From a virus (taxonomy: Duplodnaviria > Caudoviricetes): DNA of 64,000 nt. Below the pieces are notes generated by a model. That model was not told the DNA's origin and ran no database searches. It worked only from the letters and a program-made list of their open reading frames with translations. Of this stretch, positions 1-64,000 are shown one piece after another (positions within the stretch are counted from its first letter, which is position 1; the number at the start of each line of letters is the position of its first letter). The translations under genes were made by a program, and so were the position numbers. The stretch lies in IMG/VR virus record IMGVR_UViG_3300044991_001466; one strand, 5' to 3'.

Positions 1-8
1 TTGGCACA

Positions 9-953
9 ATGGAAGAAAAGAAAGAAGAAGATGAAGAAGATGAAGAAGACGAAGGACCATATAGTGATTGTTGTGGTGCACATACCGATATGCCAGAATA
101 TGGAATTTGTCCTGAATGTAGAGAACATTGTGGTTGGGTGAACGGAAATGGTGATGAGATTGATATTTCAGAAGAAAAAGAATGTAAAGAATGTGGACAA
201 CCTATGGAAGAAGAGGGTGTCGATTTTGAAAAAATATTAAGAGGTAAAAAAACTGAAGTTGCTGAAGAAAAAACTACATGTGAAAGCGGAGGAATGTATG
301 AGTCTAAAAAGAAAACTGTACGTTTAACTGAAACTGAACTAACTAATTTAATTGCTAAGATGGTTAGTGAATCTGTACCAGGATTAGAAGTTACAAAAAA
401 ATCACATACTGAAAGTGGTAAAGAAAATTCATCACATTTAAAAGATGTTGATAAGAAAATGAAAGATTACTTATCATTTGATGGTAATGACAATCCTGAG
501 TTTCCTAAACCAATAGGTAAAGGAGAAAAGGTTGCAAGAAAAAATACACAAAAACAAGAAGACGAAATTAAGAAAAATTTTGCAGGTTTAGAAAATTTAG
601 ATTACGATATTGAGCCAGATGAAAACTTTAAGAAAAGATTGAAGATGGCAATAGATGGTGATAGATTAATGGGTAATGCTCCTACCACAGAAAAAACTAA
701 TGTAGTTCCATCTAATGGTTCTAAATTAGGAGAAGAACCTAAAGATAAAGATGGTAATAGTATCCCAACACCTGAAACCGCAAAGAAGATTGAAAAACAA
801 GTTAAGGATAGAGGAGAAGATAAAAAGAACAGAGTATTGTATAAAAAAGAAAAAGTTCCAGTTAGTGAATCTAAAACAACATTAAATAGTGTTCTTTTAG
901 AAGAAATAAACAAAATGAAGAAAATTTCGGAATACAACAAAAAAACTCAATAG
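9..953 (+). CDS. Hypothetical acidic protein, possibly 5'-truncated by the window edge
   Basis: 314-aa ORF with the frame open upstream of the ATG; E/D-rich start; Cys cluster CC..CPECREHC and a second CKEC (possible Zn ribbons). Confidence 0.7.
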   Translation: MEEKKEEDEEDEEDEGPYSDCCGAHTDMPEYGICPECREHCGWVNGNGDEIDISEEKECKECGQPMEEEGVDFEKILRGKKTEVAEEKTTCESGGMYESKKKTVRLTETELTNLIAKMVSESVPGLEVTKKSHTESGKENSSHLKDVDKKMKDYLSFDGNDNPEFPKPIGKGEKVARKNTQKQEDEIKKNFAGLENLDYDIEPDENFKKRLKMAIDGDRLMGNAPTTEKTNVVPSNGSKLGEEPKDKDGNSIPTPETAKKIEKQVKDRGEDKKNRVLYKKEKVPVSESKTTLNSVLLEEINKMKKISEYNKKTQ

Positions 954-968
954 TGTCTTTTTTTTATT

Positions 969-997
969 TTGATTTATCCTTATATTAGTAATATTAT
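969..997 (+). promoter_or_regulatory. Putative sigma70-geometry promoter
   Basis: TTGATT(969-974)-N17-TATTAT(992-997), 6 nt before ATG 1004. Confidence 0.45.
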
Positions 998-1003
998 AAG
1001 GTT

Positions 1004-1459
1004 ATGGAAAATAAAGAGGACTACTTAGATTTTATCTCATCTGAGAATTACAAAAATCAAATCGACATTTGGTATCGAACTTACAATATAAGTCGTGAAA
1101 AAATAGAACTTTTTCACGATTTTGTCGTTTCATTATATTCAATAATAGATGAAACATATTTGGGACCTGATATTTTATTCACGGAAGTAGACCAAAAAAA
1201 TCATTTTACATGGTGTTGGGACAAAATCATCAATAACTTCAGCAAAGAAAAAATATTCTTTAAAGAAAGGGGTAATTGTTACGAATACTGTTGGAACTTC
1301 TTTTTGGAAGCGTTCTATTTTGCACAAATGGATGGTAATCAATTAAGAATAAGTGATTACTTCTTTAACTTATTCAATTTTAAGCATAGAAAAACAAGGT
1401 CGGAATTAGACATGTTAACCGAAGTTTATAAAATGTTTGAACAAAACTTGAAAAAGTAA
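1004..1459 (+). CDS. Hypothetical protein
   Basis: 151-aa ORF, AT-rich upstream region, no recognisable motif. Confidence 0.75.
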   Translation: MENKEDYLDFISSENYKNQIDIWYRTYNISREKIELFHDFVVSLYSIIDETYLGPDILFTEVDQKNHFTWCWDKIINNFSKEKIFFKERGNCYEYCWNFFLEAFYFAQMDGNQLRISDYFFNLFNFKHRKTRSELDMLTEVYKMFEQNLKK

Positions 1460-1476
1460 AATTTTTTTCATATATT
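1448..1476 (+). promoter_or_regulatory. Putative promoter
   Basis: TTGAAA(1448-1453)-N17-TATATT(1471-1476) upstream of ATG 1498. Confidence 0.6.
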
Positions 1477-1497
1477 ACTATTAAAAACCGAGATATT

Positions 1498-1677
1498 ATG
1501 GAAACTTTAAAAAAAATAAAGGACCTAGTTGAGAGAATGTCCGTCGATACACAAAAGGTATACGATAAAGGAAATCGAAGTGCATCCATTAGGGCTAGAA
1601 AATATGCACAGGAAATAAAAATCCTTATTGCGGTATATCGTAGGGATATTTTAGAAGAAATTAAAAAACATGATTGA
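1498..1677 (+). CDS. Hc1/histone H1-like small basic DNA-binding protein (59 aa, not in ORF track)
   Basis: Hand translation METLKKIKDLVERMSVDTQKVYDKGNRSASIRARKYAQEIKILIAVYRRDILEEIKKHD; GNRSASIRARK resembles the GNK[AS]AGxRARK motif of the Hc1 family. Confidence 0.75.
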   Translation: METLKKIKDLVERMSVDTQKVYDKGNRSASIRARKYAQEIKILIAVYRRDILEEIKKHD

Positions 1678-1849
1678 ACAAATTAAACTTTTTTTATTCG
1701 TGATGAGTATTATATACACATTACGATTTGTTGTTGAGTTTGTGGTAAGGCTCACACAAGAAAATCCTGAACCTATGACAATGTCAAAATTAGATCAGGT
1801 GTTTCAAATTATATCATTATCATACATAATAACCTACATTTTAATTTAA
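1670..1849 (+). CDS. Small two-helix membrane protein (59 aa, not in ORF track)
   Basis: MIEQIKLFLFVMSIIYTLRFVVEFVV...VFQIISLSYIITYILI; overlaps the end of the previous gene and fills the gap to 1854. Confidence 0.65.
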   Translation: MIEQIKLFLFVMSIIYTLRFVVEFVVRLTQENPEPMTMSKLDQVFQIISLSYIITYILI

Positions 1850-1853
1850 AAAC

Positions 1854-2309
1854 GTGTTTGAAAATATAAAATCATTAAGGCCTCATTTTCATTCTTTAAG
1901 AGAAATTGAAGGTAATGTTAGTTTAGACATTAAGTTACCATTGAATTGGAAATTTGAGGAAATAATAAAACCATATAGGTCAATTAAAGTTAAACTACAA
2001 GATAAGAATGAGAAATATACTTTATTATCTTTAGTAACTAACGCCACGCAAGAAGGTTACGATGTTATTTTTGCATGTGCGTTAGAAGTACTTACACAAA
2101 ACAAAGAGGAAGAAGAAAAACAAAAGTTGTTTCAACAAAAAGTTAAAGAGTTACAACAATTATTTCAAAACGAAAAGTTAGATAAATTAAAAGATATAAA
2201 CCTACTTGAGGATTATGGACAAGAGATTACAACAAGGACTGAATTGGTTGACGAAGGAGACGGAGAAGGACAAACTGGAGATACAGACGCACAAGAATCA
2301 GTTGATTAA
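1854..2309 (+). CDS. Hypothetical protein (GTG start)
   Basis: 151-aa ORF, C-terminal coiled-coil and acidic tail. Confidence 0.7.
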   Translation: MFENIKSLRPHFHSLREIEGNVSLDIKLPLNWKFEEIIKPYRSIKVKLQDKNEKYTLLSLVTNATQEGYDVIFACALEVLTQNKEEEEKQKLFQQKVKELQQLFQNEKLDKLKDINLLEDYGQEITTRTELVDEGDGEGQTGDTDAQESVD

Positions 2310-2418
2310 GGAATTAAAACAACTTGATAAAAGTGAAATGTTTAAACCAGAAATAAAAAAGAAGATATCTATAATAGATAAGATATTAAAGATATTAGGA
2401 TATGGAAAAAAAAGGTGA
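2215..2418 (+). CDS. Hypothetical small basic protein
   Basis: In-frame ATG at 2215 within the ORF-track frame 2206-2418; overlaps the upstream gene by 95 nt. Confidence 0.55.
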   Translation: MDKRLQQGLNWLTKETEKDKLEIQTHKNQLIKELKQLDKSEMFKPEIKKKISIIDKILKILGYGKKR

Positions 2419-2635
2419 CATATTAAATCAACTCGCAATCATTAGCGATTTATTAGAAAAAGTTAATGTTAAAGTTGAATCCAAAACTATTGTTTTTGAA
2501 TTATCAAAAATTGAATACGAAAAGGTATTGACTACTCTTCAAAAGAAATACGGAAAACGAATGGATGCACCCGACGGTAAATTCAACATATCTATTGGTG
2601 AGGTTGAAATTGTTTTTAATATGAGTAATGTCTAA
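2402..2635 (+). CDS. Hypothetical protein
   Basis: 77-aa ORF coupled to the previous gene. Confidence 0.65.
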   Translation: MEKKGDILNQLAIISDLLEKVNVKVESKTIVFELSKIEYEKVLTTLQKKYGKRMDAPDGKFNISIGEVEIVFNMSNV

Positions 2636-3254
2636 ATAATTCTCTACGTTTAAATCCTTTTAATTCTAATAAATTATAAAGTAACGTTCTTTGATGGGTT
2701 GTAATATCTTTTACAAATATAAAATTACCCTTTTTTCTTCTTATTAAATCTTCTTTTATTATATTGAATAATCTTTCAGAGTCATCTTTATTTTTATTAC
2801 CATATAATTTAACATCCTCTTCTATTTGAACAAAAATTTTATTGTTTAATGTAAAAATTTGAGCAATTTCAGTTATCGGTGTAATTTTATCCATCATCTC
2901 ATGATAACGAATTCTTTTTTTAGTTTGAAAATCGTATATCAGTTCTTCTTGCCAATATGTTATAATTTCCTTTATTCTAAATTTATCCCCCTCAATGAGA
3001 GCGGGTTCATTTCTGCCCAAACTATCTTTAACCCAAGTCGTGGTTGCCCATCTATTATTTGGAAACACCAATGCTAATTCAAATACCAATTCTTGATTTC
3101 TTTTTCCCCCTTGTTGTTTTACGTAAGGTGGTTTTTTTTCTGTCTTAAACTCCCTCCAATATTCATATACGGTGTTACGAGTCATACATCTGTATAATAT
3201 TTTAACTCTTTTTTTGTTACTAAAAAGAACTATAAAATATTTCCCGTTTTTCAT
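2616..3254 (-). CDS. Hypothetical protein (probable start ATG 3254, MKNGKYF...)
   Basis: ORF track gives 2616-3305; the ATG at 3254 overlaps the TGA of the small upstream gene (ATGA coupling). Confidence 0.7.
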   Translation of the reverse strand: MKNGKYFIVLFSNKKRVKILYRCMTRNTVYEYWREFKTEKKPPYVKQQGGKRNQELVFELALVFPNNRWATTTWVKDSLGRNEPALIEGDKFRIKEIITYWQEELIYDFQTKKRIRYHEMMDKITPITEIAQIFTLNNKIFVQIEEDVKLYGNKNKDDSERLFNIIKEDLIRRKKGNFIFVKDITTHQRTLLYNLLELKGFKRRELFRHYSY

Positions 3255-3406
3255 AAGATATTGGTTATTAAAGAATAAAGACCATATATCGCCAATCCAG
3301 ACCAAATAATAACAAAAATAACAACCCCTTTTGGAAAGTCATTTGTTTTATCATAAACGTCCTTATACGATTCGGAACTATTCTTTTTACAATTTGTACA
3401 TGCCAT
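3251..3406 (-). CDS. Small membrane-anchored protein (51 aa, not in ORF track)
   Basis: MACTNCKKNSSESYKDVYDKTNDFPKGVVIFVIIWSGLAIYGLYSLITNIL; CxxC plus one TM helix; coupled to the downstream gene. Confidence 0.6.
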   Translation of the reverse strand: MACTNCKKNSSESYKDVYDKTNDFPKGVVIFVIIWSGLAIYGLYSLITNIL

Positions 3407-3479
3407 AATCAAATATATACCATTTATTTCTTTTTGTAAAATTTTTTAGTTATATTTTTTAATATAAATAAAAATAAAG

Positions 3480-4322
3480 ATGATATCTTATATTGGTGGT
3501 AAAGCACGTATTGGTAAGTGGATAGTTCCACAAATACCAACTGACATTGAAACATATGTTGAAGGATTTTCAGGAATGTTTTGGGTCTTTTTTAATATGG
3601 ATTTAAGTAAATTCCCGAATTTAAATAAAGTTGTTTATAATGACTTTAACAGATTGAATGCCAATCTGATGAAATGGTCAAAACAATATGATATATTATG
3701 GAACGAATTGGCAAAATATCCATGTCAACAATTAGGAGTTGTAGATACACCACCAGAATATGCTGAGATGTTTAAACAATATCAGAAAGAAGTTTTTAAT
3801 GATGATTTAGTTATAACAGAAGAAAATAGTTTGGAAATTGCGGGTAAGTATGTTTATGTCTTATGTCAAGTATTTTCAGGTTCAAAACCCGAAACTGCGG
3901 CTTACACCGACTACAAAGGAAAATATCGTTGTAAAGTTCTTATCTTTATGGATAAGTTAAAGAACCCAAAATACCGTGAACATTTTGATAAGTTAACATT
4001 TGTCGAGAACATGGATTTTGAGGCGGTCGTTGAAAAATACGATTCACCAACAACTTATTTCTATATGGACCCACCATATTGGAAAACTGAAAATTACTAT
4101 TCAAATCATGACTTTGATGTGAATGATCACACACGATTGGCGGAATGTATTAAAAATATCCAAGGTAAATTTAGTTTATCGTATTATGATTTTCCTAAAT
4201 TGGTTGAATGGTTTCCAAAAGATGAATATAAATGGAATCAAAAAGATTTCGCAAAGGCGGCTGCAGCTAAAAAAGACGGTAAACAAAATATGGGCACCGA
4301 ACTTTTAATTATGAATTATTAA
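3480..4322 (+). CDS. dam: DNA adenine methyltransferase, Dam/D12 class
   Basis: N-terminal YIGGK, YVEGFSG SAM-binding loop, VVYNDFN, catalytic YMDPPY. Confidence 0.9.
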   Translation: MISYIGGKARIGKWIVPQIPTDIETYVEGFSGMFWVFFNMDLSKFPNLNKVVYNDFNRLNANLMKWSKQYDILWNELAKYPCQQLGVVDTPPEYAEMFKQYQKEVFNDDLVITEENSLEIAGKYVYVLCQVFSGSKPETAAYTDYKGKYRCKVLIFMDKLKNPKYREHFDKLTFVENMDFEAVVEKYDSPTTYFYMDPPYWKTENYYSNHDFDVNDHTRLAECIKNIQGKFSLSYYDFPKLVEWFPKDEYKWNQKDFAKAAAAKKDGKQNMGTELLIMNY

Positions 4323-4346
4323 AATAATATTTATTAAAAAAAGAGT

Positions 4347-4874
4347 ATGGAATTAAGTTGGTATGTGGTAAAAGTTTTACCCGGAAAAGAAAGGTCATTA
4401 ACCGAAGAATTTAATAAACAAATTTTATTAGGTAAAATGAAAAACATAAATCGTTTTGTTTGTCCAACCGAAAAGGAGTTTAAGGTGGTAAAAAACAAAA
4501 AAGTTTTAAGAGAAAGGGTTTTATATAGTGGGTACCTTTATTTTGAATCCCCATCAAAATTAAGTGAATCCGATTTAAAAACAATCTCATTAACACCAAA
4601 TATTATGGGAATGATGGGAGATAGAATTCCAGTATTATTAAGGGAAAATGATATTAAACGAATTTTAAAAGACGATTCTTTAGATGAACATATAGAATCT
4701 AAAAAATTAAAATATATTGTTGGTGAAGTTGTAAGTGTTATTGAAGGACCATTTTCATCGTTTGAAGCAACTATTTCAGAAATTAAGGGAGAAAAAGTTG
4801 ATCTTGAAATTAAAATATTTGGCAGAAACACACCAGTATCATTAACGATAAATCAAATTGAAAAATTAAAATGA
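4347..4874 (+). CDS. nusG: Transcription elongation/antitermination factor NusG (NGN+KOW)
   Basis: WYVVKVLPGKE, LYSGYLYF, GEVVSVIEGPFSSFEATI KOW, IFGRNTPVSL..QIEK C-terminus. Confidence 0.92.
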   Translation: MELSWYVVKVLPGKERSLTEEFNKQILLGKMKNINRFVCPTEKEFKVVKNKKVLRERVLYSGYLYFESPSKLSESDLKTISLTPNIMGMMGDRIPVLLRENDIKRILKDDSLDEHIESKKLKYIVGEVVSVIEGPFSSFEATISEIKGEKVDLEIKIFGRNTPVSLTINQIEKLK

Positions 4875-5188
4875 AATTATCCCCCGAAGTATTAACATAT
4901 ATCCAAACAGTTAAAAATTATTTAAAAAAGAATGATGAAGCCCGAAAATATTTTTTAACGGGTGTTGATGAAGATTTTTTTTTCCAACATTTAAGTGAAA
5001 TCTCTCAAAAAAATTTCAACTCATTAGGTGAAGCGATGTTAAATAAAGAACAATTTGATTTATTAAGAAACACAATGAAGGCAATCTCAATCGTAAATAA
5101 ATCAAAAATAGAAGATACACAAGTTATTAATCCTGAAGAAAATATCTTTATAGATATGAGAGGTTTAAGTAAAATTTGTCTTAACTAA
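4871..5188 (+). CDS. Hypothetical protein
   Basis: 105-aa ORF, ATGA overlap with nusG. Confidence 0.7.
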   Translation: MKLSPEVLTYIQTVKNYLKKNDEARKYFLTGVDEDFFFQHLSEISQKNFNSLGEAMLNKEQFDLLRNTMKAISIVNKSKIEDTQVINPEENIFIDMRGLSKICLN

Positions 5189-5223
5189 CTTTATTTTTAA
5201 ATTTAAATATATTACATTATACC

Positions 5224-6294
5224 ATGTCAAGAAAATTACCAGAAAATTATCCTATGTACGATACGGTATATGGAAGTGAAGTACCAACCGAGCAATATTA
5301 TGTTGTGTTATTCGATAGGTTACCATCAAAATATGTTAATACGTCTAACTACGACCCAATAATAAATGAATTCCTAACCTCATTGGGGTTTATTGAGGAA
5401 ATTAATATTTTTTCATCAAATAGAAGATACGATTTGTCGTCACAATCATTATACGTTAATTTTGATATGAAGATGATGATTAGGATTTCAGGAAACACAA
5501 ATAAAACAAAAGATAATTTAGTACAACTTGATATTGTTTACGATATTTCACAAGGTCCATTAAGTAAACAATTAGATTTAGATAAGATTAAAACATTTGA
5601 ACGAACAAAAAAGAAAGCAAATATTCAGTTAGTTAAAAGTGAAATGGGTCATTTAGATACTGAAGAATATGATTTATTAGTACCCCCAATTAATTTAAAA
5701 TTAAATTATGGTGAATCATTTATTAAAGTTAATGATGCAATTGTAAAAAAATTAAATGAAAATAATGGTAAAGGAATTATTTTGTTACATGGTGATCCTG
5801 GAACAGGGAAGACATCCTATATAAAATACTTAACAACATTAATTAAAGAAAAAGATATTTTATTTATTCCACCATCTATGGCGGAAATGTTATCCGAACC
5901 ATCAATTATACCATTCTTAATGGACCATAAAAATAGTATCCTTATTATTGAAGATGCTGAACGTGTAATTTCAGATAGAGAAGGTAATGGTTCCCCCGCT
6001 GGTGTTTCTAATATTTTAAATTTAACCGACGGTATATTGGGGGATTGTTTAAGTATTCAAATAGTGGCCACTTTTAACATGAAAAGGGAAAAAATAGACC
6101 AAGCTTTACTCCGTAAGGGTCGATTAATTGCGGAACATAAATTTGAAAAATTAACAGTAGAGGAAAGTAATAAACTATTAAAACACATAAAAAAAGACCA
6201 TAAAGTTTCGGAAGGGTTAACATTAGCAGATATATATAATATCGATGTTGAAGTTCACAGACCAACAAAAGAAAAAAGTAAGTTAGGGTTTTGA
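5224..6294 (+). CDS. AAA+ ATPase
   Basis: Walker A GDPGTGKT, Walker B ILIIEDAE, ATFN sensor, DQALLRKGRL arginine-finger region. Confidence 0.92.
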   Translation: MSRKLPENYPMYDTVYGSEVPTEQYYVVLFDRLPSKYVNTSNYDPIINEFLTSLGFIEEINIFSSNRRYDLSSQSLYVNFDMKMMIRISGNTNKTKDNLVQLDIVYDISQGPLSKQLDLDKIKTFERTKKKANIQLVKSEMGHLDTEEYDLLVPPINLKLNYGESFIKVNDAIVKKLNENNGKGIILLHGDPGTGKTSYIKYLTTLIKEKDILFIPPSMAEMLSEPSIIPFLMDHKNSILIIEDAERVISDREGNGSPAGVSNILNLTDGILGDCLSIQIVATFNMKREKIDQALLRKGRLIAEHKFEKLTVEESNKLLKHIKKDHKVSEGLTLADIYNIDVEVHRPTKEKSKLGF

Positions 6295-6346
6295 TTAGTC
6301 AAATAAATTTAAATTGGTCGATATTTAATATAAAAGAAAACACAAT

Positions 6347-6652
6347 ATGGAAAATGTAACTGCGGAATACGTAAAACAACTACAATTAGAAGGAAAGAAA
6401 ATTTTGGTGGATTATTGGGCAACTTGGTGTGGACCATGTCAAGCGTTAATTCCTAGATTAGAACTATTAGAATCTGATTATCCTAATGTTACATTTGTAA
6501 AGGTTAATGTGGATGAGAATATGGATAGTGCATTAGAATTAGGAGTAAGAACGGTACCAACTATTATGATATATGATGGTGAAAATCTTATCAATCGTTC
6601 TATGGGTGCCAATGTTGATAGTGTTTATACTAAAATATTAGATACGTTATAA
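6347..6652 (+). CDS. trxA: Thioredoxin
   Basis: VDYWATWCGPCQ, VKVNVDE, GVRTVPT. Confidence 0.95.
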   Translation: MENVTAEYVKQLQLEGKKILVDYWATWCGPCQALIPRLELLESDYPNVTFVKVNVDENMDSALELGVRTVPTIMIYDGENLINRSMGANVDSVYTKILDTL

Positions 6653-6653
6653 T

Positions 6654-6926
6654 ATGTCAAATAATGTTATTGTTTTTACATTAAATGGTTGTGGCCATTG
6701 TGTTGAGTTAAAAAAAGAACTTAAAAAACAACAAATAACATTTAATGAAATTGAAGTTGGTAATAATAAAGAGATATGGGATAAAGTCGTTGAACAAACA
6801 GGACATAATTCACTACCAACAGTGTTTATAGCATTAGATGGTTCCGATGAAGGACCTGTCTATGTACCCGGAAGAGACTACGATAATCGAGATGACTTGA
6901 TTAAAAAGATAAAAATTTACGTTTAA
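6654..6926 (+). CDS. Glutaredoxin-like protein
   Basis: CGHC active site, TGHNSLPTVFI cis-Pro motif. Confidence 0.85.
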   Translation: MSNNVIVFTLNGCGHCVELKKELKKQQITFNEIEVGNNKEIWDKVVEQTGHNSLPTVFIALDGSDEGPVYVPGRDYDNRDDLIKKIKIYV

Positions 6927-6930
6927 CTAT

Positions 6931-6961
6931 AAGAGGATTTAAAATAATCCTCTTTTTTTTT
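6931..6961 (+). terminator. Intrinsic terminator
   Basis: AAGAGGATT-taaaat-AATCCTCTT stem-loop followed by a T run. Confidence 0.85.
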
Positions 6962-6981
6962 ACAAACTATCGAAATAAAAG

Positions 6982-6988
6982 TATTTAT
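6982..6988 (+). promoter_or_regulatory. Candidate late-promoter motif TATTTAT
   Basis: 20 nt before ATG 7009, just after a terminator; the same motif precedes ATGs 4347, 12389, 16148 and 53078. Confidence 0.45.
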
Positions 6989-7008
6989 GTAAAAGACATT
7001 ACTTTTAC

Positions 7009-10000
7009 ATGGCCTTACAAAGAATAAATTGGACACAGATTGATAGTGAGAACGTCCCTTCGGGGTCGATTATTGATTTAGGTTCATCCTCCAACCCTCT
7101 TCATGCGGTATATGCCGAAAATTTATACATTTCCGGTGTAAGTGTATCTTCATTAATTACTTATGGTACAAGTGGAACTGGTGGAAGTGGTTCTAACGGA
7201 ACGTCAGGTTCATCAGGTTCTAGTGGTGTGGGTTCTTCAGGAACGGCCGGTTCTTCAGGAACATCAGGACAAGCGGGTACTTCAGGAACTTCGGGAACTT
7301 CAGGTGAGGCGGGAACGTCAGGTTCTTCAGGTTCTAGTGGTGTTGGTTCTTCAGGTTCTTCGGGAACTTCAGGTGAGGCGGGAACGTCAGGTTCATCAGG
7401 TTCAAGTGGTGTTGGAACAAGTGGAACTTCAGGAAGTAGTGGTACATCACCATTAGGGTTTTCATCAGGAACTTCGGGAACTTCAGGTGAGGCGGGAACG
7501 TCAGGTTCTTCAGGTTCTTCGGGGTTAGCCGGAACTTCAGGCTCTTCGGGAACTTCAGGTGAGGCGGGAACGTCAGGTTCATCAGGATCTAGTGGTGTGG
7601 GTACTAGTGGAACTTCGGGTTCAAGTGGTACAGGTTCATCATTATCAATTACACAATCAGGAGGGTCAACATATACTGCGGTTTCAGGAATAACATTTAG
7701 TGGTGCAACAATCGTTGACCAAGGAAATGGTAGTATTACTGTTAATATTATTGGAGGTGGAACTTCAGGTACAGGTGGTACAGGTTCATCGGGAACTTCA
7801 GGAATTGATGGTTACGAAGGACATTTAGCAATTTGGAAATATAGTGGAAACACAAACACATCTCTTGACCCTGGTACAGGATATTTTAATTTAGATTCGG
7901 CAGCTTGGGGAACATCAACAACAAGTATCACATTAGATAATTTTGCTTATTCACCAAATACAAATTTTTCAGCTTACTTAGACGGATTAACTATAGGTAC
8001 CATTTTAAAATTGGTAAAAGTAGGTGACGCATCAACATTTAAGTTATTAAAAATTGATTTAGTATCACCACTTGATAGTGGATTTGAGAATTATACTGTT
8101 AGTCAATTATCATCAGGTGGAACAGACCCGAATGATAATGACCAATTTTTAATTATACCATTAGGTATACCAGGTTTAACGGGTACTGCCGGTACTTCGG
8201 GTTCATCAGGTTCTAGTGGTTCATCGGGTTCTAGTGGTTCTTCAGGAACGGCTGGAACTTCAGGAACTGCCGGAACATCAGGTTCTGACGGTACTTCGGG
8301 AACTAGTGGTTCTTCAGGAACAGCTGGTTCTAGTGGTTCTTCAGGTTCATCAGGAAGTACAGGTACTTCGGGAACTAGTGGTTCTGACGGTACAAGTGGC
8401 ACTTCAGGGGATTCAATTTTTACATTAACGGGTTCTAATTGGTATACTAATGAAAACGTTATAATTGACGGTAAATTAACTGTAAATGAATTGATAGTAT
8501 CATCTTCAATTACAAATATGACCGTACAATATTCTAGTGGGTCAACTAAATTTGGAGACACATCGGATGATACTCATACATTTACAGGGTCTGTTAACAT
8601 ATCAGGTTCAATAGTTGCAACTGGCACGTCATTAGTTTCAGGTTCATCACAAGTTATACTTTCAGGAGTTACAGGATTTTCAGATTTTAGTAGTTCAATT
8701 TCAACATCATTAGCGGGATTAACAACAACATTAAATGATAGTAATATTTGGCAACAAACCGGTAGTTACTATTCAGCTAATCAAAATATTCAAATTACAG
8801 GTAGTGCTGGTTCATTAATGAAATCACCTGATGGAGCGACTGACGAAAAATATGCATTGGCAATTTCACAATCAATTCATGCTAGTAATATTAATGTTGG
8901 TATACCAACTTCAAATGATTGGGGTTCGAATTTAAATGGTTCTTATTTTAATAATTTTAATAAAAACACAGACGTTTCTGAAATATTGAGATTTGTTGCG
9001 GGTTTATTATCATCTTCAGCACCTGACGCAGCACCTAATACAAAAACATATAGTACTGCAACTAGAAATATTGTTAATACAACAGCGGGTAGTGTATCAA
9101 CAACAGTACCCGGTAGTGTTCCACAAAGTTCTACTAACACAACAATTACTTATTTAAATGGTAAAGGATTTGCTAACACAGGACAACCATTATTTAGTGG
9201 AATTACTATCAATACAAACGCATCTTACGGACATACATTTACAAGTGTGTCAGCTGGGTCTACCAACGTATCATCTTCAGTTGATGCACAATTATTTGGT
9301 TTAGGTCAATTAAGTAGTGGTACACCAACAAATTTTAGAGTATCGGGTTCATTTACATTTAAATTTAAAGATAGTAGTTTAAAAACGGACACCGCAACAT
9401 CAAGTTCAAATCATTTAATAACACAAACAGGTGCTGGTACAACAAGTGGTGTTACGTTAGCAAAAATAACAACAGCAAATCCTGCGGTTATTCCAGCAGC
9501 TTATCAAGATGGTAAATTTGTTTCAGTATTTTCACCTACAATATATAATGGTGGTTTAAGTGGAATAAGTGGTAGTGGTTATTATAACATAACATCATCT
9601 ATTTCAATATCAAGTGGATCTGCAACAACATATACAACCCCTGTTACAAGTGATATTGAAGTATTCTATGCTCCTCTTTCTACTATTGCAACAAACATAC
9701 CGGCACAAACACCAACATTTAGTGGTGTAAGTGTTAATGCAATATCAGCCGTTTCTCGTTCATTGAGTGGAGCGCCTTTCTTAACAAGTGCAACATATAA
9801 TATTTCAGGTTCTGTTACAGGATTGTTTAATCCATTATATTATGCAGGCACTGGTATTGCAACAATAGGTGTTAGTGGAACAGGTTTAGTTGCAACATCT
9901 GGAACAAATACAGTATCAACATTGGGTGGTACAATACAAACATCAAATGCGGTTTATGATTCAACAGGTGTAACTGTAAGAAGTACATCTACAGTTCCTT

Positions 10001-10881
10001 ATGAAACAGATATTGTTAAAGTAAATGGACTTTATACATTTACAGCACCGGCATCATCAAACGTAGTTTCGGCTTCGGGTTCGACAACACCAACAACATT
10101 TACATTAACAGTTAACGGTTTAAATAAAGCTGGTACAACAAGTACAAATACGTCAACAGTATCATATCATACTGCGGGAAATTTTAGTCAACTAAGTGCG
10201 AGTGGTAGTTTGGCCTATTATGGTAGAGTACAAGGAACAGATTCAGGAACAAACTCGGGAGCGTCAAACTTAGAACCATTTACTGGTGAAAGTAATAGAA
10301 TACAATTAAGTGATAATATATTATCATTCACAGGAACAGCTTGGGATACGGCATTTGGTTTATATAATTTAGGCGAAAAAGATTTACAAGTTAAACCTGG
10401 TTTCTTAGTTAAACCTGGCGGAGCTTACAAGTATTGGTTAGAAAATCCAAGTGATACAAGTGATTACAAATATTATGTTAGAAAAGTTACAACCAACGCA
10501 GGTGTAAAGGGAACAATGACTTTAAACATGGGATCTACCCTTGTGAATTGGAATTCAACAACAAGTAATTCTGTTTCATGTTTAATTTTATTTGAATCAA
10601 CAAAGAGTGGTTTATATACACCACCAAGATTTTTTGACCCATCAAACGCTTTAACAAACTTAGGTACGATTACTGCAAATACTGACGGAACAAATCCATT
10701 TGGTTCAAGTATATATGTAAATCGTTGTAACACAAGTAGTGTTTCGTCAACAACATATACAATTCCATTAATTAGTGGTGACGGTATGATACTAAATGCA
10801 ACATATACGAATATTTATGTAATTGTAAGATACAAAGGAGACCCAACACCAATAACTTCCATAACAACAACTTTTAGTTAA
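7009..10881 (+). CDS. Large virion structural/fibre protein with Gly-X-Y (GTS/GSS) blocks
   Basis: 1290 aa; repeat blocks about 7165-7641 and 8182-8409; GSTKFGDTSDDTHTFTGSVNI module shared with the next genes; Ser/Thr-rich C-terminal half. Confidence 0.8.
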   Translation: MALQRINWTQIDSENVPSGSIIDLGSSSNPLHAVYAENLYISGVSVSSLITYGTSGTGGSGSNGTSGSSGSSGVGSSGTAGSSGTSGQAGTSGTSGTSGEAGTSGSSGSSGVGSSGSSGTSGEAGTSGSSGSSGVGTSGTSGSSGTSPLGFSSGTSGTSGEAGTSGSSGSSGLAGTSGSSGTSGEAGTSGSSGSSGVGTSGTSGSSGTGSSLSITQSGGSTYTAVSGITFSGATIVDQGNGSITVNIIGGGTSGTGGTGSSGTSGIDGYEGHLAIWKYSGNTNTSLDPGTGYFNLDSAAWGTSTTSITLDNFAYSPNTNFSAYLDGLTIGTILKLVKVGDASTFKLLKIDLVSPLDSGFENYTVSQLSSGGTDPNDNDQFLIIPLGIPGLTGTAGTSGSSGSSGSSGSSGSSGTAGTSGTAGTSGSDGTSGTSGSSGTAGSSGSSGSSGSTGTSGTSGSDGTSGTSGDSIFTLTGSNWYTNENVIIDGKLTVNELIVSSSITNMTVQYSSGSTKFGDTSDDTHTFTGSVNISGSIVATGTSLVSGSSQVILSGVTGFSDFSSSISTSLAGLTTTLNDSNIWQQTGSYYSANQNIQITGSAGSLMKSPDGATDEKYALAISQSIHASNINVGIPTSNDWGSNLNGSYFNNFNKNTDVSEILRFVAGLLSSSAPDAAPNTKTYSTATRNIVNTTAGSVSTTVPGSVPQSSTNTTITYLNGKGFANTGQPLFSGITINTNASYGHTFTSVSAGSTNVSSSVDAQLFGLGQLSSGTPTNFRVSGSFTFKFKDSSLKTDTATSSSNHLITQTGAGTTSGVTLAKITTANPAVIPAAYQDGKFVSVFSPTIYNGGLSGISGSGYYNITSSISISSGSATTYTTPVTSDIEVFYAPLSTIATNIPAQTPTFSGVSVNAISAVSRSLSGAPFLTSATYNISGSVTGLFNPLYYAGTGIATIGVSGTGLVATSGTNTVSTLGGTIQTSNAVYDSTGVTVRSTSTVPYETDIVKVNGLYTFTAPASSNVVSASGSTTPTTFTLTVNGLNKAGTTSTNTSTVSYHTAGNFSQLSASGSLAYYGRVQGTDSGTNSGASNLEPFTGESNRIQLSDNILSFTGTAWDTAFGLYNLGEKDLQVKPGFLVKPGGAYKYWLENPSDTSDYKYYVRKVTTNAGVKGTMTLNMGSTLVNWNSTTSNSVSCLILFESTKSGLYTPPRFFDPSNALTNLGTITANTDGTNPFGSSIYVNRCNTSSVSSTTYTIPLISGDGMILNATYTNIYVIVRYKGDPTPITSITTTFS
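7291..7580 (+). repeat. Four exact copies of a 35-nt unit
   Basis: tcgggaacttcaggtgaggcgggaacgtcaggttc at 7291, 7360, 7474 and 7546. Confidence 0.9.
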
Positions 10882-10890
10882 GAATAAGAA

Positions 10891-12309
10891 ATGTCAATAG
10901 ATAATAGTAAAAAATCCCCAAGGTTACTCCAAAGTAGAAGATATACACATGATACTTTTACTGATGCTCAAGAGGCTTTTACTTCAGTATTAGACATTAA
11001 TGCAAATGAAATTTATGTTGATCAAGATTTAATACCTGTAAGTAGTGTTCCTTTTGGAACAAGTGGAGATAATTTATCAATTTATAGTTCTGGTGGTCAA
11101 GATGTAATGAAATATTACTATCGTTACAAGATGACTAAATCCAGTACGAATACTGAGGTTTGGTTTTTTACAACAGGAACGACAGCGGGAATTGATGCTC
11201 AGTTAATTGATTCTAACCAACAAAAAAACTTCATATCACCAAAATATTCAATCCCCTCACTATCTACTGCAAACGCGGAAGACAGTCCAGCGGGTTATGG
11301 TGTTAAAGTTTTTGTTTCAACGAACTCATCTTCACCATCTGCGGGTGATCAAATATCATCAACAAAATTTGTTTTTGATTATAAGACAGGAGTTTTACAA
11401 TTTGTTTTAACTGCAGATAAACCAACGGATAGTCAATATGTTTATATATCTGCATATCAATATGTCGGTAGAACATTAAAAGATTCATTAAACAATTTAG
11501 GTAGTGCGGGAATATTCCAACAAACAGGTTCATATTATTCAACTATTAATGATATCAAAATCACAGGGTCACTTGTTACTACAGGTGATTTAACTGTTGA
11601 AGGTACATTAACTGCGAAGACGTTAATTATTTCGTCTTCAGTAACAAACATGGTTGTTCAATACGCTAGTGGATCAACAGCGTTTGGTGACACCGTAAAT
11701 GACAATCATAATTTCACAGGTTCGGTTAATATCACTGGTTCATTAACAATTAATGGACAATCATTTAGTGCTGCAACATCAGGCACAAGTGGTTCATCAG
11801 GAACGGCAGGTTCATCAGGAACAGCAGGTTCATCGGGTACTAGTGGTTCTGATGGTTCATCAGGTTCTAGTGGAAGTTCAGGTAGTAACGGTTCATCGGG
11901 TTCTAGCGGTACTGCGGGTACATCTGGTTCAAGCGGTATTAGTGGGGTTAACGGAACAGATGGTTCTTCAGGTTCATCAGGAGATTCAATATTTGCACAA
12001 ACGGGTTCTGCCCCTTATGATTTTTGGGCAACATCTAAAAATGTACAAATCACCGGTTCATTAATCACCTCAGGTTCTGTTATTATAAGGGGTGATTTAA
12101 CGGTTGAAGGTACCACAACATTAAATCAAAAAAATGATTTAAATAGAGAATCTTTAATAGTATCAGGAGCGTTAAATATTGTTGAGAGAAGAGTTAATAC
12201 AACGTTAACATCGGCCTCATTATACTTTAATAATGAACTATCAATCATTAATAACACAATATCAAATCTAACATTCTCTGGAACATTTATTGACTCAGGA
12301 GAATTTTAA
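10891..12309 (+). CDS. Virion structural/fibre protein with a Gly-X-Y block
   Basis: 472 aa; repeat block 11782-11982; GSTAFGDTVNDNHNFTGSVNI module; ends FIDSGEF. Confidence 0.8.
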   Translation: MSIDNSKKSPRLLQSRRYTHDTFTDAQEAFTSVLDINANEIYVDQDLIPVSSVPFGTSGDNLSIYSSGGQDVMKYYYRYKMTKSSTNTEVWFFTTGTTAGIDAQLIDSNQQKNFISPKYSIPSLSTANAEDSPAGYGVKVFVSTNSSSPSAGDQISSTKFVFDYKTGVLQFVLTADKPTDSQYVYISAYQYVGRTLKDSLNNLGSAGIFQQTGSYYSTINDIKITGSLVTTGDLTVEGTLTAKTLIISSSVTNMVVQYASGSTAFGDTVNDNHNFTGSVNITGSLTINGQSFSAATSGTSGSSGTAGSSGTAGSSGTSGSDGSSGSSGSSGSNGSSGSSGTAGTSGSSGISGVNGTDGSSGSSGDSIFAQTGSAPYDFWATSKNVQITGSLITSGSVIIRGDLTVEGTTTLNQKNDLNRESLIVSGALNIVERRVNTTLTSASLYFNNELSIINNTISNLTFSGTFIDSGEF

Positions 12310-12388
12310 AAAAATAAACAGAAATAATTCTACAAAAGAATAGAAAACAATAAAAATGAACTATTTATCAATTAAACAAATCAAATAG

Positions 12389-15300
12389 ATGGCACAAATT
12401 ATTAAACACAGGAGGGGTCAGTTATCCGGAATAAAAGCTTTAACCGCAAACAATGGTGAAATTATTGTTGCGTCGGGTTCAATTTCAGATTTACAAGGAC
12501 CATTTATTTTCATCGGTTCACCCGTATTACTGGATAATGGAACCGCTGGAGCCTTTAGTCCGGCCTCTAAAATATATACAGGAGCAGCTGCACCAACAAT
12601 ATTAAATGCGAGTTATGGTACTGCTTTAGATGGTACACCATTTTATGCTAGTGGTGACAAATCGTACTATATTTTAAATAATAGTGGTGCTGGTGGAAAT
12701 ACTAAATTAGATTTAACAGGTAACATTGAAGGTAACACCATTAGTGGAGTTACTATTACCACATTAACAAGTACTAAGGGTACATTCAGTAGTCAAGTAA
12801 ATGTTAGTGGGTCAATTAATGTTACAGGAAGTTTATTTATAAACGGTTCTGAATATACATCAAACTCTTCAGGTACTTCAGGTTCTTCAGGGTCTAGTGG
12901 CTCATCAGGAACTGCTGGTACATCAGGTTCTTCAGGTTCTAGTGGTTCATCAGGAACATCAGGTTCTTCAGGGTCAGACGGTTCTTCAGGAACTTCAGGT
13001 TCTAGTGGTTCAGCTGGTACTTCAGGTTCTAGTGGTTCTTCAGGAACGTCAGGTTCTAGTGGTTCTTCAGGAACTGCAGGAACATCAGGTTCTTCAGGGT
13101 CAGATGGTTCATCAGGTTCTTCAGGAACGTCAGGTTCTAGTGGTTCTTCAGGAACTGCAGGAACATCAGGTTCTTCAGGGTCAGATGGTTCATCAGGTTC
13201 ATCAGGAACAAGTGGATCATCAGGAACATCGGGTTCTAGTGGTTCTTCAGGAACGGCTGGTACTTCAGGAACATCAGGTTCTTCAGGTTCAGATGGTTCA
13301 TCAGGATCTTCAGGTTCATCAGGAACCGCTGGTACTTCAGGAACATCAGGTTCATCAGGTTCTTCAGGGTCAGATGGTTCATCAGGTTCTAGTGGTTCTG
13401 CGGGTACGTCAGGTTCATCAGGGTCATCAGGAACTTCAGGTTCATCAGGTTCATCAGGGTCAGACGGTTCTTCAGGAACATCGGGATCATCAGGTTCATC
13501 AGGAACTTCAGGTTCAAGTGGTTCATCAGGAACTTCAGGTTCATCGGGTTCTTCAGGTTCTAATGGTACAGATGGTACTTCAGGAGATAGTTTATTCGCA
13601 TTAACTGGTTCAATATGGTCTACCCAAAATCCAGTAAGAATAGTAGGAGCTTTAACCGCTTCAATGGTATCATCTTCATTCATAGGCGATGGTGCGGGTT
13701 TATATAATATTCCAGCAAGTGGTGTTACAGGTTTAGAATTAAATAAAATTGTAAACGGTGCGGTAAGTGCTTCAGTTTTATCTGACGGAACATTCAGAGT
13801 AAACGGTGATACATTTATTAATGGTACCATCACGGCAAGACAATTAAATATTGATTATGTAACTTCATCAATTTTATACACATCAGGTTCAACTAAGTTT
13901 GGTGATACATTTGATGATTTACATGAATTTACAGGAAGTGTAAACATAACAGGTTCTTTATTCTTAAATGGTGTAACAGTTGGAACGGGTAAACTAAATA
14001 CAACTGATTTTAACTCATATACATCTTCAGTAAATTCACAATTTGCAGGAACATCATCATTTGCGATTTCTTCATCATATGCTGTTTACGCGGAGAATGC
14101 AGTTATTGTTTCAGGTCAAACTAAAACATTAACAGTAACTACTCCATCAACAACATGGTCATTTACACACAATTTGGGTTATAAATTCCCAGCGATTAAT
14201 GTTTTTGATGGTAATGATAATGTAATAGTTCCTTCAGGAATTAAAGTAAAAAATAGTAATCTATTAGAGGTATATTTTAATAGTGTTGAAACGGGTACTG
14301 TAATTGCCACTATCGGTGGTAATGGTTCTTCTGGAACTTCAGGTTCAGGTGGTTCTTCTGGAACTTCAGGTTCTAGTGGTTCATCAGGAACATCAGGTTC
14401 TTCAGGGTCAGACGGTTCATCAGGAACTTCAGGTTCTAGTGGTTCTTCAGGAACTTCAGGTTCTAGCGGTTCTTCAGGAACATCAGGTTCCTCAGGTTCA
14501 TCAGGAACTTCAGGTTCTAGTGGTTCATCAGGTTCTAATGGTACAGATGGTTCTTCAGGTTCTAGTGGTTCTTCAGGAACGGCTGGTACATCAGGAACTT
14601 CAGGTTCATCAGGTTCAGATGGTACTTCAGGAACATCAGGTTCTTCAGGAACTTCAGGTTCTAGTGGTTCATCAGGAACATCAGGTTCAAGTGGTACTGC
14701 GGGTACTTCAGGTTCTTCAGGGTCAGATGGTTCTAGCGGTTCTTCAGGAACAAGTGGTTCATCAGGTTCTTCAGGAACAAGTGGTTCATCAGGTTCTTCA
14801 GGAACTTCAGGCTCAAGTGGTTCTTCAGGAACTTCAGGTTCAGATGGTACTTCAGGAACATCAGGTACTTCAGGTTCGTCAGGTTCTTCAGGAACTGCGG
14901 GAACTTCAGGTTCTAGTGGTTCATCAGGAACTGCAGGTACATCAGGTTCTTCGGGTTCAGATGGTTCTTCAGGTACTTCAGGTTCTAGTGGTTCATCAGG
15001 AACATCAGGTTCATCAGGAACAGCGGGTACTTCAGGTTCTTCAGGTTCTTCAGGAACGAGTGGTTCTTCAGGTTCTTCAGGGTCTAGCGGTTCATCAGGT
15101 TCTTCAGGAGATAGTATATTCGCTTTAACAGGTTCAGTTTGGGAGACTAATTTAAATGTTAAGTTCAACCAATCAGTAACCTCATCTATATTCACAGGTT
15201 CATTTAAAGGTGATGGTGCAGGACTTTATAACATACCAGCAAGTGGTGTTACAGGATTACAATTAGACAAAATTGCAAGTGGAGCGGTAACAGCTTCAGT

Positions 15301-15997
15301 AACAGCGGCAGGTTTACAAGTAAATGCTAACACATCTATCACAGGTTCTTTAAGTGTAAGTCAAGATGTTAGTTTCTTATCTAATTTGTTTGTATCAGGT
15401 AACCTACAAGTTTTGGGTTCATCAACAAATGTTAATATTGAATCACATACAGTTGAAATCGGTGATAATATCATCCAAGTAAACGCTTACTCACCATTTA
15501 ACAGATATGCGGGTTTATCAGCATACGATTCAGGTTCAGTAGGTGGTTCAGGTTCATTGTTATGGGATTCAACAAATGATTATTGGATACAAGTTGGTTC
15601 TAACGGACAATCAAGTAAAATGGTTGGAGTTACAGGAGGAGCATATGGTAGTGAAGCAAGTTTAACAACAAACGCAATACCAAAAGCAACTACAGGAAAC
15701 ACAATCGGTGATAGTTTGTTAACTGATAATGGTACAACATTAGCATACAACACTAACAAGTTTACCGTAGCATCTTCTGACGGAGCAACGTTAATCGCGG
15801 GTAATGTTACTGTAAGTGCAGCGGGTGGTAGTGACTCTAATAGTAAAACATCAGCAGTTACATTTAGAAACTCATCAAATGTTTTAGGTTATGTATCAAC
15901 AACAGTTGGTAGTGACGTAACGGATGGTTTCTTAGGATATAAAACATCAAATGGTGGTTTAGTATTCTCGAATGTAATTGACGGAGGAACATTCTAA
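12389..15997 (+). CDS. Tail fibre-like protein with two very long Gly-X-Y blocks
   Basis: 1202 aa; MAQIIKHRRG fibre-type start; blocks 12872-13585 and 14324-15109; HNLG beta module; ends IDGGTF. Confidence 0.85.
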   Translation: MAQIIKHRRGQLSGIKALTANNGEIIVASGSISDLQGPFIFIGSPVLLDNGTAGAFSPASKIYTGAAAPTILNASYGTALDGTPFYASGDKSYYILNNSGAGGNTKLDLTGNIEGNTISGVTITTLTSTKGTFSSQVNVSGSINVTGSLFINGSEYTSNSSGTSGSSGSSGSSGTAGTSGSSGSSGSSGTSGSSGSDGSSGTSGSSGSAGTSGSSGSSGTSGSSGSSGTAGTSGSSGSDGSSGSSGTSGSSGSSGTAGTSGSSGSDGSSGSSGTSGSSGTSGSSGSSGTAGTSGTSGSSGSDGSSGSSGSSGTAGTSGTSGSSGSSGSDGSSGSSGSAGTSGSSGSSGTSGSSGSSGSDGSSGTSGSSGSSGTSGSSGSSGTSGSSGSSGSNGTDGTSGDSLFALTGSIWSTQNPVRIVGALTASMVSSSFIGDGAGLYNIPASGVTGLELNKIVNGAVSASVLSDGTFRVNGDTFINGTITARQLNIDYVTSSILYTSGSTKFGDTFDDLHEFTGSVNITGSLFLNGVTVGTGKLNTTDFNSYTSSVNSQFAGTSSFAISSSYAVYAENAVIVSGQTKTLTVTTPSTTWSFTHNLGYKFPAINVFDGNDNVIVPSGIKVKNSNLLEVYFNSVETGTVIATIGGNGSSGTSGSGGSSGTSGSSGSSGTSGSSGSDGSSGTSGSSGSSGTSGSSGSSGTSGSSGSSGTSGSSGSSGSNGTDGSSGSSGSSGTAGTSGTSGSSGSDGTSGTSGSSGTSGSSGSSGTSGSSGTAGTSGSSGSDGSSGSSGTSGSSGSSGTSGSSGSSGTSGSSGSSGTSGSDGTSGTSGTSGSSGSSGTAGTSGSSGSSGTAGTSGSSGSDGSSGTSGSSGSSGTSGSSGTAGTSGSSGSSGTSGSSGSSGSSGSSGSSGDSIFALTGSVWETNLNVKFNQSVTSSIFTGSFKGDGAGLYNIPASGVTGLQLDKIASGAVTASVTAAGLQVNANTSITGSLSVSQDVSFLSNLFVSGNLQVLGSSTNVNIESHTVEIGDNIIQVNAYSPFNRYAGLSAYDSGSVGGSGSLLWDSTNDYWIQVGSNGQSSKMVGVTGGAYGSEASLTTNAIPKATTGNTIGDSLLTDNGTTLAYNTNKFTVASSDGATLIAGNVTVSAAGGSDSNSKTSAVTFRNSSNVLGYVSTTVGSDVTDGFLGYKTSNGGLVFSNVIDGGTF
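12872..13585 (+). repeat. Coding 9-nt-period repeat (Gly-X-Y, 238 codons)
   Basis: Triplets GTS/GSS/GSD/GTA; contains an exact 81-nt-period tandem duplication at 13034-13200. Confidence 0.95.
14324..15109 (+). repeat. Coding 9-nt-period repeat (Gly-X-Y, 262 codons)
   Basis: Triplets GTS/GSS/GSD/GTA ending in GDSIFALTGSVW. Confidence 0.95.
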
Positions 15998-16017
15998 TAG
16001 TAAGTTTAAATAAAATT

Positions 16018-16048
16018 AAAAGGAGACCCTAAAAAGTCTCCTTTTTTT
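16018..16048 (+). terminator. Intrinsic terminator
   Basis: AAAAGGAGAC-cctaaaaa-GTCTCCTTTT followed by Ts. Confidence 0.85.
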
Positions 16049-16147
16049 ATTTATACAATACCAACTTTTGTTGTATTTATGTATAATACCTACATAGGTA
16101 ATTAACCGTGATATATATCACAAAGATTTTTAAGGAAACCCATACAT

Positions 16148-19100
16148 ATGGCACAAATAGTAAAACTACGCAGAAGTTCTGTAGCTGGCAATAAACCAGT
16201 TAATGAAACATTACAATTAGGGGAATTAGCATTAAATACAACCGACGGTAAAATTTATTTAGCCGTATCTGGTTCAGATGGTCCTACAATTGAAGAGGTA
16301 ATTACTACAAATGCATATAATACAGGTTCAGTAAATCTTAGTGGTAGTCTAAAAGTTGTCGGTACAGAATATGTAACCGGCTCAGTTATAATAACGGGTT
16401 CTTTATTCGTTAACGGAAATTCATCATTCACATCATTAGTTGTTTCAGGTTCTGACCCTGTTGGTAATGTACAAGCTTACGTTCCACCAAGTTCAGTTTA
16501 TGATCCTGCGTCATTTAACACACCTGAAAGGGTTGCTAGTGGTATTCGTTTTAATTGGAATAATGAAAACTGGACTATTGGTGCAGCAAGAGGTGCAACA
16601 ACCGATATTGATGGTTTAATTTTTAGTAGAAACGGAGTTAAAAAATACATGTTGGACGAAGATGGTAATGCATCTTTATCAGGTTCAATGTATATAAGCG
16701 GTTCATTATTTGTTAATGGTGCTGAAGTTGGAACAGGTAAATTAAACGAAACAACATTTAATTCATATACAAGTTCAAATGTTTCACAATTTGCGGGAAC
16801 ATCATCATTTGCATTAACCGCATCATATGTTGCAAATCCAACATTAGTATCAGGGTCAACAAAAAAATCAACAGTATCGGTAGGAGCAACAACATGGTCA
16901 TTCAATCACCAATTAGGTGAAAGATATCCATCAATTAATGTATTCGATTCAAATGGTTTTGTTGTTATCCCTAAAGATATTGAAACAATAGATGCAAATA
17001 ACTTAAATGTATATTTTTCATCAAATCAGACAGGTACAGTAATTGCAACAATAGGCGGAGGAGGTTCGTCAGGAACGAGTGGTAATGGTACTTCAGGAAC
17101 AAGTGGTTCATCGGGTTCTAGTGGAACAAGTGGTTCATCAGGAACTAGTGGTGTTAACGGTTCTTCAGGTACAAGTGGTGGTTCAGGTTCTTCAGGGTCT
17201 AATGGTACATCAGGTTCATCAGGAACGAGTGGTAGAGATGGTATTGGTGGTACAACACAAACATTTGCAGCATCTACAACATGGTCAGTAGCACATAATT
17301 TAGGTACTAATTTTCCGGCAGTAACTGTTTGGGACGATAATAAAAATGTGGTTATCCCAAGTCAAATAAAATCAATCGATACTAACAATATTGATGTTTA
17401 TTTTGGTAGTCCAATTTCAGGTAGTGTAAATGTAATATTTGGTGGACATGTTGTTAGTGGTGCTATTGACACATCGGCGGTTGGACACATTGTACCTTCA
17501 GTTAATAACACATATGATTTAGGTTCGGCATCAAAACAATTTAGACACTTATATTTGTCATCAGGTTCATTATATATTGACGGACAAAAAGTTTTGGGTA
17601 GTTCAAACCAAGAGTTACAAATTACAACGGATAATGGTCAATCATTAAAAATATTAGAACAAGGTACCGATACTATCACATTACAAAGTGCTGACGGAGA
17701 CATTCAATTAAAAACATCTGCGGGTGGTAATGTATTGTTAGACCCAACAACAGGATTAATTGATTTAAGAGGAACGGTTCAAATACAAGACGGTAATAAA
17801 ATTACAAGTTCAGGAGCAACTAAAGTTGTTTTTGGAAATGATATAGAAGTTACGGGTTCGATTAGAACAAGTGGTACATTAATTGTAAATGGGGTTTCAT
17901 TCTCAGCCATGACATCAGGAACTTCAGGTTCAAGTGGTGGTTCGGGTTCATCTGGTTCAGGTGGTACTTCAGGAACATCAGGTTCTAATGGGTCTAGTGG
18001 AACATCAGGTTCATCAGGAACAAGTGGTACTTCAGGAAGTAGTGGAACGTCAGGCAGTTCAGGGTCATCGGGTACAAGTGGAACCTCAGTAACTGTTTCA
18101 GGTACTAACGATGTAATTGGTAAATTCAGTTCAGGAACATTAGTTAATTCAAATATAACCGATAATGCTTCGGTAGTTAACATTAATTCAAATACAATAA
18201 TCACAGGTTCATTGACGATTACACAAAACTTAAATGTTTTAGGTTCATCATCAATAACTTATACGACAGCTTCCCAATTAAGGGTAGATGATAATGTTAT
18301 TACGGTTAATGCCTCAAGTCCAGGTGTGAGATTTGCTGGTTTATCAGTAATTGATAGTGGTTCGTCACCTACCGTTTCGGGTTCATTCTTATTTGATTCA
18401 TTAAATAATCAATTTGTTTATGTTCACACAAATCAAGGTGTGGTAACATCTTCAGTTGTTATGGTGGGTGCACAAACTTACAATAGTTTAGGAAATGAGA
18501 TTTTACCCACACAAAATAGAATATTAAAATCTTTAGGTCAGGAACATCTTGGTGATTCTAATATTTCAGATGATGGCACAACAGTTAAAATTAGTACAAA
18601 CACAGAAATAACAGGTTCGTTAAGAGTTACAAGTTTAAATATTAACGGAACATCGTACGCCGCTGCTACAAGTGGAACGTCAGGTTCTTCAGGTAGTTCA
18701 GGTACAAGTGGTTCATCAGGAACATCAGGTTCTTCAGGTTCAAATGGTTCTTCAGGAACATCAGGTAGTTCAGGTTCTAGCGGAACATCTGGCAGTTCAG
18801 GTTCATCAGGAACATCAGGTTCTAGTGGTAGTAACGGTTCATCAGGTTCTAGTGGTACAACAACAATCACAAATGCGGTAGATAATAGAGTAATGACAAG
18901 TGTCGGTGGTGTTACGTTAAATGCGGAAGCGAATTTAACATTTGACGGATCAACATTAACAGTAACAGGAGCAGTATCAACAACCGGTAACTTAACAGTA
19001 GGTGGAACATTAACAGAAAACTCATCAGTAAGATATAAGGATAACATTGAAACTTTAAAATATGGTTTAGATAATGTTCTTAAAATGAGAGGTGTTTCAT

Positions 19101-19294
19101 ACATTAAAAAAGATACAGGTGTTAAAGAGATTGGTTTAATAGCAGAAGAGTTAAATGAAATTGCACCTGAATTGGTAAATAAAAATGAAGAAGGATTACC
19201 TGATTCCGTTTCTTACGGTAGAGTAGTTTCATATTTGATTGAAGCAATAAAAGATTTAAAGAAAGAAATTGAAGAACTTAAATCAAATAAATAA
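16148..19294 (+). CDS. Tail fibre with C-terminal intramolecular chaperone (peptidase S74)
   Basis: N-terminus KLRRS..KP...LQLGELALNTTDGKIY; Gly-X-Y blocks 17054-17251, 17918-18088, 18674-18856; from 19022 SSVRYKDNI...GLIAEEL..IAPELV...VSYGRVVSYLIEAIKDL coiled coil. Confidence 0.9.
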   Translation: MAQIVKLRRSSVAGNKPVNETLQLGELALNTTDGKIYLAVSGSDGPTIEEVITTNAYNTGSVNLSGSLKVVGTEYVTGSVIITGSLFVNGNSSFTSLVVSGSDPVGNVQAYVPPSSVYDPASFNTPERVASGIRFNWNNENWTIGAARGATTDIDGLIFSRNGVKKYMLDEDGNASLSGSMYISGSLFVNGAEVGTGKLNETTFNSYTSSNVSQFAGTSSFALTASYVANPTLVSGSTKKSTVSVGATTWSFNHQLGERYPSINVFDSNGFVVIPKDIETIDANNLNVYFSSNQTGTVIATIGGGGSSGTSGNGTSGTSGSSGSSGTSGSSGTSGVNGSSGTSGGSGSSGSNGTSGSSGTSGRDGIGGTTQTFAASTTWSVAHNLGTNFPAVTVWDDNKNVVIPSQIKSIDTNNIDVYFGSPISGSVNVIFGGHVVSGAIDTSAVGHIVPSVNNTYDLGSASKQFRHLYLSSGSLYIDGQKVLGSSNQELQITTDNGQSLKILEQGTDTITLQSADGDIQLKTSAGGNVLLDPTTGLIDLRGTVQIQDGNKITSSGATKVVFGNDIEVTGSIRTSGTLIVNGVSFSAMTSGTSGSSGGSGSSGSGGTSGTSGSNGSSGTSGSSGTSGTSGSSGTSGSSGSSGTSGTSVTVSGTNDVIGKFSSGTLVNSNITDNASVVNINSNTIITGSLTITQNLNVLGSSSITYTTASQLRVDDNVITVNASSPGVRFAGLSVIDSGSSPTVSGSFLFDSLNNQFVYVHTNQGVVTSSVVMVGAQTYNSLGNEILPTQNRILKSLGQEHLGDSNISDDGTTVKISTNTEITGSLRVTSLNINGTSYAAATSGTSGSSGSSGTSGSSGTSGSSGSNGSSGTSGSSGSSGTSGSSGSSGTSGSSGSNGSSGSSGTTTITNAVDNRVMTSVGGVTLNAEANLTFDGSTLTVTGAVSTTGNLTVGGTLTENSSVRYKDNIETLKYGLDNVLKMRGVSYIKKDTGVKEIGLIAEELNEIAPELVNKNEEGLPDSVSYGRVVSYLIEAIKDLKKEIEELKSNK

Positions 19295-19764
19295 TGGCGA
19301 CATTAATAGGTACAACTGCAACAACATACAATGCAACATCTACGTCAAATGCAAGTAGTACAATTTGTTCTAATACAATGGCTTTACAACAATGGGGTGG
19401 GAATGTTTCCGTAATATCACCATATTATAGTGCAACACCATATACGGATGTACTTTGTAATAATAATAATTGGCAATGGGTAACAGGGTATGTTAGTTTT
19501 TTAGGATATCAAAGTTACAATAGTACTCAAAATGTTTGGTTTGCACTATCACAATATGGTTTACAAATAACATCGGGGCCAACTAATGACCAATTAATAA
19601 CATTTTCATATTATGAAGACCCAACAAGTGCTTCTAAAAGTTGGTTAAGATTTACAAATCAATATAACGCATCGTGGGCAAATGCCACCTGTTTAGTTAA
19701 TATAACATTATTCGCTCCAAATGCTAATGCAATAACATCACCTATTTTAACAAGATACGTTTAA
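19294..19764 (+). CDS. Putative fibre-tip/adhesin subunit, paralog 1 of 3
   Basis: 156 aa; LSQYGLQ, WLRFTN, SPILTRYV; TAATG-coupled. Confidence 0.65.
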   Translation: MATLIGTTATTYNATSTSNASSTICSNTMALQQWGGNVSVISPYYSATPYTDVLCNNNNWQWVTGYVSFLGYQSYNSTQNVWFALSQYGLQITSGPTNDQLITFSYYEDPTSASKSWLRFTNQYNASWANATCLVNITLFAPNANAITSPILTRYV

Positions 19765-20231
19765 TGGCAACTTTACAAAATACAACAATAAATGGTACGA
19801 TAACCGCATCTACGAGTTTCACATCACCACGTATATTAAATAATACAAGTTATAATCATATGATGAGGGAGTATAGTGGAACTGTATCAATACCATCATC
19901 AGTTAATAATGCAACAAACTATGTTGACCTATTTGGTAATCTAGGGGTTCATAATCGTATGTATGGATTTTGTAGTTGGGTAACATATCAATCTCAAATA
20001 CATTGTGGTAGTTTTTATTGGCAATTATCAGAGTATGGACTTAGTACACAAACATTAACAAATTCAGGTAATTGGTCTGTTGCTAGACATAATCCAACAT
20101 ATGGAACAAATTATTTGAGATTTACAAATACAGTAGGAACTGAATGGGGTAATGGTACATATTACTTTGTATTAAATGTACAAGGACCCGGTGATTTCAC
20201 ATCATCATATTTAACACAAAGAGTAAGATAA
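19764..20231 (+). CDS. Putative fibre-tip/adhesin subunit, paralog 2 of 3
   Basis: 155 aa; LSEYGLS, YLRFTN, SSYLTQRVR. Confidence 0.65.
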   Translation: MATLQNTTINGTITASTSFTSPRILNNTSYNHMMREYSGTVSIPSSVNNATNYVDLFGNLGVHNRMYGFCSWVTYQSQIHCGSFYWQLSEYGLSTQTLTNSGNWSVARHNPTYGTNYLRFTNTVGTEWGNGTYYFVLNVQGPGDFTSSYLTQRVR

Positions 20232-20671
20232 TGGCAAATTTAATAGCAACAACATCTTCCGAATTAACAGCAACTTCAATAACATCACCAAAAATGTTAA
20301 TGAGTAATACATATGGGGCAATGAATGAATGGACAGGAACGGCGGCGATTAATAATGGTTCTTCCGTTGATTTAATATGTAATGTTAGTGGATACGCAAG
20401 AACAATTGGACTTTGTAATTTTTTTAATTTTACAACGGGAACATGGAGATATGGAATATTTGAGTTTGATGTATCAAGATATGGATTACAACACACACCA
20501 ATTTTATCGTGGGGAGATTATTCAGTATCTCATTATCAAGAAGGTAATGTTGACAGAAATTGGTTAAGATTTACCAATACATCAGGACAAAATGGATTAA
20601 CTGTTTATTTTAATATAAGAATATTAAATTCATCGGGGTACGAATCGTCAATATTAACAAGAGTAAAATAA
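20231..20671 (+). CDS. Putative fibre-tip/adhesin subunit, paralog 3 of 3
   Basis: 146 aa; VSRYGLQ, WLRFTN, SSILTRVK. Confidence 0.65.
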   Translation: MANLIATTSSELTATSITSPKMLMSNTYGAMNEWTGTAAINNGSSVDLICNVSGYARTIGLCNFFNFTTGTWRYGIFEFDVSRYGLQHTPILSWGDYSVSHYQEGNVDRNWLRFTNTSGQNGLTVYFNIRILNSSGYESSILTRVK

Positions 20672-20680
20672 TTATATAAT

Positions 20681-20947
20681 ATGATACATGAATTAGACAA
20701 CGGAGACCCATTATTAAGTCCAATCGACGGAACACCACTTACTGAAGATCAAAGATATGGATTTTATATTGGTTTATCTGAACATTACGCAACACAATAT
20801 CAAAGAGATAGACAACAAATATACCCATCATTAGGTAATCAATTAGATATGTTGTGGCATGAATTAAATGTGAGCGGTAGTTTAACAAGTAATGGTGAAT
20901 GGTTTAATAAAATAAAAGAGGTTAAAGAAAACAATCCAAAACCTTAA
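20681..20947 (+). CDS. Tail-fibre assembly chaperone-like protein
   Basis: YQRDRQQIYPSLGNQLDMLWH...WFNKIKEVKENNPK pattern, typical of small proteins beside phage fibre genes. Confidence 0.55.
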   Translation: MIHELDNGDPLLSPIDGTPLTEDQRYGFYIGLSEHYATQYQRDRQQIYPSLGNQLDMLWHELNVSGSLTSNGEWFNKIKEVKENNPKP

Positions 20948-20950
20948 TAA

Positions 20951-21814
20951 ATGGCAAATCTTACAAATCTTACCATAAACGACACTGGTTATATACAATT
21001 ACCATCGGGTACAACGGCACAAAGACCCGTATCACCATTGACTGGTTATATTAGATTTAATACAACTATGGGTTTAGTTGAATATTACAACGGTACTTAT
21101 TGGATAGATCAAACAACCGGTAGAATTGCGGAAGGTGGTATTGTAACATCAAACTTATTACTTCATTTAGATAGTGGTAAACCAACGAGTTATCGCGGTG
21201 GTAATGTGTGGTATGATGTTAGTTCACAATGTGCACATGGGATATTTGTAAACAGTCCAACATATACACCAGCTGATGGTTCGGGAGGTACCGTTTCATT
21301 TGACGGAACTAATGATTATATTAGAATTTCTACATTAAATACATTACCAACAACACAAATAACTATGGAAGGTTGGATTAAACCAACAAGAACAGTAAGT
21401 ACAGGTACAGTAAGAGGTGGTGTGGTTTCTGCAACAAATACAACATATTTGGGTATATTTAATTCCGCAGATGGTGGTAGTACACACTCTTTACATTGGG
21501 CAAATACTACCGATAGTAGTAGACCATATAGTGCAGTTGGTAATATTCCCAATAATGTTTGGTCACACATTGTAGGTACATGGGATGGTTCAACGAGTAG
21601 AGCGTATGTGAATGGTACTGAAGTATGGTCTGCGGCACAGACAGGGACAATTGCCGCTGCCACATATGTAGTTGGAACATATGGAAGTGGATTGACAGAT
21701 GGGTTGCATAATTTTCAAGGACAAATTGCAATTGCAAGAATGTATAGTATAGGATTAAGTGGAGCTCAAGTTTTACAAAATTATAATGCTCAAAGAAATA
21801 GATTTAATATTTAA
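20951..21814 (+). CDS. LamG/concanavalin-A-like lectin domain virion protein
   Basis: N-terminal LPSGTTAQRP..GYIRFNTT module; LLLHLDSG, TMEGWIKP, WSHIVGTWDG..YVNG, FQGQIAIARMYS..LS..QVLQNYNA. Confidence 0.85.
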   Translation: MANLTNLTINDTGYIQLPSGTTAQRPVSPLTGYIRFNTTMGLVEYYNGTYWIDQTTGRIAEGGIVTSNLLLHLDSGKPTSYRGGNVWYDVSSQCAHGIFVNSPTYTPADGSGGTVSFDGTNDYIRISTLNTLPTTQITMEGWIKPTRTVSTGTVRGGVVSATNTTYLGIFNSADGGSTHSLHWANTTDSSRPYSAVGNIPNNVWSHIVGTWDGSTSRAYVNGTEVWSAAQTGTIAAATYVVGTYGSGLTDGLHNFQGQIAIARMYSIGLSGAQVLQNYNAQRNRFNI

Positions 21815-21819
21815 ATGTA

Positions 21820-22527
21820 ATGGCAAGTTTAAAAAATTTAACAATTAACGACACTGGATTTATTGGATTACCAACAGGTAGTACAGCTGAAAGACCATCT
21901 CCATCTAATGGATATTTAAGATATAATACTACATTAGGTAGACCCGAAGTTTATATTAGTAGTTGGTTAAACCCATACGCCAGAACGGAAGGTTATTTAC
22001 ATTATTACGAAGGTAGAGATGCAAATTTATATACTGCAAATTGGAATAATAGCACAACGTATTCAATGTTAAATTTTGGTGGATTAGGTCATATTACGGC
22101 ACATGGTTGGACAACTGGTCCTGCAACATATACATTAACATTAGGTTCAATTCCAATACACACACAAGTTCGTTATTTAGTATTTTGGCATTTAGTAGAT
22201 TCGTTGGATACTGAAACAAGTAATTTGTACTTAATGAACTCAGCCGGAACTGAAACTGAATTTCTAAGATTTACAAAGATATATAACGCGGTACCAACCA
22301 CATCGGTTTTACAATCGGGAGCAACAGCAACGTGGAGTGGTGCTAAATCGTACACATATAGACCTTGGGCAAGTGGAGCATATGGAAACGATGGTTACTA
22401 TTTATTTGATAGTGGATATTATGACCACACATCCACATCATTTACTGCAAGACACGTATGTGGTGCAGACCAAGCACAAGCGGATGAAGCGATGTATCTT
22501 TCACACGTTCAATTATGGATTAAATAA
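21820..22527 (+). CDS. Putative adhesin with shared N-terminal fibre-docking module
   Basis: LPTGSTAERP..GYLRYNTT module, then an aromatic-rich beta domain of unknown family. Confidence 0.65.
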   Translation: MASLKNLTINDTGFIGLPTGSTAERPSPSNGYLRYNTTLGRPEVYISSWLNPYARTEGYLHYYEGRDANLYTANWNNSTTYSMLNFGGLGHITAHGWTTGPATYTLTLGSIPIHTQVRYLVFWHLVDSLDTETSNLYLMNSAGTETEFLRFTKIYNAVPTTSVLQSGATATWSGAKSYTYRPWASGAYGNDGYYLFDSGYYDHTSTSFTARHVCGADQAQADEAMYLSHVQLWIK

Positions 22528-22533
22528 TAAATT

Positions 22534-24195
22534 ATGGCAACACTTAAAAATACAACAATAACAAGTTCTACGGGATATTTGGGGTTACCATCTGGAACAG
22601 GAACACAACGACCATCACCAACAACTGGAATGATGAGATATAATTCAAGTCGTACTGAGGTTGAAGTATATGATGGTACCAAATGGATGAGTGTACAAAA
22701 AAGAAAAGAAAATTATAGTACATCTGGTTTAGTTTGTTATATAGATGCAGGTGACCCTAATTGTTATAGTGGTAATGGTAGTACATTAACCGATTTATCA
22801 GGAAATGCTAATAATTTAACTCTACCTGGTTCAGGTGTTTCATTTAATACTACCGGAGGAGGTTCTTTATATTTTGATGGAACCGCAAGAGCAAACGTTG
22901 CACATCATAGTTCATTGGATTTTACTAGTACACAACAATATACTGCGTTAATTTGGGTAAATCCATCATTAGGTGGTGGAACTTGGCACGGATTAATTAG
23001 TAAAGGAGATTCACAACAATACGCCGCAACATTGAGAAGTGCATTCGGATATATTCATTATGAAACAAATTACTCATTGGCAGCGATAGATACACCCAAT
23101 AATTCAATAATAGGAAGTAAGTGGCAACAAGTTGTCATTAGAAGTGACGGGTCATCAAAAGCAACATTTATTGATACAATACGATGTGCATATGTAACAG
23201 GTGCCGTTAGTTCAACTACAAATACTGAAACATTGAGATTTGGTGAAGGTAATACGGGAGAATTACTTATTGGTTATTTAGGAGCGGTTATGATTTATAA
23301 CCGAGCATTAAGTGATGAAGAAATTGGAAATATATTTAATGAACAAAGAGGTAGATATGGAGTAGATGCACCATTAGGATCGGCATTTAATCCAGCGGAT
23401 TCGGCACAAACAATAAAGACCTTAAATACAAATGCACCAAATGGTGTATATTATATAAATTTACCCAATATCGGCCCGAGAAAAACATTTTGTATTATGG
23501 ATAGTACATATGATGGAGGGGGTTGGATGATGGTAATGAAAGCCACACGAGGAACTACTTTTAATTATGGGGCAAGTTATTGGACCACACAAAATGTATT
23601 AAATCAAAATAATTTAAATCAAGATGATGGTGATGCCAAATACGATGCATTCAATTATTTTGAAGGTACAGATTTAATGGCTAGATGGCCCGATATTCCA
23701 ACTACTGGTGGTAGTATTGCGGGAACAGGAAATTGGATATGGATGGAAAAAGGGTTTAATGGTGGTAGAGCTAGTACGCGAACAAATTTAGTAGATTTTT
23801 TTACTAATGCAGGAACATACGAAAGTGGTGATGGTGGTACTTATGGTGGATATTTTTTAAGAGATGCAAAAACTTTTACTGGTTGGGCAAGTGGAGTATT
23901 TTCAAGTCAAGTAGATATTAGATTTTATGGATTTAATTTTAGAAACAACCCATTGTATTTTGGTGCAACCGATGCCAAAGTTAGATGGGGGTTTGGTTGG
24001 AATGAAAACGGAGAAGGGTTGTATACATCACCCGCTACTTTGGCAGTTGGACCATATAGAGGTTCGGATGATGTAAGTGGTGGTATTGGTATGGATAGTA
24101 GATATGGTAATTTCTCAGGTGGAGATTTGATTGGTTGTTGTCAAGATACGACTGGTATAAATAGAAGTGCAAGAGTGGAAGTCTATATTAGATAA
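22534..24195 (+). CDS. LamG plus fibrinogen-C-like domain virion protein
   Basis: Shared N-module; LVCYIDAG...MIYNRALSDEEI LamG; PADSA..I...NGVYYI...FCIMD..DGGGWMMV fibrinogen-like start. Confidence 0.8.
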   Translation: MATLKNTTITSSTGYLGLPSGTGTQRPSPTTGMMRYNSSRTEVEVYDGTKWMSVQKRKENYSTSGLVCYIDAGDPNCYSGNGSTLTDLSGNANNLTLPGSGVSFNTTGGGSLYFDGTARANVAHHSSLDFTSTQQYTALIWVNPSLGGGTWHGLISKGDSQQYAATLRSAFGYIHYETNYSLAAIDTPNNSIIGSKWQQVVIRSDGSSKATFIDTIRCAYVTGAVSSTTNTETLRFGEGNTGELLIGYLGAVMIYNRALSDEEIGNIFNEQRGRYGVDAPLGSAFNPADSAQTIKTLNTNAPNGVYYINLPNIGPRKTFCIMDSTYDGGGWMMVMKATRGTTFNYGASYWTTQNVLNQNNLNQDDGDAKYDAFNYFEGTDLMARWPDIPTTGGSIAGTGNWIWMEKGFNGGRASTRTNLVDFFTNAGTYESGDGGTYGGYFLRDAKTFTGWASGVFSSQVDIRFYGFNFRNNPLYFGATDAKVRWGFGWNENGEGLYTSPATLAVGPYRGSDDVSGGIGMDSRYGNFSGGDLIGCCQDTTGINRSARVEVYIR

Positions 24196-24236
24196 TAATA
24201 TTTTAATTATTGAAATATTTTTCTTATATTATAGGT

Positions 24237-24923
24237 ATGAATAATATCGGTATAGGTATAATGTGTTTCGGTGATGTTTCCTATTTTAACAGTACAAAAG
24301 AAAAAGTTACCAATTTAAAAGATATTGGAATTGATTGTTATATCTTAACCGATGAACCAGAACAATTTACAACTAAAACCATACACTACGGTAGACACCT
24401 CAAGTCATATCATGATAAGATAATATTAGTTAAAGAAATATTAAAAAATCACAATATCTGTATTCTAATAGATGCCGACACTTTTATCTCCGACTATTCA
24501 TTTATCGAACAGTTAGTTAACTATCCATACCAAAATGGAATTACATATGTTGAAACTCTATTAAGTCATAAGATAAAAAAAGAATTCATAAGAGATATTC
24601 AAATGAATATTGGAGATATTGATTGGTTAAATTATAAAACATATCTCCAAAAAATATATCCACAATATGGTGATTTAGAGACCATTTACGAGTACTTCTT
24701 GGTTTTCAATAAAGAAGGATTAAAAGATAATTTCTTTCTCTTATATGAGAAGTTACAATCAATTAAAGAGGCGTGTGATGTGATGAGTGGAAAGAAAATT
24801 GTGGTAGGGTCAGCTGAAGGTGTATCAATACAAGTTGCCGCAAAAATTACGGATACCCAAATACAAAAAGATGTGGTATTATTTGAATTAATTAAAGATA
24901 AAATTAAAAATGATTCAAGATAA
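24237..24923 (+). CDS. Putative GT-A fold glycosyltransferase-like protein
   Basis: CYILTD, SYHDK, ILIDAD (DxD); probable start ATG 24237 just after TATATT (ORF track starts at TTG 24210). Confidence 0.5.
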   Translation: MNNIGIGIMCFGDVSYFNSTKEKVTNLKDIGIDCYILTDEPEQFTTKTIHYGRHLKSYHDKIILVKEILKNHNICILIDADTFISDYSFIEQLVNYPYQNGITYVETLLSHKIKKEFIRDIQMNIGDIDWLNYKTYLQKIYPQYGDLETIYEYFLVFNKEGLKDNFFLLYEKLQSIKEACDVMSGKKIVVGSAEGVSIQVAAKITDTQIQKDVVLFELIKDKIKNDSR

Positions 24924-25665
24924 CAATTATATAAAAAAATACATCACCAACAATCAAGAATTTGATGAAATGGGTGATGAAATATTAAAAAGTGTACCGT
25001 TTCGTTGGAGCCATGGTGCAACAGATTTACATATGGGTGATGGTATCATTGTGTATGCGTTGATACAACATATGAGAGCAAAGACTTGCGTTTGTTTAGG
25101 TAGCGGTGGTGGTTTTATTCCACGTATCATGACACAAGCAAGAATTGATTTACACAAACAAGAAATATTTGAAGGTAACGGTAGTCATAATTGGGGAGAC
25201 ATAGGTGAGACCTATATTGTTGACGCAATGAACGGAGTTGGTGGACAAGTTAATTGGTTTGATGAAGATAGTTTTCTTAGAAAATGGTTTCAACCAAGAA
25301 TAATTAATACCACAACCGAAGATGCCTTTCATAACTACTTCGTTTTAAACGATATAAAGATTGATTATTTACATATTGATGCCGGACATAGTTATGAAAA
25401 TGTTAAAGAAGACTTTGAACTTTATACACAGATATTATCAACGAATGCAATCGTATCTATACACGATACCGACCCAAATTATGCCGACAAATACATTGTA
25501 ACCAACGAGGTTAAAGATAGGGGTGATTTTGATGATTGGACAGGACCAATTAAGTTTAACCAAGAAATCGATGAGACAAAATGGGAAAAAATTAATCTAT
25601 TTAATTTTGGTATAGTTAAAAACAAACCATCATCCACAGGAATTACAATTTTACGTAAAAAATAG
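24910..25665 (+). CDS. Class I SAM-dependent methyltransferase (Methyltransf_24-like)
   Basis: VCLGSGGGF motif I, IDYLHIDAGHSYENVKEDF, VSIHDT. Confidence 0.85.
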   Translation: MIQDNNYIKKYITNNQEFDEMGDEILKSVPFRWSHGATDLHMGDGIIVYALIQHMRAKTCVCLGSGGGFIPRIMTQARIDLHKQEIFEGNGSHNWGDIGETYIVDAMNGVGGQVNWFDEDSFLRKWFQPRIINTTTEDAFHNYFVLNDIKIDYLHIDAGHSYENVKEDFELYTQILSTNAIVSIHDTDPNYADKYIVTNEVKDRGDFDDWTGPIKFNQEIDETKWEKINLFNFGIVKNKPSSTGITILRKK

Positions 25666-25675
25666 CCTTAGACAT

Positions 25676-25704
25676 TTGATTTATACGTAAAAATTTCTTA
25701 TATT
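25676..25704 (+). promoter_or_regulatory. Putative promoter
   Basis: TTGATT-N17-TATATT (also TTTG-N20-TATATTTT), 8 nt before ATG 25713. Confidence 0.65.
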
Positions 25705-25712
25705 TTATACTA

Positions 25713-26564
25713 ATGGTAAGATTAGTTACAGTTATAGGTCACGGAGTTAAATTACTACCTCATTTCATTAAACATTATTCAAGATATGTTGATGAAATTA
25801 ATATAGTTGTTTACCAATCAGACTTACATCCAGATTTACATGATGAAGTGTCACAATACATTGAAAATCAAAACAATGTAAAAATTGTACATACATTAAC
25901 GGAAAGAATATTTGATTGGGAAAAGGTAACTAGTTTATATAATTTCATAAAATCAAAACACAAAAATGATTGGTGGGTAGTCGCCGACATTGATGAGTTT
26001 CATTTATACCCTGATGATGATTTACCAAAAGTAATTCAAACATGTGAAGAGTATGGTTTTGAAATGGTTAGAGGTGGGTTTATTGATAGAATAGGTAGAG
26101 GTGGAGAGTTTGCAGAATTGGTTGACGATGTATCTATATGGGACCAATTTCCGAACGCAGGATTTTTTAGATATCCAATGAGTAGTGCAAACCCTAATAA
26201 AATATGTCTAATGAAAGGTTTTGTTGAAATAACATCAGGACAACATTATGCTAAAATAGATGGTCAAACAACTTGGAAATGGCAAGGATGGAATCATCCA
26301 CAAATAAACCCAATCGATTTCGTTCAAGTACATCATTTCAAGTGGGATAGAACATCAATCGAAAGAATAAAAACCGTTGCTGAATTAAACGAAGATTATG
26401 CATATTCAAATGAGTATTTCACAATGTTTAAAGAATTAATAAAAACTAAATTTAGAATAAATCTAATGGAAAAAGATTTCATGTTTGAATTGGGTTTGAT
26501 ATACCCCAAATATGAATTATATAAAAATTGGAATAAATTAATAAACAAAATAATATCAATATGA
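25713..26564 (+). CDS. Glycosyltransferase family 2-like protein
   Basis: LLPHFIKHY, WWVVADIDEF, PNKICL, VHHFKW. Confidence 0.75.
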   Translation: MVRLVTVIGHGVKLLPHFIKHYSRYVDEINIVVYQSDLHPDLHDEVSQYIENQNNVKIVHTLTERIFDWEKVTSLYNFIKSKHKNDWWVVADIDEFHLYPDDDLPKVIQTCEEYGFEMVRGGFIDRIGRGGEFAELVDDVSIWDQFPNAGFFRYPMSSANPNKICLMKGFVEITSGQHYAKIDGQTTWKWQGWNHPQINPIDFVQVHHFKWDRTSIERIKTVAELNEDYAYSNEYFTMFKELIKTKFRINLMEKDFMFELGLIYPKYELYKNWNKLINKIISI

Positions 26565-26586
26565 CACATATAAATATTGGATTAGA

Positions 26587-27993
26587 ATGAGATTAGCGAT
26601 AATAGTACCATATAGAGACAGAAGAGACGATTTAGATGTGTTTATACCACACATGGAAAAATTTTTAGCTAATAAACAAATAGATTATAAAATTTTTGTT
26701 GCTGAACAATCTGACGATAGGGCTTTCAATTACGGTAAAATATGTAATGCAGTTTTTAATGAAATAAAAGATGATTACGATTATTTTTGTTTTCATGACG
26801 TAGATTTATTACCATTAAATGACGATGCTGATTATTCTTATAAAGACATCCCAACACATTTGGTTTTTGAGAATAAAAATAAAGAAAAGATATTACCATA
26901 CAGCCAATATTTCGGTGGTGTGGTAATTTTTAGTAAAAACGATTTTATAAAGATAAACGGATTTGGGAATGACTATTGGGGTAAAGGATATGTTGATTTA
27001 GATTTATTATATCGATGTTTAAAAAGTAAAATTACCTTAACTAAAAATTACGATTATAATCTTAAAGAAATACTCAAATCTGATTTAAAATATAGAAACA
27101 TTACCAAAAAGGTTTCTAAAATTGTTTTACCTGAAAATTCAATTATAGTTAATAGAAAATCTGACGTCATTGCCACCAATTTTACGTTAAGTTTTCATTA
27201 TAAAGAAGTGAGACAAAATAGGAAAAAAATAGTAATTTTTAGGACACTTGATTTTGGAGATTTCCAAATATTCACCATAAATGGACAAATGATTTTACAA
27301 TTTTTTGATAAGGGTAAACTATTCCAAATCGACATTAACAACGAAGTCGATATAACTCAGTTTAATCATTTTACATTTACTCACGATTACAATAAAAAAG
27401 AATTTATTATCTATATAAATGGTGTTGAAAAATTTAATATTAATTATACCATAAATTATAATTTTACCAAAAAAAATGTTATATTAGGTGATATAGACAA
27501 TAGCGTAAAAATTGAATTAATTGATTTTAAATTGTTTACAAAAAAACTAACAAAAAATGAAGTTAATAGAAATTTTTACTATGGGGTAAAATCAAATTGT
27601 TTTGAATTTAATAAGATTACGTTTTACGATAATGTAACAAAATTTATTGATGAGCATTTTAACATTTGGGAAATTATGGGTAAAACAACATCCGATAAAG
27701 AAAACTTAATAATTGGTGAAATGTTAATGGTAGATGTGGTTAATAAACAATTAAATAAAGTAAAATATACACCAAATAAAATAAAAGGAAGATATGAAAT
27801 TAGAGGTAATAAATTTGATAACATTGAAACAACGTATCATCCCGATATATTAGAAAATAAAAACACTTACTATAATGATTTGTTGACTAATAAGATTAAT
27901 ACAAGTAAGTTTGGACTAAAAAGTGTTAAGTACACTTTATTGAATAAAATAGAATATAATAATAACACAGAATGGTTAAAAATATCTCTTTAA
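26587..27993 (+). CDS. GT7 (beta-1,4-galactosyltransferase-like) with inserted LamG domain and a degenerate active-site loop
   Basis: AIIVPYRDR, AFNYG, FHDVDLLP, YFGGV, NGFGNDYWGKGYVDLD. Confidence 0.8.
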   Translation: MRLAIIVPYRDRRDDLDVFIPHMEKFLANKQIDYKIFVAEQSDDRAFNYGKICNAVFNEIKDDYDYFCFHDVDLLPLNDDADYSYKDIPTHLVFENKNKEKILPYSQYFGGVVIFSKNDFIKINGFGNDYWGKGYVDLDLLYRCLKSKITLTKNYDYNLKEILKSDLKYRNITKKVSKIVLPENSIIVNRKSDVIATNFTLSFHYKEVRQNRKKIVIFRTLDFGDFQIFTINGQMILQFFDKGKLFQIDINNEVDITQFNHFTFTHDYNKKEFIIYINGVEKFNINYTINYNFTKKNVILGDIDNSVKIELIDFKLFTKKLTKNEVNRNFYYGVKSNCFEFNKITFYDNVTKFIDEHFNIWEIMGKTTSDKENLIIGEMLMVDVVNKQLNKVKYTPNKIKGRYEIRGNKFDNIETTYHPDILENKNTYYNDLLTNKINTSKFGLKSVKYTLLNKIEYNNNTEWLKISL

Positions 27994-28550
27994 CAAAGTA
28001 TCAAGTTGAAAATCTTGAAAATATCGCAGATTTATTAGAAAGTATTGATTATTCTAAAGAAGATGCTGAAATTAAATTTTTAACTCTTATTGTGAATATT
28101 GAAAGCCTTTTACCAAAATCAAATATTTTTGATTACGTGTTTAAGACGGATATCACGAAAGATAAGAAATTAGAATTACAGGAAAATAAAAAACAAAAAT
28201 TTGTGGTAATAAATGACAATGTGGAGTTGTTAAAATCATTACCAAATGATATTGAATTTAAGTGGAGCCAAGTAAATAATAAATACGATATCATAAATAA
28301 CACATACGATGAAATAAAAAGTATCGAATCAAACATCCAAGATATTCACACACAAATGAGTGAAATAGCTTCTGAAAACGATGTGTTATATGGTGAGATA
28401 GAAAATATTGACTTTGAAATATCACAAATTGATAACTACATTGAGGAGTCCGAATGGAAAGTAGACTTGGATAGTCACGAAGAAATAACATTTAATAAAA
28501 TAAAAGAAAAATTAATAATCGAAAAAAAGTTTAATTATGGAAATATCTAA
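27972..28550 (+). CDS. Hypothetical coiled-coil protein
   Basis: 192-aa ORF with acidic heptad-like C-terminal half; start uncertain. Confidence 0.6.
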   Translation: MVKNISLTKYQVENLENIADLLESIDYSKEDAEIKFLTLIVNIESLLPKSNIFDYVFKTDITKDKKLELQENKKQKFVVINDNVELLKSLPNDIEFKWSQVNNKYDIINNTYDEIKSIESNIQDIHTQMSEIASENDVLYGEIENIDFEISQIDNYIEESEWKVDLDSHEEITFNKIKEKLIIEKKFNYGNI

Positions 28551-28782
28551 AGAAGAACAACACGAATTAAATAAAAAGGGTGTTGAAGCTATGACAAGAA
28601 TTGCAACCTCATTGGAGGGTATAAACGATTGGGTTTATACATTAAATACCGCAGCATGGTCAGAGAGACTAGAGTGGTATTTAAACGAATTTTATCAATT
28701 AGCTAAAGCAAAAACTATCGGTTCATCCGATAGACCAACAAAAGAATATGAAGAAGAAACTGGCGATAATAGTCCCTTATAG
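28537..28782 (+). CDS. Hypothetical protein
   Basis: 81-aa ORF coupled to both neighbours. Confidence 0.6.
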   Translation: MEISKEEQHELNKKGVEAMTRIATSLEGINDWVYTLNTAAWSERLEWYLNEFYQLAKAKTIGSSDRPTKEYEEETGDNSPL

Positions 28783-29995
28783 GGATAGAAGTACTCATTT
28801 AAATACGTTTATTTCATACATGGAATCTTATTTAAAAGATTACACATATGAAATCATTGTTATTAATCAAGCGGATAACCAACCATTTAATAGAGGTAAA
28901 TTATTAAACATCGGCGCAAAATATGCCATAGACAATGGTTTTGATTATTTGTGTTTTCACGATGTAGATATGTTACCAATTAATGCAGATTACTCATATC
29001 CTAAAGAACCAACAAGTCTAATATCTGAATTGGAAAATAAAGAAGGTAATATATTTTTTACTTACTTTGGAGGTATCACTTTATTTAATATTCAAGATTT
29101 TATAACGGTGAATGGATATTCTAATAACTATTGGGGGTGGGGATATGAAGATACTGATTTATTTTATAGAGTTACACATAGCGGATTATTTTTTGATTCT
29201 GAAATGATTGGTGAGAATGACTATTCTTTATTTTCTGTTGAATTAAAAGAAGAGGATTATATAAAAATACCAATAGACTCTAAATTCATTGATGGCGATT
29301 TTAATATTAAATTAACCACAAAAGTTGAATCTAAGTATTTCGATGAGAATAAAAATTATGATGAATATCCAATATTATCCATACCGGGATATAACATTGG
29401 TATTTTTTATAATTCATTTAATAGATTTTTTATACAGGTTTATGATACTAATAAAAAACCATATTCAATTACAACGGACATTTTAGATGACGTAACATCA
29501 AGTTTTACATTTTCTAAGGTTAGGAATACAATTTCATTCTCAATGAATAACAAATTAATTGGTGAAGTTGTTATGGATAGTCCAATACTTAATTTAGACA
29601 ATGAATTTATGTATATAGGAACGTTCTCTGAAAAAGAAAAAATCGAATTTGATTTAACAATAATTGACATTGAAATTGACGACTATCATTTAGGTACAAA
29701 TGATTATGAATTAATAGGTGGCGTTATTAATTCTGATAAAATGATATCACATAGAACTTCAATACCAAAACCAATTAGAAGAGAAGGGTTATATCGTGAA
29801 TTATATCACGACAGTAACTCATCAATTAACAAATCTTGGGTACATAAAGAAACTAGAAATAATCAAATATTTTTTAATAATTTTGTTAAGCAAAATTTAA
29901 TTGATTTCACTAAAGAAGGATTAAACACACTTCAATATGAATTAATTTCGGAAAAAGATAATAATAACCATAAAATTTTGTCCGTATCATTATGA
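28748..29995 (+). CDS. GT7 galactosyltransferase-like enzyme with inserted LamG-like domain
   Basis: AIIVPYRDR, PFNRGKLLNIG, FHDVDMLP, YFGGI, NGYSNNYWGWGYEDTD, C-terminal GLNTLQYE. Confidence 0.88.
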   Translation: MKKKLAIIVPYRDRSTHLNTFISYMESYLKDYTYEIIVINQADNQPFNRGKLLNIGAKYAIDNGFDYLCFHDVDMLPINADYSYPKEPTSLISELENKEGNIFFTYFGGITLFNIQDFITVNGYSNNYWGWGYEDTDLFYRVTHSGLFFDSEMIGENDYSLFSVELKEEDYIKIPIDSKFIDGDFNIKLTTKVESKYFDENKNYDEYPILSIPGYNIGIFYNSFNRFFIQVYDTNKKPYSITTDILDDVTSSFTFSKVRNTISFSMNNKLIGEVVMDSPILNLDNEFMYIGTFSEKEKIEFDLTIIDIEIDDYHLGTNDYELIGGVINSDKMISHRTSIPKPIRREGLYRELYHDSNSSINKSWVHKETRNNQIFFNNFVKQNLIDFTKEGLNTLQYELISEKDNNNHKILSVSL

Positions 29996-31404
29996 GTCAT
30001 AAATTAGGGATTTGTATACCATATAGAAATAGAAAAGAACATTTAGATAAATTAGTTCCACATCTTTCTGAACATTTAACAAAACAAGGAATAGAACATA
30101 CTTTTTATGTTGGACATCAACTAGACGATAAATTATTTAACAGAGGGGCGATGAAAAACATTGCAGCTAAATATGCGTTTGAAGATGGGTGCGACTATAT
30201 TGCATGGCACGATGTGGATATGTTACCACAAGAAAATGCGGACTATTCGTACCCATCGGAAACCCCTGTACATATCGCAACTAAATTGTCAAAGTATAAT
30301 TATGGTTTAGGTTATGATCAATACTTTGGTGGCGTTGTATTATTCACAAAAGAACAAGTTGAAAAAACTAACGGATACTCAAATGATTATTGGGATTGGG
30401 GAATGGAAGATGATGATTTATTTTGGAGATCATATTTTGAAGGTATGACAACTGGTGATATCTTTAAAGAATATAAAAGTAAAAAAATAGGTATTTTCAA
30501 TGGAATAAATTCACATGTTGAAATACCTGCTAATAGAAAATTAGTAGAATGTTTAAATAAAAACCATACAATATCTTTTTTAGTTTGTGCAGAACAACAA
30601 CCAGAGAAAGTACCAATTTGGTTAATTGGTGACAAAGAAAAGAAATTTATCGAATATCCAATCTTTGTAAAAACGGGCGGTTACAATTATATGTTATCTT
30701 TTAATAACTCAAGAGCCTTCACGATGAAAGTATTTGACGAAAGAAGAAACCCAATTTATAATTGGATTAAAAGATTTGAATCTCTTTGGACTTGGGTTAC
30801 GTTATCAATAGACACAGAAAATAATCAAATGTATTTTTATCTAAATAACGAACTGACAAGAAATCAATTCGGTACCAAAGAAAATTTACCAATTTCTTAT
30901 GAAGGTAAACTAATGAGATATGATTTAAGAAATCCATTTATGATTGGATTTGATAATTTTACTAACACAAGATTTAAAGGTAAAATTGCAAGAATAAAAC
31001 TATATAATAAATTTTTTAATAGTGAAGAAATAAATAACATAATTGATGATAAATTAGATACTCCACTATTAAATTTTGATTTTGATAATTTAACGCAAGA
31101 GTATCAATTAAACAACATTGATTTAATAGATGAACAAATTCAAGTTATTGAAAATATTATACCATTTAGAAGAGAGGGGGTTTTTGATTGTCTATCACAT
31201 ATAGATGAGGGTTATGTAGGGGGTACGTGGAAAAAAGGTGAAACTACAGCTAAAAATGAAAAAAGGTTTGTTTCTGAAATGCAACAAGGATTGATTAATT
31301 ACAAAGAAGATGGTTTAAATAATATATTGAATGTAATGGATATTGATAATGTAGATGTATCTTTATATCCAAACACTAAATTTATAAATGTAAAAATGAA
31401 ATGA
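29992..31404 (+). CDS. GT7 galactosyltransferase-like enzyme with inserted LamG domain
   Basis: ICIPYRNR, LFNRGAMKN, WHDVDMLP, YFGGVV, NGYSNDYWDWGMEDDD; FKGKIARIKLYNKFF LamG end. Confidence 0.88.
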   Translation: MSHKLGICIPYRNRKEHLDKLVPHLSEHLTKQGIEHTFYVGHQLDDKLFNRGAMKNIAAKYAFEDGCDYIAWHDVDMLPQENADYSYPSETPVHIATKLSKYNYGLGYDQYFGGVVLFTKEQVEKTNGYSNDYWDWGMEDDDLFWRSYFEGMTTGDIFKEYKSKKIGIFNGINSHVEIPANRKLVECLNKNHTISFLVCAEQQPEKVPIWLIGDKEKKFIEYPIFVKTGGYNYMLSFNNSRAFTMKVFDERRNPIYNWIKRFESLWTWVTLSIDTENNQMYFYLNNELTRNQFGTKENLPISYEGKLMRYDLRNPFMIGFDNFTNTRFKGKIARIKLYNKFFNSEEINNIIDDKLDTPLLNFDFDNLTQEYQLNNIDLIDEQIQVIENIIPFRREGVFDCLSHIDEGYVGGTWKKGETTAKNEKRFVSEMQQGLINYKEDGLNNILNVMDIDNVDVSLYPNTKFINVKMK

Positions 31405-32786
31405 GCGACTTTGACGTAACCAAAAGTGAATTAGATAAGGTAGGTTGTGGTATGTGTTTAGCAAAATGGACACAAGTTACTATGCATTTACACAATGGAA
31501 TGACACACTCATGTCATCACCCTGTACCACATAAAATACCATTAAGTGAAATAAAAGAAAATCCAACAGCATTACACAATACCAAATATAAGAAATTGGC
31601 TCGTAAAGAAATGTTGGAAAATAAAAGACCTGGTGAATGTGACTATTGTTGGAATGTTGAAGATAATTCTAATTCATTTTCAGATAGAGTATTTAAATCA
31701 AATGAATCTTGGTCATTACCACATTTAGAAGAAATTAAAGGATTAAATTGGAAAGCAAATTATAACCCAAAATATGTTGAGGTAAGTTTTTCAAATACAT
31801 GTAATTTTAAATGTGCATATTGTAGTCCAATGGCATCTTCAAAGTGGGTTGAAGAAATTGAAAAATTTGGTGGGTACCCGTTGTCATATAATTTTAACAA
31901 TTTAGAGTGGTTAAAAGAAACTGGTCAGTTACCATATAAACAAACAGAATACAATCCGTATGTGGAATCTTTTTGGAATTGGTGGCCTGAATTGTATAGA
32001 GACTTACATACATTTAGAATAACGGGTGGTGAACCATTGTTAGCTAAAGATACTTGGAAGGTATTAGATTTTATTGCTGAGACACCCGAACCAAACAGAA
32101 AACTAAATTTATCTATTAATACCAATTTAGGTGTACCAAAAAACTTGATTAATGAGTTTGTTAAAAAGGCTAAGAAGATAATTGAGGAAGATAGGGTTAA
32201 CGAATTTATTATATTCACATCATGTGAAACATGGGGAGAACAAGCTGAGTACATTAGATTTGGTTTGAACTTTAATCAATTCTTAGAAAACGTTGAATAC
32301 ATTCTACAAGAGTTACCTAAAGTGACTATCAACATTATGTCTACATTCAATGCCTTATCACCATTTGGTTATGATAAGTTAATTGATAAGGTACAAGAAC
32401 TAAAAGAAAAGTACCAAAATAAAGAAAGATATTGGAATTCGGCAATTCAATTAGATACTGCTTATTTAAGATGGCCACCACATTTATCCGTTAAAATTCT
32501 GGATAGAGAACATAAGGATTTAATCTTAGAGTCAGCTAAAAAGGCATTCTATTATGCAACACCAAAATTCACAAACGATTACTTTGGATTTTCAGATACC
32601 GAAGTTCAAAAGATTAAAAGACTTTATGATTTTGCAATATCTGATGATGGATTTGAAGTTGAAAAGAACAGATTAGATTTTGTTAAATTTGTTGATGAAT
32701 ATGACATAAGAAAGGGTACGAATTTTTTAAATACATTCCCACAATTAGAAAACTTTTATAATGAAATTAGAAATAAAAAAAGGTGA
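31401..32786 (+). CDS. Radical SAM protein with N-terminal SPASM/twitch-like Cys cluster
   Basis: CLAKW...SCHH...CDYC; CNFKCAYC; ITGGEP. Confidence 0.9.
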   Translation: MSDFDVTKSELDKVGCGMCLAKWTQVTMHLHNGMTHSCHHPVPHKIPLSEIKENPTALHNTKYKKLARKEMLENKRPGECDYCWNVEDNSNSFSDRVFKSNESWSLPHLEEIKGLNWKANYNPKYVEVSFSNTCNFKCAYCSPMASSKWVEEIEKFGGYPLSYNFNNLEWLKETGQLPYKQTEYNPYVESFWNWWPELYRDLHTFRITGGEPLLAKDTWKVLDFIAETPEPNRKLNLSINTNLGVPKNLINEFVKKAKKIIEEDRVNEFIIFTSCETWGEQAEYIRFGLNFNQFLENVEYILQELPKVTINIMSTFNALSPFGYDKLIDKVQELKEKYQNKERYWNSAIQLDTAYLRWPPHLSVKILDREHKDLILESAKKAFYYATPKFTNDYFGFSDTEVQKIKRLYDFAISDDGFEVEKNRLDFVKFVDEYDIRKGTNFLNTFPQLENFYNEIRNKKR

Positions 32787-33348
32787 ACCATGGGTCATGT
32801 GGCCCGACCTATTAGTGGGTAATTTTAACAATTTTCCTGCTAATAAAATTTTTGACCACAAGGGTGACTATGTTTTTACAATCGAGTTTGAATTGGTTGA
32901 ACAAATCACCGATAAAGTGTGTTTATTCTCAAAATTACCGTCATATTTGGGGGTTGATTTAAGAAATGGAGGGATTACCTTCACTTATTCACAAAAGGAT
33001 AAGGAGACGGATTATATTGACGCCAATTACAACTGGTTGGTTGGTAAGAAATATGAATTGAAAATTGAAAAGAAAGAAAAAAATGTTATATTAACAATAG
33101 ACAAGTTTCAAATTTTTAATTTTAAAATTGAAAACGATTTAAAAGAAGATTCTGACTCACATATTATATTTGGGGCAGGTAATTTTCCTAAAAATGGGTT
33201 TAATTTAAATTATTTTAACGTTATATTATACAGTATTAAAATAGTAAAAGATGGTGAAGTAATTTCACATAATGACTTTGAAAAATTCATACACGGAAAA
33301 AGTTATGATATAACCGGTAACTGTAATTTTATTCACAAAATAATATAA
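32761..33348 (+). CDS. Stand-alone LamG-like protein
   Basis: Beta-rich, similar to the inserts in the GT7 genes; ends HKII. Confidence 0.5.
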   Translation: MKLEIKKGEPWVMWPDLLVGNFNNFPANKIFDHKGDYVFTIEFELVEQITDKVCLFSKLPSYLGVDLRNGGITFTYSQKDKETDYIDANYNWLVGKKYELKIEKKEKNVILTIDKFQIFNFKIENDLKEDSDSHIIFGAGNFPKNGFNLNYFNVILYSIKIVKDGEVISHNDFEKFIHGKSYDITGNCNFIHKII

Positions 33349-33352
33349 AAAT

Positions 33353-34798
33353 ATGTCAGAAGAATTAAGAGAATGGAGAGAAAAACACTTAAACTCAATT
33401 AGTTGTAGTTTTTGTGCCGCAAAATGGTATAATGCAAGTCTCCATTTAGGTCATGGATTTACAAACTCATGTCACCTACCGTTACCACATCCTATTGATT
33501 TAGAAGAGATTAAAACAAACCCTTCTGCGCTTCATAATACCCAACACAAAAAGGAAATGCGTAGAATGATGTTAACGGGAGTAAAACCCGCTGAATGTTC
33601 GTATTGTTGGAAAATTGAAGATATTGGTAGAGGTAATATTTCTGATAGAGTTTACAAAAGTCAAATCTATAAAGATGAAGACATTGCAGCATTAAAAGAC
33701 ATTCCTTGGGATCAAGACATTCCATTAAAAACGGTTGAGGTTAGTTTTGACCGTATATGTAATTTTGCTTGCAGTTACTGTAATTCCGGTTACAGTACAA
33801 CTTGGGGTAAAGACATTAGAAATAATGGGGCATATCAAAAGTTTAAAACCAGTAGTGCCGGCGCATATTACGCTGATGGTTCTTGGTCTGAAGTATATGG
33901 AAAATATGGTGAAGATAATCCATATGTAAAAGCGTTCTTAGATTGGTGGCCTGAATTGTCACAAACATTAGAAGAGATTAGAATTACTGGTGGTGAACCA
34001 TCACAAAGTCATAATTTTTGGCAGTTCATGGAGTTAATGAAAAAACATCCATCTAAAAATTTAAGACTTGCAATTAACTCTAACTTAGGTTTAAACGAAG
34101 CTACCGTTCAAAAATTAATTGACATCACCAAAGAAGTGGAGGTTAAAGAGTTTGACATTTATACGAGTAATGAATCATATGGTAAACATGCTGAATACAT
34201 TAGAGATGGTTTGAAATATGATATTTGGAGAAATAATGTGGTTAAAGTTATTGAAAACGCTAACATTAGACAACTTGTTATAATGATGACCATTAATAGT
34301 TTATGTCTTTTTAGTATCACTGAATTTTTAGATGATATGTTAGAAATTAAAGGTAAATATGGTGCACATAAATTGATTGTTGATTTTAATATATTAAGAT
34401 GGCCAGCCTTTATGTCACCATTAACATTACCCGATGATATTAAACATGATTTACACGGTAAGTTATCAATGTGGTGGAGAAAACATAAATCTAATAAGTT
34501 AATTAATATGCATGAAGGTGCACAAATACAAAGACTGATAGATTATATTGAAGTGGTAAATAGAGGTCACAATACGACTGAAATGGATAAGAGTTTACAA
34601 TACCATGATTTTAAAAGTTTTTATAATCAATATGATATCCGTAGAAATAAAAACTTCAATGAAACATTCCCTGAACTATCTGAATGGTATGATTCTTTAG
34701 AAATTGATATGACAATACCTGATGTAAGAGTTACCGACGGTAGAATAACACATTATGAGGCTGGCGAATACGAGTCTGATATTAAAAATAATAATTAA
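33353..34798 (+). CDS. Radical SAM protein with N-terminal SPASM/twitch-like Cys cluster
   Basis: CAAKW...SCH...CSYC; CNFACSYC; ITGGEP; paralog of 31401. Confidence 0.9.
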   Translation: MSEELREWREKHLNSISCSFCAAKWYNASLHLGHGFTNSCHLPLPHPIDLEEIKTNPSALHNTQHKKEMRRMMLTGVKPAECSYCWKIEDIGRGNISDRVYKSQIYKDEDIAALKDIPWDQDIPLKTVEVSFDRICNFACSYCNSGYSTTWGKDIRNNGAYQKFKTSSAGAYYADGSWSEVYGKYGEDNPYVKAFLDWWPELSQTLEEIRITGGEPSQSHNFWQFMELMKKHPSKNLRLAINSNLGLNEATVQKLIDITKEVEVKEFDIYTSNESYGKHAEYIRDGLKYDIWRNNVVKVIENANIRQLVIMMTINSLCLFSITEFLDDMLEIKGKYGAHKLIVDFNILRWPAFMSPLTLPDDIKHDLHGKLSMWWRKHKSNKLINMHEGAQIQRLIDYIEVVNRGHNTTEMDKSLQYHDFKSFYNQYDIRRNKNFNETFPELSEWYDSLEIDMTIPDVRVTDGRITHYEAGEYESDIKNNN

Positions 34799-34800
34799 TA

Positions 34801-36081
34801 ATGAATTTCTTATTTGAAGATTTTGATAATTGGGGAAATTTAATTTCATGTGAAGATGTAAATCCGTCTGGAATAAAAAGATTTACAAGGTCACCACTAT
34901 TAAATGCTGCTAGTATTTACCATTCATTTAATAAATTGGATAACTTTATTCAATATAAAAATTCAGATGAAAATGTTGACGGTTACTACATCATATCTTT
35001 AGGTGTTAATCACAGCCCTGAAGATTGGACTGGATATAACTCAAACAAAAAAAGTCTATTCTCATATATTAGTGAGAAATATTTAACCGATATTAAAATA
35101 GGTAAAGCATTCTTACTGATTGACCAAAGTTTTGAAGGTTATCAATCTTCTTGGTTATGGGATTGGTTTCATACAGAATGTAGTATATTCGACATACCAC
35201 CTAAACAAATTATATATGTAACGGGTAATATGATTGTTGATGTGTTCTATAATGATTGGGCAAACACTAATAACATTTCTGAACGAATTAAAGTTGTTGG
35301 TTATTCTCATTTTGAATTAGATATGGCAATGGAGTGTTATCGAAAAGGTGAGACTGAAAATCCATTACACACTTTTAATGAAAATTTAAATTATAAGATT
35401 GATAATGTTGATAAAATAAAAACATACGCGTGTTTAAACAAAAGATTAAGAAATCATAGAATATGGTTTTATAAATATCTATACCATTCAGGTCTATTGG
35501 AAAAAGGGTTGGTTAGTATGAATAAGTTTGGGGAATACAATCATTATTTCGAAGGTAAAGAAATGAGTAAGTTAGAAGTTTCAATTATTACTAAAAACTT
35601 ACCTTTATTGGTTTATGATAAACGTAATGATGAACTTGACGATAATTTTTACATTAGAAGATTTAATGATGAAGTTTGTTTAGATACCTATATGACAGTT
35701 ATCAGCGAAGCTCAATGTAATGATAGTGATAACACCATGTTTTTAAGTGAAAAAACATTTAAAGTCATTGCTTGTAGACATCCTTTTATTATCATGGGAA
35801 ATAAAGATAGTATGAGAATGATGAGGGAAATTGGTTATAAAACATTTGATGGTTTTATAGATGAAGGATATGATAATTTACCGGCACATGATAGATTACA
35901 ATATATTGTTGAATCTATAAGAAAGGTGGATAACATTAAAGATAAAATTGAATGGTATAAGTCAATGGAAGATATTTTGGAATACAACTATAATACACTG
36001 ATAAATAAACTATATAAAATACCTAAAGAGTTTAACGATATTCGTAAATATTGTCAAACTATATATAAAAAAATGTTATAA
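34801..36081 (+). CDS. GT-B/GT10-like putative glycosyltransferase, paralog 1 of 4
   Basis: CLNKRLRNHR, TVISE...FLSEKTFKVI..RHPFIIMGN...YKTFDGFIDEGYD. Confidence 0.55.
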   Translation: MNFLFEDFDNWGNLISCEDVNPSGIKRFTRSPLLNAASIYHSFNKLDNFIQYKNSDENVDGYYIISLGVNHSPEDWTGYNSNKKSLFSYISEKYLTDIKIGKAFLLIDQSFEGYQSSWLWDWFHTECSIFDIPPKQIIYVTGNMIVDVFYNDWANTNNISERIKVVGYSHFELDMAMECYRKGETENPLHTFNENLNYKIDNVDKIKTYACLNKRLRNHRIWFYKYLYHSGLLEKGLVSMNKFGEYNHYFEGKEMSKLEVSIITKNLPLLVYDKRNDELDDNFYIRRFNDEVCLDTYMTVISEAQCNDSDNTMFLSEKTFKVIACRHPFIIMGNKDSMRMMREIGYKTFDGFIDEGYDNLPAHDRLQYIVESIRKVDNIKDKIEWYKSMEDILEYNYNTLINKLYKIPKEFNDIRKYCQTIYKKML

Positions 36082-36082
36082 A

Positions 36083-37060
36083 ATGTACGATTGGTATAAA
36101 TGGAAATTAATTGATAAATTACAAAAAAATTCCAAAGCAATTATTGGAATTGGAGATAGCTTTACTCAAGGTCAGGGCGCATGTTCTATTGAGTTATGGA
36201 AAAAACATAATTGGGATTTAGGTGGTGTTGGAATTAAAGATGAAAGAGAGTTACTCACATCTTTTTATGAAAATTCTTGGGTTAATAAATTATGTACAAA
36301 TCATTTTACTGACCACATACCAATTAATTTAGGTATGGTTGGAAGGGGTAATAGAGGTGCGGTAAAAGAACTTTATTTACATCCAGAACTTAATTTAGAA
36401 TCTATAGAAGAAAAGATAGTAATTTTCATGTTAACAGGTATTGAACGATTTGATTTTATACATAAAAATTTACATGAACATATTCATTTTTTAACAATTT
36501 GGCCAGACCCAATGGCACAAGGAGACCACTCCAAATTATGGACAGAATATTACGAATCAATTTGGAGTGATAAATTTGGTATAATTGAAATGTTATTGAG
36601 TATAGCCGAAGCCAAAACATGGTGTAAAGCCCATAATGCTAAATTATATTTAATAAGCGCATTTAGACCTGAATATGAAAGACAACCATTTATAAGAGGA
36701 ATTATGGGTGATATTGATGATGAATCAAATTATCTATATAAACAAACTGAATATATAAAAAGTTTAGTTGATATTATTGATTGGAAAAAATTTATTAGAC
36801 CAAATGGATTTAAGTGTGTTAGTGATTTTCTTTGTTCATTAGAAAATAGAGATGATTTAATTGAAGAAATTGGGTCTGCAAAGTATTATGAATTTGCTGG
36901 AAAAATTAAAAAATTTAGTCCTAAAGGATATGTTACAAATTGTGCGCATCCATCTCAAAAAGGACACGAAGCAATTGCAAAATCAATATATGAATCAATC
37001 ATTGAAGATTTAAATAAAGAAGAAGAAATAATAACAAATAAAACAAAAAATTTAATATAA
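36083..37060 (+). CDS. SGNH/GDSL-like protein
   Basis: GDSFTQGQG, NLGMVGRGN, AHPSQKGHEAIA; ends KNLI. Confidence 0.7.
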   Translation: MYDWYKWKLIDKLQKNSKAIIGIGDSFTQGQGACSIELWKKHNWDLGGVGIKDERELLTSFYENSWVNKLCTNHFTDHIPINLGMVGRGNRGAVKELYLHPELNLESIEEKIVIFMLTGIERFDFIHKNLHEHIHFLTIWPDPMAQGDHSKLWTEYYESIWSDKFGIIEMLLSIAEAKTWCKAHNAKLYLISAFRPEYERQPFIRGIMGDIDDESNYLYKQTEYIKSLVDIIDWKKFIRPNGFKCVSDFLCSLENRDDLIEEIGSAKYYEFAGKIKKFSPKGYVTNCAHPSQKGHEAIAKSIYESIIEDLNKEEEIITNKTKNLI

Positions 37061-37498
37061 ATGGAACAAAGAAGATTTTTACCAACGTTATCGGAATTAA
37101 TAGATAGATTATCTATTGTGCAATTAAAAGAAGTTTTTATAACTGACCATAAAAAAGAATATGCACAAGAAATATCAGACATCACACATGACATTCAATT
37201 AATACTTGAAGAGAAAGATGTTGTTATTACTGGTGAAATGTTAAGAGCGGTTATTGTTTGTTCTCAGATGAATTTACATATTTGGCATAACGAATCTAAT
37301 GTAAGAAGTGGTAAAGAAGGTCCAAGTAAATTGGCGTTAACTCATGGTCTTAATGGTATAAGAAATACCGCCAAAAACAAAATTCAAGAAGTAGTTGGCG
37401 GTAGAAAAGACTATAAGATTGATTGTATAGCCGCAGATTTTAAAGATTGGGAAATTAGTTGGAATAATACAACTCAGGATACTCAACAACAAGGTTAA
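37061..37498 (+). CDS. Hypothetical helical protein (DUF4254-like)
   Basis: TLSELIDRLSIVQLKE, NLHIWHNE..R, NGIRN..KNKI. Confidence 0.5.
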   Translation: MEQRRFLPTLSELIDRLSIVQLKEVFITDHKKEYAQEISDITHDIQLILEEKDVVITGEMLRAVIVCSQMNLHIWHNESNVRSGKEGPSKLALTHGLNGIRNTAKNKIQEVVGGRKDYKIDCIAADFKDWEISWNNTTQDTQQQG

Positions 37499-38003
37499 TA
37501 CCACCTTTTTCATACGCATTCCTATAAACATCTTCGATTGTGTCCCACTTGGTTAAATCATAGATACCAATGTTGGGACACATTGATTTAAATTCGTTAA
37601 TATAGTTTCCTCTATGTTGATGACCAGGGTCTAACGGTTTATCTGAACCTTTACCTAATCGTATAATCATATTTGGATTCCATTCTCCTTTACTCATCAA
37701 CCCAATTTTATCAACGTGGTTGATTAATTGATTTGCAGCACAAATAATAAAATCCCACCTTGGATAAAATGTAATTACAAATTTACCGGCCATTGCCATA
37801 CCTAACGACATTCCCATTTGAGATTCTTCCATAACCGGTAACTCAATCATTTTTTCTTTTGGTACATCACCTATAGTTGTACTCATAGGATTACCGTGCC
37901 AAAGGACTTGTTGACCAATAAAAACTGTATCTTCTTGTTGACCAAGGTATGTCATTGAATTAGTTAGTGCGTCCTTATATGGGGTGTATTCTGGTTGACT
38001 CAT
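37455..38003 (-). CDS. ThDP-dependent E1-beta/transketolase pyrimidine-binding subunit (short)
   Basis: VFIGQQV, IELPVMEESQMGMSLGMAMAG, NQLINH; 182 aa with no transketolase C-terminal domain. Confidence 0.85.
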   Translation of the reverse strand: MSQPEYTPYKDALTNSMTYLGQQEDTVFIGQQVLWHGNPMSTTIGDVPKEKMIELPVMEESQMGMSLGMAMAGKFVITFYPRWDFIICAANQLINHVDKIGLMSKGEWNPNMIIRLGKGSDKPLDPGHQHRGNYINEFKSMCPNIGIYDLTKWDTIEDVYRNAYEKGGINLVVEYPELYYSN

Positions 38004-38830
38004 TTTAAATCTTTTTCTATGTTTTCAATTATGTTTTTTGCAATTATTTCGTGACATTCTTTAGAAGGATGATGATCATCAGGTGGGGTCTTACCAAAAT
38101 GTTCTGTATCAAATTTTATTCTAAGATGTGAAAAATTATCTTGTAATTCTCTTATTGTTAAGTGTTCAATATCGTTATGTTTTAATTTAATAAATCTTTC
38201 ATTTAAAAAATCGTCTTTTAATATGTCTGGAACTAAATTATCTTCCCACGCTAATATTCGGGTTTTAATACCCTTTCCTTCGTAAAACTTTAATTCTTTT
38301 TTTAATCTAGCAATTTGTTTTTGTGTGTGATCAACAATCCAATCATCAAAGGTCATATTGTTTTTATCCATCCAATTAAAAAATTTCTCACTATTCCAAC
38401 CAATATCTTTACTGTGTGGCCAAACACTAGCATGTTCAATTACTCCCTGATCAATGAAATAAAATTTGTTTCTCCAAATTTGAGATAATTGAATTACAAT
38501 GTAATCAAAATCATCATAATCATATCTTTCAGTTGAAAGATGTTTATTAGCATCAATGTTATCTTTAAAGTTGAATATTGTTTGAAAAAAATCAAATGTT
38601 TCATCTTCACAACCACCGTTCATCTTTTTAAACACTTCAAATGTTTTAAAATGGTTTGCAATTAATCTTGGGTATCTTAAAGTATCTCTATATTTTCTGT
38701 GTGCGTCATTAACGCTTTTATCGTTATATGTATATTCATTTACTGGATAAACCAATCTATTTAATTCTGAATAAAAATATAATCCTTGACCCCATGTGAA
38801 TGAACAACCCCCAAATAAAATTCCTTTCAT
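38000..38830 (-). CDS. SGNH/GDSL-like protein
   Basis: GCSFTWGQG, DDHHPSKECHEIIA. Confidence 0.7.
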   Translation of the reverse strand: MKGILFGGCSFTWGQGLYFYSELNRLVYPVNEYTYNDKSVNDAHRKYRDTLRYPRLIANHFKTFEVFKKMNGGCEDETFDFFQTIFNFKDNIDANKHLSTERYDYDDFDYIVIQLSQIWRNKFYFIDQGVIEHASVWPHSKDIGWNSEKFFNWMDKNNMTFDDWIVDHTQKQIARLKKELKFYEGKGIKTRILAWEDNLVPDILKDDFLNERFIKLKHNDIEHLTIRELQDNFSHLRIKFDTEHFGKTPPDDHHPSKECHEIIAKNIIENIEKDLK

Positions 38831-38836
38831 GTTTTA

Positions 38837-39808
38837 TTAATTAAATTCTTCTTTATTTTCTATATACCAAATATACGCCAATTTAAGTCCAACCTCAAGG
38901 TTTGTTTTAGCTTCCCAACCCAAATTTTCTTTAATTTTATTAGAATCTATTCTACGTGTTGGTATCATAGATGGTTTACCTTGTATGTATTCTGTAGGCG
39001 CTTCATAATCAACAATGTGTTTCATTTTTTCTAATACATCGTTTACCGAATAAACCTCGTTTGAACCTACATTATATACTTGAAACATTTCAGTTTCTTT
39101 TTCCATAACAATTTGTAACGCTTCAACAAAATCTTCAATATAAAGTAAATCTCTTAATTCACTACCATCACCCCATACAGGAATTGGATTCATTTTATCT
39201 GCAACTTTACGAATGGTTGCCGGAGTTACGTGACATTTGTTAAAATCATACTTATCGTGAGGACCAAATAAATTCGCAGGTCTAATAACCGTACATTTCA
39301 TTTTTACAGGTAGATACTTACCATATAACTCACATTGAACTTCAGCATAACGTTTCATCCAACCAACAGGGAAGTAAACAGGGTAAGGTTCATTAAACAA
39401 GAAATCAGTCTCAACAACGGGTTCATCACCTTTAGGTGGATAAACTGTGTTAGATGATAAGAAAATGTAATGTTGAACTTTATTTCTCCAACTGGCATCA
39501 ATTAAGAAGTTATTCATTGCGACATTTGGGGTAACATGAGCTAACGGGTCTACCACAGTGTCAACCGCGTTTGAAGTTGAAGCGGCTGCGTGAAAAACAA
39601 CATTAACACCTTCAGTTGCCTCTCGACATCCTTGATATGTTTGTAAATCATGTTGAGTATATTCTACATTATCGTATTTAGTTCTAACACCACGTTTGTG
39701 TAAATTAACTCTTAAATTTGTATATCCTTCCTTTATTAATCTTGCGGTTAAATTTTGACCTACTAATCCCGAACCACCAGTGATTAATATTTTAGAATTC
39801 TTATTCAT
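38837..39808 (-). CDS. NAD-dependent epimerase/reductase, GDP-L-fucose synthase-like
   Basis: TGGSGLVG, FHAAA, FLSSNTVYP, RPANLFGPHD, VWGDGSELRDLLY. Confidence 0.88.
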   Translation of the reverse strand: MNKNSKILITGGSGLVGQNLTARLIKEGYTNLRVNLHKRGVRTKYDNVEYTQHDLQTYQGCREATEGVNVVFHAAASTSNAVDTVVDPLAHVTPNVAMNNFLIDASWRNKVQHYIFLSSNTVYPPKGDEPVVETDFLFNEPYPVYFPVGWMKRYAEVQCELYGKYLPVKMKCTVIRPANLFGPHDKYDFNKCHVTPATIRKVADKMNPIPVWGDGSELRDLLYIEDFVEALQIVMEKETEMFQVYNVGSNEVYSVNDVLEKMKHIVDYEAPTEYIQGKPSMIPTRRIDSNKIKENLGWEAKTNLEVGLKLAYIWYIENKEEFN

Positions 39809-39831
39809 TGTTTTATTTTTAATTATGTTAT

Positions 39832-41478
39832 TTAATTTGCAACCCGACTTTTGTCAAAAAAATCTTTTTTATATATGAAATCGATAAATGTGAATCGTCT
39901 GAAATTATTTTTAACAGCCTCAACTGCATGTTCAGGATTGTTTTCAGTAAAGTCTAATATACAGAAATTATCGTTTATTGGTAAAACCGTTGTTTGTATT
40001 TTATTTTCCTCTATAATTAATTGACCACCACCATCATTATAATCTTTTTCGTAAGATAAGTAAATCAATATCACACTAATTCTACCTTCATTTTTTCCAT
40101 CTCTATGTTTTTCAATAAAATCACCATTCTCATATAAAGTAAAATTGGAAACATGGGACATATTACCAATATATTCTGGATATAATTTACCCATTAAATT
40201 CTCAGAAATCTTCTCAAAATATTCTTTTAATCTATCCAATGTGTAACTTGGTCCTTGACTTTCCCACCAACGTTGTCCAATCTTACGATTATTTTCAATA
40301 ATATATTGTTCTCTTAATGGTATTTCTTCTTCAGTAAGAAGTATTTTATAATTTTCCTGCGGGCTATAAATGTTATAATCTAAACGGTATTTGTAAATGT
40401 CCTTAGTTTCGGAAGACTTAAATAATAAATCAATCTTTTCAAAGAATTCATCTTTGTTTGTTGTTAATTCATTTGTGTTGCCAACATAATAACCAGATTT
40501 TAAAAAATCATTAATACTAACACTAATACCATCTACAGGTTCCAATTTACAATAATAAGAATAAACTTTATTTAGTCCATCTTTAAATGATGTTTTAGGA
40601 AATAATCCATATAGATTTTGTTTGGTGACATCCATTTGTCTTCTTAAATCACCGTTTGGTTTGCTTGGGTCCCAAATAATTTTAATTGTTTTATTACTAG
40701 AAAGAATTAAACTTTCCACCATAGATTTAATAGTAATTTCTTCACCCGAACCAAAATTTACAATATCATTTATTTGTTTATCGTACATTTGATAAATTGC
40801 ATCTGCAACATCTTCTCCATAAACAAAATCCCTAATCGGACTTCCATCACCCCAACATTCTATTGTATCGTCCGAGTGATAAACTTTTTTAACCGTACTA
40901 GATATTACGGTACCTCCGCCAGTAAAATCATCATATTCACCGTATATGTTTGCTGGTCTAATTATTGACCATTTTTTATATCCATATTGAACTTTATATG
41001 CTTCTAATAATAGTTCACCCATCCTTTTAGACCATGATGGAAACCAATCATGTTCAGATGGTAATGTTTTCCACACATCATCCTCAACAAATTTCTCAGA
41101 AGGAGCGTAGACACCAACAGAACTCATAAAAACTAACCAAATATCCATTTTTGAACATTGATTAATTAATTCAGTATTGATTTTAAATGAAGGATAAAGA
41201 AAATCTACCGGAGATTCTTTGGCCCTTATTGGTGACCCCTTAACACCAAACGCGTTTACAACAACATCTGGTTTATGTCTGTTTAATACATCTCTAATAT
41301 TATTATCTACAGTTAAATCTAAACATTCATATTTAAATTTATCTTCATGTTCGTAAAATATTTTAATTTGTATTGGTTTAATGTCAACGCCAACAACAAT
41401 AAAATCTTCTTTTAAAAATTTCTTTATTAAATAAGTTCCCACTAAACCAGAACATCCGGTTATTAATACTGTTTTCAT
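39832..41478 (-). CDS. GDP-fucose-synthase-like epimerase fused to a 2OG-Fe(II) oxygenase
   Basis: TGCSGLVG...RPANIYG...WGDGSPIRDFVY; C-terminal HRD...IYL...GGQL...HAV...R. Confidence 0.82.
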   Translation of the reverse strand: MKTVLITGCSGLVGTYLIKKFLKEDFIVVGVDIKPIQIKIFYEHEDKFKYECLDLTVDNNIRDVLNRHKPDVVVNAFGVKGSPIRAKESPVDFLYPSFKINTELINQCSKMDIWLVFMSSVGVYAPSEKFVEDDVWKTLPSEHDWFPSWSKRMGELLLEAYKVQYGYKKWSIIRPANIYGEYDDFTGGGTVISSTVKKVYHSDDTIECWGDGSPIRDFVYGEDVADAIYQMYDKQINDIVNFGSGEEITIKSMVESLILSSNKTIKIIWDPSKPNGDLRRQMDVTKQNLYGLFPKTSFKDGLNKVYSYYCKLEPVDGISVSINDFLKSGYYVGNTNELTTNKDEFFEKIDLLFKSSETKDIYKYRLDYNIYSPQENYKILLTEEEIPLREQYIIENNRKIGQRWWESQGPSYTLDRLKEYFEKISENLMGKLYPEYIGNMSHVSNFTLYENGDFIEKHRDGKNEGRISVILIYLSYEKDYNDGGGQLIIEENKIQTTVLPINDNFCILDFTENNPEHAVEAVKNNFRRFTFIDFIYKKDFFDKSRVAN

Positions 41479-42761
41479 TTTATTTCTTTATTTACTAGGT
41501 AGTCAAAAAAGTAATTAACATCTTTAGTTGATCTAAAAATGTTTAATACCGCCTGTTTATTTTTTTCAAATCGTTCAATGTTATTGTTATAAAATTCAAT
41601 AACTTTATCTTTATTATCGTTTAATCGTTTAATTTCATCTAAGACCATAAAAAATCTTTTTCTAATATCAGGCTCTCTATCGTAACTATGATCTATAAAA
41701 TCATCAAAAACATCAAACCCATGTAACTCTCTCAGATACCTTACGTGTCTTTGTGATGATAAAAAAATTGGTAATTGATAAAAATAAAATGGTTTTAATG
41801 ATTTTTCGGTAATGTGTACCGCATCATAATGATAATTAGATTCAGTTACTATATTAACATACGTATTTTCAAATGTTTTAGTTTCATAAATTTTTTCCCA
41901 ATTAAATGACCCTAAAACCTCCTCAGCTTCAAACCACCCCGACTCCTCTTCATATTTACTTCGTTTAATATCAATAGAATCAAAATAATCAATTTCGGGT
42001 TTTAATTCTATAATATCTTCATCATGTAAAATTCCGTTATAAAAATAGGTTAATGTTTTTTGTCTCTTAGCCCACCCCATAATAAGTGACCAATCCACAT
42101 TTTCTAATATCCCAAGTTTCATTAACATTACCAATAAAGTATATCTATGTGTTTTGGGTGACCTATTGTGACACATAAAAAACCCTTCCTTATCTTTTAC
42201 ATATTTTGAATTTTGAAATGACAAATGTCGAGCAATAAATTTTAATAAAAATCCTGATGAATAAACATTAAGTTTTGTTCCAGTTTTAAATTTTAATATT
42301 TCCATTTCGGCATTATTGTTAATAACAAATATCCGACTTAAATCAAAACCTTTTTTGGTAAAATAAGAATCAATATATAATAAATAATCTTCAGTTTCAT
42401 ATTCATGTTCGTTTAAAAATATGATATTGAAATTATTACATGATAAAAAACATTCCCCAACAATTTCAGGTAAAGGAATTGTTTTATATTCTTTAAATGT
42501 ATTATGGACATTACCAATCCCGTTTATAAAATAAAAATAATTCTCATCAGGGTTTTTGTAAACGTCTTCAATCTTACATTTATTCATTCGATGATATATT
42601 TTATGACTTGAATCGTCATAAAATCTAAAAAACCCATCTAAAATCCTAAACCTATTTGGTTGTGTTGTGTTAAGTAAATTAGGTTGTGTTTCACCATCCA
42701 CCCAATTATCGTAAACTACATTTAAAATATCACCCATTTTCCTGTTCCGTAGTGCGGCCAC
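41475..42761 (-). CDS. GT-B/GT10-like putative glycosyltransferase, paralog 2 of 4
   Basis: CHNRSPKTHR, NIVTES...HITEKSLKPF..QLPIFL...FDDFIDHSYD. Confidence 0.55.
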   Translation of the reverse strand: MAALRNRKMGDILNVVYDNWVDGETQPNLLNTTQPNRFRILDGFFRFYDDSSHKIYHRMNKCKIEDVYKNPDENYFYFINGIGNVHNTFKEYKTIPLPEIVGECFLSCNNFNIIFLNEHEYETEDYLLYIDSYFTKKGFDLSRIFVINNNAEMEILKFKTGTKLNVYSSGFLLKFIARHLSFQNSKYVKDKEGFFMCHNRSPKTHRYTLLVMLMKLGILENVDWSLIMGWAKRQKTLTYFYNGILHDEDIIELKPEIDYFDSIDIKRSKYEEESGWFEAEEVLGSFNWEKIYETKTFENTYVNIVTESNYHYDAVHITEKSLKPFYFYQLPIFLSSQRHVRYLRELHGFDVFDDFIDHSYDREPDIRKRFFMVLDEIKRLNDNKDKVIEFYNNNIERFEKNKQAVLNIFRSTKDVNYFFDYLVNKEIK

Positions 42762-43354
42762 TCTTTTTTATAATCGTACCAAATAACATCATTAGGTGCT
42801 TCAGTTTTTATTTTCCAAGTTTCTATTGTTGGAGTATTGGTTGAAACTCCATTATCCTCTACCACAAATTTTATTGGTAAATCAAAATTCTTGGCATATT
42901 TGTAATTTTCCATAAATCCACCAGTTTCGTATGCCATATCACCAATAAAACACCATACCATTTCATCATTACCTTCCATTTTATTTTTCATAGCAACACC
43001 AACTGCAATTGGTATGATGGCACCAACAATAGCGGACGCATAAAACTTCTCTTCTTTATTTACTAACGTAATAGACCTACCTTCTAATATTTCGTTTTCA
43101 ATCCATAGAGGGTCTATACCTTTTAGTAATGCGTGATAATGTGATCTCCAAGTAGAGAAAACCCAATCAGATTTTTTTATTCGTCTAAAGATTTCAATTA
43201 ATTCTTTTTCATTACCACCACTCAAATGAATCGGTCCTCTTACTCTACCCGATTCCCAATGGTCTGCCATCTTTCTTTCAAATTGAATTAATCCTGCACT
43301 ATCCCATAATGATTCTCTCACTATTGGTAAATGGTCATTTAAATTTTTTATCAT
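42722..43354 (-). CDS. ThDP-dependent E1-alpha/transketolase N-terminal subunit (short)
   Basis: HLSGG, STWRSHYHAL, GDMA..TG...EN...FVVEDN ThDP/Mg motif; 210 aa. Confidence 0.88.
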   Translation of the reverse strand: MIKNLNDHLPIVRESLWDSAGLIQFERKMADHWESGRVRGPIHLSGGNEKELIEIFRRIKKSDWVFSTWRSHYHALLKGIDPLWIENEILEGRSITLVNKEEKFYASAIVGAIIPIAVGVAMKNKMEGNDEMVWCFIGDMAYETGGFMENYKYAKNFDLPIKFVVEDNGVSTNTPTIETWKIKTEAPNDVIWYDYKKEWPHYGTGKWVIF

Positions 43355-43896
43355 CTATCTCTTTTTTGTAATATTGGATTATTTGTTGGCCATTCCATTT
43401 GATATTCGGGGTCATTCCATTTAACAACTCCTTGTTCGTCAGCATCGACATAACCATCTTTATAAAATAGGTTATAGTGAAACATACAATCGGTTAATGC
43501 GTAATGTCCATTTGCAAACCCTGGTGGAACCAACACTTGATTTCTTTCTTTTTCAGTTATCATGAAAGATTCCCAATCCCCAAATGTTGATGAATATTTC
43601 CTCATATCTAATACTATTAAATATATATCACCAACTGCGGCTTGTACTAACTTCCAAGTTTTAGTATCATAGTGTAAACCTCTTAATACCCCTTTATACG
43701 ATTTTGAAAATCTACCGTGAATACTAATTTCACTTTTTTCATAATGTATATGCCTCATTACAGGATGTTCTTCTGAATGAAAGGTTGTGAATATTTCACC
43801 TCTATATTCTCTATAAATTGAAGGTGTAAACGTTGGAACTTGATATCCAAATACTTTTGATGGAGTTTCTATAAACTCATCCCATTTATTGCTCAT
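43351..43896 (-). CDS. rmlC: dTDP-4-dehydrorhamnose 3,5-epimerase family
   Basis: YREYRGEIF, SYKGVLRGLHY, KLVQ..GDIY.IVLDMR..S.TFG.W, VPPGFANGH, WND. Confidence 0.9.
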   Translation of the reverse strand: MSNKWDEFIETPSKVFGYQVPTFTPSIYREYRGEIFTTFHSEEHPVMRHIHYEKSEISIHGRFSKSYKGVLRGLHYDTKTWKLVQAAVGDIYLIVLDMRKYSSTFGDWESFMITEKERNQVLVPPGFANGHYALTDCMFHYNLFYKDGYVDADEQGVVKWNDPEYQMEWPTNNPILQKRDR

Positions 43897-43897
43897 A

Positions 43898-44869
43898 TTA
43901 TGTGTTGTTTGCGTATCCTAAAGGAAAACCATTTCTAAATTCTGCACCCATTTTAGGTACAATCATTTGGTATGCCATTATTAATTCATTAATTCCCATA
44001 TCAATATCCCACTTAGGAGACCAACCAGTCAATTCAACTTTAGTGTTTGATACAATGTAATCTCTTTTATCGGGGTCTTCGTAATAGTCATTATATGACA
44101 CTGCAAAGTTTTTAACATGAGATTGAATTTTCTCAAGTAATTCCTGTTTTGATAAATTAGCGTTACTTAATCCAACATTGAAAACTTCACCCTTATATTT
44201 GTCATAATTTTCTAACATAAACAAAAACACATTTGCCACATCTTGAATATGTATGAAATTTCTTTTAAAACTCTTTTCAAAAACAACAATGTATTTGTCA
44301 GTGATTGCCTTATAAGTAAAATCATTAACTAATAAGTCGGTTCTCATTCTTGGAGACACACCAAAAACAGTTGCCAATCTAAAAACAATAGCGTCAGTTG
44401 AAGTCCTTAAAAAATTCTCAGCTTCACATTTTGTTTGACCATAAACTGAAATTGGTGTAAGTGGAGATTCCTCGGTACATTCTAATTGACCAGTACTTAA
44501 ACCATAACCACTATTTGTATTTGGATATAAAATCTTTTTACCCTTTCCATTTGTGAATTTAACAATATTAACTATTTGTTGTAAGTTAATTTCTTTTGCT
44601 AATTTAGGGTCTTGTGCACAAGCAGGAAACCCAACTATTGCGGCTAAAGGTATGATTACATCAACCTCATTACATAACCTTTCCAATTCCGTTTCATTAC
44701 GAACATCACCATAGATAAATTTAAAATTTGGATTTGATGTGTATTGTAATAGTGAGGTTTGATTAAATAATAATTTATCCAAGACTATTACGTTGTGACC
44801 GTAATCTAACATTTTACCAGTAATAACAGAACCGAGATAACCGGCACCACCTGTGATTAGTATTTTCAT
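43898..44869 (-). CDS. NAD-dependent epimerase/dehydratase
   Basis: TGGAGYLG, LAAIVGFPAC, YGQTK (YxxxK), FRLATVFG.SPRMR.DLLVNDF. Confidence 0.9.
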   Translation of the reverse strand: MKILITGGAGYLGSVITGKMLDYGHNVIVLDKLLFNQTSLLQYTSNPNFKFIYGDVRNETELERLCNEVDVIIPLAAIVGFPACAQDPKLAKEINLQQIVNIVKFTNGKGKKILYPNTNSGYGLSTGQLECTEESPLTPISVYGQTKCEAENFLRTSTDAIVFRLATVFGVSPRMRTDLLVNDFTYKAITDKYIVVFEKSFKRNFIHIQDVANVFLFMLENYDKYKGEVFNVGLSNANLSKQELLEKIQSHVKNFAVSYNDYYEDPDKRDYIVSNTKVELTGWSPKWDIDMGINELIMAYQMIVPKMGAEFRNGFPLGYANNT

Positions 44870-44875
44870 AATTAA

Positions 44876-44933
44876 AATATACGAAAAATATTATTAATTT
44901 CAAATTGTTATTTCAATTATTTTTAACTATATT
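44876..44933. promoter_or_regulatory. Back-to-back divergent promoters
   Basis: Plus strand TTGTTA(44905-44910)-N17-TATATT(44928-44933) before ATG 44945; minus strand TTGAAA(44903-44898)-N16-TATATT(44881-44876) 6 nt before ATG 44869. Confidence 0.65.
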
Positions 44934-44944
44934 ATCACATAGAT

Positions 44945-46189
44945 ATGGATAAAATTATATGCAGTTTAGAAGAGTGGGATAGTGTTATTGACTATCATAG
45001 ACCTAATGGTGCATCTAAATCTTGGTATTTAAAAGAATTAGGGGAATTAACAAGACCCCTAATGTGGGGTAATTGGGACTTATTTAATGAAAACGGTGAA
45101 TTTTTTACGCCAGATTTTTTTAAAGGTAAAATAGCACCGAACATATATAATAAAAAAATAGAATACCAAACAATAGATAACATAGAGAACGACAAACACA
45201 TATATGTTATTAATATTTATAATGTTTCATTTTTTTATGAAAATTTAGATATTGGATTTAGTTGCATATCTGAAAAATATCTTGATGATGTTAGAAATGG
45301 AAAATCCAAGATAGTTTTAATGTTGTTGTATGAAGGAACGTCAGGTTCTAAAGATAACTATGACTTGGAAATTATAAATAAGTGGAGAAAGGATTCTAAC
45401 TTACCAACAAATTCAATTTATTTTTGTTGTGGTAATTTATTGTGTAATCAAATCACTATAGAGAAAGGATTAGGGATTACGTCGATACCAATGTTGGATT
45501 TTGAAACATGGAACACATATCAAGGTGATATTGTTGACTATACACCTGTAAATCAAAAAAACTTATTTTTAAATTATAATAGAAACCCTAGACCTCATAG
45601 GGTTGAATTTTTAAGTAATCTTTTAAATGTAGATATTTTTAATAGGGGTTTAATTAGTATAGGAAAGGTTATTGATGGTAACAATGAATTTTTAATCAAC
45701 AACACCCCTATTACTATTGATGATACCTATGATTTAAAATTCAATATGGCATGTAGTATAACTAAAAGTGATTATGAAAAAACATTCATATCGGTCGTAT
45801 CTGAAACATTAGTTGATGAAGGTACTTTGTTTATAACTGAGAAAACTTGGAAGCCGATAATGGTTGGTCATCCATTTATGATTTTGGGTAATCAAGGTAC
45901 ATTAAAGTATTTAAAATCAATAGGTTATAAAACTTTTAGTCCTTGGATTAATGAAGAATATGATGATATTTCAGATTCTGCAACAAGGTTAATTAAAATT
46001 GTTGAGGAATTGGAAAAATTAAGTAAAAAGAGTGTTGAGGAATTATTAGAAATTAGGAAAGAAATGGGAGATATATGTAAACATAATCAGGAAAATTTTA
46101 ATAACCGATTTAAAATGAAGTATGGTGAGAATAATATAAACGGAGATATATCAAACATGTTTGATATTATATGGAATGAAATTAGTTAA
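44945..46189 (+). CDS. GT-B/GT10-like putative glycosyltransferase, paralog 3 of 4
   Basis: NYNRNPRPHR, SVVSET...FITEKTWKPI..HPFMILGN...YKTFSPWINEEYD. Confidence 0.55.
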   Translation: MDKIICSLEEWDSVIDYHRPNGASKSWYLKELGELTRPLMWGNWDLFNENGEFFTPDFFKGKIAPNIYNKKIEYQTIDNIENDKHIYVINIYNVSFFYENLDIGFSCISEKYLDDVRNGKSKIVLMLLYEGTSGSKDNYDLEIINKWRKDSNLPTNSIYFCCGNLLCNQITIEKGLGITSIPMLDFETWNTYQGDIVDYTPVNQKNLFLNYNRNPRPHRVEFLSNLLNVDIFNRGLISIGKVIDGNNEFLINNTPITIDDTYDLKFNMACSITKSDYEKTFISVVSETLVDEGTLFITEKTWKPIMVGHPFMILGNQGTLKYLKSIGYKTFSPWINEEYDDISDSATRLIKIVEELEKLSKKSVEELLEIRKEMGDICKHNQENFNNRFKMKYGENNINGDISNMFDIIWNEIS

Positions 46190-46191
46190 CT

Positions 46192-47448
46192 ATGGAAAAT
46201 AACACAAAAAAACTAAATTTAGTTTACGATAAGTGGGATGACAACACAAAAAAACCAACACCAAACGGTAGTTGGGATGCCTCTAACTTAATAAACCATT
46301 TCATAAATGATTCATTTAAATACAATAAATTTGAGTTGAAAAATTGTAAATTAGAAGATGTTTATGAAAATAAAAATGAAAAATACTATTATTTTTTTAC
46401 ACACGGTAGAGAGGAACTATCAAAAATTTTTGACAGAGAATTACCATTTGAAATTGATATATTAAACTGTTTAAAAGACTGCCCAAATTTTTATTTTGTT
46501 TACATTACAGAACATGAACCAGATAATGAAAGTGGGTTCAGAATGTTACGAGAATTTATATCTTATCAAAAATTAAACGAAACACAATTTTACGTCATAA
46601 ATAATAATGATAAACTTAATGAATATAAAATAAAATATAATAGTAATATAAATGTGCATTCATTGCAATTCATAGCTCACTCCTCAACAAAAGTTTTAGA
46701 TTATGTTGGCGGGTGTAGTTTTATTCCTAACAAAACAGGTAAATTTGCTATGTTATTTAATAAATCCCCGAGATCTCAAAGGGCGTGTTTGTTATGTCTA
46801 TTAATGAAAAATGGATTACTTAACCAAATGAATTGGTCTTTTGTACCAACATATAATGTTAACATAGATGAAAGGTATTTTAAGGATTTATTAAGTGAAA
46901 ATGATATAAATGACATTAAATCTGAGATTGATGATTTTTCTAAATTAGAAATTAAAATCAGTGATTTTGAGGAAGAAAAAAATTGGTTTAACAAACACGA
47001 ACAACCAAATATGGCTGGGTTACCAAAAATAATGACAATACCAGAGTACCCAAAAAATTATGAAAATTCATATGTTAACATTGTTACCGAATCAATGTAT
47101 TTTAAAAAGTATAATGTAATCCACATAACTGAAAAATCATTTAGACCATTTTATTATTATCAAATCCCATTAATATTGGCGTCCGAAGGACATGTTAAAA
47201 AAATAAAAGAGAGATATGGGTTAGATTTTTTTGACGACATCATTGACCACAGTTATGATGGTATTAAAAATGATAGAGATAGATTATATGCTTTTGTAAA
47301 AGAAATTGAAAGAATACATCAAAATAAAGACCAAATCATTGAATTTTATAAAAAAAATCAAGAAAGATTTGAAGATAATAAAAGAAAAATCATTAAAAAT
47401 TTAGATTTAGTTAATGATGAATATGAATTTTTTAAAAACTTAATTTAA
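46192..47448 (+). CDS. GT-B/GT10-like putative glycosyltransferase, paralog 4 of 4
   Basis: FNKSPRSQR, NIVTES...HITEKSFRPF..QIPLIL...FDDIIDHSYD; ends KNLI. Confidence 0.55.
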   Translation: MENNTKKLNLVYDKWDDNTKKPTPNGSWDASNLINHFINDSFKYNKFELKNCKLEDVYENKNEKYYYFFTHGREELSKIFDRELPFEIDILNCLKDCPNFYFVYITEHEPDNESGFRMLREFISYQKLNETQFYVINNNDKLNEYKIKYNSNINVHSLQFIAHSSTKVLDYVGGCSFIPNKTGKFAMLFNKSPRSQRACLLCLLMKNGLLNQMNWSFVPTYNVNIDERYFKDLLSENDINDIKSEIDDFSKLEIKISDFEEEKNWFNKHEQPNMAGLPKIMTIPEYPKNYENSYVNIVTESMYFKKYNVIHITEKSFRPFYYYQIPLILASEGHVKKIKERYGLDFFDDIIDHSYDGIKNDRDRLYAFVKEIERIHQNKDQIIEFYKKNQERFEDNKRKIIKNLDLVNDEYEFFKNLI

Positions 47449-48158
47449 TGGGAACATTATGGACTTTTGGTTGCAGTTTTACTGCGGAGTGGTATCCAGT
47501 GGGATATGAAAACCCATCGACATACGATGAATATAAAAAATTTAAAGGAGGTACGTTACCTGATGTGTGGCCAATTATTTTAGGTAAAAAATTAAATTAT
47601 GACCTTAGAAACTGTGCCTTTGGTGGGTCATCAAATTATAATATATTAAAACAGTTTATTAATGCAATTGATAACATAAATGAGGGGGACATATTAATAT
47701 TTGGATGGACAAGTTTACTTAGATTTTGTGCTGTTAGTGAATCGGAACATAAAATTATTGAAATGTTACCAAGATATTCATATGATGTAAATGTTGGTTA
47801 TTCAAAAACAACTGTTGATGAAATATTGGTTAATAGGTCACATCCATTATGGGCGGAAGAGGTTAATAATTGGATTAAGTTTATTAATGATTATTGTTGT
47901 TTAAAAAATGTTGAGATATTTCATTGGAATAGTGATATTTTGTTGTTTGACGAGAACTCCAAATTTATTGATGATAAAAAATACATATTACCACCAAAAG
48001 GAAATCAGAATGAAACAATGATTAATTATTTTACCAATAATATAGGAACAATACAAGATGAAACTGATGGTAAAATTAATGATTTACATTTAGGTGAGTT
48101 TGGTCACATTAAACAAGCTGAATATTTTTATAATCACATAAAAAAACACATAAAATGA
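47448..48158 (+). CDS. SGNH/GDSL-like protein
   Basis: FGCSFT, NCAFGGSSN, DLHLGEFGH. Confidence 0.7.
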   Translation: MGTLWTFGCSFTAEWYPVGYENPSTYDEYKKFKGGTLPDVWPIILGKKLNYDLRNCAFGGSSNYNILKQFINAIDNINEGDILIFGWTSLLRFCAVSESEHKIIEMLPRYSYDVNVGYSKTTVDEILVNRSHPLWAEEVNNWIKFINDYCCLKNVEIFHWNSDILLFDENSKFIDDKKYILPPKGNQNETMINYFTNNIGTIQDETDGKINDLHLGEFGHIKQAEYFYNHIKKHIK

Positions 48159-48778
48159 GGTTAATAACATTTGGAGATAGTTGGACTGCGGGTCATGGTA
48201 TTGAAACTGATATAAAATATAAAGAGGAACCATTTCCAGATGCATTCACACAAAAATTAAGGGATATGAATTCGTGGCCAAGATGGGTTGCACAAAAACT
48301 TGATTGTCCATATGTTAATCTTGGTGTTTGTGGTTATGGAAACGAATACATTTTAAATGAGATTGATGGAATTAAAAATTTTGGATTATTATCTAAAGAC
48401 GACATCATCATTGTTATGTTCTCATATCCATATAGATATAAATCTAAAGATAGTCACAATGTTGTTGAGATATTCTTACTAATGGAAGAAATTTTAAAAG
48501 ATTATAAACATTTTTATTTTAATTCATTTTACCCATCGTTTAGGGAGGAGGATGTCGACACCAAAAAACTACCATCATATTTCATTAATCCCGATGGGTG
48601 TGTTTCAGATATTTTAAGGGAATATGAAATTAAAAATGATGAATCAGTTTGGGAGTATGGTAATAGAAGTGTATGGAATGACGAGGAAAATTTTTACGAG
48701 GGAGATTATCACCCAAATTTAAATGGTTATAAAATAATTGGAGATTACATATATGAACAAATTAATAAAATTATATAA
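48155..48778 (+). CDS. SGNH/GDSL-like protein
   Basis: FGDSWTAGHG, NLGVCGYGN, DYHPNLNGY; ends NKII. Confidence 0.75.
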   Translation: MRLITFGDSWTAGHGIETDIKYKEEPFPDAFTQKLRDMNSWPRWVAQKLDCPYVNLGVCGYGNEYILNEIDGIKNFGLLSKDDIIIVMFSYPYRYKSKDSHNVVEIFLLMEEILKDYKHFYFNSFYPSFREEDVDTKKLPSYFINPDGCVSDILREYEIKNDESVWEYGNRSVWNDEENFYEGDYHPNLNGYKIIGDYIYEQINKII

Positions 48779-49499
48779 CGAAGATAATATTAAAATATGG
48801 GTGGATTATTTAACTCATGTTGATATTAAATTTAATGGGTATAAACCAAAAATTCAAAACAACTCAAAACACTATGCTGTTATAATTGAACCTAGACAAC
48901 ATCTTAATTTAGCGTTGGTGATGAAATCAACAATGTTTCATTTAAATGAGAATGAATCACCAATTAAGTGGGGATTACAAATTTTTCATGGTACGAATAA
49001 CGAAGACTATATAAAAAACATAACTAAAGATTGGGGTGGAGTTGAATATTTTAATATGGGGGTTAGAAACTTATCAAATATTGAACATAGTGAGTATATG
49101 GAAACATCGGATTTTTGGAAAAATGTAAAAGGGGATAAGGCTTTAATTTTTCAAACAGATTCTTTACTATTAAGAAGCGGTATTGATGAATTCTTATCTT
49201 ATGATTACATAGGAGCTCCGTGGAGAAAACCAAAAGAAAATCAGTGGGTTGGTAATGGAGGATTATCATTAAGAACCGTTAGTAAAATGATTGAAATTTG
49301 TGAAAATAACCCAGTTACCGAACAAATTTGGGAAGATATTTATTTTATGAAACATATGAAAGGAATGGGTGTTGCTGATGTTGAAACCGCGTCAAAATTT
49401 AGTATGGAAGACGTATTTTCAAAAAACCCCTTAGGTGTTCATAACCCAATAAGACACATTGAACCAAAACAATTAAAAAAGGTTCTTTTTAAAAAATAG
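48753..49499 (+). CDS. DUF5672-like GT-A fold protein
   Basis: AVIIEPR, LIFQTDS, YDYIGAPW, VGNGGLSLR, EDIYF; probable ATG 48753 (ORF track starts at TTG 48738). Confidence 0.75.
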   Translation: MNKLIKLYNEDNIKIWVDYLTHVDIKFNGYKPKIQNNSKHYAVIIEPRQHLNLALVMKSTMFHLNENESPIKWGLQIFHGTNNEDYIKNITKDWGGVEYFNMGVRNLSNIEHSEYMETSDFWKNVKGDKALIFQTDSLLLRSGIDEFLSYDYIGAPWRKPKENQWVGNGGLSLRTVSKMIEICENNPVTEQIWEDIYFMKHMKGMGVADVETASKFSMEDVFSKNPLGVHNPIRHIEPKQLKKVLFKK

Positions 49500-49502
49500 A
49501 CA

Positions 49503-51167
49503 ATGTATATAATCGGAATATCGGCATTTTATCATGACTCCTCTGTATGTTTATTCAGAGATAACCAATTAATATTTGCATGTGAAGAAGAAAAGTTCAC
49601 AGGGATAAAACACGATAGTTCATTCCCTGATAGGGCGTTAGATTATATATATATAAAATATAAAATAAACGAGAAAAATTTACAGGCGGTTTGTTATTAC
49701 GAAGACCCAAAATTAAAATACCAAAGAGTAGTTGATAACATTAGACCACAACTATTTAAAAACCCCTTTTATTCTATTAAATCTTTTTTAAAGATTAAAA
49801 GAAACATGAAAACTTTAGATAAAAGACTTAAAGAGTTATCACCTAATGTTTTTTATTCCACACATCATGAGGCTCACCAATATTATTCATATTACACATC
49901 ACCATTTGAAAAGGCAACTTGTCTATCAATAGATGGTGTTGGTGAGATTGATACGTTATCGGTTGGTTTTGGTGACTACCAAGGTATTGAATATGGTAGT
50001 ATGGCGAAATACCCACATTCGTTAGGTTTATTTTATTCTGCAATGACCTCATTTTTAGGGTTTAGACCAAATGAAGGTGAATATAAAATGATGGGATTGG
50101 CCCCATATGGAAATTCGGAAATTTATATTGATAAGGTAAGAAAATTAATTACATATAAAAATAGTAAATTGGAATGTAATATGGATGTTTTTTGTTGGAA
50201 TACATCTGACAAAACCATGTTCAATGATAATCTTTCTACATTACTTGAGATTGACCAACGTATACCTGACGATAGTTTAGAACCAGTACACAAAGATTTA
50301 GCGGCATCAGTACAAAAAGTTTACGAAGAAATATTATTCAAAATTTTAAAATCAATTTCAATTATAAGTGAAAGTCAAAATTTATGTTTAAGTGGAGGTT
50401 GTGCATATAATGGAACGGCAAATGGTAAGATTGTTAACGATTCGGCATTCAGTCATTTATGGATACCACCGGCACCATCTGATGCGGGTTCTGCAATAGG
50501 TGCTGTCATTCATTATTTAGTTAAGGAAAAGAAAGTTAGAAATAAAGTGACCAAAAATCCATTCTTAGGACCAATGTATTTTCTTGATGAGATTAAAGAC
50601 GCCATTAAGAAAACTAAAAATTATAAGTTTGCGTCAGATACAAGTCTTATAGATTATGTCGCGAAAAAATTAAAAGAGGGTAAAGTTGTGGGTTGGTTTC
50701 ATGGTCACATTGAATTCGGTTCAAGAGCATTGGGTAATCGATCAATCTTGGCAGACCCAACTATTGAGGGTATGAAAGACAGGATTAATAAAGTCATTAA
50801 AAAACGAGAAGGGTTTAGACCATTTGCGCCGATGGTGACTAAAGAAAGACAAGATGAATTTTTTGAAATGACTGACGATATCCCATATATGAATCAAGTG
50901 GTTAAGGTTAAACCAGAATATAGAGACATATTAAAAGCGGTAACTCACGTAGACGGTTCAGCAAGAGTACAAACGGTATATAAAAACACCATGATATATG
51001 ATTTATTAAAATCATTTGAAAAGGTATCAGGGTACCCAATATTATTAAACACGTCGTTTAATGTTAAAGATAAAACAATGGTATTGACACCCAAAGATGC
51101 GGTAGATACTTTTTACGATACTGACATGGATTTGTTGGTTATAGGTAATTATATAATATATAAATAA
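49503..51167 (+). CDS. Carbamoyltransferase, NodU/CmcH family
   Basis: GISAFYHDSS, HHEAH, DGVGE, EYKMMGLAPYG, LSGGCAYN, DAGSAIGA, ALGNRSILADP, FRPFAP, HVDGSARVQ, LNTSFN. Confidence 0.95.
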   Translation: MYIIGISAFYHDSSVCLFRDNQLIFACEEEKFTGIKHDSSFPDRALDYIYIKYKINEKNLQAVCYYEDPKLKYQRVVDNIRPQLFKNPFYSIKSFLKIKRNMKTLDKRLKELSPNVFYSTHHEAHQYYSYYTSPFEKATCLSIDGVGEIDTLSVGFGDYQGIEYGSMAKYPHSLGLFYSAMTSFLGFRPNEGEYKMMGLAPYGNSEIYIDKVRKLITYKNSKLECNMDVFCWNTSDKTMFNDNLSTLLEIDQRIPDDSLEPVHKDLAASVQKVYEEILFKILKSISIISESQNLCLSGGCAYNGTANGKIVNDSAFSHLWIPPAPSDAGSAIGAVIHYLVKEKKVRNKVTKNPFLGPMYFLDEIKDAIKKTKNYKFASDTSLIDYVAKKLKEGKVVGWFHGHIEFGSRALGNRSILADPTIEGMKDRINKVIKKREGFRPFAPMVTKERQDEFFEMTDDIPYMNQVVKVKPEYRDILKAVTHVDGSARVQTVYKNTMIYDLLKSFEKVSGYPILLNTSFNVKDKTMVLTPKDAVDTFYDTDMDLLVIGNYIIYK

Positions 51168-51836
51168 ATGTCTAAAATTCTAATCATAGGGGATAGTTTT
51201 GTTGGTAAAGGTAGACCAACACACGATTCGTGGGTTGATATTATAAAAGATAATTTTAATTCCGTATATGTTGACAGTCAACCCAGTCGAGATACACAAA
51301 CAGTACTCGACAAGTGGATTATTTCAATACCGAATTTAAATTCTGATGATTCCTTAATAATAATGTTACCAACTTTTTTAAGGACTAGATTACCATATAA
51401 TGAGACCCATTTTTGGGATGACCATAATGCTGGAAACCTTACATCAATAAATAGGTTTGTTGGTATACACAAATATCAAAAAAGTGTGGACTTGATTGAT
51501 GTGTTTGAATCTGAAAAAGATGATTATAATAAAATAATACAGACAATGCAGTTAATTAATTCTTCAAAAGCAGCAAGTCTTAATTATTTAGATATTATCA
51601 GTTCACTATATAAAATAACTCCTTGTAAAGTTTTAATTTTTTCATGGGATGAAATGGATGAAAAATTAGATATTATTGAAGATAACTCAAAAATACAGAA
51701 AAATTTGGGACATTTAGGTTCGGCACATGATGAATATATTAGAACTAACGGAAATAGAGGACGTGAGCATGATCATCATTGGGATGATGAAACACAAATT
51801 TTATTTGCTAATTACATAAAAAATAAATTAAAATAA
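51168..51836 (+). CDS. SGNH/GDSL-like protein
   Basis: IGDSFV, C-terminal DHHW; divergent member. Confidence 0.6.
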   Translation: MSKILIIGDSFVGKGRPTHDSWVDIIKDNFNSVYVDSQPSRDTQTVLDKWIISIPNLNSDDSLIIMLPTFLRTRLPYNETHFWDDHNAGNLTSINRFVGIHKYQKSVDLIDVFESEKDDYNKIIQTMQLINSSKAASLNYLDIISSLYKITPCKVLIFSWDEMDEKLDIIEDNSKIQKNLGHLGSAHDEYIRTNGNRGREHDHHWDDETQILFANYIKNKLK

Positions 51837-51844
51837 AAAATAAT

Positions 51845-51961
51845 ATGATGAAGTTAATTAATTGGATTAAGAAGTATTTTGCCGACCGCAAAAAAAAGAA
51901 AGAATTTAAAAAGAAATTAGAAGAATTACGTAAAAGAGATCCATTTATCTATAATCATTAA
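51845..51961 (+). CDS. Small basic protein (38 aa, not in ORF track)
   Basis: MMKLINWIKKYFADRKKRKEFKKKLEELRKRDPFIYNH. Confidence 0.55.
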   Translation: MMKLINWIKKYFADRKKKKEFKKKLEELRKRDPFIYNH

Positions 51962-51987
51962 GATGATAAAAATCATAGGTAAATTAT

Positions 51988-52016
51988 TTGGTTATTTCAA
52001 ATAATTTACTTATATT
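51988..52016 (+). promoter_or_regulatory. Putative promoter
   Basis: TTGGTT-N17-TATATT (also TTTG-N20-TATATTTT), 8 nt before ATG 52025. Confidence 0.6.
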
Positions 52017-52024
52017 TTAGTATT

Positions 52025-52459
52025 ATGATATATTGGTTTACAGGTCAACCTGGTGCAGGAAAAACAACATTAGCTAAACATTTAGTTAATTATTTTGAGA
52101 ACAACAACGTAATTCACGTTGATGGTGACGATTTACGCGATATCTTTCAAAATAAAGACTATTCCGAGGTTGGAAGAAGGAAAAACATCGAAAGGGCTCA
52201 GGATATTGCGAGATTTATGAGTGAAAAGGGGTTTAACGTAATCGTATCCTTAGTTTCACCTTATAAAGACCAAAGAGACCAATTTAAAGAGAATAACAAC
52301 GTTACTGAAGTCTATGTACATACCACAGATGAAAGAGGTAGAGAAGGGTTTCACGTGTCTAACTATGAAAAACCTACGGACAATTTCGTAGAGATTGACA
52401 CAAGTAACAGAAAAGAGGTCGATTCGTTTATTGAATTAACTATTAAATTAAAAATATGA
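52025..52459 (+). CDS. cysC: Adenylylsulfate (APS) kinase, short form
   Basis: WFTGQPGAGKTT, DGDDLR, DYS..GR..NI, VSLVSPY, YEKP. Confidence 0.9.
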   Translation: MIYWFTGQPGAGKTTLAKHLVNYFENNNVIHVDGDDLRDIFQNKDYSEVGRRKNIERAQDIARFMSEKGFNVIVSLVSPYKDQRDQFKENNNVTEVYVHTTDERGREGFHVSNYEKPTDNFVEIDTSNRKEVDSFIELTIKLKI

Positions 52460-52836
52460 GTAAAAAGTACGCAATGTATGTGGGACGTTGGCAAAATTGG
52501 CATAAGGGTCACGAATGGCTCCTTAACCAACAAATAGAGAAGGGGAAAGACGTGTGGGTGGCAATTAGAAATGTACCAACTGACGAAAATAATCCAAAAA
52601 CCGCACAACAAGTAATGATGGATTTGGCTGAAGAACCTTTCTTTAAAGAAAATTCACATAAAATTAATATATCAATTATTCCCGATATTGAGAGTATTAA
52701 TTATGGTAGAGGAGTAGGTTATGATGTAATATATCACGAACCACCAACTGAGATAGCAACGATTAGTGGAACGGCAATTAGAACTGGTCACATGACACCT
52801 GATGGTGAAATTAAATATGATCAAACAAAAGGATAA
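52456..52836 (+). CDS. HxGH-superfamily nucleotidyltransferase
   Basis: GRWQNWHKGH signature and SGTAIR (SxT.IR) C-terminal motif; 126 aa. Confidence 0.8.
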   Translation: MSKKYAMYVGRWQNWHKGHEWLLNQQIEKGKDVWVAIRNVPTDENNPKTAQQVMMDLAEEPFFKENSHKINISIIPDIESINYGRGVGYDVIYHEPPTEIATISGTAIRTGHMTPDGEIKYDQTKG

Positions 52837-53051
52837 TGATAGTAGAACGTAAACGACACATAGCGAAAACCATCTCATATCGTATTGTAAGTACCTTCAT
52901 CGGGTTCTTATTAATGTGGTTGATAAGTGGTTCAATTAAAGTAGGGGCGGCATTTGGGGTGGCAGAATTGATTTATAAACCCATCCAATATTATGTTCAC
53001 GAAAGAATATGGTATAAATGGATAAAATTTGGGTTAAAAGATAAAAAATAA
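52836..53051 (+). CDS. DUF2061-like small membrane protein
   Basis: AKTISYRI, ISGSIKVG, E..YKP..YYVHERIW. Confidence 0.75.
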   Translation: MIVERKRHIAKTISYRIVSTFIGFLLMWLISGSIKVGAAFGVAELIYKPIQYYVHERIWYKWIKFGLKDKK

Positions 53052-53077
53052 GTATTTATATATAAAACAAGGAAATT

Positions 53078-54565
53078 ATGAGAACAGTATTAATAGGTTC
53101 GGACTTTATGTACGATAAAGATGGTAATTTAAAACCCATTGAAATAAACACTGCAGTAGGATGGGATGGACTTCAGAAGATTGAGGATAATATAGATTGT
53201 TTGGATTTAACGGGTTTATACCAATTTATTGAAACTAAAGGATTTACATCCGTACATTATGTGGGCGATATACCATATATAAACGAAACGTTAGAAACTT
53301 ATTATAGTGGAAGTTCAATCACATATGAATATCATTTGGTTAATAAATTAGCCATCACAGTGCCATTTATTGAAGATAATGATGAAACATTAATTATTAG
53401 AAGTTCATATGACACAACAGCATTGGTAGATGATACATATTGTAAAGATAAGGTTAATTTTTTAAATTTAATTAAAGATTCTTCATTCGGTTCTCAATTT
53501 GCTTATTTAGATGAATCAAACCAATTAGTGTCAAACATTACAACAATTAATGATAATGGGGAACACCCAAACTTTATTTTAAAGGCGAGATATCCTTCTT
53601 ACGATAAAGAAGTTTATCCTAAATTTTTTAAGGTATCAACACAAGAAGAATTGAATACAATTTTAGAGAATGTAACATCGGATTACTTCTTAATGGAGAA
53701 TTATTGTAACACCACCAATAATTTTGAAGGACATGTAAAAGTTATAAGAAGTTTAAATATATTGTATCCACCAACATTAGAATCAATACAAATTGGTCAA
53801 TACACTAGAATTAATCAAAATATAATTTTTTCTAATGTAGAATATGATTCAATAACTCATATGTTAAATTCGGAATATAGAGAGAGTTATATAACATTAA
53901 CAACTATTAAAGGAGTACCCAAATTATTAGACACAGATTTAGTAGAAATGCCAGATGGTACGTTTAAAACTGCATTAGATTTAAACGTTGGGGATGTAAT
54001 CAAAACAATTGATATACCAAATCCAAATGGTGTGGATAATCAATCATATCTTGCAAATTTTGAAATAACATACGAAACACTTGTATCAGGTACAACTTAT
54101 TCAACAAATAAAATTGTCAATAAAAAAAGAGTAAATTTATTAACATATATTAATCGATTAACTTTTGATGATAATAGTACATGGGAAGATACGTCAATTT
54201 CTTCTTATTTAATTGAAAGAGATAATGTTATACAATTTGAAGAAATACATGGTATAAAAATGGGAGATGTTGTTTTATTATTAGATACAACAGAGGGATT
54301 GGTAGATTTTATTAGAAAAAATGTTGTAGAAAATGTAGAGACTAAAACAATATTTTCCGGTTGGTTTATTACAGTAGAAAATGCTCATCTATTTTTAACT
54401 AAAACATCATCTACAAATAATGAATCTTTTGTTTCCATTGAACATAATGCTGGTGAAGCTTGTTATTATTGCTCCGGCGGGTCTCAATCTGCTTACTGCC
54501 CTAAATCGGCACCATATTGTGGAGCATATGGATATTGTGTATATTCTCCTGAATATTGTCCATAA
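53078..54565 (+). CDS. Permuted ATP-grasp-like domain + Hint domain + C-terminal Cys-rich peptide
   Basis: GSDF..DKDG.LKPIEINT at the N-terminus, FILKARYP, FLMENY; Hint-like region 53921-54448 (LLDTDLVEMPDG..K...L.VGD.I; ITVENAHLF...IEHN); then 38 aa with 6 Cys. Confidence 0.7.
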   Translation: MRTVLIGSDFMYDKDGNLKPIEINTAVGWDGLQKIEDNIDCLDLTGLYQFIETKGFTSVHYVGDIPYINETLETYYSGSSITYEYHLVNKLAITVPFIEDNDETLIIRSSYDTTALVDDTYCKDKVNFLNLIKDSSFGSQFAYLDESNQLVSNITTINDNGEHPNFILKARYPSYDKEVYPKFFKVSTQEELNTILENVTSDYFLMENYCNTTNNFEGHVKVIRSLNILYPPTLESIQIGQYTRINQNIIFSNVEYDSITHMLNSEYRESYITLTTIKGVPKLLDTDLVEMPDGTFKTALDLNVGDVIKTIDIPNPNGVDNQSYLANFEITYETLVSGTTYSTNKIVNKKRVNLLTYINRLTFDDNSTWEDTSISSYLIERDNVIQFEEIHGIKMGDVVLLLDTTEGLVDFIRKNVVENVETKTIFSGWFITVENAHLFLTKTSSTNNESFVSIEHNAGEACYYCSGGSQSAYCPKSAPYCGAYGYCVYSPEYCP

Positions 54566-54572
54566 ATTATTG

Positions 54573-54607
54573 TAAAATAAAATAAAATAAAATAAAATAA
54601 AATAAAA
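54573..54607 (+). repeat. Simple tandem repeat (TAAAA)7
   Basis: Seven perfect pentamers; the last A is the A of ATG 54607. Confidence 0.9.
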
Positions 54608-54696
54608 TGGCAAAAATTATAACAAATACCGAAATTAATACGTTAAATACAACCCTAACAACTATTGGTAATTTAATAGTAACCGCAAATAGTTAG
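54607..54696 (+). CDS. Possible 29-aa micro-ORF
   Basis: MAKIITNTEINTLNTTLTTIGNLIVTANS fills the gap between the Hint gene and 54719. Confidence 0.35.
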   Translation: MAKIITNTEINTLNTTLTTIGNLIVTANS

Positions 54697-54718
54697 TTGT
54701 AAAAATAATAGGTTAAAA

Positions 54719-55018
54719 ATGAAATTAGATTTTAAAGAAATATCAACGGCTTGGTATAATAAACTTATACATTCTAATGAATTAAAAAAATTAGCTGATG
54801 ATAGATTTGATATTTGTTTAGAATGTCCGTCTAAAAAAGAAATTTTCAAAGGTAAACAATGGTCTCTCAGGTGTGGAGAATGTGGGTGCCCTTTAGCAGG
54901 TAAAGTATATACATCTAATACATATTTGGATAAAAACGGATCATGTCCATTAGAAAAGTGGAAAGAAGTTGAGATTGAATATTTAAAAAATTTTAAAAAA
55001 ATGAAAACTTTTATATAA
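54719..55018 (+). CDS. Small Cys-rich metal-binding protein (DUF6171-like)
   Basis: RFDICLECP...CGECGCPL..K...CPLEKW; ends KTFI. Confidence 0.7.
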   Translation: MKLDFKEISTAWYNKLIHSNELKKLADDRFDICLECPSKKEIFKGKQWSLRCGECGCPLAGKVYTSNTYLDKNGSCPLEKWKEVEIEYLKNFKKMKTFI

Positions 55019-55019
55019 A

Positions 55020-55703
55020 GTGTCTTATTTAATTAATAATGAACTTATTTGGGTTTCTATTCCAAAATGTGCAAGTTACTCTATTGAACGAGCACTTAGA
55101 AATTCAAAACTAAAATTAGATACCTACGACCCAAATATTATTATAGACGAGCACCTTCACGTCCCATTAACTGAGTGTTTATCACTATGGGGAAACAAAG
55201 AAACTGTTTGTATAACCAGAGATTATGTGCATAGATGGATGAGCTCTTTAAATTTTATTTGGGATAAAATAGAATTTGAAAGTGATTATACCCTTATTCG
55301 TAAATGGGAAGATGTTGATAATGAATTTTTATATAAAATGTTTGATACCAAGTTTCTCAATGATTTACATTCATTTGACGGCAATGATTTAGAAACAAAA
55401 AATTGTTTTTTAAAATTAGTAAAAGAAAAATACGACATTTTAAAAAAAATGCCATTTATAATGATAACCTTAGTTTCCCCAAACTTTTTTAAATCCAATA
55501 GAAAATGTACATATGAGTTTGACATTAAAGAAATAGATAAATTTGTTGATTTTATTGAAGATAGATTTGGTGAAAGATTAATTATAGAGAGCACTAACCA
55601 ATCTACAAAAAGACCAAATAAAATTATAATAAATGATGAATTAAAATCATTTATTTTAGAAAATTTTGAAAATAGATTTAAAAAAAGAAATCAATTAATA
55701 TAG
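55020..55703 (+). CDS. Sulfotransferase-like protein (Sulfotransfer_2-like)
   Basis: WVSIPKCASYS PSB-like loop, TRDYVHRWMS 3'-phosphate-binding-like motif; GTG start; ends NQLI. Confidence 0.7.
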   Translation: MSYLINNELIWVSIPKCASYSIERALRNSKLKLDTYDPNIIIDEHLHVPLTECLSLWGNKETVCITRDYVHRWMSSLNFIWDKIEFESDYTLIRKWEDVDNEFLYKMFDTKFLNDLHSFDGNDLETKNCFLKLVKEKYDILKKMPFIMITLVSPNFFKSNRKCTYEFDIKEIDKFVDFIEDRFGERLIIESTNQSTKRPNKIIINDELKSFILENFENRFKKRNQLI

Positions 55704-55706
55704 TAT

Positions 55707-56180
55707 ATGCAAATATATAAAAACATATTAACAAATGATTTTTGTGATATTTTAATAGAAAAAATTAAGAATGAATGTGTATTAAGTGAATCTCATAAAA
55801 AAGGGTGGTATGTTTGGTTAATTTGGGGACAACAACCCAGTCAACCACTAAGTAGAGAAAAGTGGAATGAAGAAATCTATAATATGGTAACTGATGAGTT
55901 AAATAGATGTAATTTTCCTAAACATAAAACAATGTGGCTACAAATGACAGAATATAAAGATGGTAGGTGGTTACGAAGACATGTAGATGGTGCAGGAAAT
56001 AAAACAATAATAATTTTGTTATCCAATGAATTTGTGGGTGGAGATACATATATAAATGATAGTGTTGTAAATTTAAAAAAGGGCGATGGTGTTATATTTG
56101 ATGGGGGTTATCAATATCATGAAGTAACACCAGTAACAGAAGGAACACGATACGCTTTAAATTTTTGGTTATATAAATAA
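55707..56180 (+). CDS. 2OG-Fe(II) oxygenase
   Basis: Y..G..L.RHVD, LLSNEFVGG, GDGVIF, YHEVTPVTEGTRYAL. Confidence 0.9.
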   Translation: MQIYKNILTNDFCDILIEKIKNECVLSESHKKGWYVWLIWGQQPSQPLSREKWNEEIYNMVTDELNRCNFPKHKTMWLQMTEYKDGRWLRRHVDGAGNKTIIILLSNEFVGGDTYINDSVVNLKKGDGVIFDGGYQYHEVTPVTEGTRYALNFWLYK

Positions 56181-56189
56181 CAATATAAT

Positions 56190-57233
56190 ATGGTAGATTT
56201 AAAGAATTATGTTTGTAGTGTTCCTTTTAATTCATTAGAAATACATAATAATGTTTGTTTTGTTTGTTGTCCATCTTGGTTACCAAATAAGATTGAAATA
56301 TCAGAAGTACCACTAAAGGATATGTGGAATAGTGAACCAATCGTTGATATTAGAAATTCTATATTAGATGGTTCATTTAAATATTGTAATAAAGAACTTT
56401 GTCCTTATTTAAGTAAATTAATAAACTATGGTGTGACATCTGGTCCAGTCAGACTGAAATCAGATTCAAATATTAATAATCCAATTATTGAAAATAATAC
56501 ACCCGATTATTTGGTAATGAATTTTGATAGAACTTGTAATTACAAATGTCCATCATGTAGAGTTGATTTAATTGTTGAAAATAGTGAAGGGATAAAAAGA
56601 GTTGAAAAAACAATTGAAGATATTGATAAATATTATTCAGCAAATGTAAAAACTTTATACATAACAGGTTCTGGAGACCCATTTGTTTCAGTCGGGTTTA
56701 GAAATTATTTAAGAAATTTTAATCCAAAAAAATATCCAAATTTAAAATCAATACACTTACATACCAATGCCTCAATGTGGAATAAAGAAATGTGGGATAG
56801 TATGCCAAATATTCACAAATATGTCGGTACCTGTGAAATCAGTATAGATGCAGGAACAAAAGACACATATGAAAATAAAACAAGATTAGGTGGTAATTGG
56901 GAAAATTTATTGAGTAATTTAAAATTTATTAGTACCATACCGAATATTAATGTAAAAACTTCCTTTGTTGTACAAGATAGTAACTATACTGAAATGGAAA
57001 CATTTTATAATTTAATGTATTCTATTTTTGGTAAAAAAGTAAATGTGTTTTTTGGTAAAATAACAAATTGGGGTACATTTTCAGAGGGTGAATTCAAATT
57101 TAAACAGGTATGGGATACCGAACACCCAGAACACCAATTATTTAAAAAAGAATTTAATAAGGTATGGAAAAACACAAATCTATTTCATAATCTATATGAG
57201 TTTATTGAGAGCACTAATAAAACATTGATATAA
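56190..57233 (+). CDS. Radical SAM protein with N-terminal SPASM-like cluster
   Basis: CSVPF...CC..W...C...CP; CNYKCPSC; TGSGDPF; ends KTLI. Confidence 0.88.
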   Translation: MVDLKNYVCSVPFNSLEIHNNVCFVCCPSWLPNKIEISEVPLKDMWNSEPIVDIRNSILDGSFKYCNKELCPYLSKLINYGVTSGPVRLKSDSNINNPIIENNTPDYLVMNFDRTCNYKCPSCRVDLIVENSEGIKRVEKTIEDIDKYYSANVKTLYITGSGDPFVSVGFRNYLRNFNPKKYPNLKSIHLHTNASMWNKEMWDSMPNIHKYVGTCEISIDAGTKDTYENKTRLGGNWENLLSNLKFISTIPNINVKTSFVVQDSNYTEMETFYNLMYSIFGKKVNVFFGKITNWGTFSEGEFKFKQVWDTEHPEHQLFKKEFNKVWKNTNLFHNLYEFIESTNKTLI

Positions 57234-57247
57234 TTTAACATAATAAA

Positions 57248-57817
57248 ATGGTTATTACAATAATCGCCGAACCAAGAAGTGGGTCAACAAATTTAGCAGA
57301 TTATTTTAAATCAAATAAAGATTTTACTATTTTACAAGAACCATTAAATAAATATGGAAAATCGTATCAAAAAAATAATCCAATTAATAAATGGACTTAT
57401 AATACAAAACACTTATTAATTAAGGAAATATATGACCCAAATAAAAACTTAAAAGAATTAATACAATTTTCAGATAAAATAATTATTCTTTATAGAGAAA
57501 ATAAAAATGAACAATTAGAATCTTGGTTAGTTGCAAAGGTAACCAATAATTGGCGGGGTAAATGGGTAAATAGTAAAATTCGTATACCTAACAAAGAATT
57601 AAAAATTCAGTTTTTTAATAAAATGGTTAATGAGTTTGAAATAGAATATAGATTAAATAATGATATGTTTAAAATATCATATGAAGAACTTTATTACAAG
57701 AATGGTTTTGAAAAAATAGTGAATTATCTTAATATTGATAGTGTTAAGAATATTGATTTTCCATATGGTCAAAAATATAGGTTGGACAAAATAGAAATAA
57801 ATAAAACTTTAATATGA
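57248..57817 (+). CDS. Sulfotransferase-like P-loop protein (Stf0-like)
   Basis: IAEPRSGST, EPLN, LYREN..EQLES, ISYEEL; ends KTLI. Confidence 0.7.
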   Translation: MVITIIAEPRSGSTNLADYFKSNKDFTILQEPLNKYGKSYQKNNPINKWTYNTKHLLIKEIYDPNKNLKELIQFSDKIIILYRENKNEQLESWLVAKVTNNWRGKWVNSKIRIPNKELKIQFFNKMVNEFEIEYRLNNDMFKISYEELYYKNGFEKIVNYLNIDSVKNIDFPYGQKYRLDKIEINKTLI

Positions 57818-58518
57818 TAAGGATATATTACCACATATATGTCATTGATGGCGTTGAATCTATAATAAATGAACAACTGACATTAATAAAAAAATACATT
57901 AATCAACCATATTCATTAACTATTGGCATCTCAGTATCAGAAAATAATAATTCAGTAGACGATATGATTAAATTAATTTATGGGTATGATTCAAAAATTA
58001 TAATCGGTGATACTAAATTAATGGGTAACGAGTTTATAACATTAAATTTAATAGAAAGAGATAAATCATCATTTGATGACACTGACTACATTTTGTATTT
58101 ACACACAAAGGGAGCTTCTAAACAAATGAATTCCGAATCTATCCGATGGAGAAATGTAATGCAATTACATAATATTCAATATATTGATAACGTATTTGGA
58201 ATTTTGGATAATGAAGTTTTTAACACATATGGTTTTTTATTAGAAGTAGTAAGTAACCCTACAAATATAATGTACTCTGGTAATTTTTGGTGGATGACCG
58301 GACAATACGCTAAAACAATAGACATAAGTAATGTTGATATTACAAATAGATGTAATGCAGAGTTACAATATATTCAAATGGGAACGGATTGGAAACCCTA
58401 TTCAATAATTAGAAAGGGAGATAATTGGAAACCTTATTCATACTTTATTAAGGACAAAGGGGGGGGGATAGAAAAACGTAATATTAACACAAAATTAAGT
58501 TTTAATAAATTAATATAA
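57814..58518 (+). CDS. Putative glycosyltransferase-like protein
   Basis: YYHI, YILYLHTKG, YSGNFWW, R..AE..I motifs; ends NKLI. Confidence 0.5.
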   Translation: MIRIYYHIYVIDGVESIINEQLTLIKKYINQPYSLTIGISVSENNNSVDDMIKLIYGYDSKIIIGDTKLMGNEFITLNLIERDKSSFDDTDYILYLHTKGASKQMNSESIRWRNVMQLHNIQYIDNVFGILDNEVFNTYGFLLEVVSNPTNIMYSGNFWWMTGQYAKTIDISNVDITNRCNAELQYIQMGTDWKPYSIIRKGDNWKPYSYFIKDKGGGIEKRNINTKLSFNKLI

Positions 58519-58528
58519 TTATGAATAT

Positions 58529-59332
58529 ATGGACCCGTTAAAATATTGGACGTTAGATGGATTTGAAATATCATCATTTAAGTTTAATTTAAATGAAAGA
58601 AAGGGAAAGACGTATAAAACATGCGGTTCCGATGGTACTGGCTTGTGTAGCTATGCCTATAATGAATTAGGATTTAGGGGAGATAGTGTAAAAAAAGAGG
58701 GATTTAAAGTAATGTCATTAGGTTGTTCTCATACCGAAGGTGTCGGTGTTAATTACAATGATATGTGGTCAACACGATTTACAAATCGTATACCCAATGG
58801 TGTTAATATGAATTTTGGTACAGGTGGTAGAAGTAATGATTTTATTACTAGATGTCTATTAACATATTACGATGTGGTAAAACCTGATTTGGTATTAATA
58901 ATGTATACATCACCATTAAGAAGAGAAATATACACAAAAGATGGTAATATAGAACCATTTATTCCCGCTCGTTCATGGGGATATATGGGTGAAACTGAAG
59001 ACGGTAAACAAACACAAAGTTATTTAACTGAATTACAAAATGATAATGAAGATTTAATTAATTGGTATAAAAATCATCAACTAATAAAATTATTCTTAGA
59101 AACTAAAAATTGTAATTGGATTTGGAATGGGTCGTTTGGTATACCAAGTGAATTTAAAGAGCCTAACAGATTTGATGGTGAATATCAAATTTTTATCGAT
59201 AAGGGTGTTGAAGGGGGACATGCTGGCCCCGAACAAAATAAAAGTTATGCAAATAAATTATACGACTTCATAACTGAAAATTTCCCAAATTACATAAATG
59301 TTTTATCAAAAAATAAACAAAGTTTGATTTGA
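58529..59332 (+). CDS. SGNH/GDSL-like protein
   Basis: YNELGFRG, LGCSHTEGVG, NFGTGGRSN, GHAGP; ends QSLI. Confidence 0.7.
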   Translation: MDPLKYWTLDGFEISSFKFNLNERKGKTYKTCGSDGTGLCSYAYNELGFRGDSVKKEGFKVMSLGCSHTEGVGVNYNDMWSTRFTNRIPNGVNMNFGTGGRSNDFITRCLLTYYDVVKPDLVLIMYTSPLRREIYTKDGNIEPFIPARSWGYMGETEDGKQTQSYLTELQNDNEDLINWYKNHQLIKLFLETKNCNWIWNGSFGIPSEFKEPNRFDGEYQIFIDKGVEGGHAGPEQNKSYANKLYDFITENFPNYINVLSKNKQSLI

Positions 59333-59357
59333 CATTCTAACTTATTTTCATTATATT
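59329..59357 (+). promoter_or_regulatory. Putative promoter
   Basis: TTGACA-N17-TATATT, 7 nt before ATG 59365. Confidence 0.7.
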
Positions 59358-59364
59358 ATGATAT

Positions 59365-62100
59365 ATGAAAATATTAGCTCACACATGTTTTATTGGAGTA
59401 ACAGGATATGCTAATCACGCAAAGTCCTTTTTTTGTGCTCTGAACAAATACCACACAGTAAAGGTTAGAAATTCAACGGTAGGTAGTGGATGGAAAGGGA
59501 TGAATGACACTCCACACGATAATGAGACCTATATAACCAACGAAATGAAGGATATGTTAATCCTTCAAACCCTTAACAATTCGGACGGTAGTAGGTCAGA
59601 TTACCCCATTTATGGGTATGATGGTGGATTTAAACCGGATGTTCACATTGTTTTGGTGGACACTAATAACTATTATTTCTATGAAAATTATGAGGGATAT
59701 AAAATAGCATATAATGTTTGGGAATCAACACGTTATCCTGATGATTTCTTTCAAAGATTACATTACTTTGATGAAGTATGGGTACCAACCCAATGGCAAT
59801 TTGATTGTTTAGTTGAACAGGGTTACCCATCACATAAAATATCAATCGTTCCTGAGGGAGTTGATGTGGAGACATTTAAACCGTTAACTGAATTCCCGAA
59901 AAGAGATAAGAAAAGATTTGTGTTGTTTGGTAGATGGGAGTGGAGAAAAGGAACCACTGAAATATTACAAGCATTTGCAGAAGAGTTCAAAGACCAAGAT
60001 GATATTGAGTTAATCGCATCAGTTGAGAACCCATATCCATCGGATGGTCTTAAGACCACTGAAGAAAGAATTAAACATTACGGTATCGACACCAAGAACA
60101 TTAAGTTTGTTAAGTTTCCATTACAAACCGAATATGTTAATTATTTACAAACGGCCCATGCTTTTATTTCTTGTGCAAGAAGTGAAGGTTGGAATTTACC
60201 ATTGATTGAGGCCATGGCTTGTGGAACACCATCTTTATATTCAAATTGGGGAGGACAATTACAATTTACATTAGATAAAGGTGTACCGGTTTCAATTAAA
60301 GGATTAACTCCCGCTAATCACGAACACAAAGATTTCCCTGGTGAATATTGTGAACCTGATTGGGAAGATTTAAGATTTAAAATGCGTCAAGCTTATGATT
60401 ATGATACTGCAATGTGGATTACATCAAACGCAGACTCAAAAAGAATTCATAAAGATTTTAATTGGGATACAATAGCGAAAGGTGCGTGTAAAATCCTTGA
60501 AAATAAGTTTGATGATTTTGCTTTCATAACAACAGGCAACATTGGTTATATGCCGGTGATTGAAAAGTTAGTTCAATCACTATTAGAATTTTCTAAACGT
60601 AAGATTATAGTATATGGTATCGATTGTGAGGTTCCATTTGATTATCCAAATATCATTAAAAGAACTATAACAACACAAAAGATATCAGAACATGATAAAT
60701 GGTATTGGAAACAAATGGCGTGTATTGAATCAGTTAATGAAGGTTTTGATAACTACGTTTGGATGGATGGAGATGTTGTTGTCAACTATAACGTTGACGA
60801 TATTAAAAAATATTTCTCAGAAATTGAAAACTACCCAATATCCGATATACACGTACAAGAAGAATTTTTTGGTTGGTATGATGATGGAAAAAATTCGCAA
60901 CTATTCAACGAACAAGTTGCAAATGATTGGGGGGTAGAAAAACAACAACCATATATGCATGTTTGTATGTATGTCTATAATAAAGAATGTAAATGGTGGT
61001 TTGAAGAAATTATAAGTCATTACGTGAAAGTTATGAAGGATGGAGGTAAAGATTACAAACGTCTATACCTATGGAATGATGAAGGTATTGATAATGCGAT
61101 GAGATGGAAGTATAATTTTAAAAAACATTTACCACTATCGAACTTTGATACATCATCCTATGATGGTGATGATGGAATGACAGATGAAACACAACATCAT
61201 TTCTTAAAGTTTTGGAACGAGGAAGGTCCACAGAATTTCAATAGAGTATTTGGATATCAAGCAATACCTAAAGATAAAAATCAAATTTTATATTTCCACG
61301 GTAATAAGAATGCCGATATGTCTGATTTCATGATGAATTTTATCAAAATGAAACGTGACGATAGTTTCTATAAATCAGAACAATTCTACACATCATTAGA
61401 TGTTAATACATATAAGTTAGAGAACTTAGGTGACATCAAGGATGTACAAGGAGGTACTATGGAAATTGCCGATAAGTATGGATGGGCTCGAGCAATTTAT
61501 CATGAGATTTTTAATTTACACGATTACTATAAAGGTGGTAATGAAAGAAGAATAAACGAAGGTGATGTTGTAGTTGATTTAGGTGGTAATATGGGAATCT
61601 TTAATAGATGGGCTTATCATCAAGGGGCAAGTAAAGTAATTTCATTTGAACCGGATAGAAGATATTTTAAATTACTTTCACTTAATGCAGACCCACGTTC
61701 AATATTGTTCAACGCAGCCGTTGCTCACGAAATGGGAGAACTTAATTTATTTGAGAGTACTCACTTAGGTGGATCAAATGTTTTTGGAATTGAAGGTCAG
61801 GATGGGTATAGTGTTAAAACATACACTTTAGATTATCTTTTTGAAAGTGGTTTAATTGACCATATTGATTTTCTTAAAGTTGATATTGAAGGTGCGGAAT
61901 ATGCGGCATTTGCAGGTATCAGTGATGAGAACTTACAAAAAGTTAAAACCATTGCTATGGAATATCATAATAGTCATTTTAATTTTGATGATGAATTAAG
62001 ATCAAACTTCATTAAAAAAATGAACGGATTAGGGTTTAATTCATACCTATTATTTATGGGAAACAATAACGCTTTACAAATGATATATTTTTGGAAATGA
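59365..62100 (+). CDS. Three-domain fusion: GT4 glycosyltransferase + GT-A-like domain + FkbM methyltransferase
   Basis: GRWEWRKG and RSEGWNLPLIEAMACGTP (GT4); WMDGD...DEG...FHGNK (GT-A-like); VVVDLGGNMG..SFEP..IDFLKVDIEGAEY (FkbM). Confidence 0.85.
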   Translation: MKILAHTCFIGVTGYANHAKSFFCALNKYHTVKVRNSTVGSGWKGMNDTPHDNETYITNEMKDMLILQTLNNSDGSRSDYPIYGYDGGFKPDVHIVLVDTNNYYFYENYEGYKIAYNVWESTRYPDDFFQRLHYFDEVWVPTQWQFDCLVEQGYPSHKISIVPEGVDVETFKPLTEFPKRDKKRFVLFGRWEWRKGTTEILQAFAEEFKDQDDIELIASVENPYPSDGLKTTEERIKHYGIDTKNIKFVKFPLQTEYVNYLQTAHAFISCARSEGWNLPLIEAMACGTPSLYSNWGGQLQFTLDKGVPVSIKGLTPANHEHKDFPGEYCEPDWEDLRFKMRQAYDYDTAMWITSNADSKRIHKDFNWDTIAKGACKILENKFDDFAFITTGNIGYMPVIEKLVQSLLEFSKRKIIVYGIDCEVPFDYPNIIKRTITTQKISEHDKWYWKQMACIESVNEGFDNYVWMDGDVVVNYNVDDIKKYFSEIENYPISDIHVQEEFFGWYDDGKNSQLFNEQVANDWGVEKQQPYMHVCMYVYNKECKWWFEEIISHYVKVMKDGGKDYKRLYLWNDEGIDNAMRWKYNFKKHLPLSNFDTSSYDGDDGMTDETQHHFLKFWNEEGPQNFNRVFGYQAIPKDKNQILYFHGNKNADMSDFMMNFIKMKRDDSFYKSEQFYTSLDVNTYKLENLGDIKDVQGGTMEIADKYGWARAIYHEIFNLHDYYKGGNERRINEGDVVVDLGGNMGIFNRWAYHQGASKVISFEPDRRYFKLLSLNADPRSILFNAAVAHEMGELNLFESTHLGGSNVFGIEGQDGYSVKTYTLDYLFESGLIDHIDFLKVDIEGAEYAAFAGISDENLQKVKTIAMEYHNSHFNFDDELRSNFIKKMNGLGFNSYLLFMGNNNALQMIYFWK

Positions 62101-62759
62101 GTACATTAAATAATTTGGCTAAAATACACGGAACGGATAAGTCTTCAGATAATCACAATTATTGTGTTAAATATGAAAAGTATTTACCATTTAACAGATA
62201 CGATAAGTTAAACATATTGGAAATTGGTGTCTTAGATGGTAAATCACTATTAACTTGGAAGGATTATTTTTATCGTTCTAATATTTTAGGTGTTGACATT
62301 AATCCTGATTGTAAAAAATATGAAGAACCACGAATCTCTATCGAAATTGGTTCGCAGGATGATGGTAAATTCTTATCAAGAACTTGGCAACAATATGGCC
62401 CATTTGATATGATATTAGATGATGGGTCACATATGAATGAACACGTAATTTATTCATTTGAACATTTATTCGGTTCAGTTAAATCGGGTGGTGTGTACGT
62501 AATTGAGGACGTTGCAACCTCATACTTCCCTTGGTACGGTGGGGGTTTAAATGACCCTAAGAGTATGATGGAATACTTCAAGAAATTGACTGACGACATT
62601 AACTTTAGAGGTGTAGAGAACTTAGATGACCAAGATGCGGTGTGGGATAGGCGTGAAGATAAATTAATACCCTATTCAAGTAAAGTACAACCTGATTGTA
62701 GAACTGATATAGAATCAATAACCTTCCTTAACGGAATTATAATAATAACAAAAAGATAA
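62097..62759 (+). CDS. Class I SAM-dependent (sugar O-)methyltransferase
   Basis: GTDK..HNY, ILEIGV..GKSL..W..YF, GVDIN, DMILDDGSH, GGVYVIEDV; probable ATG 62097 (ATGA overlap). Confidence 0.88.
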   Translation: MSTLNNLAKIHGTDKSSDNHNYCVKYEKYLPFNRYDKLNILEIGVLDGKSLLTWKDYFYRSNILGVDINPDCKKYEEPRISIEIGSQDDGKFLSRTWQQYGPFDMILDDGSHMNEHVIYSFEHLFGSVKSGGVYVIEDVATSYFPWYGGGLNDPKSMMEYFKKLTDDINFRGVENLDDQDAVWDRREDKLIPYSSKVQPDCRTDIESITFLNGIIIITKR

Positions 62760-64000
62760 TGGGATATACACAATTTACTGAAGATGTGTTTGTGGTCGAT
62801 TGCTGGCCAGATAATAAAGATAAAGAAAACGTTTTAAAGAAATTACTAACAAGTTTAAAGGTTTATAATTGTCCAATTATATTATGTGGACATTATCCTG
62901 TAAATCCTGATATTCAAAAATTGGCAGATTATTACATTTACGATTCAAATAACGATGTTTTATTGGAGAAAGATTTTGAAGAGTATGGAGTTAATAGTGA
63001 TAGATGGACTGACATGGGAAACTATAAAATAACCAATAAAGTTGAGTTTCATCATGATTATGCCATTTGGTTAACAATGAAAAACGCATTTAATTTGGTT
63101 AAACAATTAGGAAAAAAATATATTCATTTCTTGGAATACGATAACTTACCCGACGAAACTCAATATCGTCAGGCGTTTATGGAATATATGAGAAGTAACG
63201 ATGCGGTTGTGTACGAATATTCGGAAGGCTCAACCAAAGAAGAAAACCCATACAGTGCAACCTATCTATTTTCAATAAAAACTGATATCGCAATCGAATT
63301 AGTAAGTAAAATTAACAGTAAAGAAGAATACTTTAAAAATAAACCAAATAGATGGCAGTTAGAAAAGGTATTTTATCAAACATTAAAAAGTATCACTAAT
63401 AATATTTTTGTAAGTAAGTACATCGCTAACGATAACGAACTAAACATATTTGCCGCATGGAATAGAAATGGGATTACAAAAAATGGTGCTCGTTTACAAA
63501 CCTATTTAGGTGTGGACGATTTTAATCAACTATATGTTCATTTCATTTCAGGATTTTCAGAGAAACCCGCTAACTTAGATTATTTGGTTGAAATTAATTA
63601 CGGGAGTTTTAAAAAATTCTTAACGGTTAAGAAGGGACAATACATTTTAGAGAAAATTGATGAATATCGTCAAGGACAATCTTTTCAAGTTTTCTATAGA
63701 GGAGTTGAAATTTTTAACCAAGAATTAACAAATGATGTTGAGGAATTTAAAAGAAAAAATAAAGTAATCAAACGTAATAGTGGAATTAATAATAAGAAAA
63801 ATATCATAGCACATTTTGTTGATGGTCCATTTTTAGAAATTAAAGAAGACGGTGATAATTTATACAACGTACAATTCATAAATAAGAAAAACAATAAAAT
63901 TGAATTTGAAATTAATTTAAAGAGTAATCATTGGTGTAGGTCTGCAAAAAAATACTACGTTGATTGGTTAGTTAAGATTAAAGGAATTGATAATGATTTT
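62759..64000 (+). CDS. 3'-truncated multidomain protein; its last 60 or so residues resemble the N-terminal domain of TibC/AAH autotransporter heptosyltransferases (not in ORF track)
   Basis: Hand translation is open for 414 codons to the edge; HFVDGPFLEI...YNVQFIN...NHWCRSAKKYYVDWLVKI parallels TibC YDFNDGARV...WHVRLLD...GWVTSSKKYFVRFRIQV as recalled from memory. Confidence 0.6.
   Translation, partial: MGYTQFTEDVFVVDCWPDNKDKENVLKKLLTSLKVYNCPIILCGHYPVNPDIQKLADYYIYDSNNDVLLEKDFEEYGVNSDRWTDMGNYKITNKVEFHHDYAIWLTMKNAFNLVKQLGKKYIHFLEYDNLPDETQYRQAFMEYMRSNDAVVYEYSEGSTKEENPYSATYLFSIKTDIAIELVSKINSKEEYFKNKPNRWQLEKVFYQTLKSITNNIFVSKYIANDNELNIFAAWNRNGITKNGARLQTYLGVDDFNQLYVHFISGFSEKPANLDYLVEINYGSFKKFLTVKKGQYILEKIDEYRQGQSFQVFYRGVEIFNQELTNDVEEFKRKNKVIKRNSGINNKKNIIAHFVDGPFLEIKEDGDNLYNVQFINKKNNKIEFEINLKSNHWCRSAKKYYVDWLVKIKGIDNDF

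Follow-up and report, generated by a model that had tools for sequence, protein, structure and literature searches.

Glycosylation of phage virions is known from mycobacteriophages, in which phage glycosyltransferases encoded beside the structural genes O-glycosylate virion proteins in the cytoplasm (Freeman et al., 2023, cited in PMC12619734 and PMC12801897). As these two citing articles summarize it, two or three transferases are enough, and the sugars are placed on C-terminal tails, those of the capsid and tail-tube subunits. Collagen-like glycoproteins occur in the BclA-type exosporium of Bacillus and Clostridioides, where Gly-X-Thr filaments are O-glycosylated by a transferase from an adjacent gene (BclA3 and SgtA; PMC7157674). 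It is established that TibC-family enzymes, working in the cytoplasm, hyperglycosylate the serines of repetitive proteins (PMC4358343). In the TibC/TibA and Aah/AIDA-I pairs of E. coli (BAHT, TIGR04414, PDB 4RAP; PMC4358343), a cytoplasmic GT-B enzyme with an iron finger is encoded beside a repetitive, Ser-rich surface protein. Finally, pelagimyophages and cyanomyophages have a ‘host recognition cluster’ (PMC7029224), and cyanophages have LPS-gene clusters; these large hypervariable regions combine genes for tail fibres with many glycosyltransferases, sugar enzymes and a Nol-like carbamoyltransferase, and the glycosyltransferases of the marine myophage clusters have been taken as modifiers of the host O-chain (PMC7029224).

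We analysed a stretch of 64,000 nucleotides of phage DNA (the window), which is best explained as part of a jumbo phage from lake water, uncultured, whose tail-fibre module has a glycan-building island inserted in it. To our knowledge, the capsids and tail tubes of mycobacteriophages are so far the only phage structures for which virion glycosylation has been demonstrated. In contrast to the mycobacteriophages, the presumed targets here are collagen-like fibres, and the gene set, of about 45 genes, includes candidates for sulfation and carbamoylation. BclA-type proteins differ in that their repeats contain proline, the transferase belongs to another family and the product is displayed on the spore surface instead of a virion. 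A TibC-type enzyme and proline-free collagen repeats are not described for the host recognition cluster.

Fibre genes with proline-free collagen-like repeats

The fibre module contains the following genes:

7009–10881, plus strand: fibre 1, 1290 aa, 222 residues of Pro-free, Ser/Thr-rich G-X-Y repeat (Pfam Collagen, repeat count)
10891–12309, plus strand: fibre 2, 472 aa, 69 G-X-Y residues (Pfam Collagen, repeat count)
12389–15997, plus strand: fibre 3, 1202 aa, G-X-Y runs of 240 and 267 residues (Pfam Collagen, E 1e-68)
16148–19294, plus strand: fibre 4, 1048 aa, three G-X-Y runs (177 residues) and a C-terminal Peptidase_S74 intramolecular chaperone (Pfam)
19294–24195, plus strand: six fibre-associated proteins with a common N-terminal motif, MA(T/N)L..T

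Counted as uninterrupted in-frame runs of at least 5 triplets, strict G-X-Y sequence amounts to 975 residues across the four fibre genes (222 + 69 + 507 + 177), in line with the approximately 980 codons of Ser/Thr-Gly repeat given in the initial annotation. All four genes pass the Pfam Collagen model (best E 1e-68), and the longest run spans 267 residues (89 triplets). Position X is S or T, position Y is mostly S, and acidic residues are almost absent. The fibres are collagen-like in having long uninterrupted Gly-X-Y sequence, with neither Pro nor Hyp, and the best explanation of this pattern is that they are trimeric, with predicted long collagen-type (Gly-Ser/Thr-Ser)n stalks. A terminator (16018–16045) and the motif GTATTTATGTA (16073) lie 5′ of fibre 4, and no convincing terminator was found between this promoter-like site and position 37498.

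Three of the six fibre-associated proteins, including those at 20951 and 22534, have LamG/ConA-like domains, and cyanophage homologues (e.g. in S-PM2) are annotated as virion structural proteins. Since these six genes stand between the fibres and the island, the island does not follow the fibres ‘directly’, as had been stated.

Gene content of the glycan island

The glycan island is a block of about 40 kb after the fibre module:

24210–24923, plus strand: 237-aa protein kept in close relatives (homologues 43–66% identical), without a Pfam or NCBIfam family
24910–26564, plus strand: Methyltransf_24 protein (24910), then Glyco_tranf_2_4 glycosyltransferase (25713) (Pfam); start of the conserved core module
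26587–31404, plus strand: three GT7 (beta4GalT-like) enzymes at 26587, 28748 and 29992 (Pfam, motifs, folds of models and PDB entries)
27972, plus strand: 192-aa protein of no assigned family, among the GT7 genes
31401–34798, plus strand: two twitch-domain radical SAM enzymes (NF033640) on either side of a free LamG-like protein (32761)
34801–36081, plus strand: GT10-like GT-B glycosyltransferase, first of four paralogues
36083–37498, plus strand: SGNH-like protein (GDSF motif only) and a 145-aa protein without assignment
37455–44869, minus strand: sugar-nucleotide block of eight genes, as follows
37455, minus strand: TPP E1 beta-like protein, a split E1 pair with 42722
38000, minus strand: SGNH-like protein (motif by eye)
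38837, minus strand: GDP-fucose-synthase-like SDR
39832, minus strand: SDR fused to a 2OG-Fe(II) oxygenase
41475, minus strand: GT10-like GT-B glycosyltransferase
42722, minus strand: TPP E1 alpha-like protein
43351, minus strand: RmlC-like epimerase (cupin)
43898, minus strand: SDR matching PDB 6VO6 (E 3e-102)
44945–47448, plus strand: two more GT10-like GT-B glycosyltransferases (44945, 46192)
47448–49499, plus strand: two SGNH-like proteins and a DUF5672 protein
49503–51167, plus strand: NolO/NodU-type carbamoyltransferase (Pfam E 1e-65 and 1e-60)
51168, plus strand: SGNH-like protein (motif by eye)
52025, plus strand: short APS-kinase-like P-loop protein (144 aa, 68 bits)
52456, plus strand: HxGH nucleotidyltransferase (block 51168–52836)
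55020, plus strand: Sulfotransfer_2-like protein (block 55020–59332; ESM-Atlas feature and structure neighbours)
55707, plus strand: 2OG-Fe(II) oxygenase
56190, plus strand: radical SAM protein
57248, plus strand: Sulfotransfer_3/NodH-like protein (ESM-Atlas feature and structure neighbours)
57814, plus strand: protein without assignment
58529, plus strand: SGNH-like protein
59365–62759, plus strand: 911-aa fusion of a GT4 domain, an unassigned part and an FkbM methyltransferase (59365), then a second Methyltransf_24 protein (62091)
62759–64000, plus strand: first 413 aa of a protein of about 707 aa, with a C-terminal half of the TibC/Aah protein O-heptosyltransferase type (by orthology)

Much of the inventory in the initial annotation is borne out. 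Where at least ten GT-like genes had been named, ten have evidence (25713, three GT7, four GT10-like, the GT4 domain of 59365 and, by orthology, TibC-type 62759), and the nucleotide-sugar enzymes comprise three SDRs, one RmlC-like cupin and the split TPP E1-like pair. Carbamoyl- and methyltransferases are likewise found (49503; Methyltransf_24 at 24910 and 62091; FkbM domain of 59365), the carbamoyltransferase being about 31% identical to cyanophage and pelagiphage enzymes. Other assignments hold in part. The supposed APS kinase has an APS-kinase-like match but is short, and the two sulfotransferase-like genes have fitting ESM-Atlas neighbours but no Pfam match at E < 0.01. Among the six SGNH genes, 48155 matches Pfam below the cut-off, and the other five were recognized by eye from an N-terminal G(D/C)S(F/W/H) motif. 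In addition to what had been listed, there are three twitch-type radical SAM genes and two 2OG-Fe(II) oxygenase domains.

The carbamoyltransferase, the APS-kinase-like protein and the sulfotransferase-like proteins, which have structural neighbours in the NodH cluster, resemble the decorating enzymes of the Nod-factor set. However, a NodC-like membrane GT2 synthase and an ATP sulfurylase are absent, as judged by Pfam over the window ORFs and a scan for hydrophobic segments, and the set is therefore incomplete. We take PDB 6VO6, the match of the SDR at 43898, to be Cj1427. This SDR, the RmlC-like cupin and the GDP-fucose-synthase-like reductases are of the same enzyme types as those of capsular heptose modification in C. 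jejuni (Cj1427 dehydrogenase, Cj1430 epimerase, Cj1428 reductase; PMC10680097), the product of which goes into the capsule. Unlike in C. jejuni, no GDP-heptose synthesis genes were seen in the window.

The GT7 and GT10-like transferases

The GT7 enzymes contain the Pfam domains Glyco_transf_7N and 7C, and their motifs DVD, FGG, WGWG-EDDD and C-terminal GLN-L-Y are invariant in sets of 9 and 33 sequences. Models superpose on 4IRQ, 4LW3 and 6FWU with rmsd 1.7–2.2 Å and 35–40% identity (for one model against 4IRQ, Foldseek E 1.6e-14, rmsd 1.7 Å, 36% identity). Motifs, C-terminal segment and beta4GalT-superposable GT-A fold are those that define GT7 membership in CAZy. The animal beta-1,4-galactosyltransferases beta4GalT7 and beta4GalT1 share these motifs and this fold, and the phage domains match both equally, so that T7-type and T1-type specificity are indistinguishable. 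In contrast to the animal enzymes, the phage proteins are soluble, without a membrane anchor, and each has a LamG/pentraxin-like jelly roll of approximately 200–250 aa inserted within the catalytic domain. Among the cultured phages in a collection of 50,697 records, none has this GT7 enzyme.

The GT10-like paralogues retrieved nothing from Pfam or from a profile search of PDB sequences. A donor-binding motif, ..SE....TEK..K.., is kept in the four paralogues and 13 homologues, and a model gives GT-B matches only, including H. pylori FucT (2NZW) and T4 beta-glucosyltransferase, with TM-scores of only 0.3–0.46.

A predicted TibC-type enzyme at the end of the island

The product of 62759 is 77% identical over all 413 in-window residues to a 707-aa protein of G005, a complete relative whose island is fully syntenic with that of the window. 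Residues 370–700 of the G005 orthologue align with TibC (4RAP) at E 2.8e-52, with the iron-finger cysteines (C-x2-C, W-C-P, F-E-C) kept in the orthologue; in the window itself, the first ~44 residues of the TibC domain are present, the rest lies beyond base 64000, and the 413 residues have no NCBIfam match. On TIGR04414, which has a family cut-off of 200 bits, the orthologue scores 284 bits, and those of G003, G004 and G005 span 264–294 bits. Because of the orthology to the G005 protein, we infer that the window genome encodes a TibC-type enzyme.

Directly 3′ of the TibC-type gene there is a fibre gene in three relatives, which in G005 encodes a 675-aa collagen-like fibre with 39 G-X-Y triplets. 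In BAHT systems the neighbour is an autotransporter, whereas here the adjoining gene encodes a collagen-like phage fibre; no autotransporter was found near the TibC-type genes. Furthermore, the phage enzyme has an extra N-terminal domain of about 360 aa of no assigned function, and is encoded in a cassette with the GT4/FkbM fusion and Methyltransf_24. Two observations run against fibre glycosylation by this enzyme: the known substrates of TibC and Aah are beta-helical autotransporters rather than collagen helices, and ADP-heptose is the donor of TibC, while the sugars made by the island seem to be GDP-linked.

Pairing with collagen-like genes across related loci

In IMG/VR, 52 of 79 TibC-anchored loci have 8 or more uninterrupted G-X-Y triplets within 6 kb of the anchor gene, compared to 11 of 75 loci anchored on GT7 (within 10 kb; Fisher p 6e-11). 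The paired run usually starts 0.3–0.8 kb downstream of the TibC-type gene on the same strand, with 87–100% Ser/Thr at the X/Y positions and no Pro. After clustering at 85% identity, the TibC-type gene lies directly upstream of a Pro-free, Ser/Thr-rich G-X-Y gene in 25 of 45 clusters with enough flank, and pairing with a G-X-Y gene is seen in 23 of the 25 clusters of the window's own clade. The whole cassette, consisting of the 59365 and 62091 homologues, the TibC-type gene and the fibre, recurs: homologues of 59365 and 62091 occur upstream of the TibC-like gene in 61/79 and 37/79 loci, and mostly the cassette genes alone are nearby. We found no paper describing the pairing of a TibC-type enzyme with a collagen-like phage fibre.

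The core module around GT7, with Methyltransf_24 and Glyco_tranf_2_4 in 46/75 and 49/75 loci, stays constant whether 0 or as many as 650 G-X-Y triplets lie nearby, and has no nearby run in 64 of the 75 loci. The expected co-variation of G-X-Y length with the island hence fails for the island core. A TibC homologue was found in none of four partly complete records of GT7-module phages (45–83% by CheckV). Since many phages have this GT7/Methyltransf_24/GT2/radical-SAM core but neither G-X-Y repeats nor TibC, most of the island may stand outside a TibC pathway, which argues against a single pathway. Throughout the window's lineage, GT7 module and TibC cassette come in one constant order and are enclosed by fibre genes, and the median identical fraction is 0.39 for the enzyme module versus 0.10 for the adjacent fibres.

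The island proteins show no membrane-spanning pattern, with at most one hydrophobic segment each. In 75 phage loci, 1106 ORFs surround the GT7 genes, and none of them reaches four such segments, compared to 46 of 587 ORFs in bacterial GT7 loci, which are chromosomal and lie among membrane proteins. Because no ORF is polytopic, the phage GT7 loci have no Wzx, Wzy, initiating transferase or ABC permease, and neither the island nor the 75 related loci contain the polytopic proteins of a Wzx/Wzy- or ABC-dependent cluster.

Discussion

We consider the chances about even that the phage glycosylates its own collagen-like fibres, with a glycan built by the island, via the predicted TibC-type enzyme. 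What the sequences show is which genes are present, how the repeats are built, that the last gene is orthologous to one for a TibC-type enzyme and that such enzymes are conserved neighbours of collagen-like genes; from these we infer the fibres as substrate, the kind of sugar and the union of the whole island in one pathway. The lack of polytopic membrane proteins and the stretch from fibre 4 to 37498 without a convincing terminator also speak for this reading. It keeps the initial idea of a phage-built, decorated glycan on the fibres and gives up its framing as a proteoglycan-like coat. The analogy with proteoglycans is a weak one: Ser-Gly pairs arise here incidentally from in-frame collagen triplets and are not acidic SG attachment motifs, and GT7 is equally near to beta4GalT1. 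Unlike in the animal beta4GalT7 system, neither a xylosyltransferase nor a GAG polymerase lies beside the phage GT7 genes; by Pfam, the 59 ORFs scanned include no GT14 xylosyltransferase, GT43, GT47 or GT64, and lack both linker enzymes (GT31/GT43) and GAG polymerases (GT47/GT64 or GT2 synthases).

We hypothesize that the TibC/Aah-type C-terminal half of the 62759 product would O-glycosylate Ser/Thr of the stalks in the cytoplasm, probably with heptose from the host ADP-heptose pool, and that the 59365 fusion and the 62091 methyltransferase would extend and O-methylate this first sugar. The remaining island would supply GDP-linked 6-deoxy or heptose-type sugars, to be attached by the GT7, GT2 and GT10-like transferases, and further enzymes may add carbamoyl, sulfate, methyl and acyl groups. 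The likely gain would be stabilization of the proline-free triple helix, plus shielding or adhesion. A bolder version, which we find unlikely, holds that a self-contained cytoplasmic pathway coats the helices with heptose/deoxy-sugar glycans bearing methyl, carbamoyl and sulfate groups, in which sugars replace the helix-stabilizing role of hydroxyproline, TibC-type priming is combined with an animal-like GT7 with an inserted lectin domain, and the coat is proteoglycan-like and strongly anionic.

Host O-antigen-modifying genes adjoin tailspike genes in some temperate phages (P22, epsilon15). During infection, the island may similarly remodel the surface of the host (its capsule, LPS or a different glycan of the envelope), for receptor masking, a block of superinfection or keeping progeny off debris, and would lie beside the fibres since receptor recognition and modification evolve together. 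We regard this as rather unlikely overall, although it is the published view of clusters of fibres and glycosyltransferases in pelagimyophages and cyanomyophages (PMC7029224). The relation of the carbamoyltransferase to ‘Nol-like’ enzymes of cyanophages and pelagiphages, the occurrence of the GT7 core without G-X-Y repeats or TibC, the bacterial GT7-domain homologues on chromosomes amid membrane proteins and the likeness of the sugar enzymes to a capsule heptose pathway all fit it. However, a flippase, polymerase, initiating phosphoglycosyl transferase, ligase and ABC exporter are absent from the 40 kb and the 75 related loci, and conserved enzymes beside hypervariable fibres are the opposite of what matched receptor and modifier genes predict. 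Most of the island could still serve to modify the host surface, the alternative that the initial annotation had offered; the end of the island, where a protein-serine glycosyltransferase family sits beside another fibre gene, favours the fibres.

It is less probable still that two systems lie side by side, the cassette from 59365 to the TibC-type gene glycosylating the fibres and the GT7/radical-SAM/GDP-sugar/sulfation part making another product, be it a glycan of the host surface, a free oligosaccharide with decorations or a molecule resembling a natural product. The modules are independent in other phages, with GT7 loci lacking TibC and TibC loci mostly reduced to the cassette, and secondary-metabolite pathways, too, typically include twitch radical SAM enzymes, a carbamoyltransferase, an ATP-grasp and sulfotransferases. 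Against this, both modules always lie between fibre genes in the same order in the window's lineage, no exporter for a free product is present, and the lectin-like insert of GT7 suggests a polymeric, multivalent acceptor. Sugar hypermodification of phage DNA is scarcely credible: phages are well known to have glycosyltransferases for hydroxymethylated bases (PMC12619734 cites a recent study), and the GT-B fold matches include T4 beta-glucosyltransferase, but more than ten transferases with sulfation, carbamoylation and a deoxy-sugar pathway go far beyond what is known of DNA modification, the island lies within a fibre module, TibC-type enzymes act on proteins, and no base-hydroxymethylase was seen in the window.

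If glycosylation of the fibres is correct, widespread uncultured large phages of freshwater, and probably of the sea, would place complex and possibly sulfated glycans on the organelles by which they recognize their hosts, which would change views of fibre-receptor binding, phage stability and phage adhesion. It would also give a function to many ‘LPS-like’ genes of host recognition clusters, now taken as host-surface modifiers, and would provide a natural system in which glycosylation stabilizes a proline-free collagen helix.

Collagen-like fibres upstream of the island

The low-complexity parts of all four fibre proteins are strict in-frame Gly-X-Y triplets, and the Pfam Collagen model is passed by each of the four. 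Counted over runs of at least five triplets, the fibres contain 975 Gly-X-Y residues (longest run 267 residues), which bears out the roughly 980 codons of Ser/Thr-Gly repeat reported for these genes in the initial annotation. The X position is Ser or Thr and the Y position mostly Ser; Pro is absent, with almost no charged residues. The Ser-Gly dipeptides, previously taken as significant in themselves, are a by-product of the collagen triplets, and we reject the glycosaminoglycan/proteoglycan reading built on them.

Features of the fibre region and its surroundings
6347-6652: thioredoxin gene
6655-6930: small unlisted ORF with a CGHC motif (glutaredoxin/NrdH-like)
6931-6991, 16018-16083 and 53052-53062: regions with the motif GTATTTAT(G/A)TA (GTATTTATRTA)
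7009-19294 (+): four consecutive genes for fibres 1-4, starting at 7009, 10891, 12389 and 16148; proteins of 472 to 1290 aa
19294-24195: six smaller genes with a common N-terminal motif, three with LamG/ConA-like domains
24210-64000: island of glycosylation and decoration genes

Fibre 4 has at its C-terminus an S74 intramolecular chaperone, a domain usual in fibres and spikes that form trimers. Fibres 3 and 4 have an N-terminal motif in common with cyanophage proteins annotated as collagen-like tail proteins. One of these, from S-CBS2, carries ordinary GPQ/GEQ-type repeats, and the all-hydroxyl, proline-free composition is therefore a special feature of the fibres in the window. Homologues of the six smaller genes are annotated as virion structural proteins in cyanophage S-PM2 and a Flavobacterium phage.

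The motif has three exact sites, all intergenic, located 5' of fibre 1, fibre 4 and the gene at 53078. A strong terminator hairpin precedes the two fibre sites, and the motif is a candidate late promoter. With one mismatch allowed, 12 sites were found against 12.9 expected, which is not above chance, and sigma-70 promoter scans of the window gave no informative signal in such AT-rich DNA.

A probable TibC-type enzyme at the end of the island

The last ORF of the window starts at 62759 and is cut at base 64000. Its orthologue in the close relative G005 (a 100% complete record), where the island is syntenic with that of the window gene for gene (46-96% identity), comprises 707 aa. Residues 370-700 of this protein match TibC (4RAP; E 2.8e-52), and the iron-finger cysteines align. 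Over the 413 residues encoded before base 64000, identity to the orthologue is 77%, and the TibC-homologous part is represented there by its first ~44 residues. Three of four relatives have a TIGR04414 match that exceeds the curated cut-off, located 26-40 kb 3' of the GT7 genes. In three of three relatives a fibre gene lies directly 3' of the TibC-type gene; the fibre in G005 has 675 aa, with 39 G-X-Y triplets and 48% Ser+Thr+Gly. With fibre genes on its far side, the island is wedged inside the fibre module.

TibC-type genes and collagen-like fibres in other phages

Hyper-heptosylation of serines in repetitive adhesins is the established activity of TibC and Aah, which act in the cytoplasm (PMC4358343). 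Searching with the TibC-like domain gave 79 loci; in 52 of them a G-X-Y run of at least eight triplets occurs within 6 kb. Nearly all of these runs begin 0.3-0.8 kb downstream, on the strand of the TibC-like gene, with 87-100% Ser/Thr and no Pro at the X and Y positions. Among GT7-anchored loci, which served as a fibre-rich control, 11 of 75 have a G-X-Y run (Fisher p 6e-11, although the loci share descent). After clustering of the TibC-like loci at 85% identity, a collagen-like gene is directly downstream in 25 of the 45 clusters with enough flank, and in 23 of the 25 clusters whose identity to the G005 domain is 60% or more. Upstream, a homologue of the GT4/FkbM gene at 59365 recurs in 61 of the 79 loci and the second Methyltransf_24 gene in 37, which defines a conserved cassette of GT4/FkbM enzyme, methyltransferase, TibC-type enzyme and collagen-like fibre.

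Enzymes of the island

The earlier gene inventory of the island proved essentially right by Pfam, NCBIfam, ESM-Atlas and two structure models.

Genes of the island (24210-64000)
26587-31404: three GT7 enzymes (Pfam)
Island: Methyltransf_24 methyltransferase and GT2_4 transferase (Pfam)
Island: two twitch-type radical SAM enzymes (NCBIfam NF033640); a third is more distant
Island: four GT-B paralogues of ~420 aa, no Pfam match, fucosyltransferase-like SE...TEK motif
Sugar-nucleotide block (-): SDR matching PDB 6VO6 (E 3e-102); RmlC-like epimerase; two GDP-fucose-synthase-like SDRs, one fused to a 2OG-Fe(II) oxygenase
39832-41478 (-): this unusual SDR/oxygenase fusion, oxygenase C-terminal
37455-38003 (-) and 42722-43354 (-): beta-like and alpha-like parts of a split TPP E1-like enzyme, ~5 kb apart in the sugar-nucleotide block
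Within 52025-52836: truncated, short APS-kinase-like P-loop protein (144 aa), then an HxGH/ISGTxIR nucleotidyltransferase (126 aa) with weak NMN-adenylyltransferase-like matches
54719-55019: small ORF with paired CxxC motifs (zinc-ribbon-like), between ATP-grasp and sulfotransferase-like genes
From 55707: second, free 2OG-Fe(II) oxygenase
From 59365: GT4/FkbM fusion (decorating enzyme)
Island: carbamoyltransferase and second Methyltransf_24 (decorating enzymes)
Island: two sulfotransferase-like proteins, assigned from ESM-Atlas neighbours only
Island: six proteins with an SGNH-type N-terminal motif, one with a weak Pfam match

Human and Drosophila beta4GalT7 as well as beta4GalT1 overlay the model of the GT7 enzyme at 26587 (pLDDT 79) with 1.7-2.2 Å rmsd; identity is 35-40% over ~150 residues of the catalytic domain. 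A LamG-like domain, matching pentraxin/LamG jelly rolls in the model, is inserted within the catalytic domain, since the GT7 C-terminal segment resumes after it. The modelled GT-B paralogue matches solely GT-B glycosyltransferases (OtsA, T4 BGT, H. pylori FucT, SdgB and GtfA), of which SdgB and GtfA are protein O-transferases. A PDB-sequence profile search with the four GT10-like paralogues returned nothing useful, no solved relative was found for the middle part of 59365 (residues ~366-745), and no ATP sulfurylase was found in the window.

The split TPP E1-like pair is reminiscent of the enzymes that add two-carbon branches in pathways to branched-chain sugars. The PDB entry matched by the SDR is presumably Cj1427. 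The fibre repeats offer no Pro or Lys to hydroxylate, so the 2OG-Fe(II) oxygenases may act on sugars. Together, the sugar-nucleotide genes resemble the Cj1427/Cj1430/Cj1428 pathway for GDP-heptose modification in the C. jejuni capsule (PMC10680097).

The GT7 core in IMG/VR

At least 446 stretches in IMG/VR matched a GT7-domain profile. Of the 75 loci retained, about 45 share one gene order: a giant Ser/Thr/Gly-rich protein (1000-2400 aa), a ~330-aa GT4-like enzyme, Methyltransf_24, GT2, two or three GT7 enzymes and, last, radical SAM. A C-terminal S74 chaperone marks many of the giant proteins as fibres. The fibres are hypervariable and the enzymes conserved (median identical fraction 0.10 versus 0.39). 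A G-X-Y run lies within 10 kb of the GT7 genes in only 11 of the 75 loci, and four long records of this type contain no TibC homologue; the GT7 core is thus tied to fibre genes generally and not to collagen repeats.

The ~330-aa enzyme, conserved in marine and other relatives (L002, L006-L077) with a GT4-type EPFGY..F.AV.YGKLPI motif, always separates the S74 fibre gene from the methyltransferase (45 loci). The window lacks this enzyme, which at profile level is unrelated to TibC (hhalign probability 0.1) and may act as the priming transferase in the systems that have it.

GT7-related domains also occur in many bacterial MAGs (Chlamydiae, Proteobacteria, Chitinophagaceae and others). The best 'bacterial' match (59% identity) is on L078, a 6.5-kb contig binned as Candidatus Pelagibacter and noted alongside L098; it is probably a mis-binned phage fragment, and may point to SAR11/LD12-type hosts for the marine relatives.

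Source phage and close relatives

The window has a GC content of ~0.29 and is densely coding, mostly on the + strand. The same DNA is present in many lake-water metagenomes, and IMG/VR contigs from close relatives measure 200-335 kb; we conclude that the window comes from an uncultured freshwater jumbo phage. Neither megablast with 21 kb of the window nor tblastn with the GT7 protein found a match among 50,697 phage records, and none of the RNA runs searched contains the window sequence. Ralstonia phage RsoM2USA was rejected as a like arrangement; only radical SAM and carbamoyltransferase genes are in common, and their order is not.

Among close relatives recovered with the conserved fibre domain, all G-X-Y repeats are Pro-free and Ser/Thr-rich, at 8 to 650 triplets per 20 kb; in two further relatives, L187 and L191, the sequence within reach shows none. 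The Methyltransf_24/GT2/GT7 genes are present in every relative with sufficient flank. G002 has no G-X-Y run near its fibres but retains the GT7 genes. The proposed co-variation of G-X-Y length with the island does not hold in this lineage: the island is constant and repeat length varies freely. Judged from these sequences, island content does differ among close relatives: where the window has the oxygenase gene (55707-56180), G005 has a second, stand-alone TibC-like gene (376 aa; L219:4437-5567).

A glycan for the fibres or for the host surface

We consider it somewhat better than an even chance that Ser/Thr residues in the collagen-like stalks receive a sugar from the TibC-type enzyme and that its cassette partners extend and methylate this sugar; this is the best-supported mechanism. 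Collagen helices devoid of hydroxyproline can be stabilised by glycosylation of threonine, as in Riftia cuticle collagen, which gives a concrete reason for proline-free Gly-Thr/Ser-Ser helices to need sugars. The remaining ~35 kb (GT7, GT10-like, GDP-sugar, carbamoyl, sulfate and acyl enzymes) plausibly elaborates the same glycan, given its position, its constant order in the lineage, the lack of exporters and the lectin-like GT7 inserts, which would suit a multivalent acceptor. The argument falls short of proof because other phages carry the module but neither TibC nor G-X-Y repeats. For stalk glycosylation and a same-glycan role of the rest combined, we see the chances as evenly balanced.

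Alternatively, the island may remodel the host surface, and fibre-plus-transferase 'host recognition clusters' have been published as host O-chain modification (PMC7029224). Adjacency by itself does not separate this from fibre glycosylation. However, island proteins have at most one hydrophobic segment each, and none of 1106 ORFs in 75 related phage loci has four or more, compared with 46 of 587 ORFs in 45 bacterial loci with GT7 homologues. Genes for a flippase, polymerase, initiating transferase or ABC exporter are thus missing from the islands. Their product would be completed in the cytoplasm, where virions are assembled, unless the pathway relies wholly on host export. We regard host-surface remodelling as unlikely. 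The missing export genes also lead us to reject a complete O-antigen cluster; a Nod-factor-like lipo-oligosaccharide is likewise rejected.

Two independent systems side by side would fit the occurrence of the GT7 module without TibC, but not so readily the constant gene order in the lineage, and we hold this to be rather improbable. That the island serves DNA modification is barely credible.

Stalk glycosylation by the TibC-type enzyme would extend a known reaction, protein hyperglycosylation by a BAHT-type enzyme, to phage collagen-like fibres, joined to a large decoration island. In the literature virion glycosylation is documented for mycobacteriophages only, and our literature search found no paper joining heptosyltransferase, collagen-like protein and phage. 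The window is an unusually rich example of the TibC-collagen pairing.

Follow-up and report, generated by a model that had tools for sequence, protein, structure and literature searches.

A single protein of a large uncultured phage combines three modules. The first is an ATP-dependent ligase that would form amide bonds, the second a Hint domain predicted to cut itself, and to do so at the C-terminal end alone, and the third a rapidly evolving peptide of the disulfide type with one conserved Lys. Both folds are confirmed, and the three modules are encoded by one open reading frame in the window, the 64,000-nucleotide stretch of DNA analyzed here (Table 1). The probability that the protein acts as a three-part single-use device, composed of an active permuted ligase, a cleavage-only Hint domain, and a modular cargo, is put at roughly 60%. 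The folds, the intact catalytic residues, the pattern of conservation, the modularity after the His-Asn motif, and the conserved neighbors are directly supported, and the ligase–Hint–peptide feature is far beyond chance. Hint domains that release a C-terminal cargo are well known in their own right, and so are ATP-grasp peptide ligases. Literature searches for the ligase–Hint–cargo architecture found no paper describing the layout, and the fusion of such a ligase with a Hint limited to cleavage and with a modular cargo may represent a new route by which peptides are made or attached.

Table 1. Coordinates of the ligase–Hint–cargo gene, its parts, and its downstream neighbors in the window.
Feature	Position	Strand	Details
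ATP-grasp–Hint–cargo ORF	53078-54565	+	Intact; 495 aa product
Circularly permuted ATP-grasp carboxylate-amine ligase domain, compact (predicted)	53078-53908	+	Residues 1-277; AF2, Foldseek, VIA
Hint domain	53921-54448	+	Residues 282-457; K282 (codon beginning at 53921) at Cys1, S375 at block-B His, ends H456-N457
Asn457 codon, predicted scissile residue	54446-54448	+	Succinimide formation would cut the N457–A458 bond
38-aa cargo	54449-54562	+	6 Cys, 8 Tyr, one Lys; ORF translation
Lys476	54503-54505	+	C-P-K motif; single conserved Lys of the cargo; family Lys count
29-aa small ORF	54607-54696	+	Starts MAKIITNTEINTLNT; (TAAAA)7 repeat ahead of it
99-aa Zn-ribbon-like protein	54719-55018	+	Six invariant Cys; related to DUF6171; conserved neighbor
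227-aa conserved neighbor	55020-55703	+	Present in 53/72 loci
2OG-Fe(II) oxygenase (PF13640, prolyl-hydroxylase type)	55707-56180	+	Pfam E 1.2e-9

The gene was first described in an earlier note, made without database searches, as an ATP-grasp–Hint fusion that would release a short Cys/Tyr-rich peptide. The computation-testable claims made there about this feature all held, including the fold and conservation checks set beforehand. The quoted ligase motifs are located at residues 7-24 (GSDF..D..G..KPIEIN), 166-173 (FILKARYP), and 204-209 (FLMENY), and the quoted Hint motifs at residues 283-294 (LLDTDLVEMPDG), 372-375 (TSIS), and 453-457 (SIEHN), with GIKMGDVV and FITVENAHLF also present. Searches of Pfam (E up to 10), PHROGs, and PDB sequences with the window protein returned nothing useful.

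At least 747 close homologues of approximately 495 aa and 277 matching clusters at 50% identity were found, and family members occur on viral contigs of up to 335 kb. The family appears to be restricted to large uncultured phages. A tblastn search of GenBank phages (INPHARED) with the window protein gave no match, and thus no cultured relative was identified, while close-family patterns found no relative among the GTDB species genomes, distant cellular relatives being outside the scope of those patterns. In the following, conservation columns were counted over 127 diverse relatives, short-cargo statistics over 62 cargos, and close-family statistics over the 115 full-length homologues in which the terminal motif was located.

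Ligase and Hint domains

Judging from the structural model (AF2, pLDDT 95) and from alignments, residues 1-277 are an ATP-grasp domain of the glutathione-synthetase (GS)/glutathionylspermidine-synthetase (GspS) type with intact catalytic residues. The best structural matches in Foldseek and VIA are eukaryotic GS, GspS, and YgiC/YjfC, with VIA Z-scores of 8.0-8.6 to GS, GspS, and YgiC across model residues 1-277 and a Foldseek E of 3e-6; VIA Z-scores to TTLL, RimK, LysX/ArgX, and Ddl are 4.5-6.5. The permuted enzymes align over residues 1-277. For canonical ATP-grasps, the alignment is confined to model residues ~55-280 and draws on the first ~200-250 residues of the other enzyme. This difference indicates a circular permutation that places the Mg-binding strands before the nucleotide-binding part, and the fold comparison and alignment ranges thereby bear out the earlier reading of a permuted ATP-grasp with its Mg-binding E-x-N motif at the N-terminus. 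Residues 9-32 can also be matched, at the level of the motif only (E 0.3), with EF..E.N, the Mg-site motif that biotin-carboxylase-type enzymes carry at residues 274-297.

The Mg2+ triad is kept amongst the diverse relatives (D9 in 125/127, E22 and N24 in 127/127). R108, D118, K169, and R224 are likewise invariant or near-invariant, and their conservation is consistent with an active site. The pre-ATP-grasp substrate-binding region is absent, as the alignment to GS begins at approximately residue 120 of human GS and the domain is only 277 aa long. In general, ATP-grasp ligases phosphorylate a carboxylate and then join it to an amine, and enzymes of the GS/GspS/YgiC type use a short peptide, whose C-terminal carboxylate they activate for the addition of an amine. 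On the basis of the conserved residues and the model, the N-terminal domain is very likely an active ATP-dependent carboxylate-amine ligase.

The Hint fold that the earlier note had read from motifs was found by both Foldseek and profile-profile comparison. In hhalign, the family profile of residues 278-457 matched the canonical second Hint domains of family members with a probability of 98.8% (E 7e-16), and the same comparison places K282 on Cys1 and HN on HN. Foldseek matches of the Hint model (AF2, pLDDT 91.5) in the PDB include BIL2 (6y75), the Ssp DnaB mini-intein (1mi8), a BIL (2lwy), and Hedgehog (1at0), with TM-scores by target of 0.65-0.74 and E of 1e-7 to 1e-5, and matches in AFDB Swiss-Prot cover query residues 276-457.

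Two residues of canonical Hint domains had been described as missing, and both are missing throughout the family. Position 1 (residue 282), which is Lys in the window protein, is never Cys in the 127 relatives (K 40, H 29, L 19, I 8, and S/T only 10), and the position of the block-B His (residue 375) is never His (S 76, T 16, A 13). The terminal His-Asn is retained, with N457 in 126/127 and H456 in 123/127 relatives. Amongst the close full-length homologues the Asn is kept in 115/115, and the 120 close homologues listed include four substitutions of the His, with the Asn kept in all. The F-block position that aids Asn cyclization in inteins is His in only 46/127 relatives and Asp in 51/127. 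C-terminal cleavage occurs whenever the terminal residue cyclizes without the earlier steps (PMC4031507). With the N-terminal thioester features lost and the terminal His-Asn kept, cyclization of Asn457 is left as the only possible reaction; self-cleavage at His-Asn by this route is predicted from sequence and model, and we consider it likely.

Neither a class 3 intein nor an ordinary splicing intein fits. A class 3 intein would have the Cys of the WCT triplet at position 4 of block F, yet residue 430 varies among T, E, F, S, and N, and the domain has no conserved Cys at all. A splicing intein would need Cys, Ser, or Thr at +1, where members of the family carry Y, F, L, G, S, A, E, V, P, and other residues. 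The flanks of the Hint domain are two unrelated modules and not the halves of one protein.

The peptide after His-Asn

The peptide of the window protein starts with AGEAC, as the earlier note had read, and its computed free mass is ~4020 Da when reduced and 4014 Da with three disulfides. From its Cys content, the formation of three disulfides is expected; in the reducing host cytoplasm, these would need either help or prior lysis to form. The tail had also been described as richer in GC than its surroundings, and it has 43.9% GC versus 26-28% in the remaining gene, a value reached by 5% of the 114-nt windows across the window. Third-position GC hardly differs (0.18 in the tail, 0.16 elsewhere in the gene). 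The rise is therefore attributed to Cys, Gly, Pro, and Ala codons, and a foreign origin of the tail is rejected.

A conserved His-Asn followed by a hypervariable peptide, the pattern that the earlier note had proposed to look for, is what the family displays. Mean pairwise identity is 0.35 in the tail versus 0.72 in the N-terminal domain and 0.64 in the Hint domain, and within the cargo the Cys framework is conserved with a non-Cys identity of 0.23. Non-synonymous divergence of the tail is approximately twice that of the body, and codon analysis gave no sign of positive selection on the tail (pN/pS of 0.67-0.83, thus <1, with synonymous sites saturated). The number of Cys is even in 62/62 short cargos (8, 6, 10, 12, or 4). 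Lys occurs in all 62, where 48 would be expected and none of 20,000 shuffles matched the observed count, and 41 of them have exactly one; in the close family, 97/115 cargos have exactly one Lys and none has zero. In the two-Hint class, the Lys sits just after the second Hint. These strict family rules (terminal Asn, even Cys, and one Lys) point to a defined chemistry. The AF2 model places the tail without confidence (pLDDT 52-65) and thus does not show the cargo reaching the ligase site.

Across the family, the cargo is swapped exactly after His-Asn and ranges in length from 3 to 1,242 residues. It either ends freely or continues into a canonical BIL/intein-like Hint or a Peptidase_S74 autoprotease. 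Ten representatives have a canonical Hint after the Cys peptide, one that passes Pfam PT-HINT or Intein_splicing, and other members have Peptidase_S74 there (above the Pfam cut-off in P0200 and P0219), so the peptide of these members is bracketed by two self-cutting modules. Five members have only 3-7 residues beyond His-Asn, from which it follows that the role of the module may not need a large cargo. The long cargos (539-1,242 residues), some of which have BACON domains, gave no match in PHROGs.

Gene neighborhood

The 2OG oxygenase family is the most constant neighbor of the main gene, occurring in 66/72 loci, often in several copies, and also at L001 and L002. The 99-aa Zn-ribbon-like family is found in 64/72 loci, immediately downstream in 36, and is homologous to neighbors of the very distant members L004 (E 1e-18) and L002 (by sequence); the L004 copy is recorded as DUF6171 (weak). 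A complex prediction for the main protein and the 99-aa neighbor scored 0.25, below the mark, and thus speaks for neither binding nor its absence. The 227-aa protein is 32% identical (E 4e-32) to a neighbor of the two-Hint member L002, which lies in a compact set with two 2OG oxygenases and a Trp halogenase and whose peptide has two Trp. The 29-aa ORF lies 24-48 nt past the stop of the main gene in 20/69 loci, including those of relatives that are only 42-43% identical. A radical SAM enzyme and an APS kinase are also encoded near the main gene, and the enzymes encoded just downstream have a C-terminal K-T-L-I tail in common. For several of the neighbors, Pfam searches gave no hits.

The surrounding island is rich in glycosyltransferases, and the main gene lies in a virion-fiber and glycan-modification region. 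A collagen-like fiber encoded in the window (16148-19294) ends in Peptidase_S74.

Proposed mechanism and alternative readings

In the single-use device, Asn457 would cyclize and cut the N457–A458 bond once, in cis. The cargo would be freed with a new alpha-amine, and a 52-kDa enzyme ending in a succinimide would be left behind. More weakly inferred are the later steps, in which the ligase may join the Lys epsilon-amine or the new alpha-amine of its own cargo to a carboxylate, and the 2OG oxygenase, the Zn-ribbon-like protein, and the 227-aa protein may modify or otherwise handle the peptide. We give somewhat less than even odds to the tentative proposal that the ligase has its own cargo as substrate, an amine of the cargo being the best guess. 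For the fate of the peptide, the earlier note had offered an effector, a RiPP core, or a conjugated tag, and the last two are somewhat favored over the effector, as the cargos share a single conserved Lys and the gene has conserved neighbors of a tailoring type.

The protein could be a RiPP-like precursor with a giant self-removing leader, in which the ATP-grasp–Hint part would be both leader and leader protease; this is possible but unlikely. The same low probability applies to the accompanying chemistry, in which the ligase would close a ring in the cargo, head-to-tail or from Lys476 to the C-terminal carboxylate, the neighbors would hydroxylate, sulfate, or halogenate it, and the Hint would release the product. 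ATP-grasp enzymes are known to install side-chain macrocycles in graspetides (PMC13418204), and the single conserved Lys of the cargos, the frequency of the 2OG oxygenases, the proximity of the 227-aa protein, radical SAM enzyme, and APS kinase, and the halogenase set of L002 with its two-Trp peptide all suit such a pathway. However, 14/62 short cargos have neither Asp nor Glu, and a Lys-Asp/Glu lactam therefore cannot be general, and neither the BACON cargos of 539-1,242 residues nor the cargos of 3-7 residues are likely RiPP cores. The earlier sulfotransferase-like call on the 227-aa protein is also unconfirmed: this protein has no significant match in Pfam, and for the two ORFs so labeled (55020-55703 and 57248-57817) the best hit there is Sulfotransfer_3 at E 0.13. 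In a glycosyltransferase-rich island, moreover, the neighboring enzymes may act on glycans or collagen-like fibers instead.

As a conjugation system, the Hint would uncage the cargo, and the ligase would join its Lys or alpha-amine to a free C-terminal carboxylate. Candidate carboxylates would be the K-T-L-I-COOH ends of the downstream enzymes or a fiber C-terminus exposed by Peptidase_S74. We regard this specific version as quite unlikely. If true, it would be an ATP-driven, single-use form of tagging, with a logic like that of ubiquitin, Pup ligation, or BUBL but with different parts.

It is also quite improbable that no cleavage takes place and that a degenerate, structural Hint holds the Cys-rich end as a disulfide- or metal-stabilized knob, for example as the binding tip of a virion-associated enzyme. 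The loss of Cys1 and the block-B His, the variable F-block His, and the position of the gene in a virion-fiber/glycan-modification region would fit such a role, as would the matches of the tail in the ESM Atlas, which are weak only (TM <0.5 throughout) and fall amongst chitin-binding, TIL, and mucin-type Cys modules. A dead Hint, however, would not hold its Asn in 126/127 and its His in 123/127 relatives amid the surrounding drift, and the exchange of cargos precisely at the His-Asn bond and the bracketing of the peptide by a second Hint or Peptidase_S74 in other members also argue for cleavage. A polymorphic-toxin-like effector, in which the Hint would free a variable toxin or antimicrobial peptide against competing cells or grazers after lysis, is very improbable: it follows the PT-HINT logic, with a constant N-terminal part and a Hint ahead of a C-terminal cargo that is hypervariable, cargo diversity is extreme, and the second Hints of family members match PF07591, but the window Hint has no match to this family (Pfam, E up to 10), the N-terminal part does not serve secretion or trafficking but is an intact enzyme, the constant neighbors of the 72 loci (oxygenase, Zn-ribbon-like protein, and tagged enzymes) include no immunity-like gene, and a universal, usually single Lys and cargos of 3-7 residues are ill-suited to toxins.

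If both cleavage and ligation are confirmed, the single-use device would be a natural single-turnover module that presents a peptide with a free N-terminus beside a ligase. The family would then offer a large natural collection of small disulfide-type scaffolds whose loops are hypervariable, as well as a starting point for working out what the tagged enzyme islands of jumbo phages do, and the ligase–Hint module might serve as a self-cleaving expression or ligation tool.

Relation to described systems

Pretoxin-HINT (PF07591) resembles the phage protein in having a Hint right before a hypervariable C-terminal cargo that is thought to be released by autoproteolysis. There, a trafficking or repeat region precedes the Hint, whereas here an ATP-grasp ligase precedes a Hint that lacks Cys1, no immunity gene was seen, the phage is large and of the lytic type, and the cargo is mostly small and Cys-rich with one Lys. 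Bacterial intein-like (BIL) domains of type A, and with them the BUBL loci of ciliates (BIL-ubiquitin-like-BIL; PDB 6y75/6tmm), share the terminal His-Asn and the absence of a +1 nucleophile, and the best match by structure is to BIL2 of BUBL1. In type A BILs, cleavage dominates over splicing (PMC4031507), and in BUBL, self-processing Hints release the small domain that lies between them, which becomes conjugated to Lys (PMC8616854); the two-Hint members of the phage family share this bracketed layout. However, BILs still have their N-terminal Cys and go through a thioester, a step closed to the phage Hint with K, H, or L at position 1, and BUBL conjugation is ATP-independent, whereas the phage protein has a fused ATP-dependent ligase.

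The ligase domain shares its circularly permuted topology, with E-x-N ahead of the nucleotide-binding part, with GS, glutathionylspermidine and trypanothione synthetases, and E. coli YgiC/YjfC. It differs from these enzymes in its low identity (only 10-15%), in having no Pfam match, in missing the N-terminal substrate-binding part, in its size (~277 aa versus 370-600 aa), and in its fusion to a Hint. Graspetides (microviridin-type) likewise couple an ATP-grasp ligase genetically to a ribosomal peptide and have tailoring-type neighbors. Their ligases, in contrast, are canonical and non-permuted (7mgv: Z 4.1 only, from residue 56) and separate from the precursor, the leader is cut by separate proteases and not by a fused Hint, and the core needs, besides Ser/Thr/Lys partners for its side-chain macrocycles, the Asp/Glu that 14/62 phage cargos lack.

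Peptidase_S74, the intramolecular chaperone of phage tail fibers and spikes, is another self-cleaving C-terminal module and trails the Cys peptide in some members, but it is absent from the window's own protein, its fold is unrelated to Hint, and once the trimer has assembled it severs itself at its N-terminus. The cargos themselves share with disulfide-rich mini-proteins of the knottin-like kind an even Cys count and a fixed framework whose loops vary.

Gene structure and the 38-aa tail

The main protein (ligase domain, residues 1-277; Hint domain, 282-457; cargo after the terminal His-Asn, H456-N457) contains all of the motifs that the earlier note had quoted, where it had placed them. The tail also has the described extent and Cys- and Tyr-rich composition (see table), and it is more GC-rich, as had been claimed (43.9% vs 26-28% for the remaining gene). 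Because third-position GC is unchanged (0.18 in the tail and 0.16 in the rest of the gene), the rise stems from codons for Cys, Gly, Pro, and Ala, and foreign DNA is ruled out as its source. Pfam, PHROGs, and PDB sequences yielded no match when searched directly with the main protein, whose family, fold, and function assignments rest on homologues, profiles, and predicted structure.

Features of the window (locus counts are lower bounds, as many of the 72 loci are incomplete)
Feature	Position	Strand	Remarks
DNA methyltransferase (PHROG match)	3480-4322		E 1e-41
Transcription antiterminator (PHROG match)	4347-4874		E 1e-20
Four collagen-repeat proteins	7009-19294		1290, 472, 1202, and 1048 aa; tail fibres; last ends in a Peptidase_S74 chaperone
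Two Laminin_G_3 proteins	20951-24195		After the collagen-repeat proteins
Main protein gene	53078-54565	+	Intact ORF, 495 aa
K282 codon	begins 53921	+	Cys1 position of Hint
N457 codon	54446-54448	+	Hint terminal Asn
38-aa tail	54449-54562	+	6 Cys, 8 Tyr, one Lys
Perfect (TAAAA)7 repeat leading into 29-aa ORF	54573-54696
29-aa ORF	54607-54696		Starts MAKIITNTEINTLNT
99-aa protein, six invariant Cys, DUF6171-related	54719-55018		At least 64/72 loci; directly downstream in 36
227-aa protein	55020-55703		At least 53/72 loci
2OG-Fe(II) oxygenase family	55707-56180		At least 66/72 loci

The Hint domain

The AlphaFold2 model of the main protein, built from a 127-sequence alignment, is confident (pLDDT 91.5, pTM 0.86), with the tail as its sole uncertain part (pLDDT 52-65). 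The proposed Hint fold is borne out by Foldseek, in which residues ~276-457 match Hint structures in the PDB (E 1e-7 to 1e-5; TM by target 0.65-0.74), including Tetrahymena BUBL1 BIL2, the Ssp DnaB mini-intein, a Clostridium BIL domain, and the Hedgehog autoprocessing domain; Swiss-Prot models agree. A second Hint, canonical and passing the Pfam PT-HINT and Intein_splicing thresholds, is present in some family members, and the profile of residues 278-457 matches that of these second Hints with 98.8% probability (E 7e-16), pairing K282 with Cys1, S375 with the block-B His, and His-Asn with His-Asn.

Among 127 diverse members, Cys at position 1 and the block-B His, both reported missing in the main protein, occur in none, while the terminal pair is retained as proposed (Asn in 126, penultimate His in 123). 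One caveat is that the F-block residue with which inteins promote cyclisation is His in only 46/127 and Asp in 51/127. A class 3 intein is ruled out, as this Hint family lacks a block-F Cys. An intein review attributes C-terminal cleavage to cyclisation of the terminal residue in the absence of the preceding steps, and states that type A BILs with His-Asn mostly undergo cleavage (PMC4031507). The conservation pattern is the one that a Hint kept solely for Asn-cyclisation cleavage should show.

The cargo

Everything C-terminal to the His-Asn is modular. In close homologues, the predicted contrast between a hypervariable tail and a conserved His-Asn is found: mean pairwise identity is 0.72 in the ligase and 0.64 in the Hint but 0.35 in the tail, or 0.23 when Cys is excluded. 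At non-synonymous sites the tail has diverged about twice as much as the body of the main protein; positive selection on the tail was not demonstrated, as synonymous sites have reached saturation and pN/pS is less than 1.

Cargo length classes were drawn from 104 distant representatives. The cargo has 3-7 residues in five, with Lys in all; 11-100 in 62, which are Cys-rich; 101-250 in 31, of which 10 run on into a canonical Hint; and 539-1,242 in six, with BACON domains in two. Within the 101-250 class, Peptidase_S74 passes the Pfam cut-off in P0200 and P0219, is borderline in P0222, and is weaker in P0196. Five long cargos (P0186, P0203, P0210, P0223, and P0224; 704-1,242 aa; two with BACON) start D-T-x-D-C-x(3-4)-K-S, with P-K-S in 4/5, and this start resembles the C-P-K-S in the peptide of the window. 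Of these long-cargo genes, two (loci L003 and L004) lie directly upstream of the tail-sheath gene.

The number of Cys is even in all 62 short cargos (8, 6, 10, 12, or 4) and there is almost no His, which favours disulfides over zinc sites. Lys makes up 3.5% of short-cargo residues and is present in 62/62 (48 expected; 0/20,000 shuffles), with exactly one in 41 (20 expected), located mid-peptide as C-x-K or at the extreme C-terminal end. Likewise, 97 of 115 close-family tails have a single Lys and none has zero. In the two-Hint class, a peptide without Lys has a Gly-Gly end directly ahead of the second Hint, whose terminal His-Asn is followed by Lys-Lys. This is the layout expected of a BIL-type element inserted just before the conserved Lys. 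Aminolysis is a published route for type A BILs (PMC4031507), and by analogy it would rejoin the peptide to the Lys piece. In P0270, the first Hint's His-Asn abuts Cys1 of the canonical second Hint, which the Cys-rich peptide follows, and in P0251 and P0175 the two Hints are 3-7 residues apart; module order is therefore shuffled within the family.

The ligase domain

Folded separately, residues 1-280 reach pLDDT 95. The structures that match them best are those of eukaryotic glutathione synthetases and nematode effectors related to these, of E. coli YjfC/YgiC, and of glutathionylspermidine and trypanothione synthetases (Foldseek E from 3e-6 upward; VIA Z 8.0-8.6). The suggestion of a circularly permuted ATP-grasp was upheld by VIA, in which permuted enzymes align over model residues 1-277, whereas for RimK, LysX/ArgX, Ddl, TTL/TTLL, and E. 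coli GshB the alignment begins only at model residue ~55 and involves the first 200-250 residues of these enzymes; the permutation is thus directly visible. Residues 9-32 weakly align with the Mg-site motif of biotin-carboxylase-type enzymes (profile search, PDB sequences). Across 127 sequences, D9, E22, N24, R108, D118, K169, and R224 vary little or not at all. The putative ligase looks catalytically intact. The nearest cellular fold relative in the AlphaFold DB clusters is residues 205-497 of A0A7C5WAC9 (TM 0.71), annotated as 'Piwi domain-containing'.

Distribution and gene neighborhood

A word-indexed search yielded at least 747 homologues, almost all of them 485-505 aa long; when representatives of 50%-identity clusters were searched exhaustively, 277 clusters matched. 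Close relatives occur on viral contigs in IMG/VR (67 contigs, the longest 335 kb); the main protein had no match among GenBank phages, and the close-family search patterns found no relative in ~185,000 bacterial and archaeal species genomes. Distant members are surrounded by genes for tail sheath, glycosyltransferases, radical SAM enzymes, and 2OG oxygenases. The ligase-Hint family is one of large uncultured tailed phages. An unnamed viral protein in BFVD, A0A1C3NFC6 (506 aa), can be aligned over 390 columns, and its entire architecture may be the same.

The 2OG-Fe(II) oxygenase family and the 99-aa and 227-aa proteins are the gene's most constant neighbours, and the latter two also adjoin members only 26-34% identical to the main protein. 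Pfam gives no confirmation of the 'sulfotransferase' labels near the main gene. The 29-aa ORF is kept 24-48 nt past the main stop codon in 20/69 loci, even in 42%-identical relatives, and is probably a real small gene. Across window positions 54719-59332 and 69 related loci, 250 of 598 (42%) same-strand downstream ORFs end in [TS][ILF][ILF] (consensus K-T-L-I), compared with 28/450 (6%) upstream ORFs and 0/69 main proteins; in the window, 6 of the next 7 ORFs end KTFI, NQLI, KTLI, KTLI, NKLI, or QSLI. This tail, shared by enzymes encoded downstream, might serve as a docking or address label or provide the ligase with a substrate end. Together, the collagen-repeat and Laminin_G_3 genes make up a fibre module that lies upstream of the modification island.

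Proposed mechanism

The most likely reading is that the Hint domain would carry out a single reaction, cyclisation of Asn457, which would free the cargo with a new alpha-amine and leave a 52-kDa enzyme ending in a C-terminal succinimide. In other members, a peptide of the same kind is also flanked by another self-cutting module, belonging to one of two unrelated types; this argues strongly that the peptide is meant to be excised. Enzymes structurally related to the ligase domain activate the C-terminal carboxylate of a short peptide and join an amine to it. As the cargo would offer two amines, that of the universally conserved Lys and the alpha-amine exposed by cleavage, its favoured candidate role is that of amine donor for the fused ligase, tentatively given a probability of about 0.4.

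A rival is ring closure inside a RiPP-like product. The most RiPP-like context among those seen is L002, the locus of a two-Hint member whose peptide has two Trp; directly beside this member's gene lie those for a flavin-dependent Trp halogenase and for two to three 2OG oxygenases (1220-2446). In the window, the 2OG oxygenases near the main gene could act on the collagen-like repeats instead of the peptide. Another rival takes the Cys-rich end as an uncleaved structural knob. The remaining rival is a toxin-like effector.

Comparison with known systems

The nearest known systems on the Hint side are pretoxin-HINT, type A BIL domains, and ciliate BUBL loci (PMC8616854), and on the ligase side the GS/GspS/YgiC clade, although GS and GspS have an N-terminal substrate-binding part that this ligase domain lacks. 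The main protein belongs to the Hint and ATP-grasp superfamilies, and did not qualify as an intein, PT-HINT, or graspetide protein. In agreement with the earlier note, no described system with a ligase-Hint-cargo fusion was found in the open literature, including a jumbo-phage comparative survey (PMC7824862). The main protein is filed as a variant of Hint-mediated cargo release, with a genuine chance that the ligase-Hint-cargo system as a whole is something new.

Follow-up and report, generated by a model that had tools for sequence, protein, structure and literature searches.

Why should enzymes of unrelated fold, encoded one after another in a phage genome, end in the same few residues? The question arises from a stretch of 64,000 nucleotides of the Caudoviricetes record IMGVR_UViG_3300044991_001466 (hereafter the window), where an initial annotation had listed ten genes with a common type of C-terminus. 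All ten endings (KTFI, NQLI, KTLI, KTLI, NKLI, QSLI, KNLI, KNLI, NKII and HKII) are present in the sequence (Table 1), and six of the seven consecutive genes 3' of the Hint gene carry one, the exception being the 2OG oxygenase gene 55707, whose product ends LYK. The four fibres are devoid of the ending, as are the minus-strand nucleotide-sugar genes. The count of terminal peptides against a null model that the annotation had proposed placed these endings far above chance, both in the window and in its relatives. Taking the window's own internal peptide frequencies as the null, LI-COOH was observed 7 times against 0.43 expected (binomial p about 1e-8), the [LIF]I ending 10 times against 1.07 (p about 1e-7) and [KNQH][KNQST][LIF]I 10 times against 0.14; for the ten genes terminating in [KNQH]-x-[LIF]-I, chance expectation is about 0.1-0.3. 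We found no paper in the literature describing such a C-terminal tag.

Table 1. Tagged genes of the window, the untagged gene among them, the ATP-grasp-Hint gene and the adjoining micro-ORF
Feature	Position	Strand	Length (aa)	C-terminus	Tag codons	Remarks
Laminin-G-like protein	32761..33348	+	195	HKII	33334-33345	
GDSL-like protein	36083..37060	+	325	KNLI	37046-37057	weak GDSL/DUF6071 matches
Family 10 protein	46192..47448	+	418	KNLI	47434-47445	
SGNH/GDSL hydrolase-like protein	48155..48778	+	207	NKII	48764-48775	
ATP-grasp + Hint + Cys/Tyr-rich peptide	53078..54565	+	495	untagged		candidate tag partner; AlphaFold2 pLDDT 83
Micro-ORF directly 3' of the ATP-grasp-Hint gene	54607..54696	+	29			conserved: core IGxLI, C-terminal NS
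Cys-rich Zn-ribbon-like protein	54719..55018	+	99	KTFI	55004-55015	
Enzyme without assigned fold	55020..55703	+	227	NQLI	55689-55700	
2OG-Fe(II) oxygenase	55707..56180	+	157	LYK (untagged)		Pfam PF13640, E 1.2e-9
Radical SAM enzyme	56190..57233	+	347	KTLI	57219-57230	Pfam PF04055, above cut-off
Sulfotransferase-like enzyme	57248..57817	+	189	KTLI	57803-57814	RxGST PAPS-loop motif
Protein without family assignment	57814..58518	+	234	NKLI	58504-58515	
GDSL/DUF6071-like protein	58529..59332	+	267	QSLI	59318-59329	Pfam match below cut-off

The phages bearing the tag form a widespread, uncultured and aquatic group. Across 81 related loci, [LIFM]-I ends 540 of 1487 ORFs where 32 would be expected, and 30 of the 91 protein families are mostly tagged. 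The family-weighted consensus of the tail is K(-6) K(-5) x [KN] [KSTN] [LIF] [ILF]-COOH, in which only two residues are strongly conserved: position -1 (L.68, I.21, F.08, family-weighted) is conserved as strongly as position 0, while position -2 is never hydrophobic and holds S or T at.36 family-weighted, or in.51 of the raw tails in type-A loci. In a complete relative of 335,630 bp, [LIFM][IL] ends 16 of the 39 genes located at 257-295 kb versus 23 of 343 elsewhere (Fisher p 5e-8).

Such an ending might in principle arise from AT-rich codon bias near stops, or from a DNA or RNA signal (a promoter, an initiation region or translational coupling) overlapping the gene ends. The terminal Ile is indeed encoded by ATA in 61% of tags, against 41-48% within genes, and the next start codon lies close behind most tagged genes. 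However, the Leu codons at -1 appear at genomic usage (TTA.70, TTG.13, CTT.08 and CTA.09, compared with.62,.15,.10 and.10 in gene interiors), TAA, TAG and TGA all serve as stops after tags, single families use multiple synonymous tag codons, and other closely packed genes in the window end differently. Likewise, the tag follows the gene family whatever the next gene, and is also carried by minus-strand genes. A bias near stops is rejected because the C-terminal residue of untagged families is mostly K and not L-I, because enrichment is local rather than genome-wide in the complete relatives, and because the tag is retained in a lineage of 39% GC. As far as sequence analysis can refute it, this hardly credible reading is refuted.

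Selection on the peptide instead of a copied DNA motif, as the initial annotation had supposed, is borne out by the variation of synonymous codons and by indels in the preceding linker, which diverges in length and sequence while the last two residues are kept, and orthologues do retain the tail (81 of 81 for the radical SAM enzyme). With its amino acids conserved, its codons synonymously variable and its flanks divergent, the tail is a short linear motif under peptide-level selection. An AlphaFold2 model places it in a disordered end, where pLDDT stays under 50 for the final 10 residues, and some orthologues are missing linker and tag jointly. The tag is real, selected as a peptide, modular and disordered; it keeps to the cassette and the genes around it, shares its distribution with the ATP-grasp-Hint gene, and behaves as an appended flexible signal linked to a tailoring cassette.

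The family histories of the window's genes illustrate this behaviour. Gene 54719, the first full-size gene 3' of the ATP-grasp-Hint gene, from which a 29-aa ORF separates it, encodes a product with weak, below cut-off Zn-ribbon Pfam matches, and 48 of the 52 members of its family (family 6) are tagged. In the family of the 55020 product (family 3; 64/65 tagged), position -2 varies (NQLI, NELI, NALI, KTLI) with L-I constant. Among the 81 tagged members of the radical SAM family, 60 end in KTLI, and the synonymous codons of the tag vary between members. The 57248 product, whose AlphaFold2 model matches the sulfotransferase fold of 5x2b (E 3e-5) and of TPST 5wrj, would be sulfotransferase-like from this fold match together with its PAPS-loop motif; all 64 members of its family are tagged, and pLDDT drops to 51 and then 37 across its last 19 residues. 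The family of the 57814 product (family 29) is tagged in eight of eight members, and that of the 58529 product (family 2) in 42 of 70, the untagged ones stopping short of the linker. Family 0, which includes the 55707 product, is tagged in 150 of 184 members; the window's own 2OG oxygenase falls in a subgroup without the tag, whereas relatives have tagged 2OG oxygenases. This tagless form ends directly after the catalytic core, and its gene is also found just 5' of the radical SAM gene in several relatives (e.g. L001, L007, L019, L042-L046).

Further upstream, the Laminin_G_2 match of the 32761 product falls slightly under its cut-off, and the Lipase_GDSL_2 match of the 48155 product (E 3.5e-6; 28.1 bits against a curated cut-off of 32.9) is also below threshold. 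The 46192 product has three paralogues in the window, ending in KKML (34801), KEIK (41475, minus strand) and NEIS (44945), and its homologues in other phages, at 25-33% identity, end in QSLI or KTLI. As the initial annotation had noted, the carriers have unrelated folds: radical SAM, sulfotransferase-like and GDSL-like proteins in the window are joined in relatives by 2OG oxygenases, SET proteins and Asp/Asn hydroxylases, while the SDR Pfam match of tagged proteins in relatives lies below cut-off. The carriers are small protein or peptide modifiers. The PAPS-supply enzymes, encoded in the same operon as tagged enzymes, are untagged.

Two relatives with complete genomes, 335 kb and 179 kb long, have their tags clustered around the gene of the 53078 family. 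Among 68 loci chosen by the presence of this gene alone, the genes at +1, +2, +3 and +4 after it are tagged in 71, 91, 85 and 75% of cases, compared with 7-38% for upstream genes and, beyond +11, 0-39% with no sustained level. In 40 loci of 15 kb or more, chosen via the radical SAM gene, the 53078 family is the sole untagged family found in all 40. Tag consensus is identical across 53078-family subtypes of 20-30% mutual identity. Five of the seven distant lineages of this family (family 4) that were sampled, including marine and 39% GC lineages, have at least a third of their neighbours tagged; of the other two, L103 has marginal tag variants only, and L099, a short marine contig, bears a 53078 homologue with intact catalytic core and zero tagged neighbours. 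In the single region checked of cyanophage S-CAM8, homologous 2OG oxygenases are untagged and no ATP-grasp-Hint gene occurs. Tagged genes are also located 5-20 kb from the 53078-family gene (32761-48778 in the window), and the 335-kb relative has a few distant ones, such as two GDSL hydrolases at 310 and 316 kb; the scope of the tag therefore exceeds the immediate cassette.

The 53078 product combines a permuted, glutathione-synthetase-like ATP-grasp domain (residues 1-277), a Hint/BIL domain with an invariant terminal His-Asn (residues 280-457) and a C-terminal Cys/Tyr-rich peptide of 38 aa that is hypervariable among relatives. Fold matches of the N-domain are 5oeu, 2hgs and 7uk6, with resemblance to glutathione synthetase and YjfC-type ligases, and those of the Hint domain are 6y75 (BIL2, E 7e-8) and inteins. 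Both domains are strongly acidic (net charge -20 and -15), the tails being slightly basic (p 0.06, a weak trend). Residues D9, E22, N24, T25, R108, K169 and R224 of the ATP-grasp catalytic core are invariant in nearly all 150 diverse representatives, which indicates that this domain is an enzyme and not merely a scaffold. The family comprises 263 clusters at 50% identity (E below 1e-30), and had zero matches among 50,697 phage records. Of the 49 type-A loci, 47 have the micro-ORF right behind the 53078-family gene, whereas type B and other loci do without it and keep their tags; it is an accessory of one subtype that is not needed for the tag.

Most likely, the tail is an undescribed address or docking label. 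We give a probability of roughly 0.45 to the reading in which it brings peptide-modifying enzymes to a precursor or scaffold of the 53078 type, and the genomic association favours a link between the tail and this product. Accepting that reading, the K/N-rich flexible linker with its [K/N]-[T/S/K/N]-[L/I/F]-[I/L/F]-COOH end would constitute a pathway-specific C-terminal motif through which one common partner recruits many unrelated small peptide or protein modifiers, radical SAM enzymes, several 2OG and Asp/Asn hydroxylase families, sulfotransferase, SET methyltransferase, SDR and GDSL proteins being among them. The likeliest partner would be the acidic ATP-grasp-Hint protein, whose folded part may take the role of a RiPP leader peptide and whose hypervariable Cys-rich C-terminal peptide would be the substrate. 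An enzyme gaining the tail would be plugged into the pathway, which could explain why the tagged set varies from phage to phage, and the peptide, once tailored, might be freed when the Asn of the invariant His-Asn cyclises. That the two bind physically, which protein is the receptor and in what order the steps occur are our inferences. Weighing against this reading are the tagged genes away from the cassette, the untagged neighbours of the marine homologue, a strongly conserved part of just two residues and the invariant ATP-grasp core. A single co-folding job with the 53078 and 57248 products scored 0.01, a value rated by the tool as neither for nor against. More speculatively, the recruitment code might consist of a folded 'leader protein', with an ATP-grasp domain and a Hint domain cleaving only at its C-terminal end, that bears a hypervariable Cys-rich core and a pocket for L-I-COOH tails, so that about ten C-terminal residues would admit any enzyme, in a reversal of RiPP leader/RRE recognition.

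A hydrophobic free C-terminus after basic residues could also be read by an AAA+ protease that disposes of the tailoring enzymes, or remodels them, at a defined time, be it a phage ClpC-like unfoldase with ClpP, or host ClpXP, ClpAP, FtsH or Lon. In size, with two nonpolar residues and the carboxylate following basic residues, the motif is reminiscent of two known signals, the ssrA tag and that of MuA type for ClpX. An exposed, disordered end with two nonpolar residues after basic ones has the features of a degron, and having only two strongly conserved residues is also typical of protease degrons. Moreover, a ClpP possessing the catalytic motifs is encoded by the 335-kb relative, as is a ClpC-like double AAA+ protein of 670 aa that bears a VGF loop for docking ClpP; ClpP appeared in six of six cassette-bearing phage records and a ClpC-like gene with the VGF loop in two of the six. 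Degradation stays a live rival because relatives encode both components, but we consider it unlikely. The ClpC-like gene is absent from the complete 179-kb relative, which has tags and a 53078-family gene, and the tag marks a single pathway, not a set of genes expressed at one time, and is missing from the PAPS-supply enzymes of the same operon. Nor do other phage proteins avoid the ending (23 seen outside the cluster against about 12 expected), and destabilising about 30 enzyme families in a lytic cycle would bring no obvious gain.

It is rather improbable that the tail directs its carriers, in an encapsulin-like manner and without binding the 53078 product, to a compartment, membrane site, assembly factory or virion. 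It was by a short C-terminal extension common to unrelated enzymes that encapsulin cargo came to be identified, and tagged GDSL and other enzymes do occur away from the cassette, amid glycan and fibre genes. The positional tie to the 53078 family is nevertheless very tight, known cargo peptides have a different consensus, radical SAM enzymes and 2OG oxygenases, being cofactor-dependent, would be unlikely virion cargo, and an encapsulin (Linocin_M18) gene was not found in the complete relative. Improbable too, in our view, is that the tail carboxylate is the substrate of the ATP-grasp domain, activated as an acyl phosphate and ligated to an amine such as the new N-terminus of the Hint-released peptide. 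Enzymes such as glutathione synthetase and the YjfC-type ligases use a short peptide's C-terminal carboxylate as substrate, and the resemblance of the N-domain to them, its invariant catalytic core and a recognition of the last two residues that suits a dipeptide-sized pocket all accord with that chemistry. Yet it is hard to see what function the covalent joining of 5-13 different enzymes to a single acceptor would serve, a ligase acting on its own fused peptide would be simpler, and the marine homologue with intact core has untagged neighbours.

Should the docking reading hold, a tiny transferable handle of about five to ten residues would steer at least ten enzyme folds to one substrate carrier, representing a new way for biosynthetic cassettes to remain modular, a simple sequence rule to find all enzymes of a phage pathway in metagenomes, and a device reusable for assembling enzyme sets on a scaffold. 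A recruitment code of this kind could let phages shuffle peptide-tailoring chemistry fast, and the tag makes testable the nature and maturation of hypervariable Cys-rich peptides in abundant aquatic phages. A degron, for its part, would tell us what a phage-encoded Clp protease recognises, likewise a novelty.

Among known systems, PDZ ligands end in [ST]-x-hydrophobic-COOH (class I) or hydrophobic-x-hydrophobic-COOH (class II), with -1 free. The tag has in common with them the free C-terminus, the hydrophobic last residue and, in part of the tails, T or S at -2, but the resemblance to a PDZ-type ligand noted in the initial annotation is not supported, given that -1 is as conserved as 0, that S/T at -2 occurs in about a third to half of tails, and that no match to PDZ, PDZ_2, PDZ_6 or S41 (PF00595, PF13180, PF17820, PF03572) appeared in the complete 335,630-bp relative. 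Encapsulin cargo peptides have a similar organisation: unrelated enzymes, whose genes adjoin that of the presumed partner, share a short stretch that extends the C-terminus beyond a flexible linker and is dispensable for the fold. Here, however, the neighbour is an ATP-grasp-Hint-peptide fusion and not a shell, PF04454 (Linocin_M18) had no match in the two phage records searched, and the consensus differs from the GSL-type peptides of known cargo (DyP, ferritin-like proteins). In the beta-clamp 'toolbelt' (QL[SD]LF) and the SSB C-terminal tip, many enzymes likewise reach one hub by a short hydrophobic-ended peptide, although the tag carriers are peptide-modifying rather than DNA enzymes and the hub proposed here is a candidate only; the clamp-binding motif itself (Q-L-[SD]-L-F or Q-L-x-L-x-L) was discarded, the tag having K/I/T/N and K/N at -4 and -3, and not Q-L. 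ClpX and ClpA degrons share the last two or three nonpolar residues with carboxylate after basic ones, the disordered end and, in relatives, the presence of Clp genes, but differ in that the tag is limited to one pathway and that one complete tagged relative lacks a phage ClpC-like gene; to our knowledge, L-I is not a known ssrA ending.

Cyanophages carry arrays of tandem 2OG oxygenases with carbamoyltransferase, sulfotransferase or halogenase genes (Iyer et al. 2010, PMC2938197). These resemble our cassettes in having several phage-borne 2OG oxygenases, homologous at 28-35% identity, and differ, in the sole S-CAM8 region checked, by having neither the ATP-grasp-Hint gene nor the tag. RiPP leader/RRE systems, finally, also combine one handle for many tailoring enzymes, a hypervariable core peptide and combinatorial enzyme sets. 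No PqqD/RRE Pfam domain was matched in about 35 tagged enzymes scanned, and the polarity appears reversed, the peptide handle being borne by the enzymes and the folded part, a 457-aa ATP-grasp and Hint protein, by the precursor.

Translation of every ORF in the window recovered all ten of the related C-terminal endings listed in the initial annotation, which approximate to [KN]-x-[LIF]-I-COOH. Six of them lie in one run of genes, namely KTFI (54719), NQLI (55020), KTLI (both the radical SAM enzyme 56190 and the sulfotransferase-like enzyme 57248), NKLI (57814) and QSLI (58529), the seventh gene of the run, the 2OG oxygenase 55707, ending in LYK; the others are HKII (32761), KNLI (36083 and 46192) and NKII (48155). 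As had been stated, neither the four large fibre genes nor the minus-strand nucleotide-sugar genes showed such an ending. Against an AT-matched null derived from the internal peptide frequencies of the window's own proteins, LI-COOH occurred seven times among 63 genes where 0.43 were expected (p ~1e-8), [LIF]I-COOH ten times (1.07 expected), and the four-residue pattern ten times (0.14-0.3 expected). Two further features of the window are an array of GT7-type paralogues, also present in the 39% GC relative L103, and an epimerase-oxygenase fusion (see table).

The same tag is widespread among relatives of this phage, which are represented in IMG/VR by contigs of uncultured phages, chiefly from fresh water and up to 335 kb long. 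When the window was analysed together with 80 neighbourhoods of the radical SAM gene, comprising 1487 ORFs in 257 families, an [LIFM]I ending was found in 540 ORFs against 32 expected, and 30 of the 91 families having at least three members were mostly tagged. The family-weighted consensus was K(-6) K(-5) x [K/N](-3) [K/S/T/N](-2) [LIF](-1) [ILF](0)-COOH, with L.68, I.21 and F.08 at position -1, and I.67, L.21 and F.07 at position 0, the choice between I and L at the last residue forming a continuum inside genomes without discrete switches; in untagged families the predominant last residue was K. The differing folds that had been ascribed to the carriers were borne out, since the tagged families include radical SAM enzymes, several families of 2OG-Fe(II) oxygenases, an Asp/Asn beta-hydroxylase, a cupin, SET-domain methyltransferases, one SDR, GDSL/SGNH hydrolases, one small Cys-rich protein and one sulfotransferase, this last assignment resting on the AlphaFold2 model of 57248, which matches SULT and tyrosylprotein sulfotransferases. 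Taken together, the tagged set consists of protein- and peptide-modifying enzymes. Closely related phages differ in cassette composition (loci L001-L080), and one 2OG oxygenase family is strongly expanded: the 81 loci contain 184 members, and a single cassette can have as many as five. The window and a number of relatives, loci L001, L007, L019 and L042-L046 among them, have a 2OG oxygenase gene without the tag immediately before the tagged radical SAM gene, and the two enzymes may work as a pair with one common tag.

As judged from the sequences, the evidence points to selection on the peptide rather than on the DNA, in agreement with the earlier proposal that the ending is not a copied DNA motif. 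Leucine codons at position -1 of 549 tails followed genomic usage (TTA.70 vs.62, TTG.13 vs.15, CTT.08 vs.10, CTA.09 vs.10), all three stop codons occurred after the tag, single tagged families used several synonymous codons within it, and only the terminal isoleucine showed a mild preference for ATA (.61 vs.41-.48). When alignments were inspected, the last two residues were kept while the linker before them differed in both length and sequence; some orthologues, the window oxygenase 55707 among them, stop right after the catalytic core with neither linker nor tag, and in the AlphaFold2 model of 57248 the pLDDT of the last 19 residues drops from ~90, first to 51 and then to 37. Because the linker varies, linker and tag are lost together and the modelled end is of low pLDDT, the tail is an appended, flexible and modular signal. 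A cause at the DNA level, be it a promoter, a translation-initiation region, a coupling signal or AT bias, was rejected on codon and stop usage, linker indels, the local distribution of the tag and its occurrence in a 39% GC lineage.

The tag is not distributed genome-wide. In a complete relative of 335,630 bp the stretch at 257-295 kb has it on 16 of its 39 genes and the rest of the genome on 23 of 343 (p 5e-8), and a second complete relative, of 179 kb, has 16 tagged genes, half of them within ~12 kb of a gene of the 53078 family, whose window member is an untagged ATP-grasp-Hint-peptide fusion. This family was the only untagged one present in all 40 loci of at least 15 kb, these having been chosen via the radical SAM gene. 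In a second set, chosen by the 53078-family gene alone and with the central gene located in 68 loci, the first four downstream genes were tagged in 71%, 91%, 85% and 75% of cases; about 50% were tagged up to position +10, 0-39% with no sustained level beyond +11, and 7-38% upstream. The consensus was the same across subtypes of the family with mutual identities of only 20-30%. Among distant lineages sampled out of 150 representatives, tagged neighbours were present in most, marine TARA contigs and one 39% GC contig among them; L103 had marginal tag variants only, and one short marine contig had no tagged neighbour. The YDTTA motif of the ATP-grasp domain, suggestive as a marker of tag presence in three cases, was dropped, since it is highly variable in the 150 representatives and lineages with an altered motif still have tagged neighbours.

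The 53078 product gave an AlphaFold2 model with a pLDDT of 83. The ATP-grasp core residues D9, E22, N24, T25, R108, K169 and R224 were invariant in nearly all 150 representatives, and the Hint domain ends, throughout the family alignment, in an invariant His-Asn followed by a hypervariable Cys-rich peptide of 25-40 residues, which is Cys/Tyr-rich in the window. In an alignment made by eye, this Hint domain appears to lack an N-terminal nucleophile. The product is strongly acidic, its two domains having net charges of -20 and -15. Some members carry tandem canonical mini-inteins instead, as exemplified by the L062 locus, in which three of them replace the Cys-rich peptide, each running from Cys to His-Asn, with nothing but the dipeptides RF and KF between them and HNK at the end. 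The family comprises 694 representatives at E <= 1e-3, and 263 clusters when grouped at 50% identity and limited to E below 1e-30; no relative was found in the GTDB genomes searched, and neither the region, the 53078 product nor the radical SAM enzyme had a match among 50,697 deposited phage records in DNA and protein searches. A micro-ORF of 29 aa follows the ATP-grasp-Hint gene after 18-32 nt in 47 of 49 type-A loci, and distant lineages have an ORF of 39-48 aa in its place. In many loci the gene is directly preceded by an untagged trio of APS kinase, nucleotidyltransferase and DUF2061-like genes, which looks like a PAPS-supply module for sulfotransferases. Overall, the arrangement of the cassette suggests a peptide precursor that releases itself, with the enzymes that tailor it encoded downstream.

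Coordinates of features in the window and in related loci
Feature	Position	Strand	Remarks
Three paralogous GT7-type (beta-1,4-galactosyltransferase-like) glycosyltransferases	window 26587-31404		two fused to a concanavalin/laminin-G domain
NAD-dependent sugar epimerase/dehydratase with C-terminal 2OG-Fe(II) oxygenase domain	window 39832-41478	minus	untagged
APS kinase, 126-aa HxGH nucleotidyltransferase, 71-aa DUF2061-like membrane protein	window 52025-53051		all untagged
53078 product	window 53078-54565	plus	495 aa
Glutathione-synthetase/YjfC-like, circularly permuted ATP-grasp	residues 1-277 of 53078 product		model and fold searches
Hint/bacterial-intein-like domain	residues 280-457 of 53078 product		match 6y75, E 7e-8
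Disordered tail	C-terminal part of 53078 product		AlphaFold2 model and fold searches
(TAAAA)7 repeat	window 54573-54606		precedes micro-ORF
29-aa micro-ORF	window 54607-54696		conserved core IGxLI, C-terminal NS
2OG oxygenase	window 55707-56180		tagless
Radical SAM enzyme	window 56190-57233		tagged
53078-family member with mini-inteins	L062:3218-5953		912 aa
ClpP, catalytic motifs intact	L178:1363-2037		335-kb relative
ClpC-like double AAA+ unfoldase, no N-domain, VGF ClpP-docking loop	L180:1204-3213	minus	335-kb relative

The most economical reading of these sequence patterns is that the tail would serve as a docking or address signal, bringing the tailoring enzymes to the 53078 precursor, or to a scaffold, through putative binding. 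Such a role would explain why the tail is restricted to enzymes that need access to a macromolecular substrate, why it is acquired or dropped as one module, and how combinatorial enzyme sets arise. A single co-folding job with the 53078 product and the 57248 sulfotransferase returned a score of 0.01, rated by the tool as no verdict, and counts neither for nor against this reading. The main rival is that the tail is a degron, an idea favoured by the ClpP and the 670-aa ClpC-like unfoldase of the 335-kb relative and by the presence of ClpP in all six cassette-bearing phage records examined, the unfoldase being found in two of the six; however, the ClpC-like gene is missing from one complete tagged genome, and a degron limited to one pathway has no obvious rationale.

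The tail might also be the carboxylate substrate of the 53078 ATP-grasp domain, as its glutathione-synthetase-like fold would allow, but 5-13 enzymes serving as substrates at once would make little functional sense. The resemblance to a PDZ-type ligand suggested by the initial annotation did not hold, given the conserved position -1 and the lack of any PDZ or S41 domain found; a search of the complete 335,630-bp relative for a phage-encoded PDZ or tail-specific protease receptor gave zero matches. The 29-aa micro-ORF was discarded as the tag receptor because it is missing from subtypes that retain tags, and an encapsulin-type cargo signal was set aside for want of a shell gene, no match to which was obtained in the two phage records searched.

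Dioxygenase arrays have been described in cyanomyoviruses (Iyer et al. 2010, PMC2938197), and the cassette oxygenases share 28-35% identity with their cyanomyovirus homologues; in S-CAM8, the sole cyanophage region checked, there was neither the tag nor a 53078-family gene. Our literature search found neither the tag nor the ATP-grasp-Hint-peptide fusion described. A short C-terminal address common to unrelated enzymes is, as a general kind, already known; the particular motif, the setting in which it occurs and its probable partner are not.
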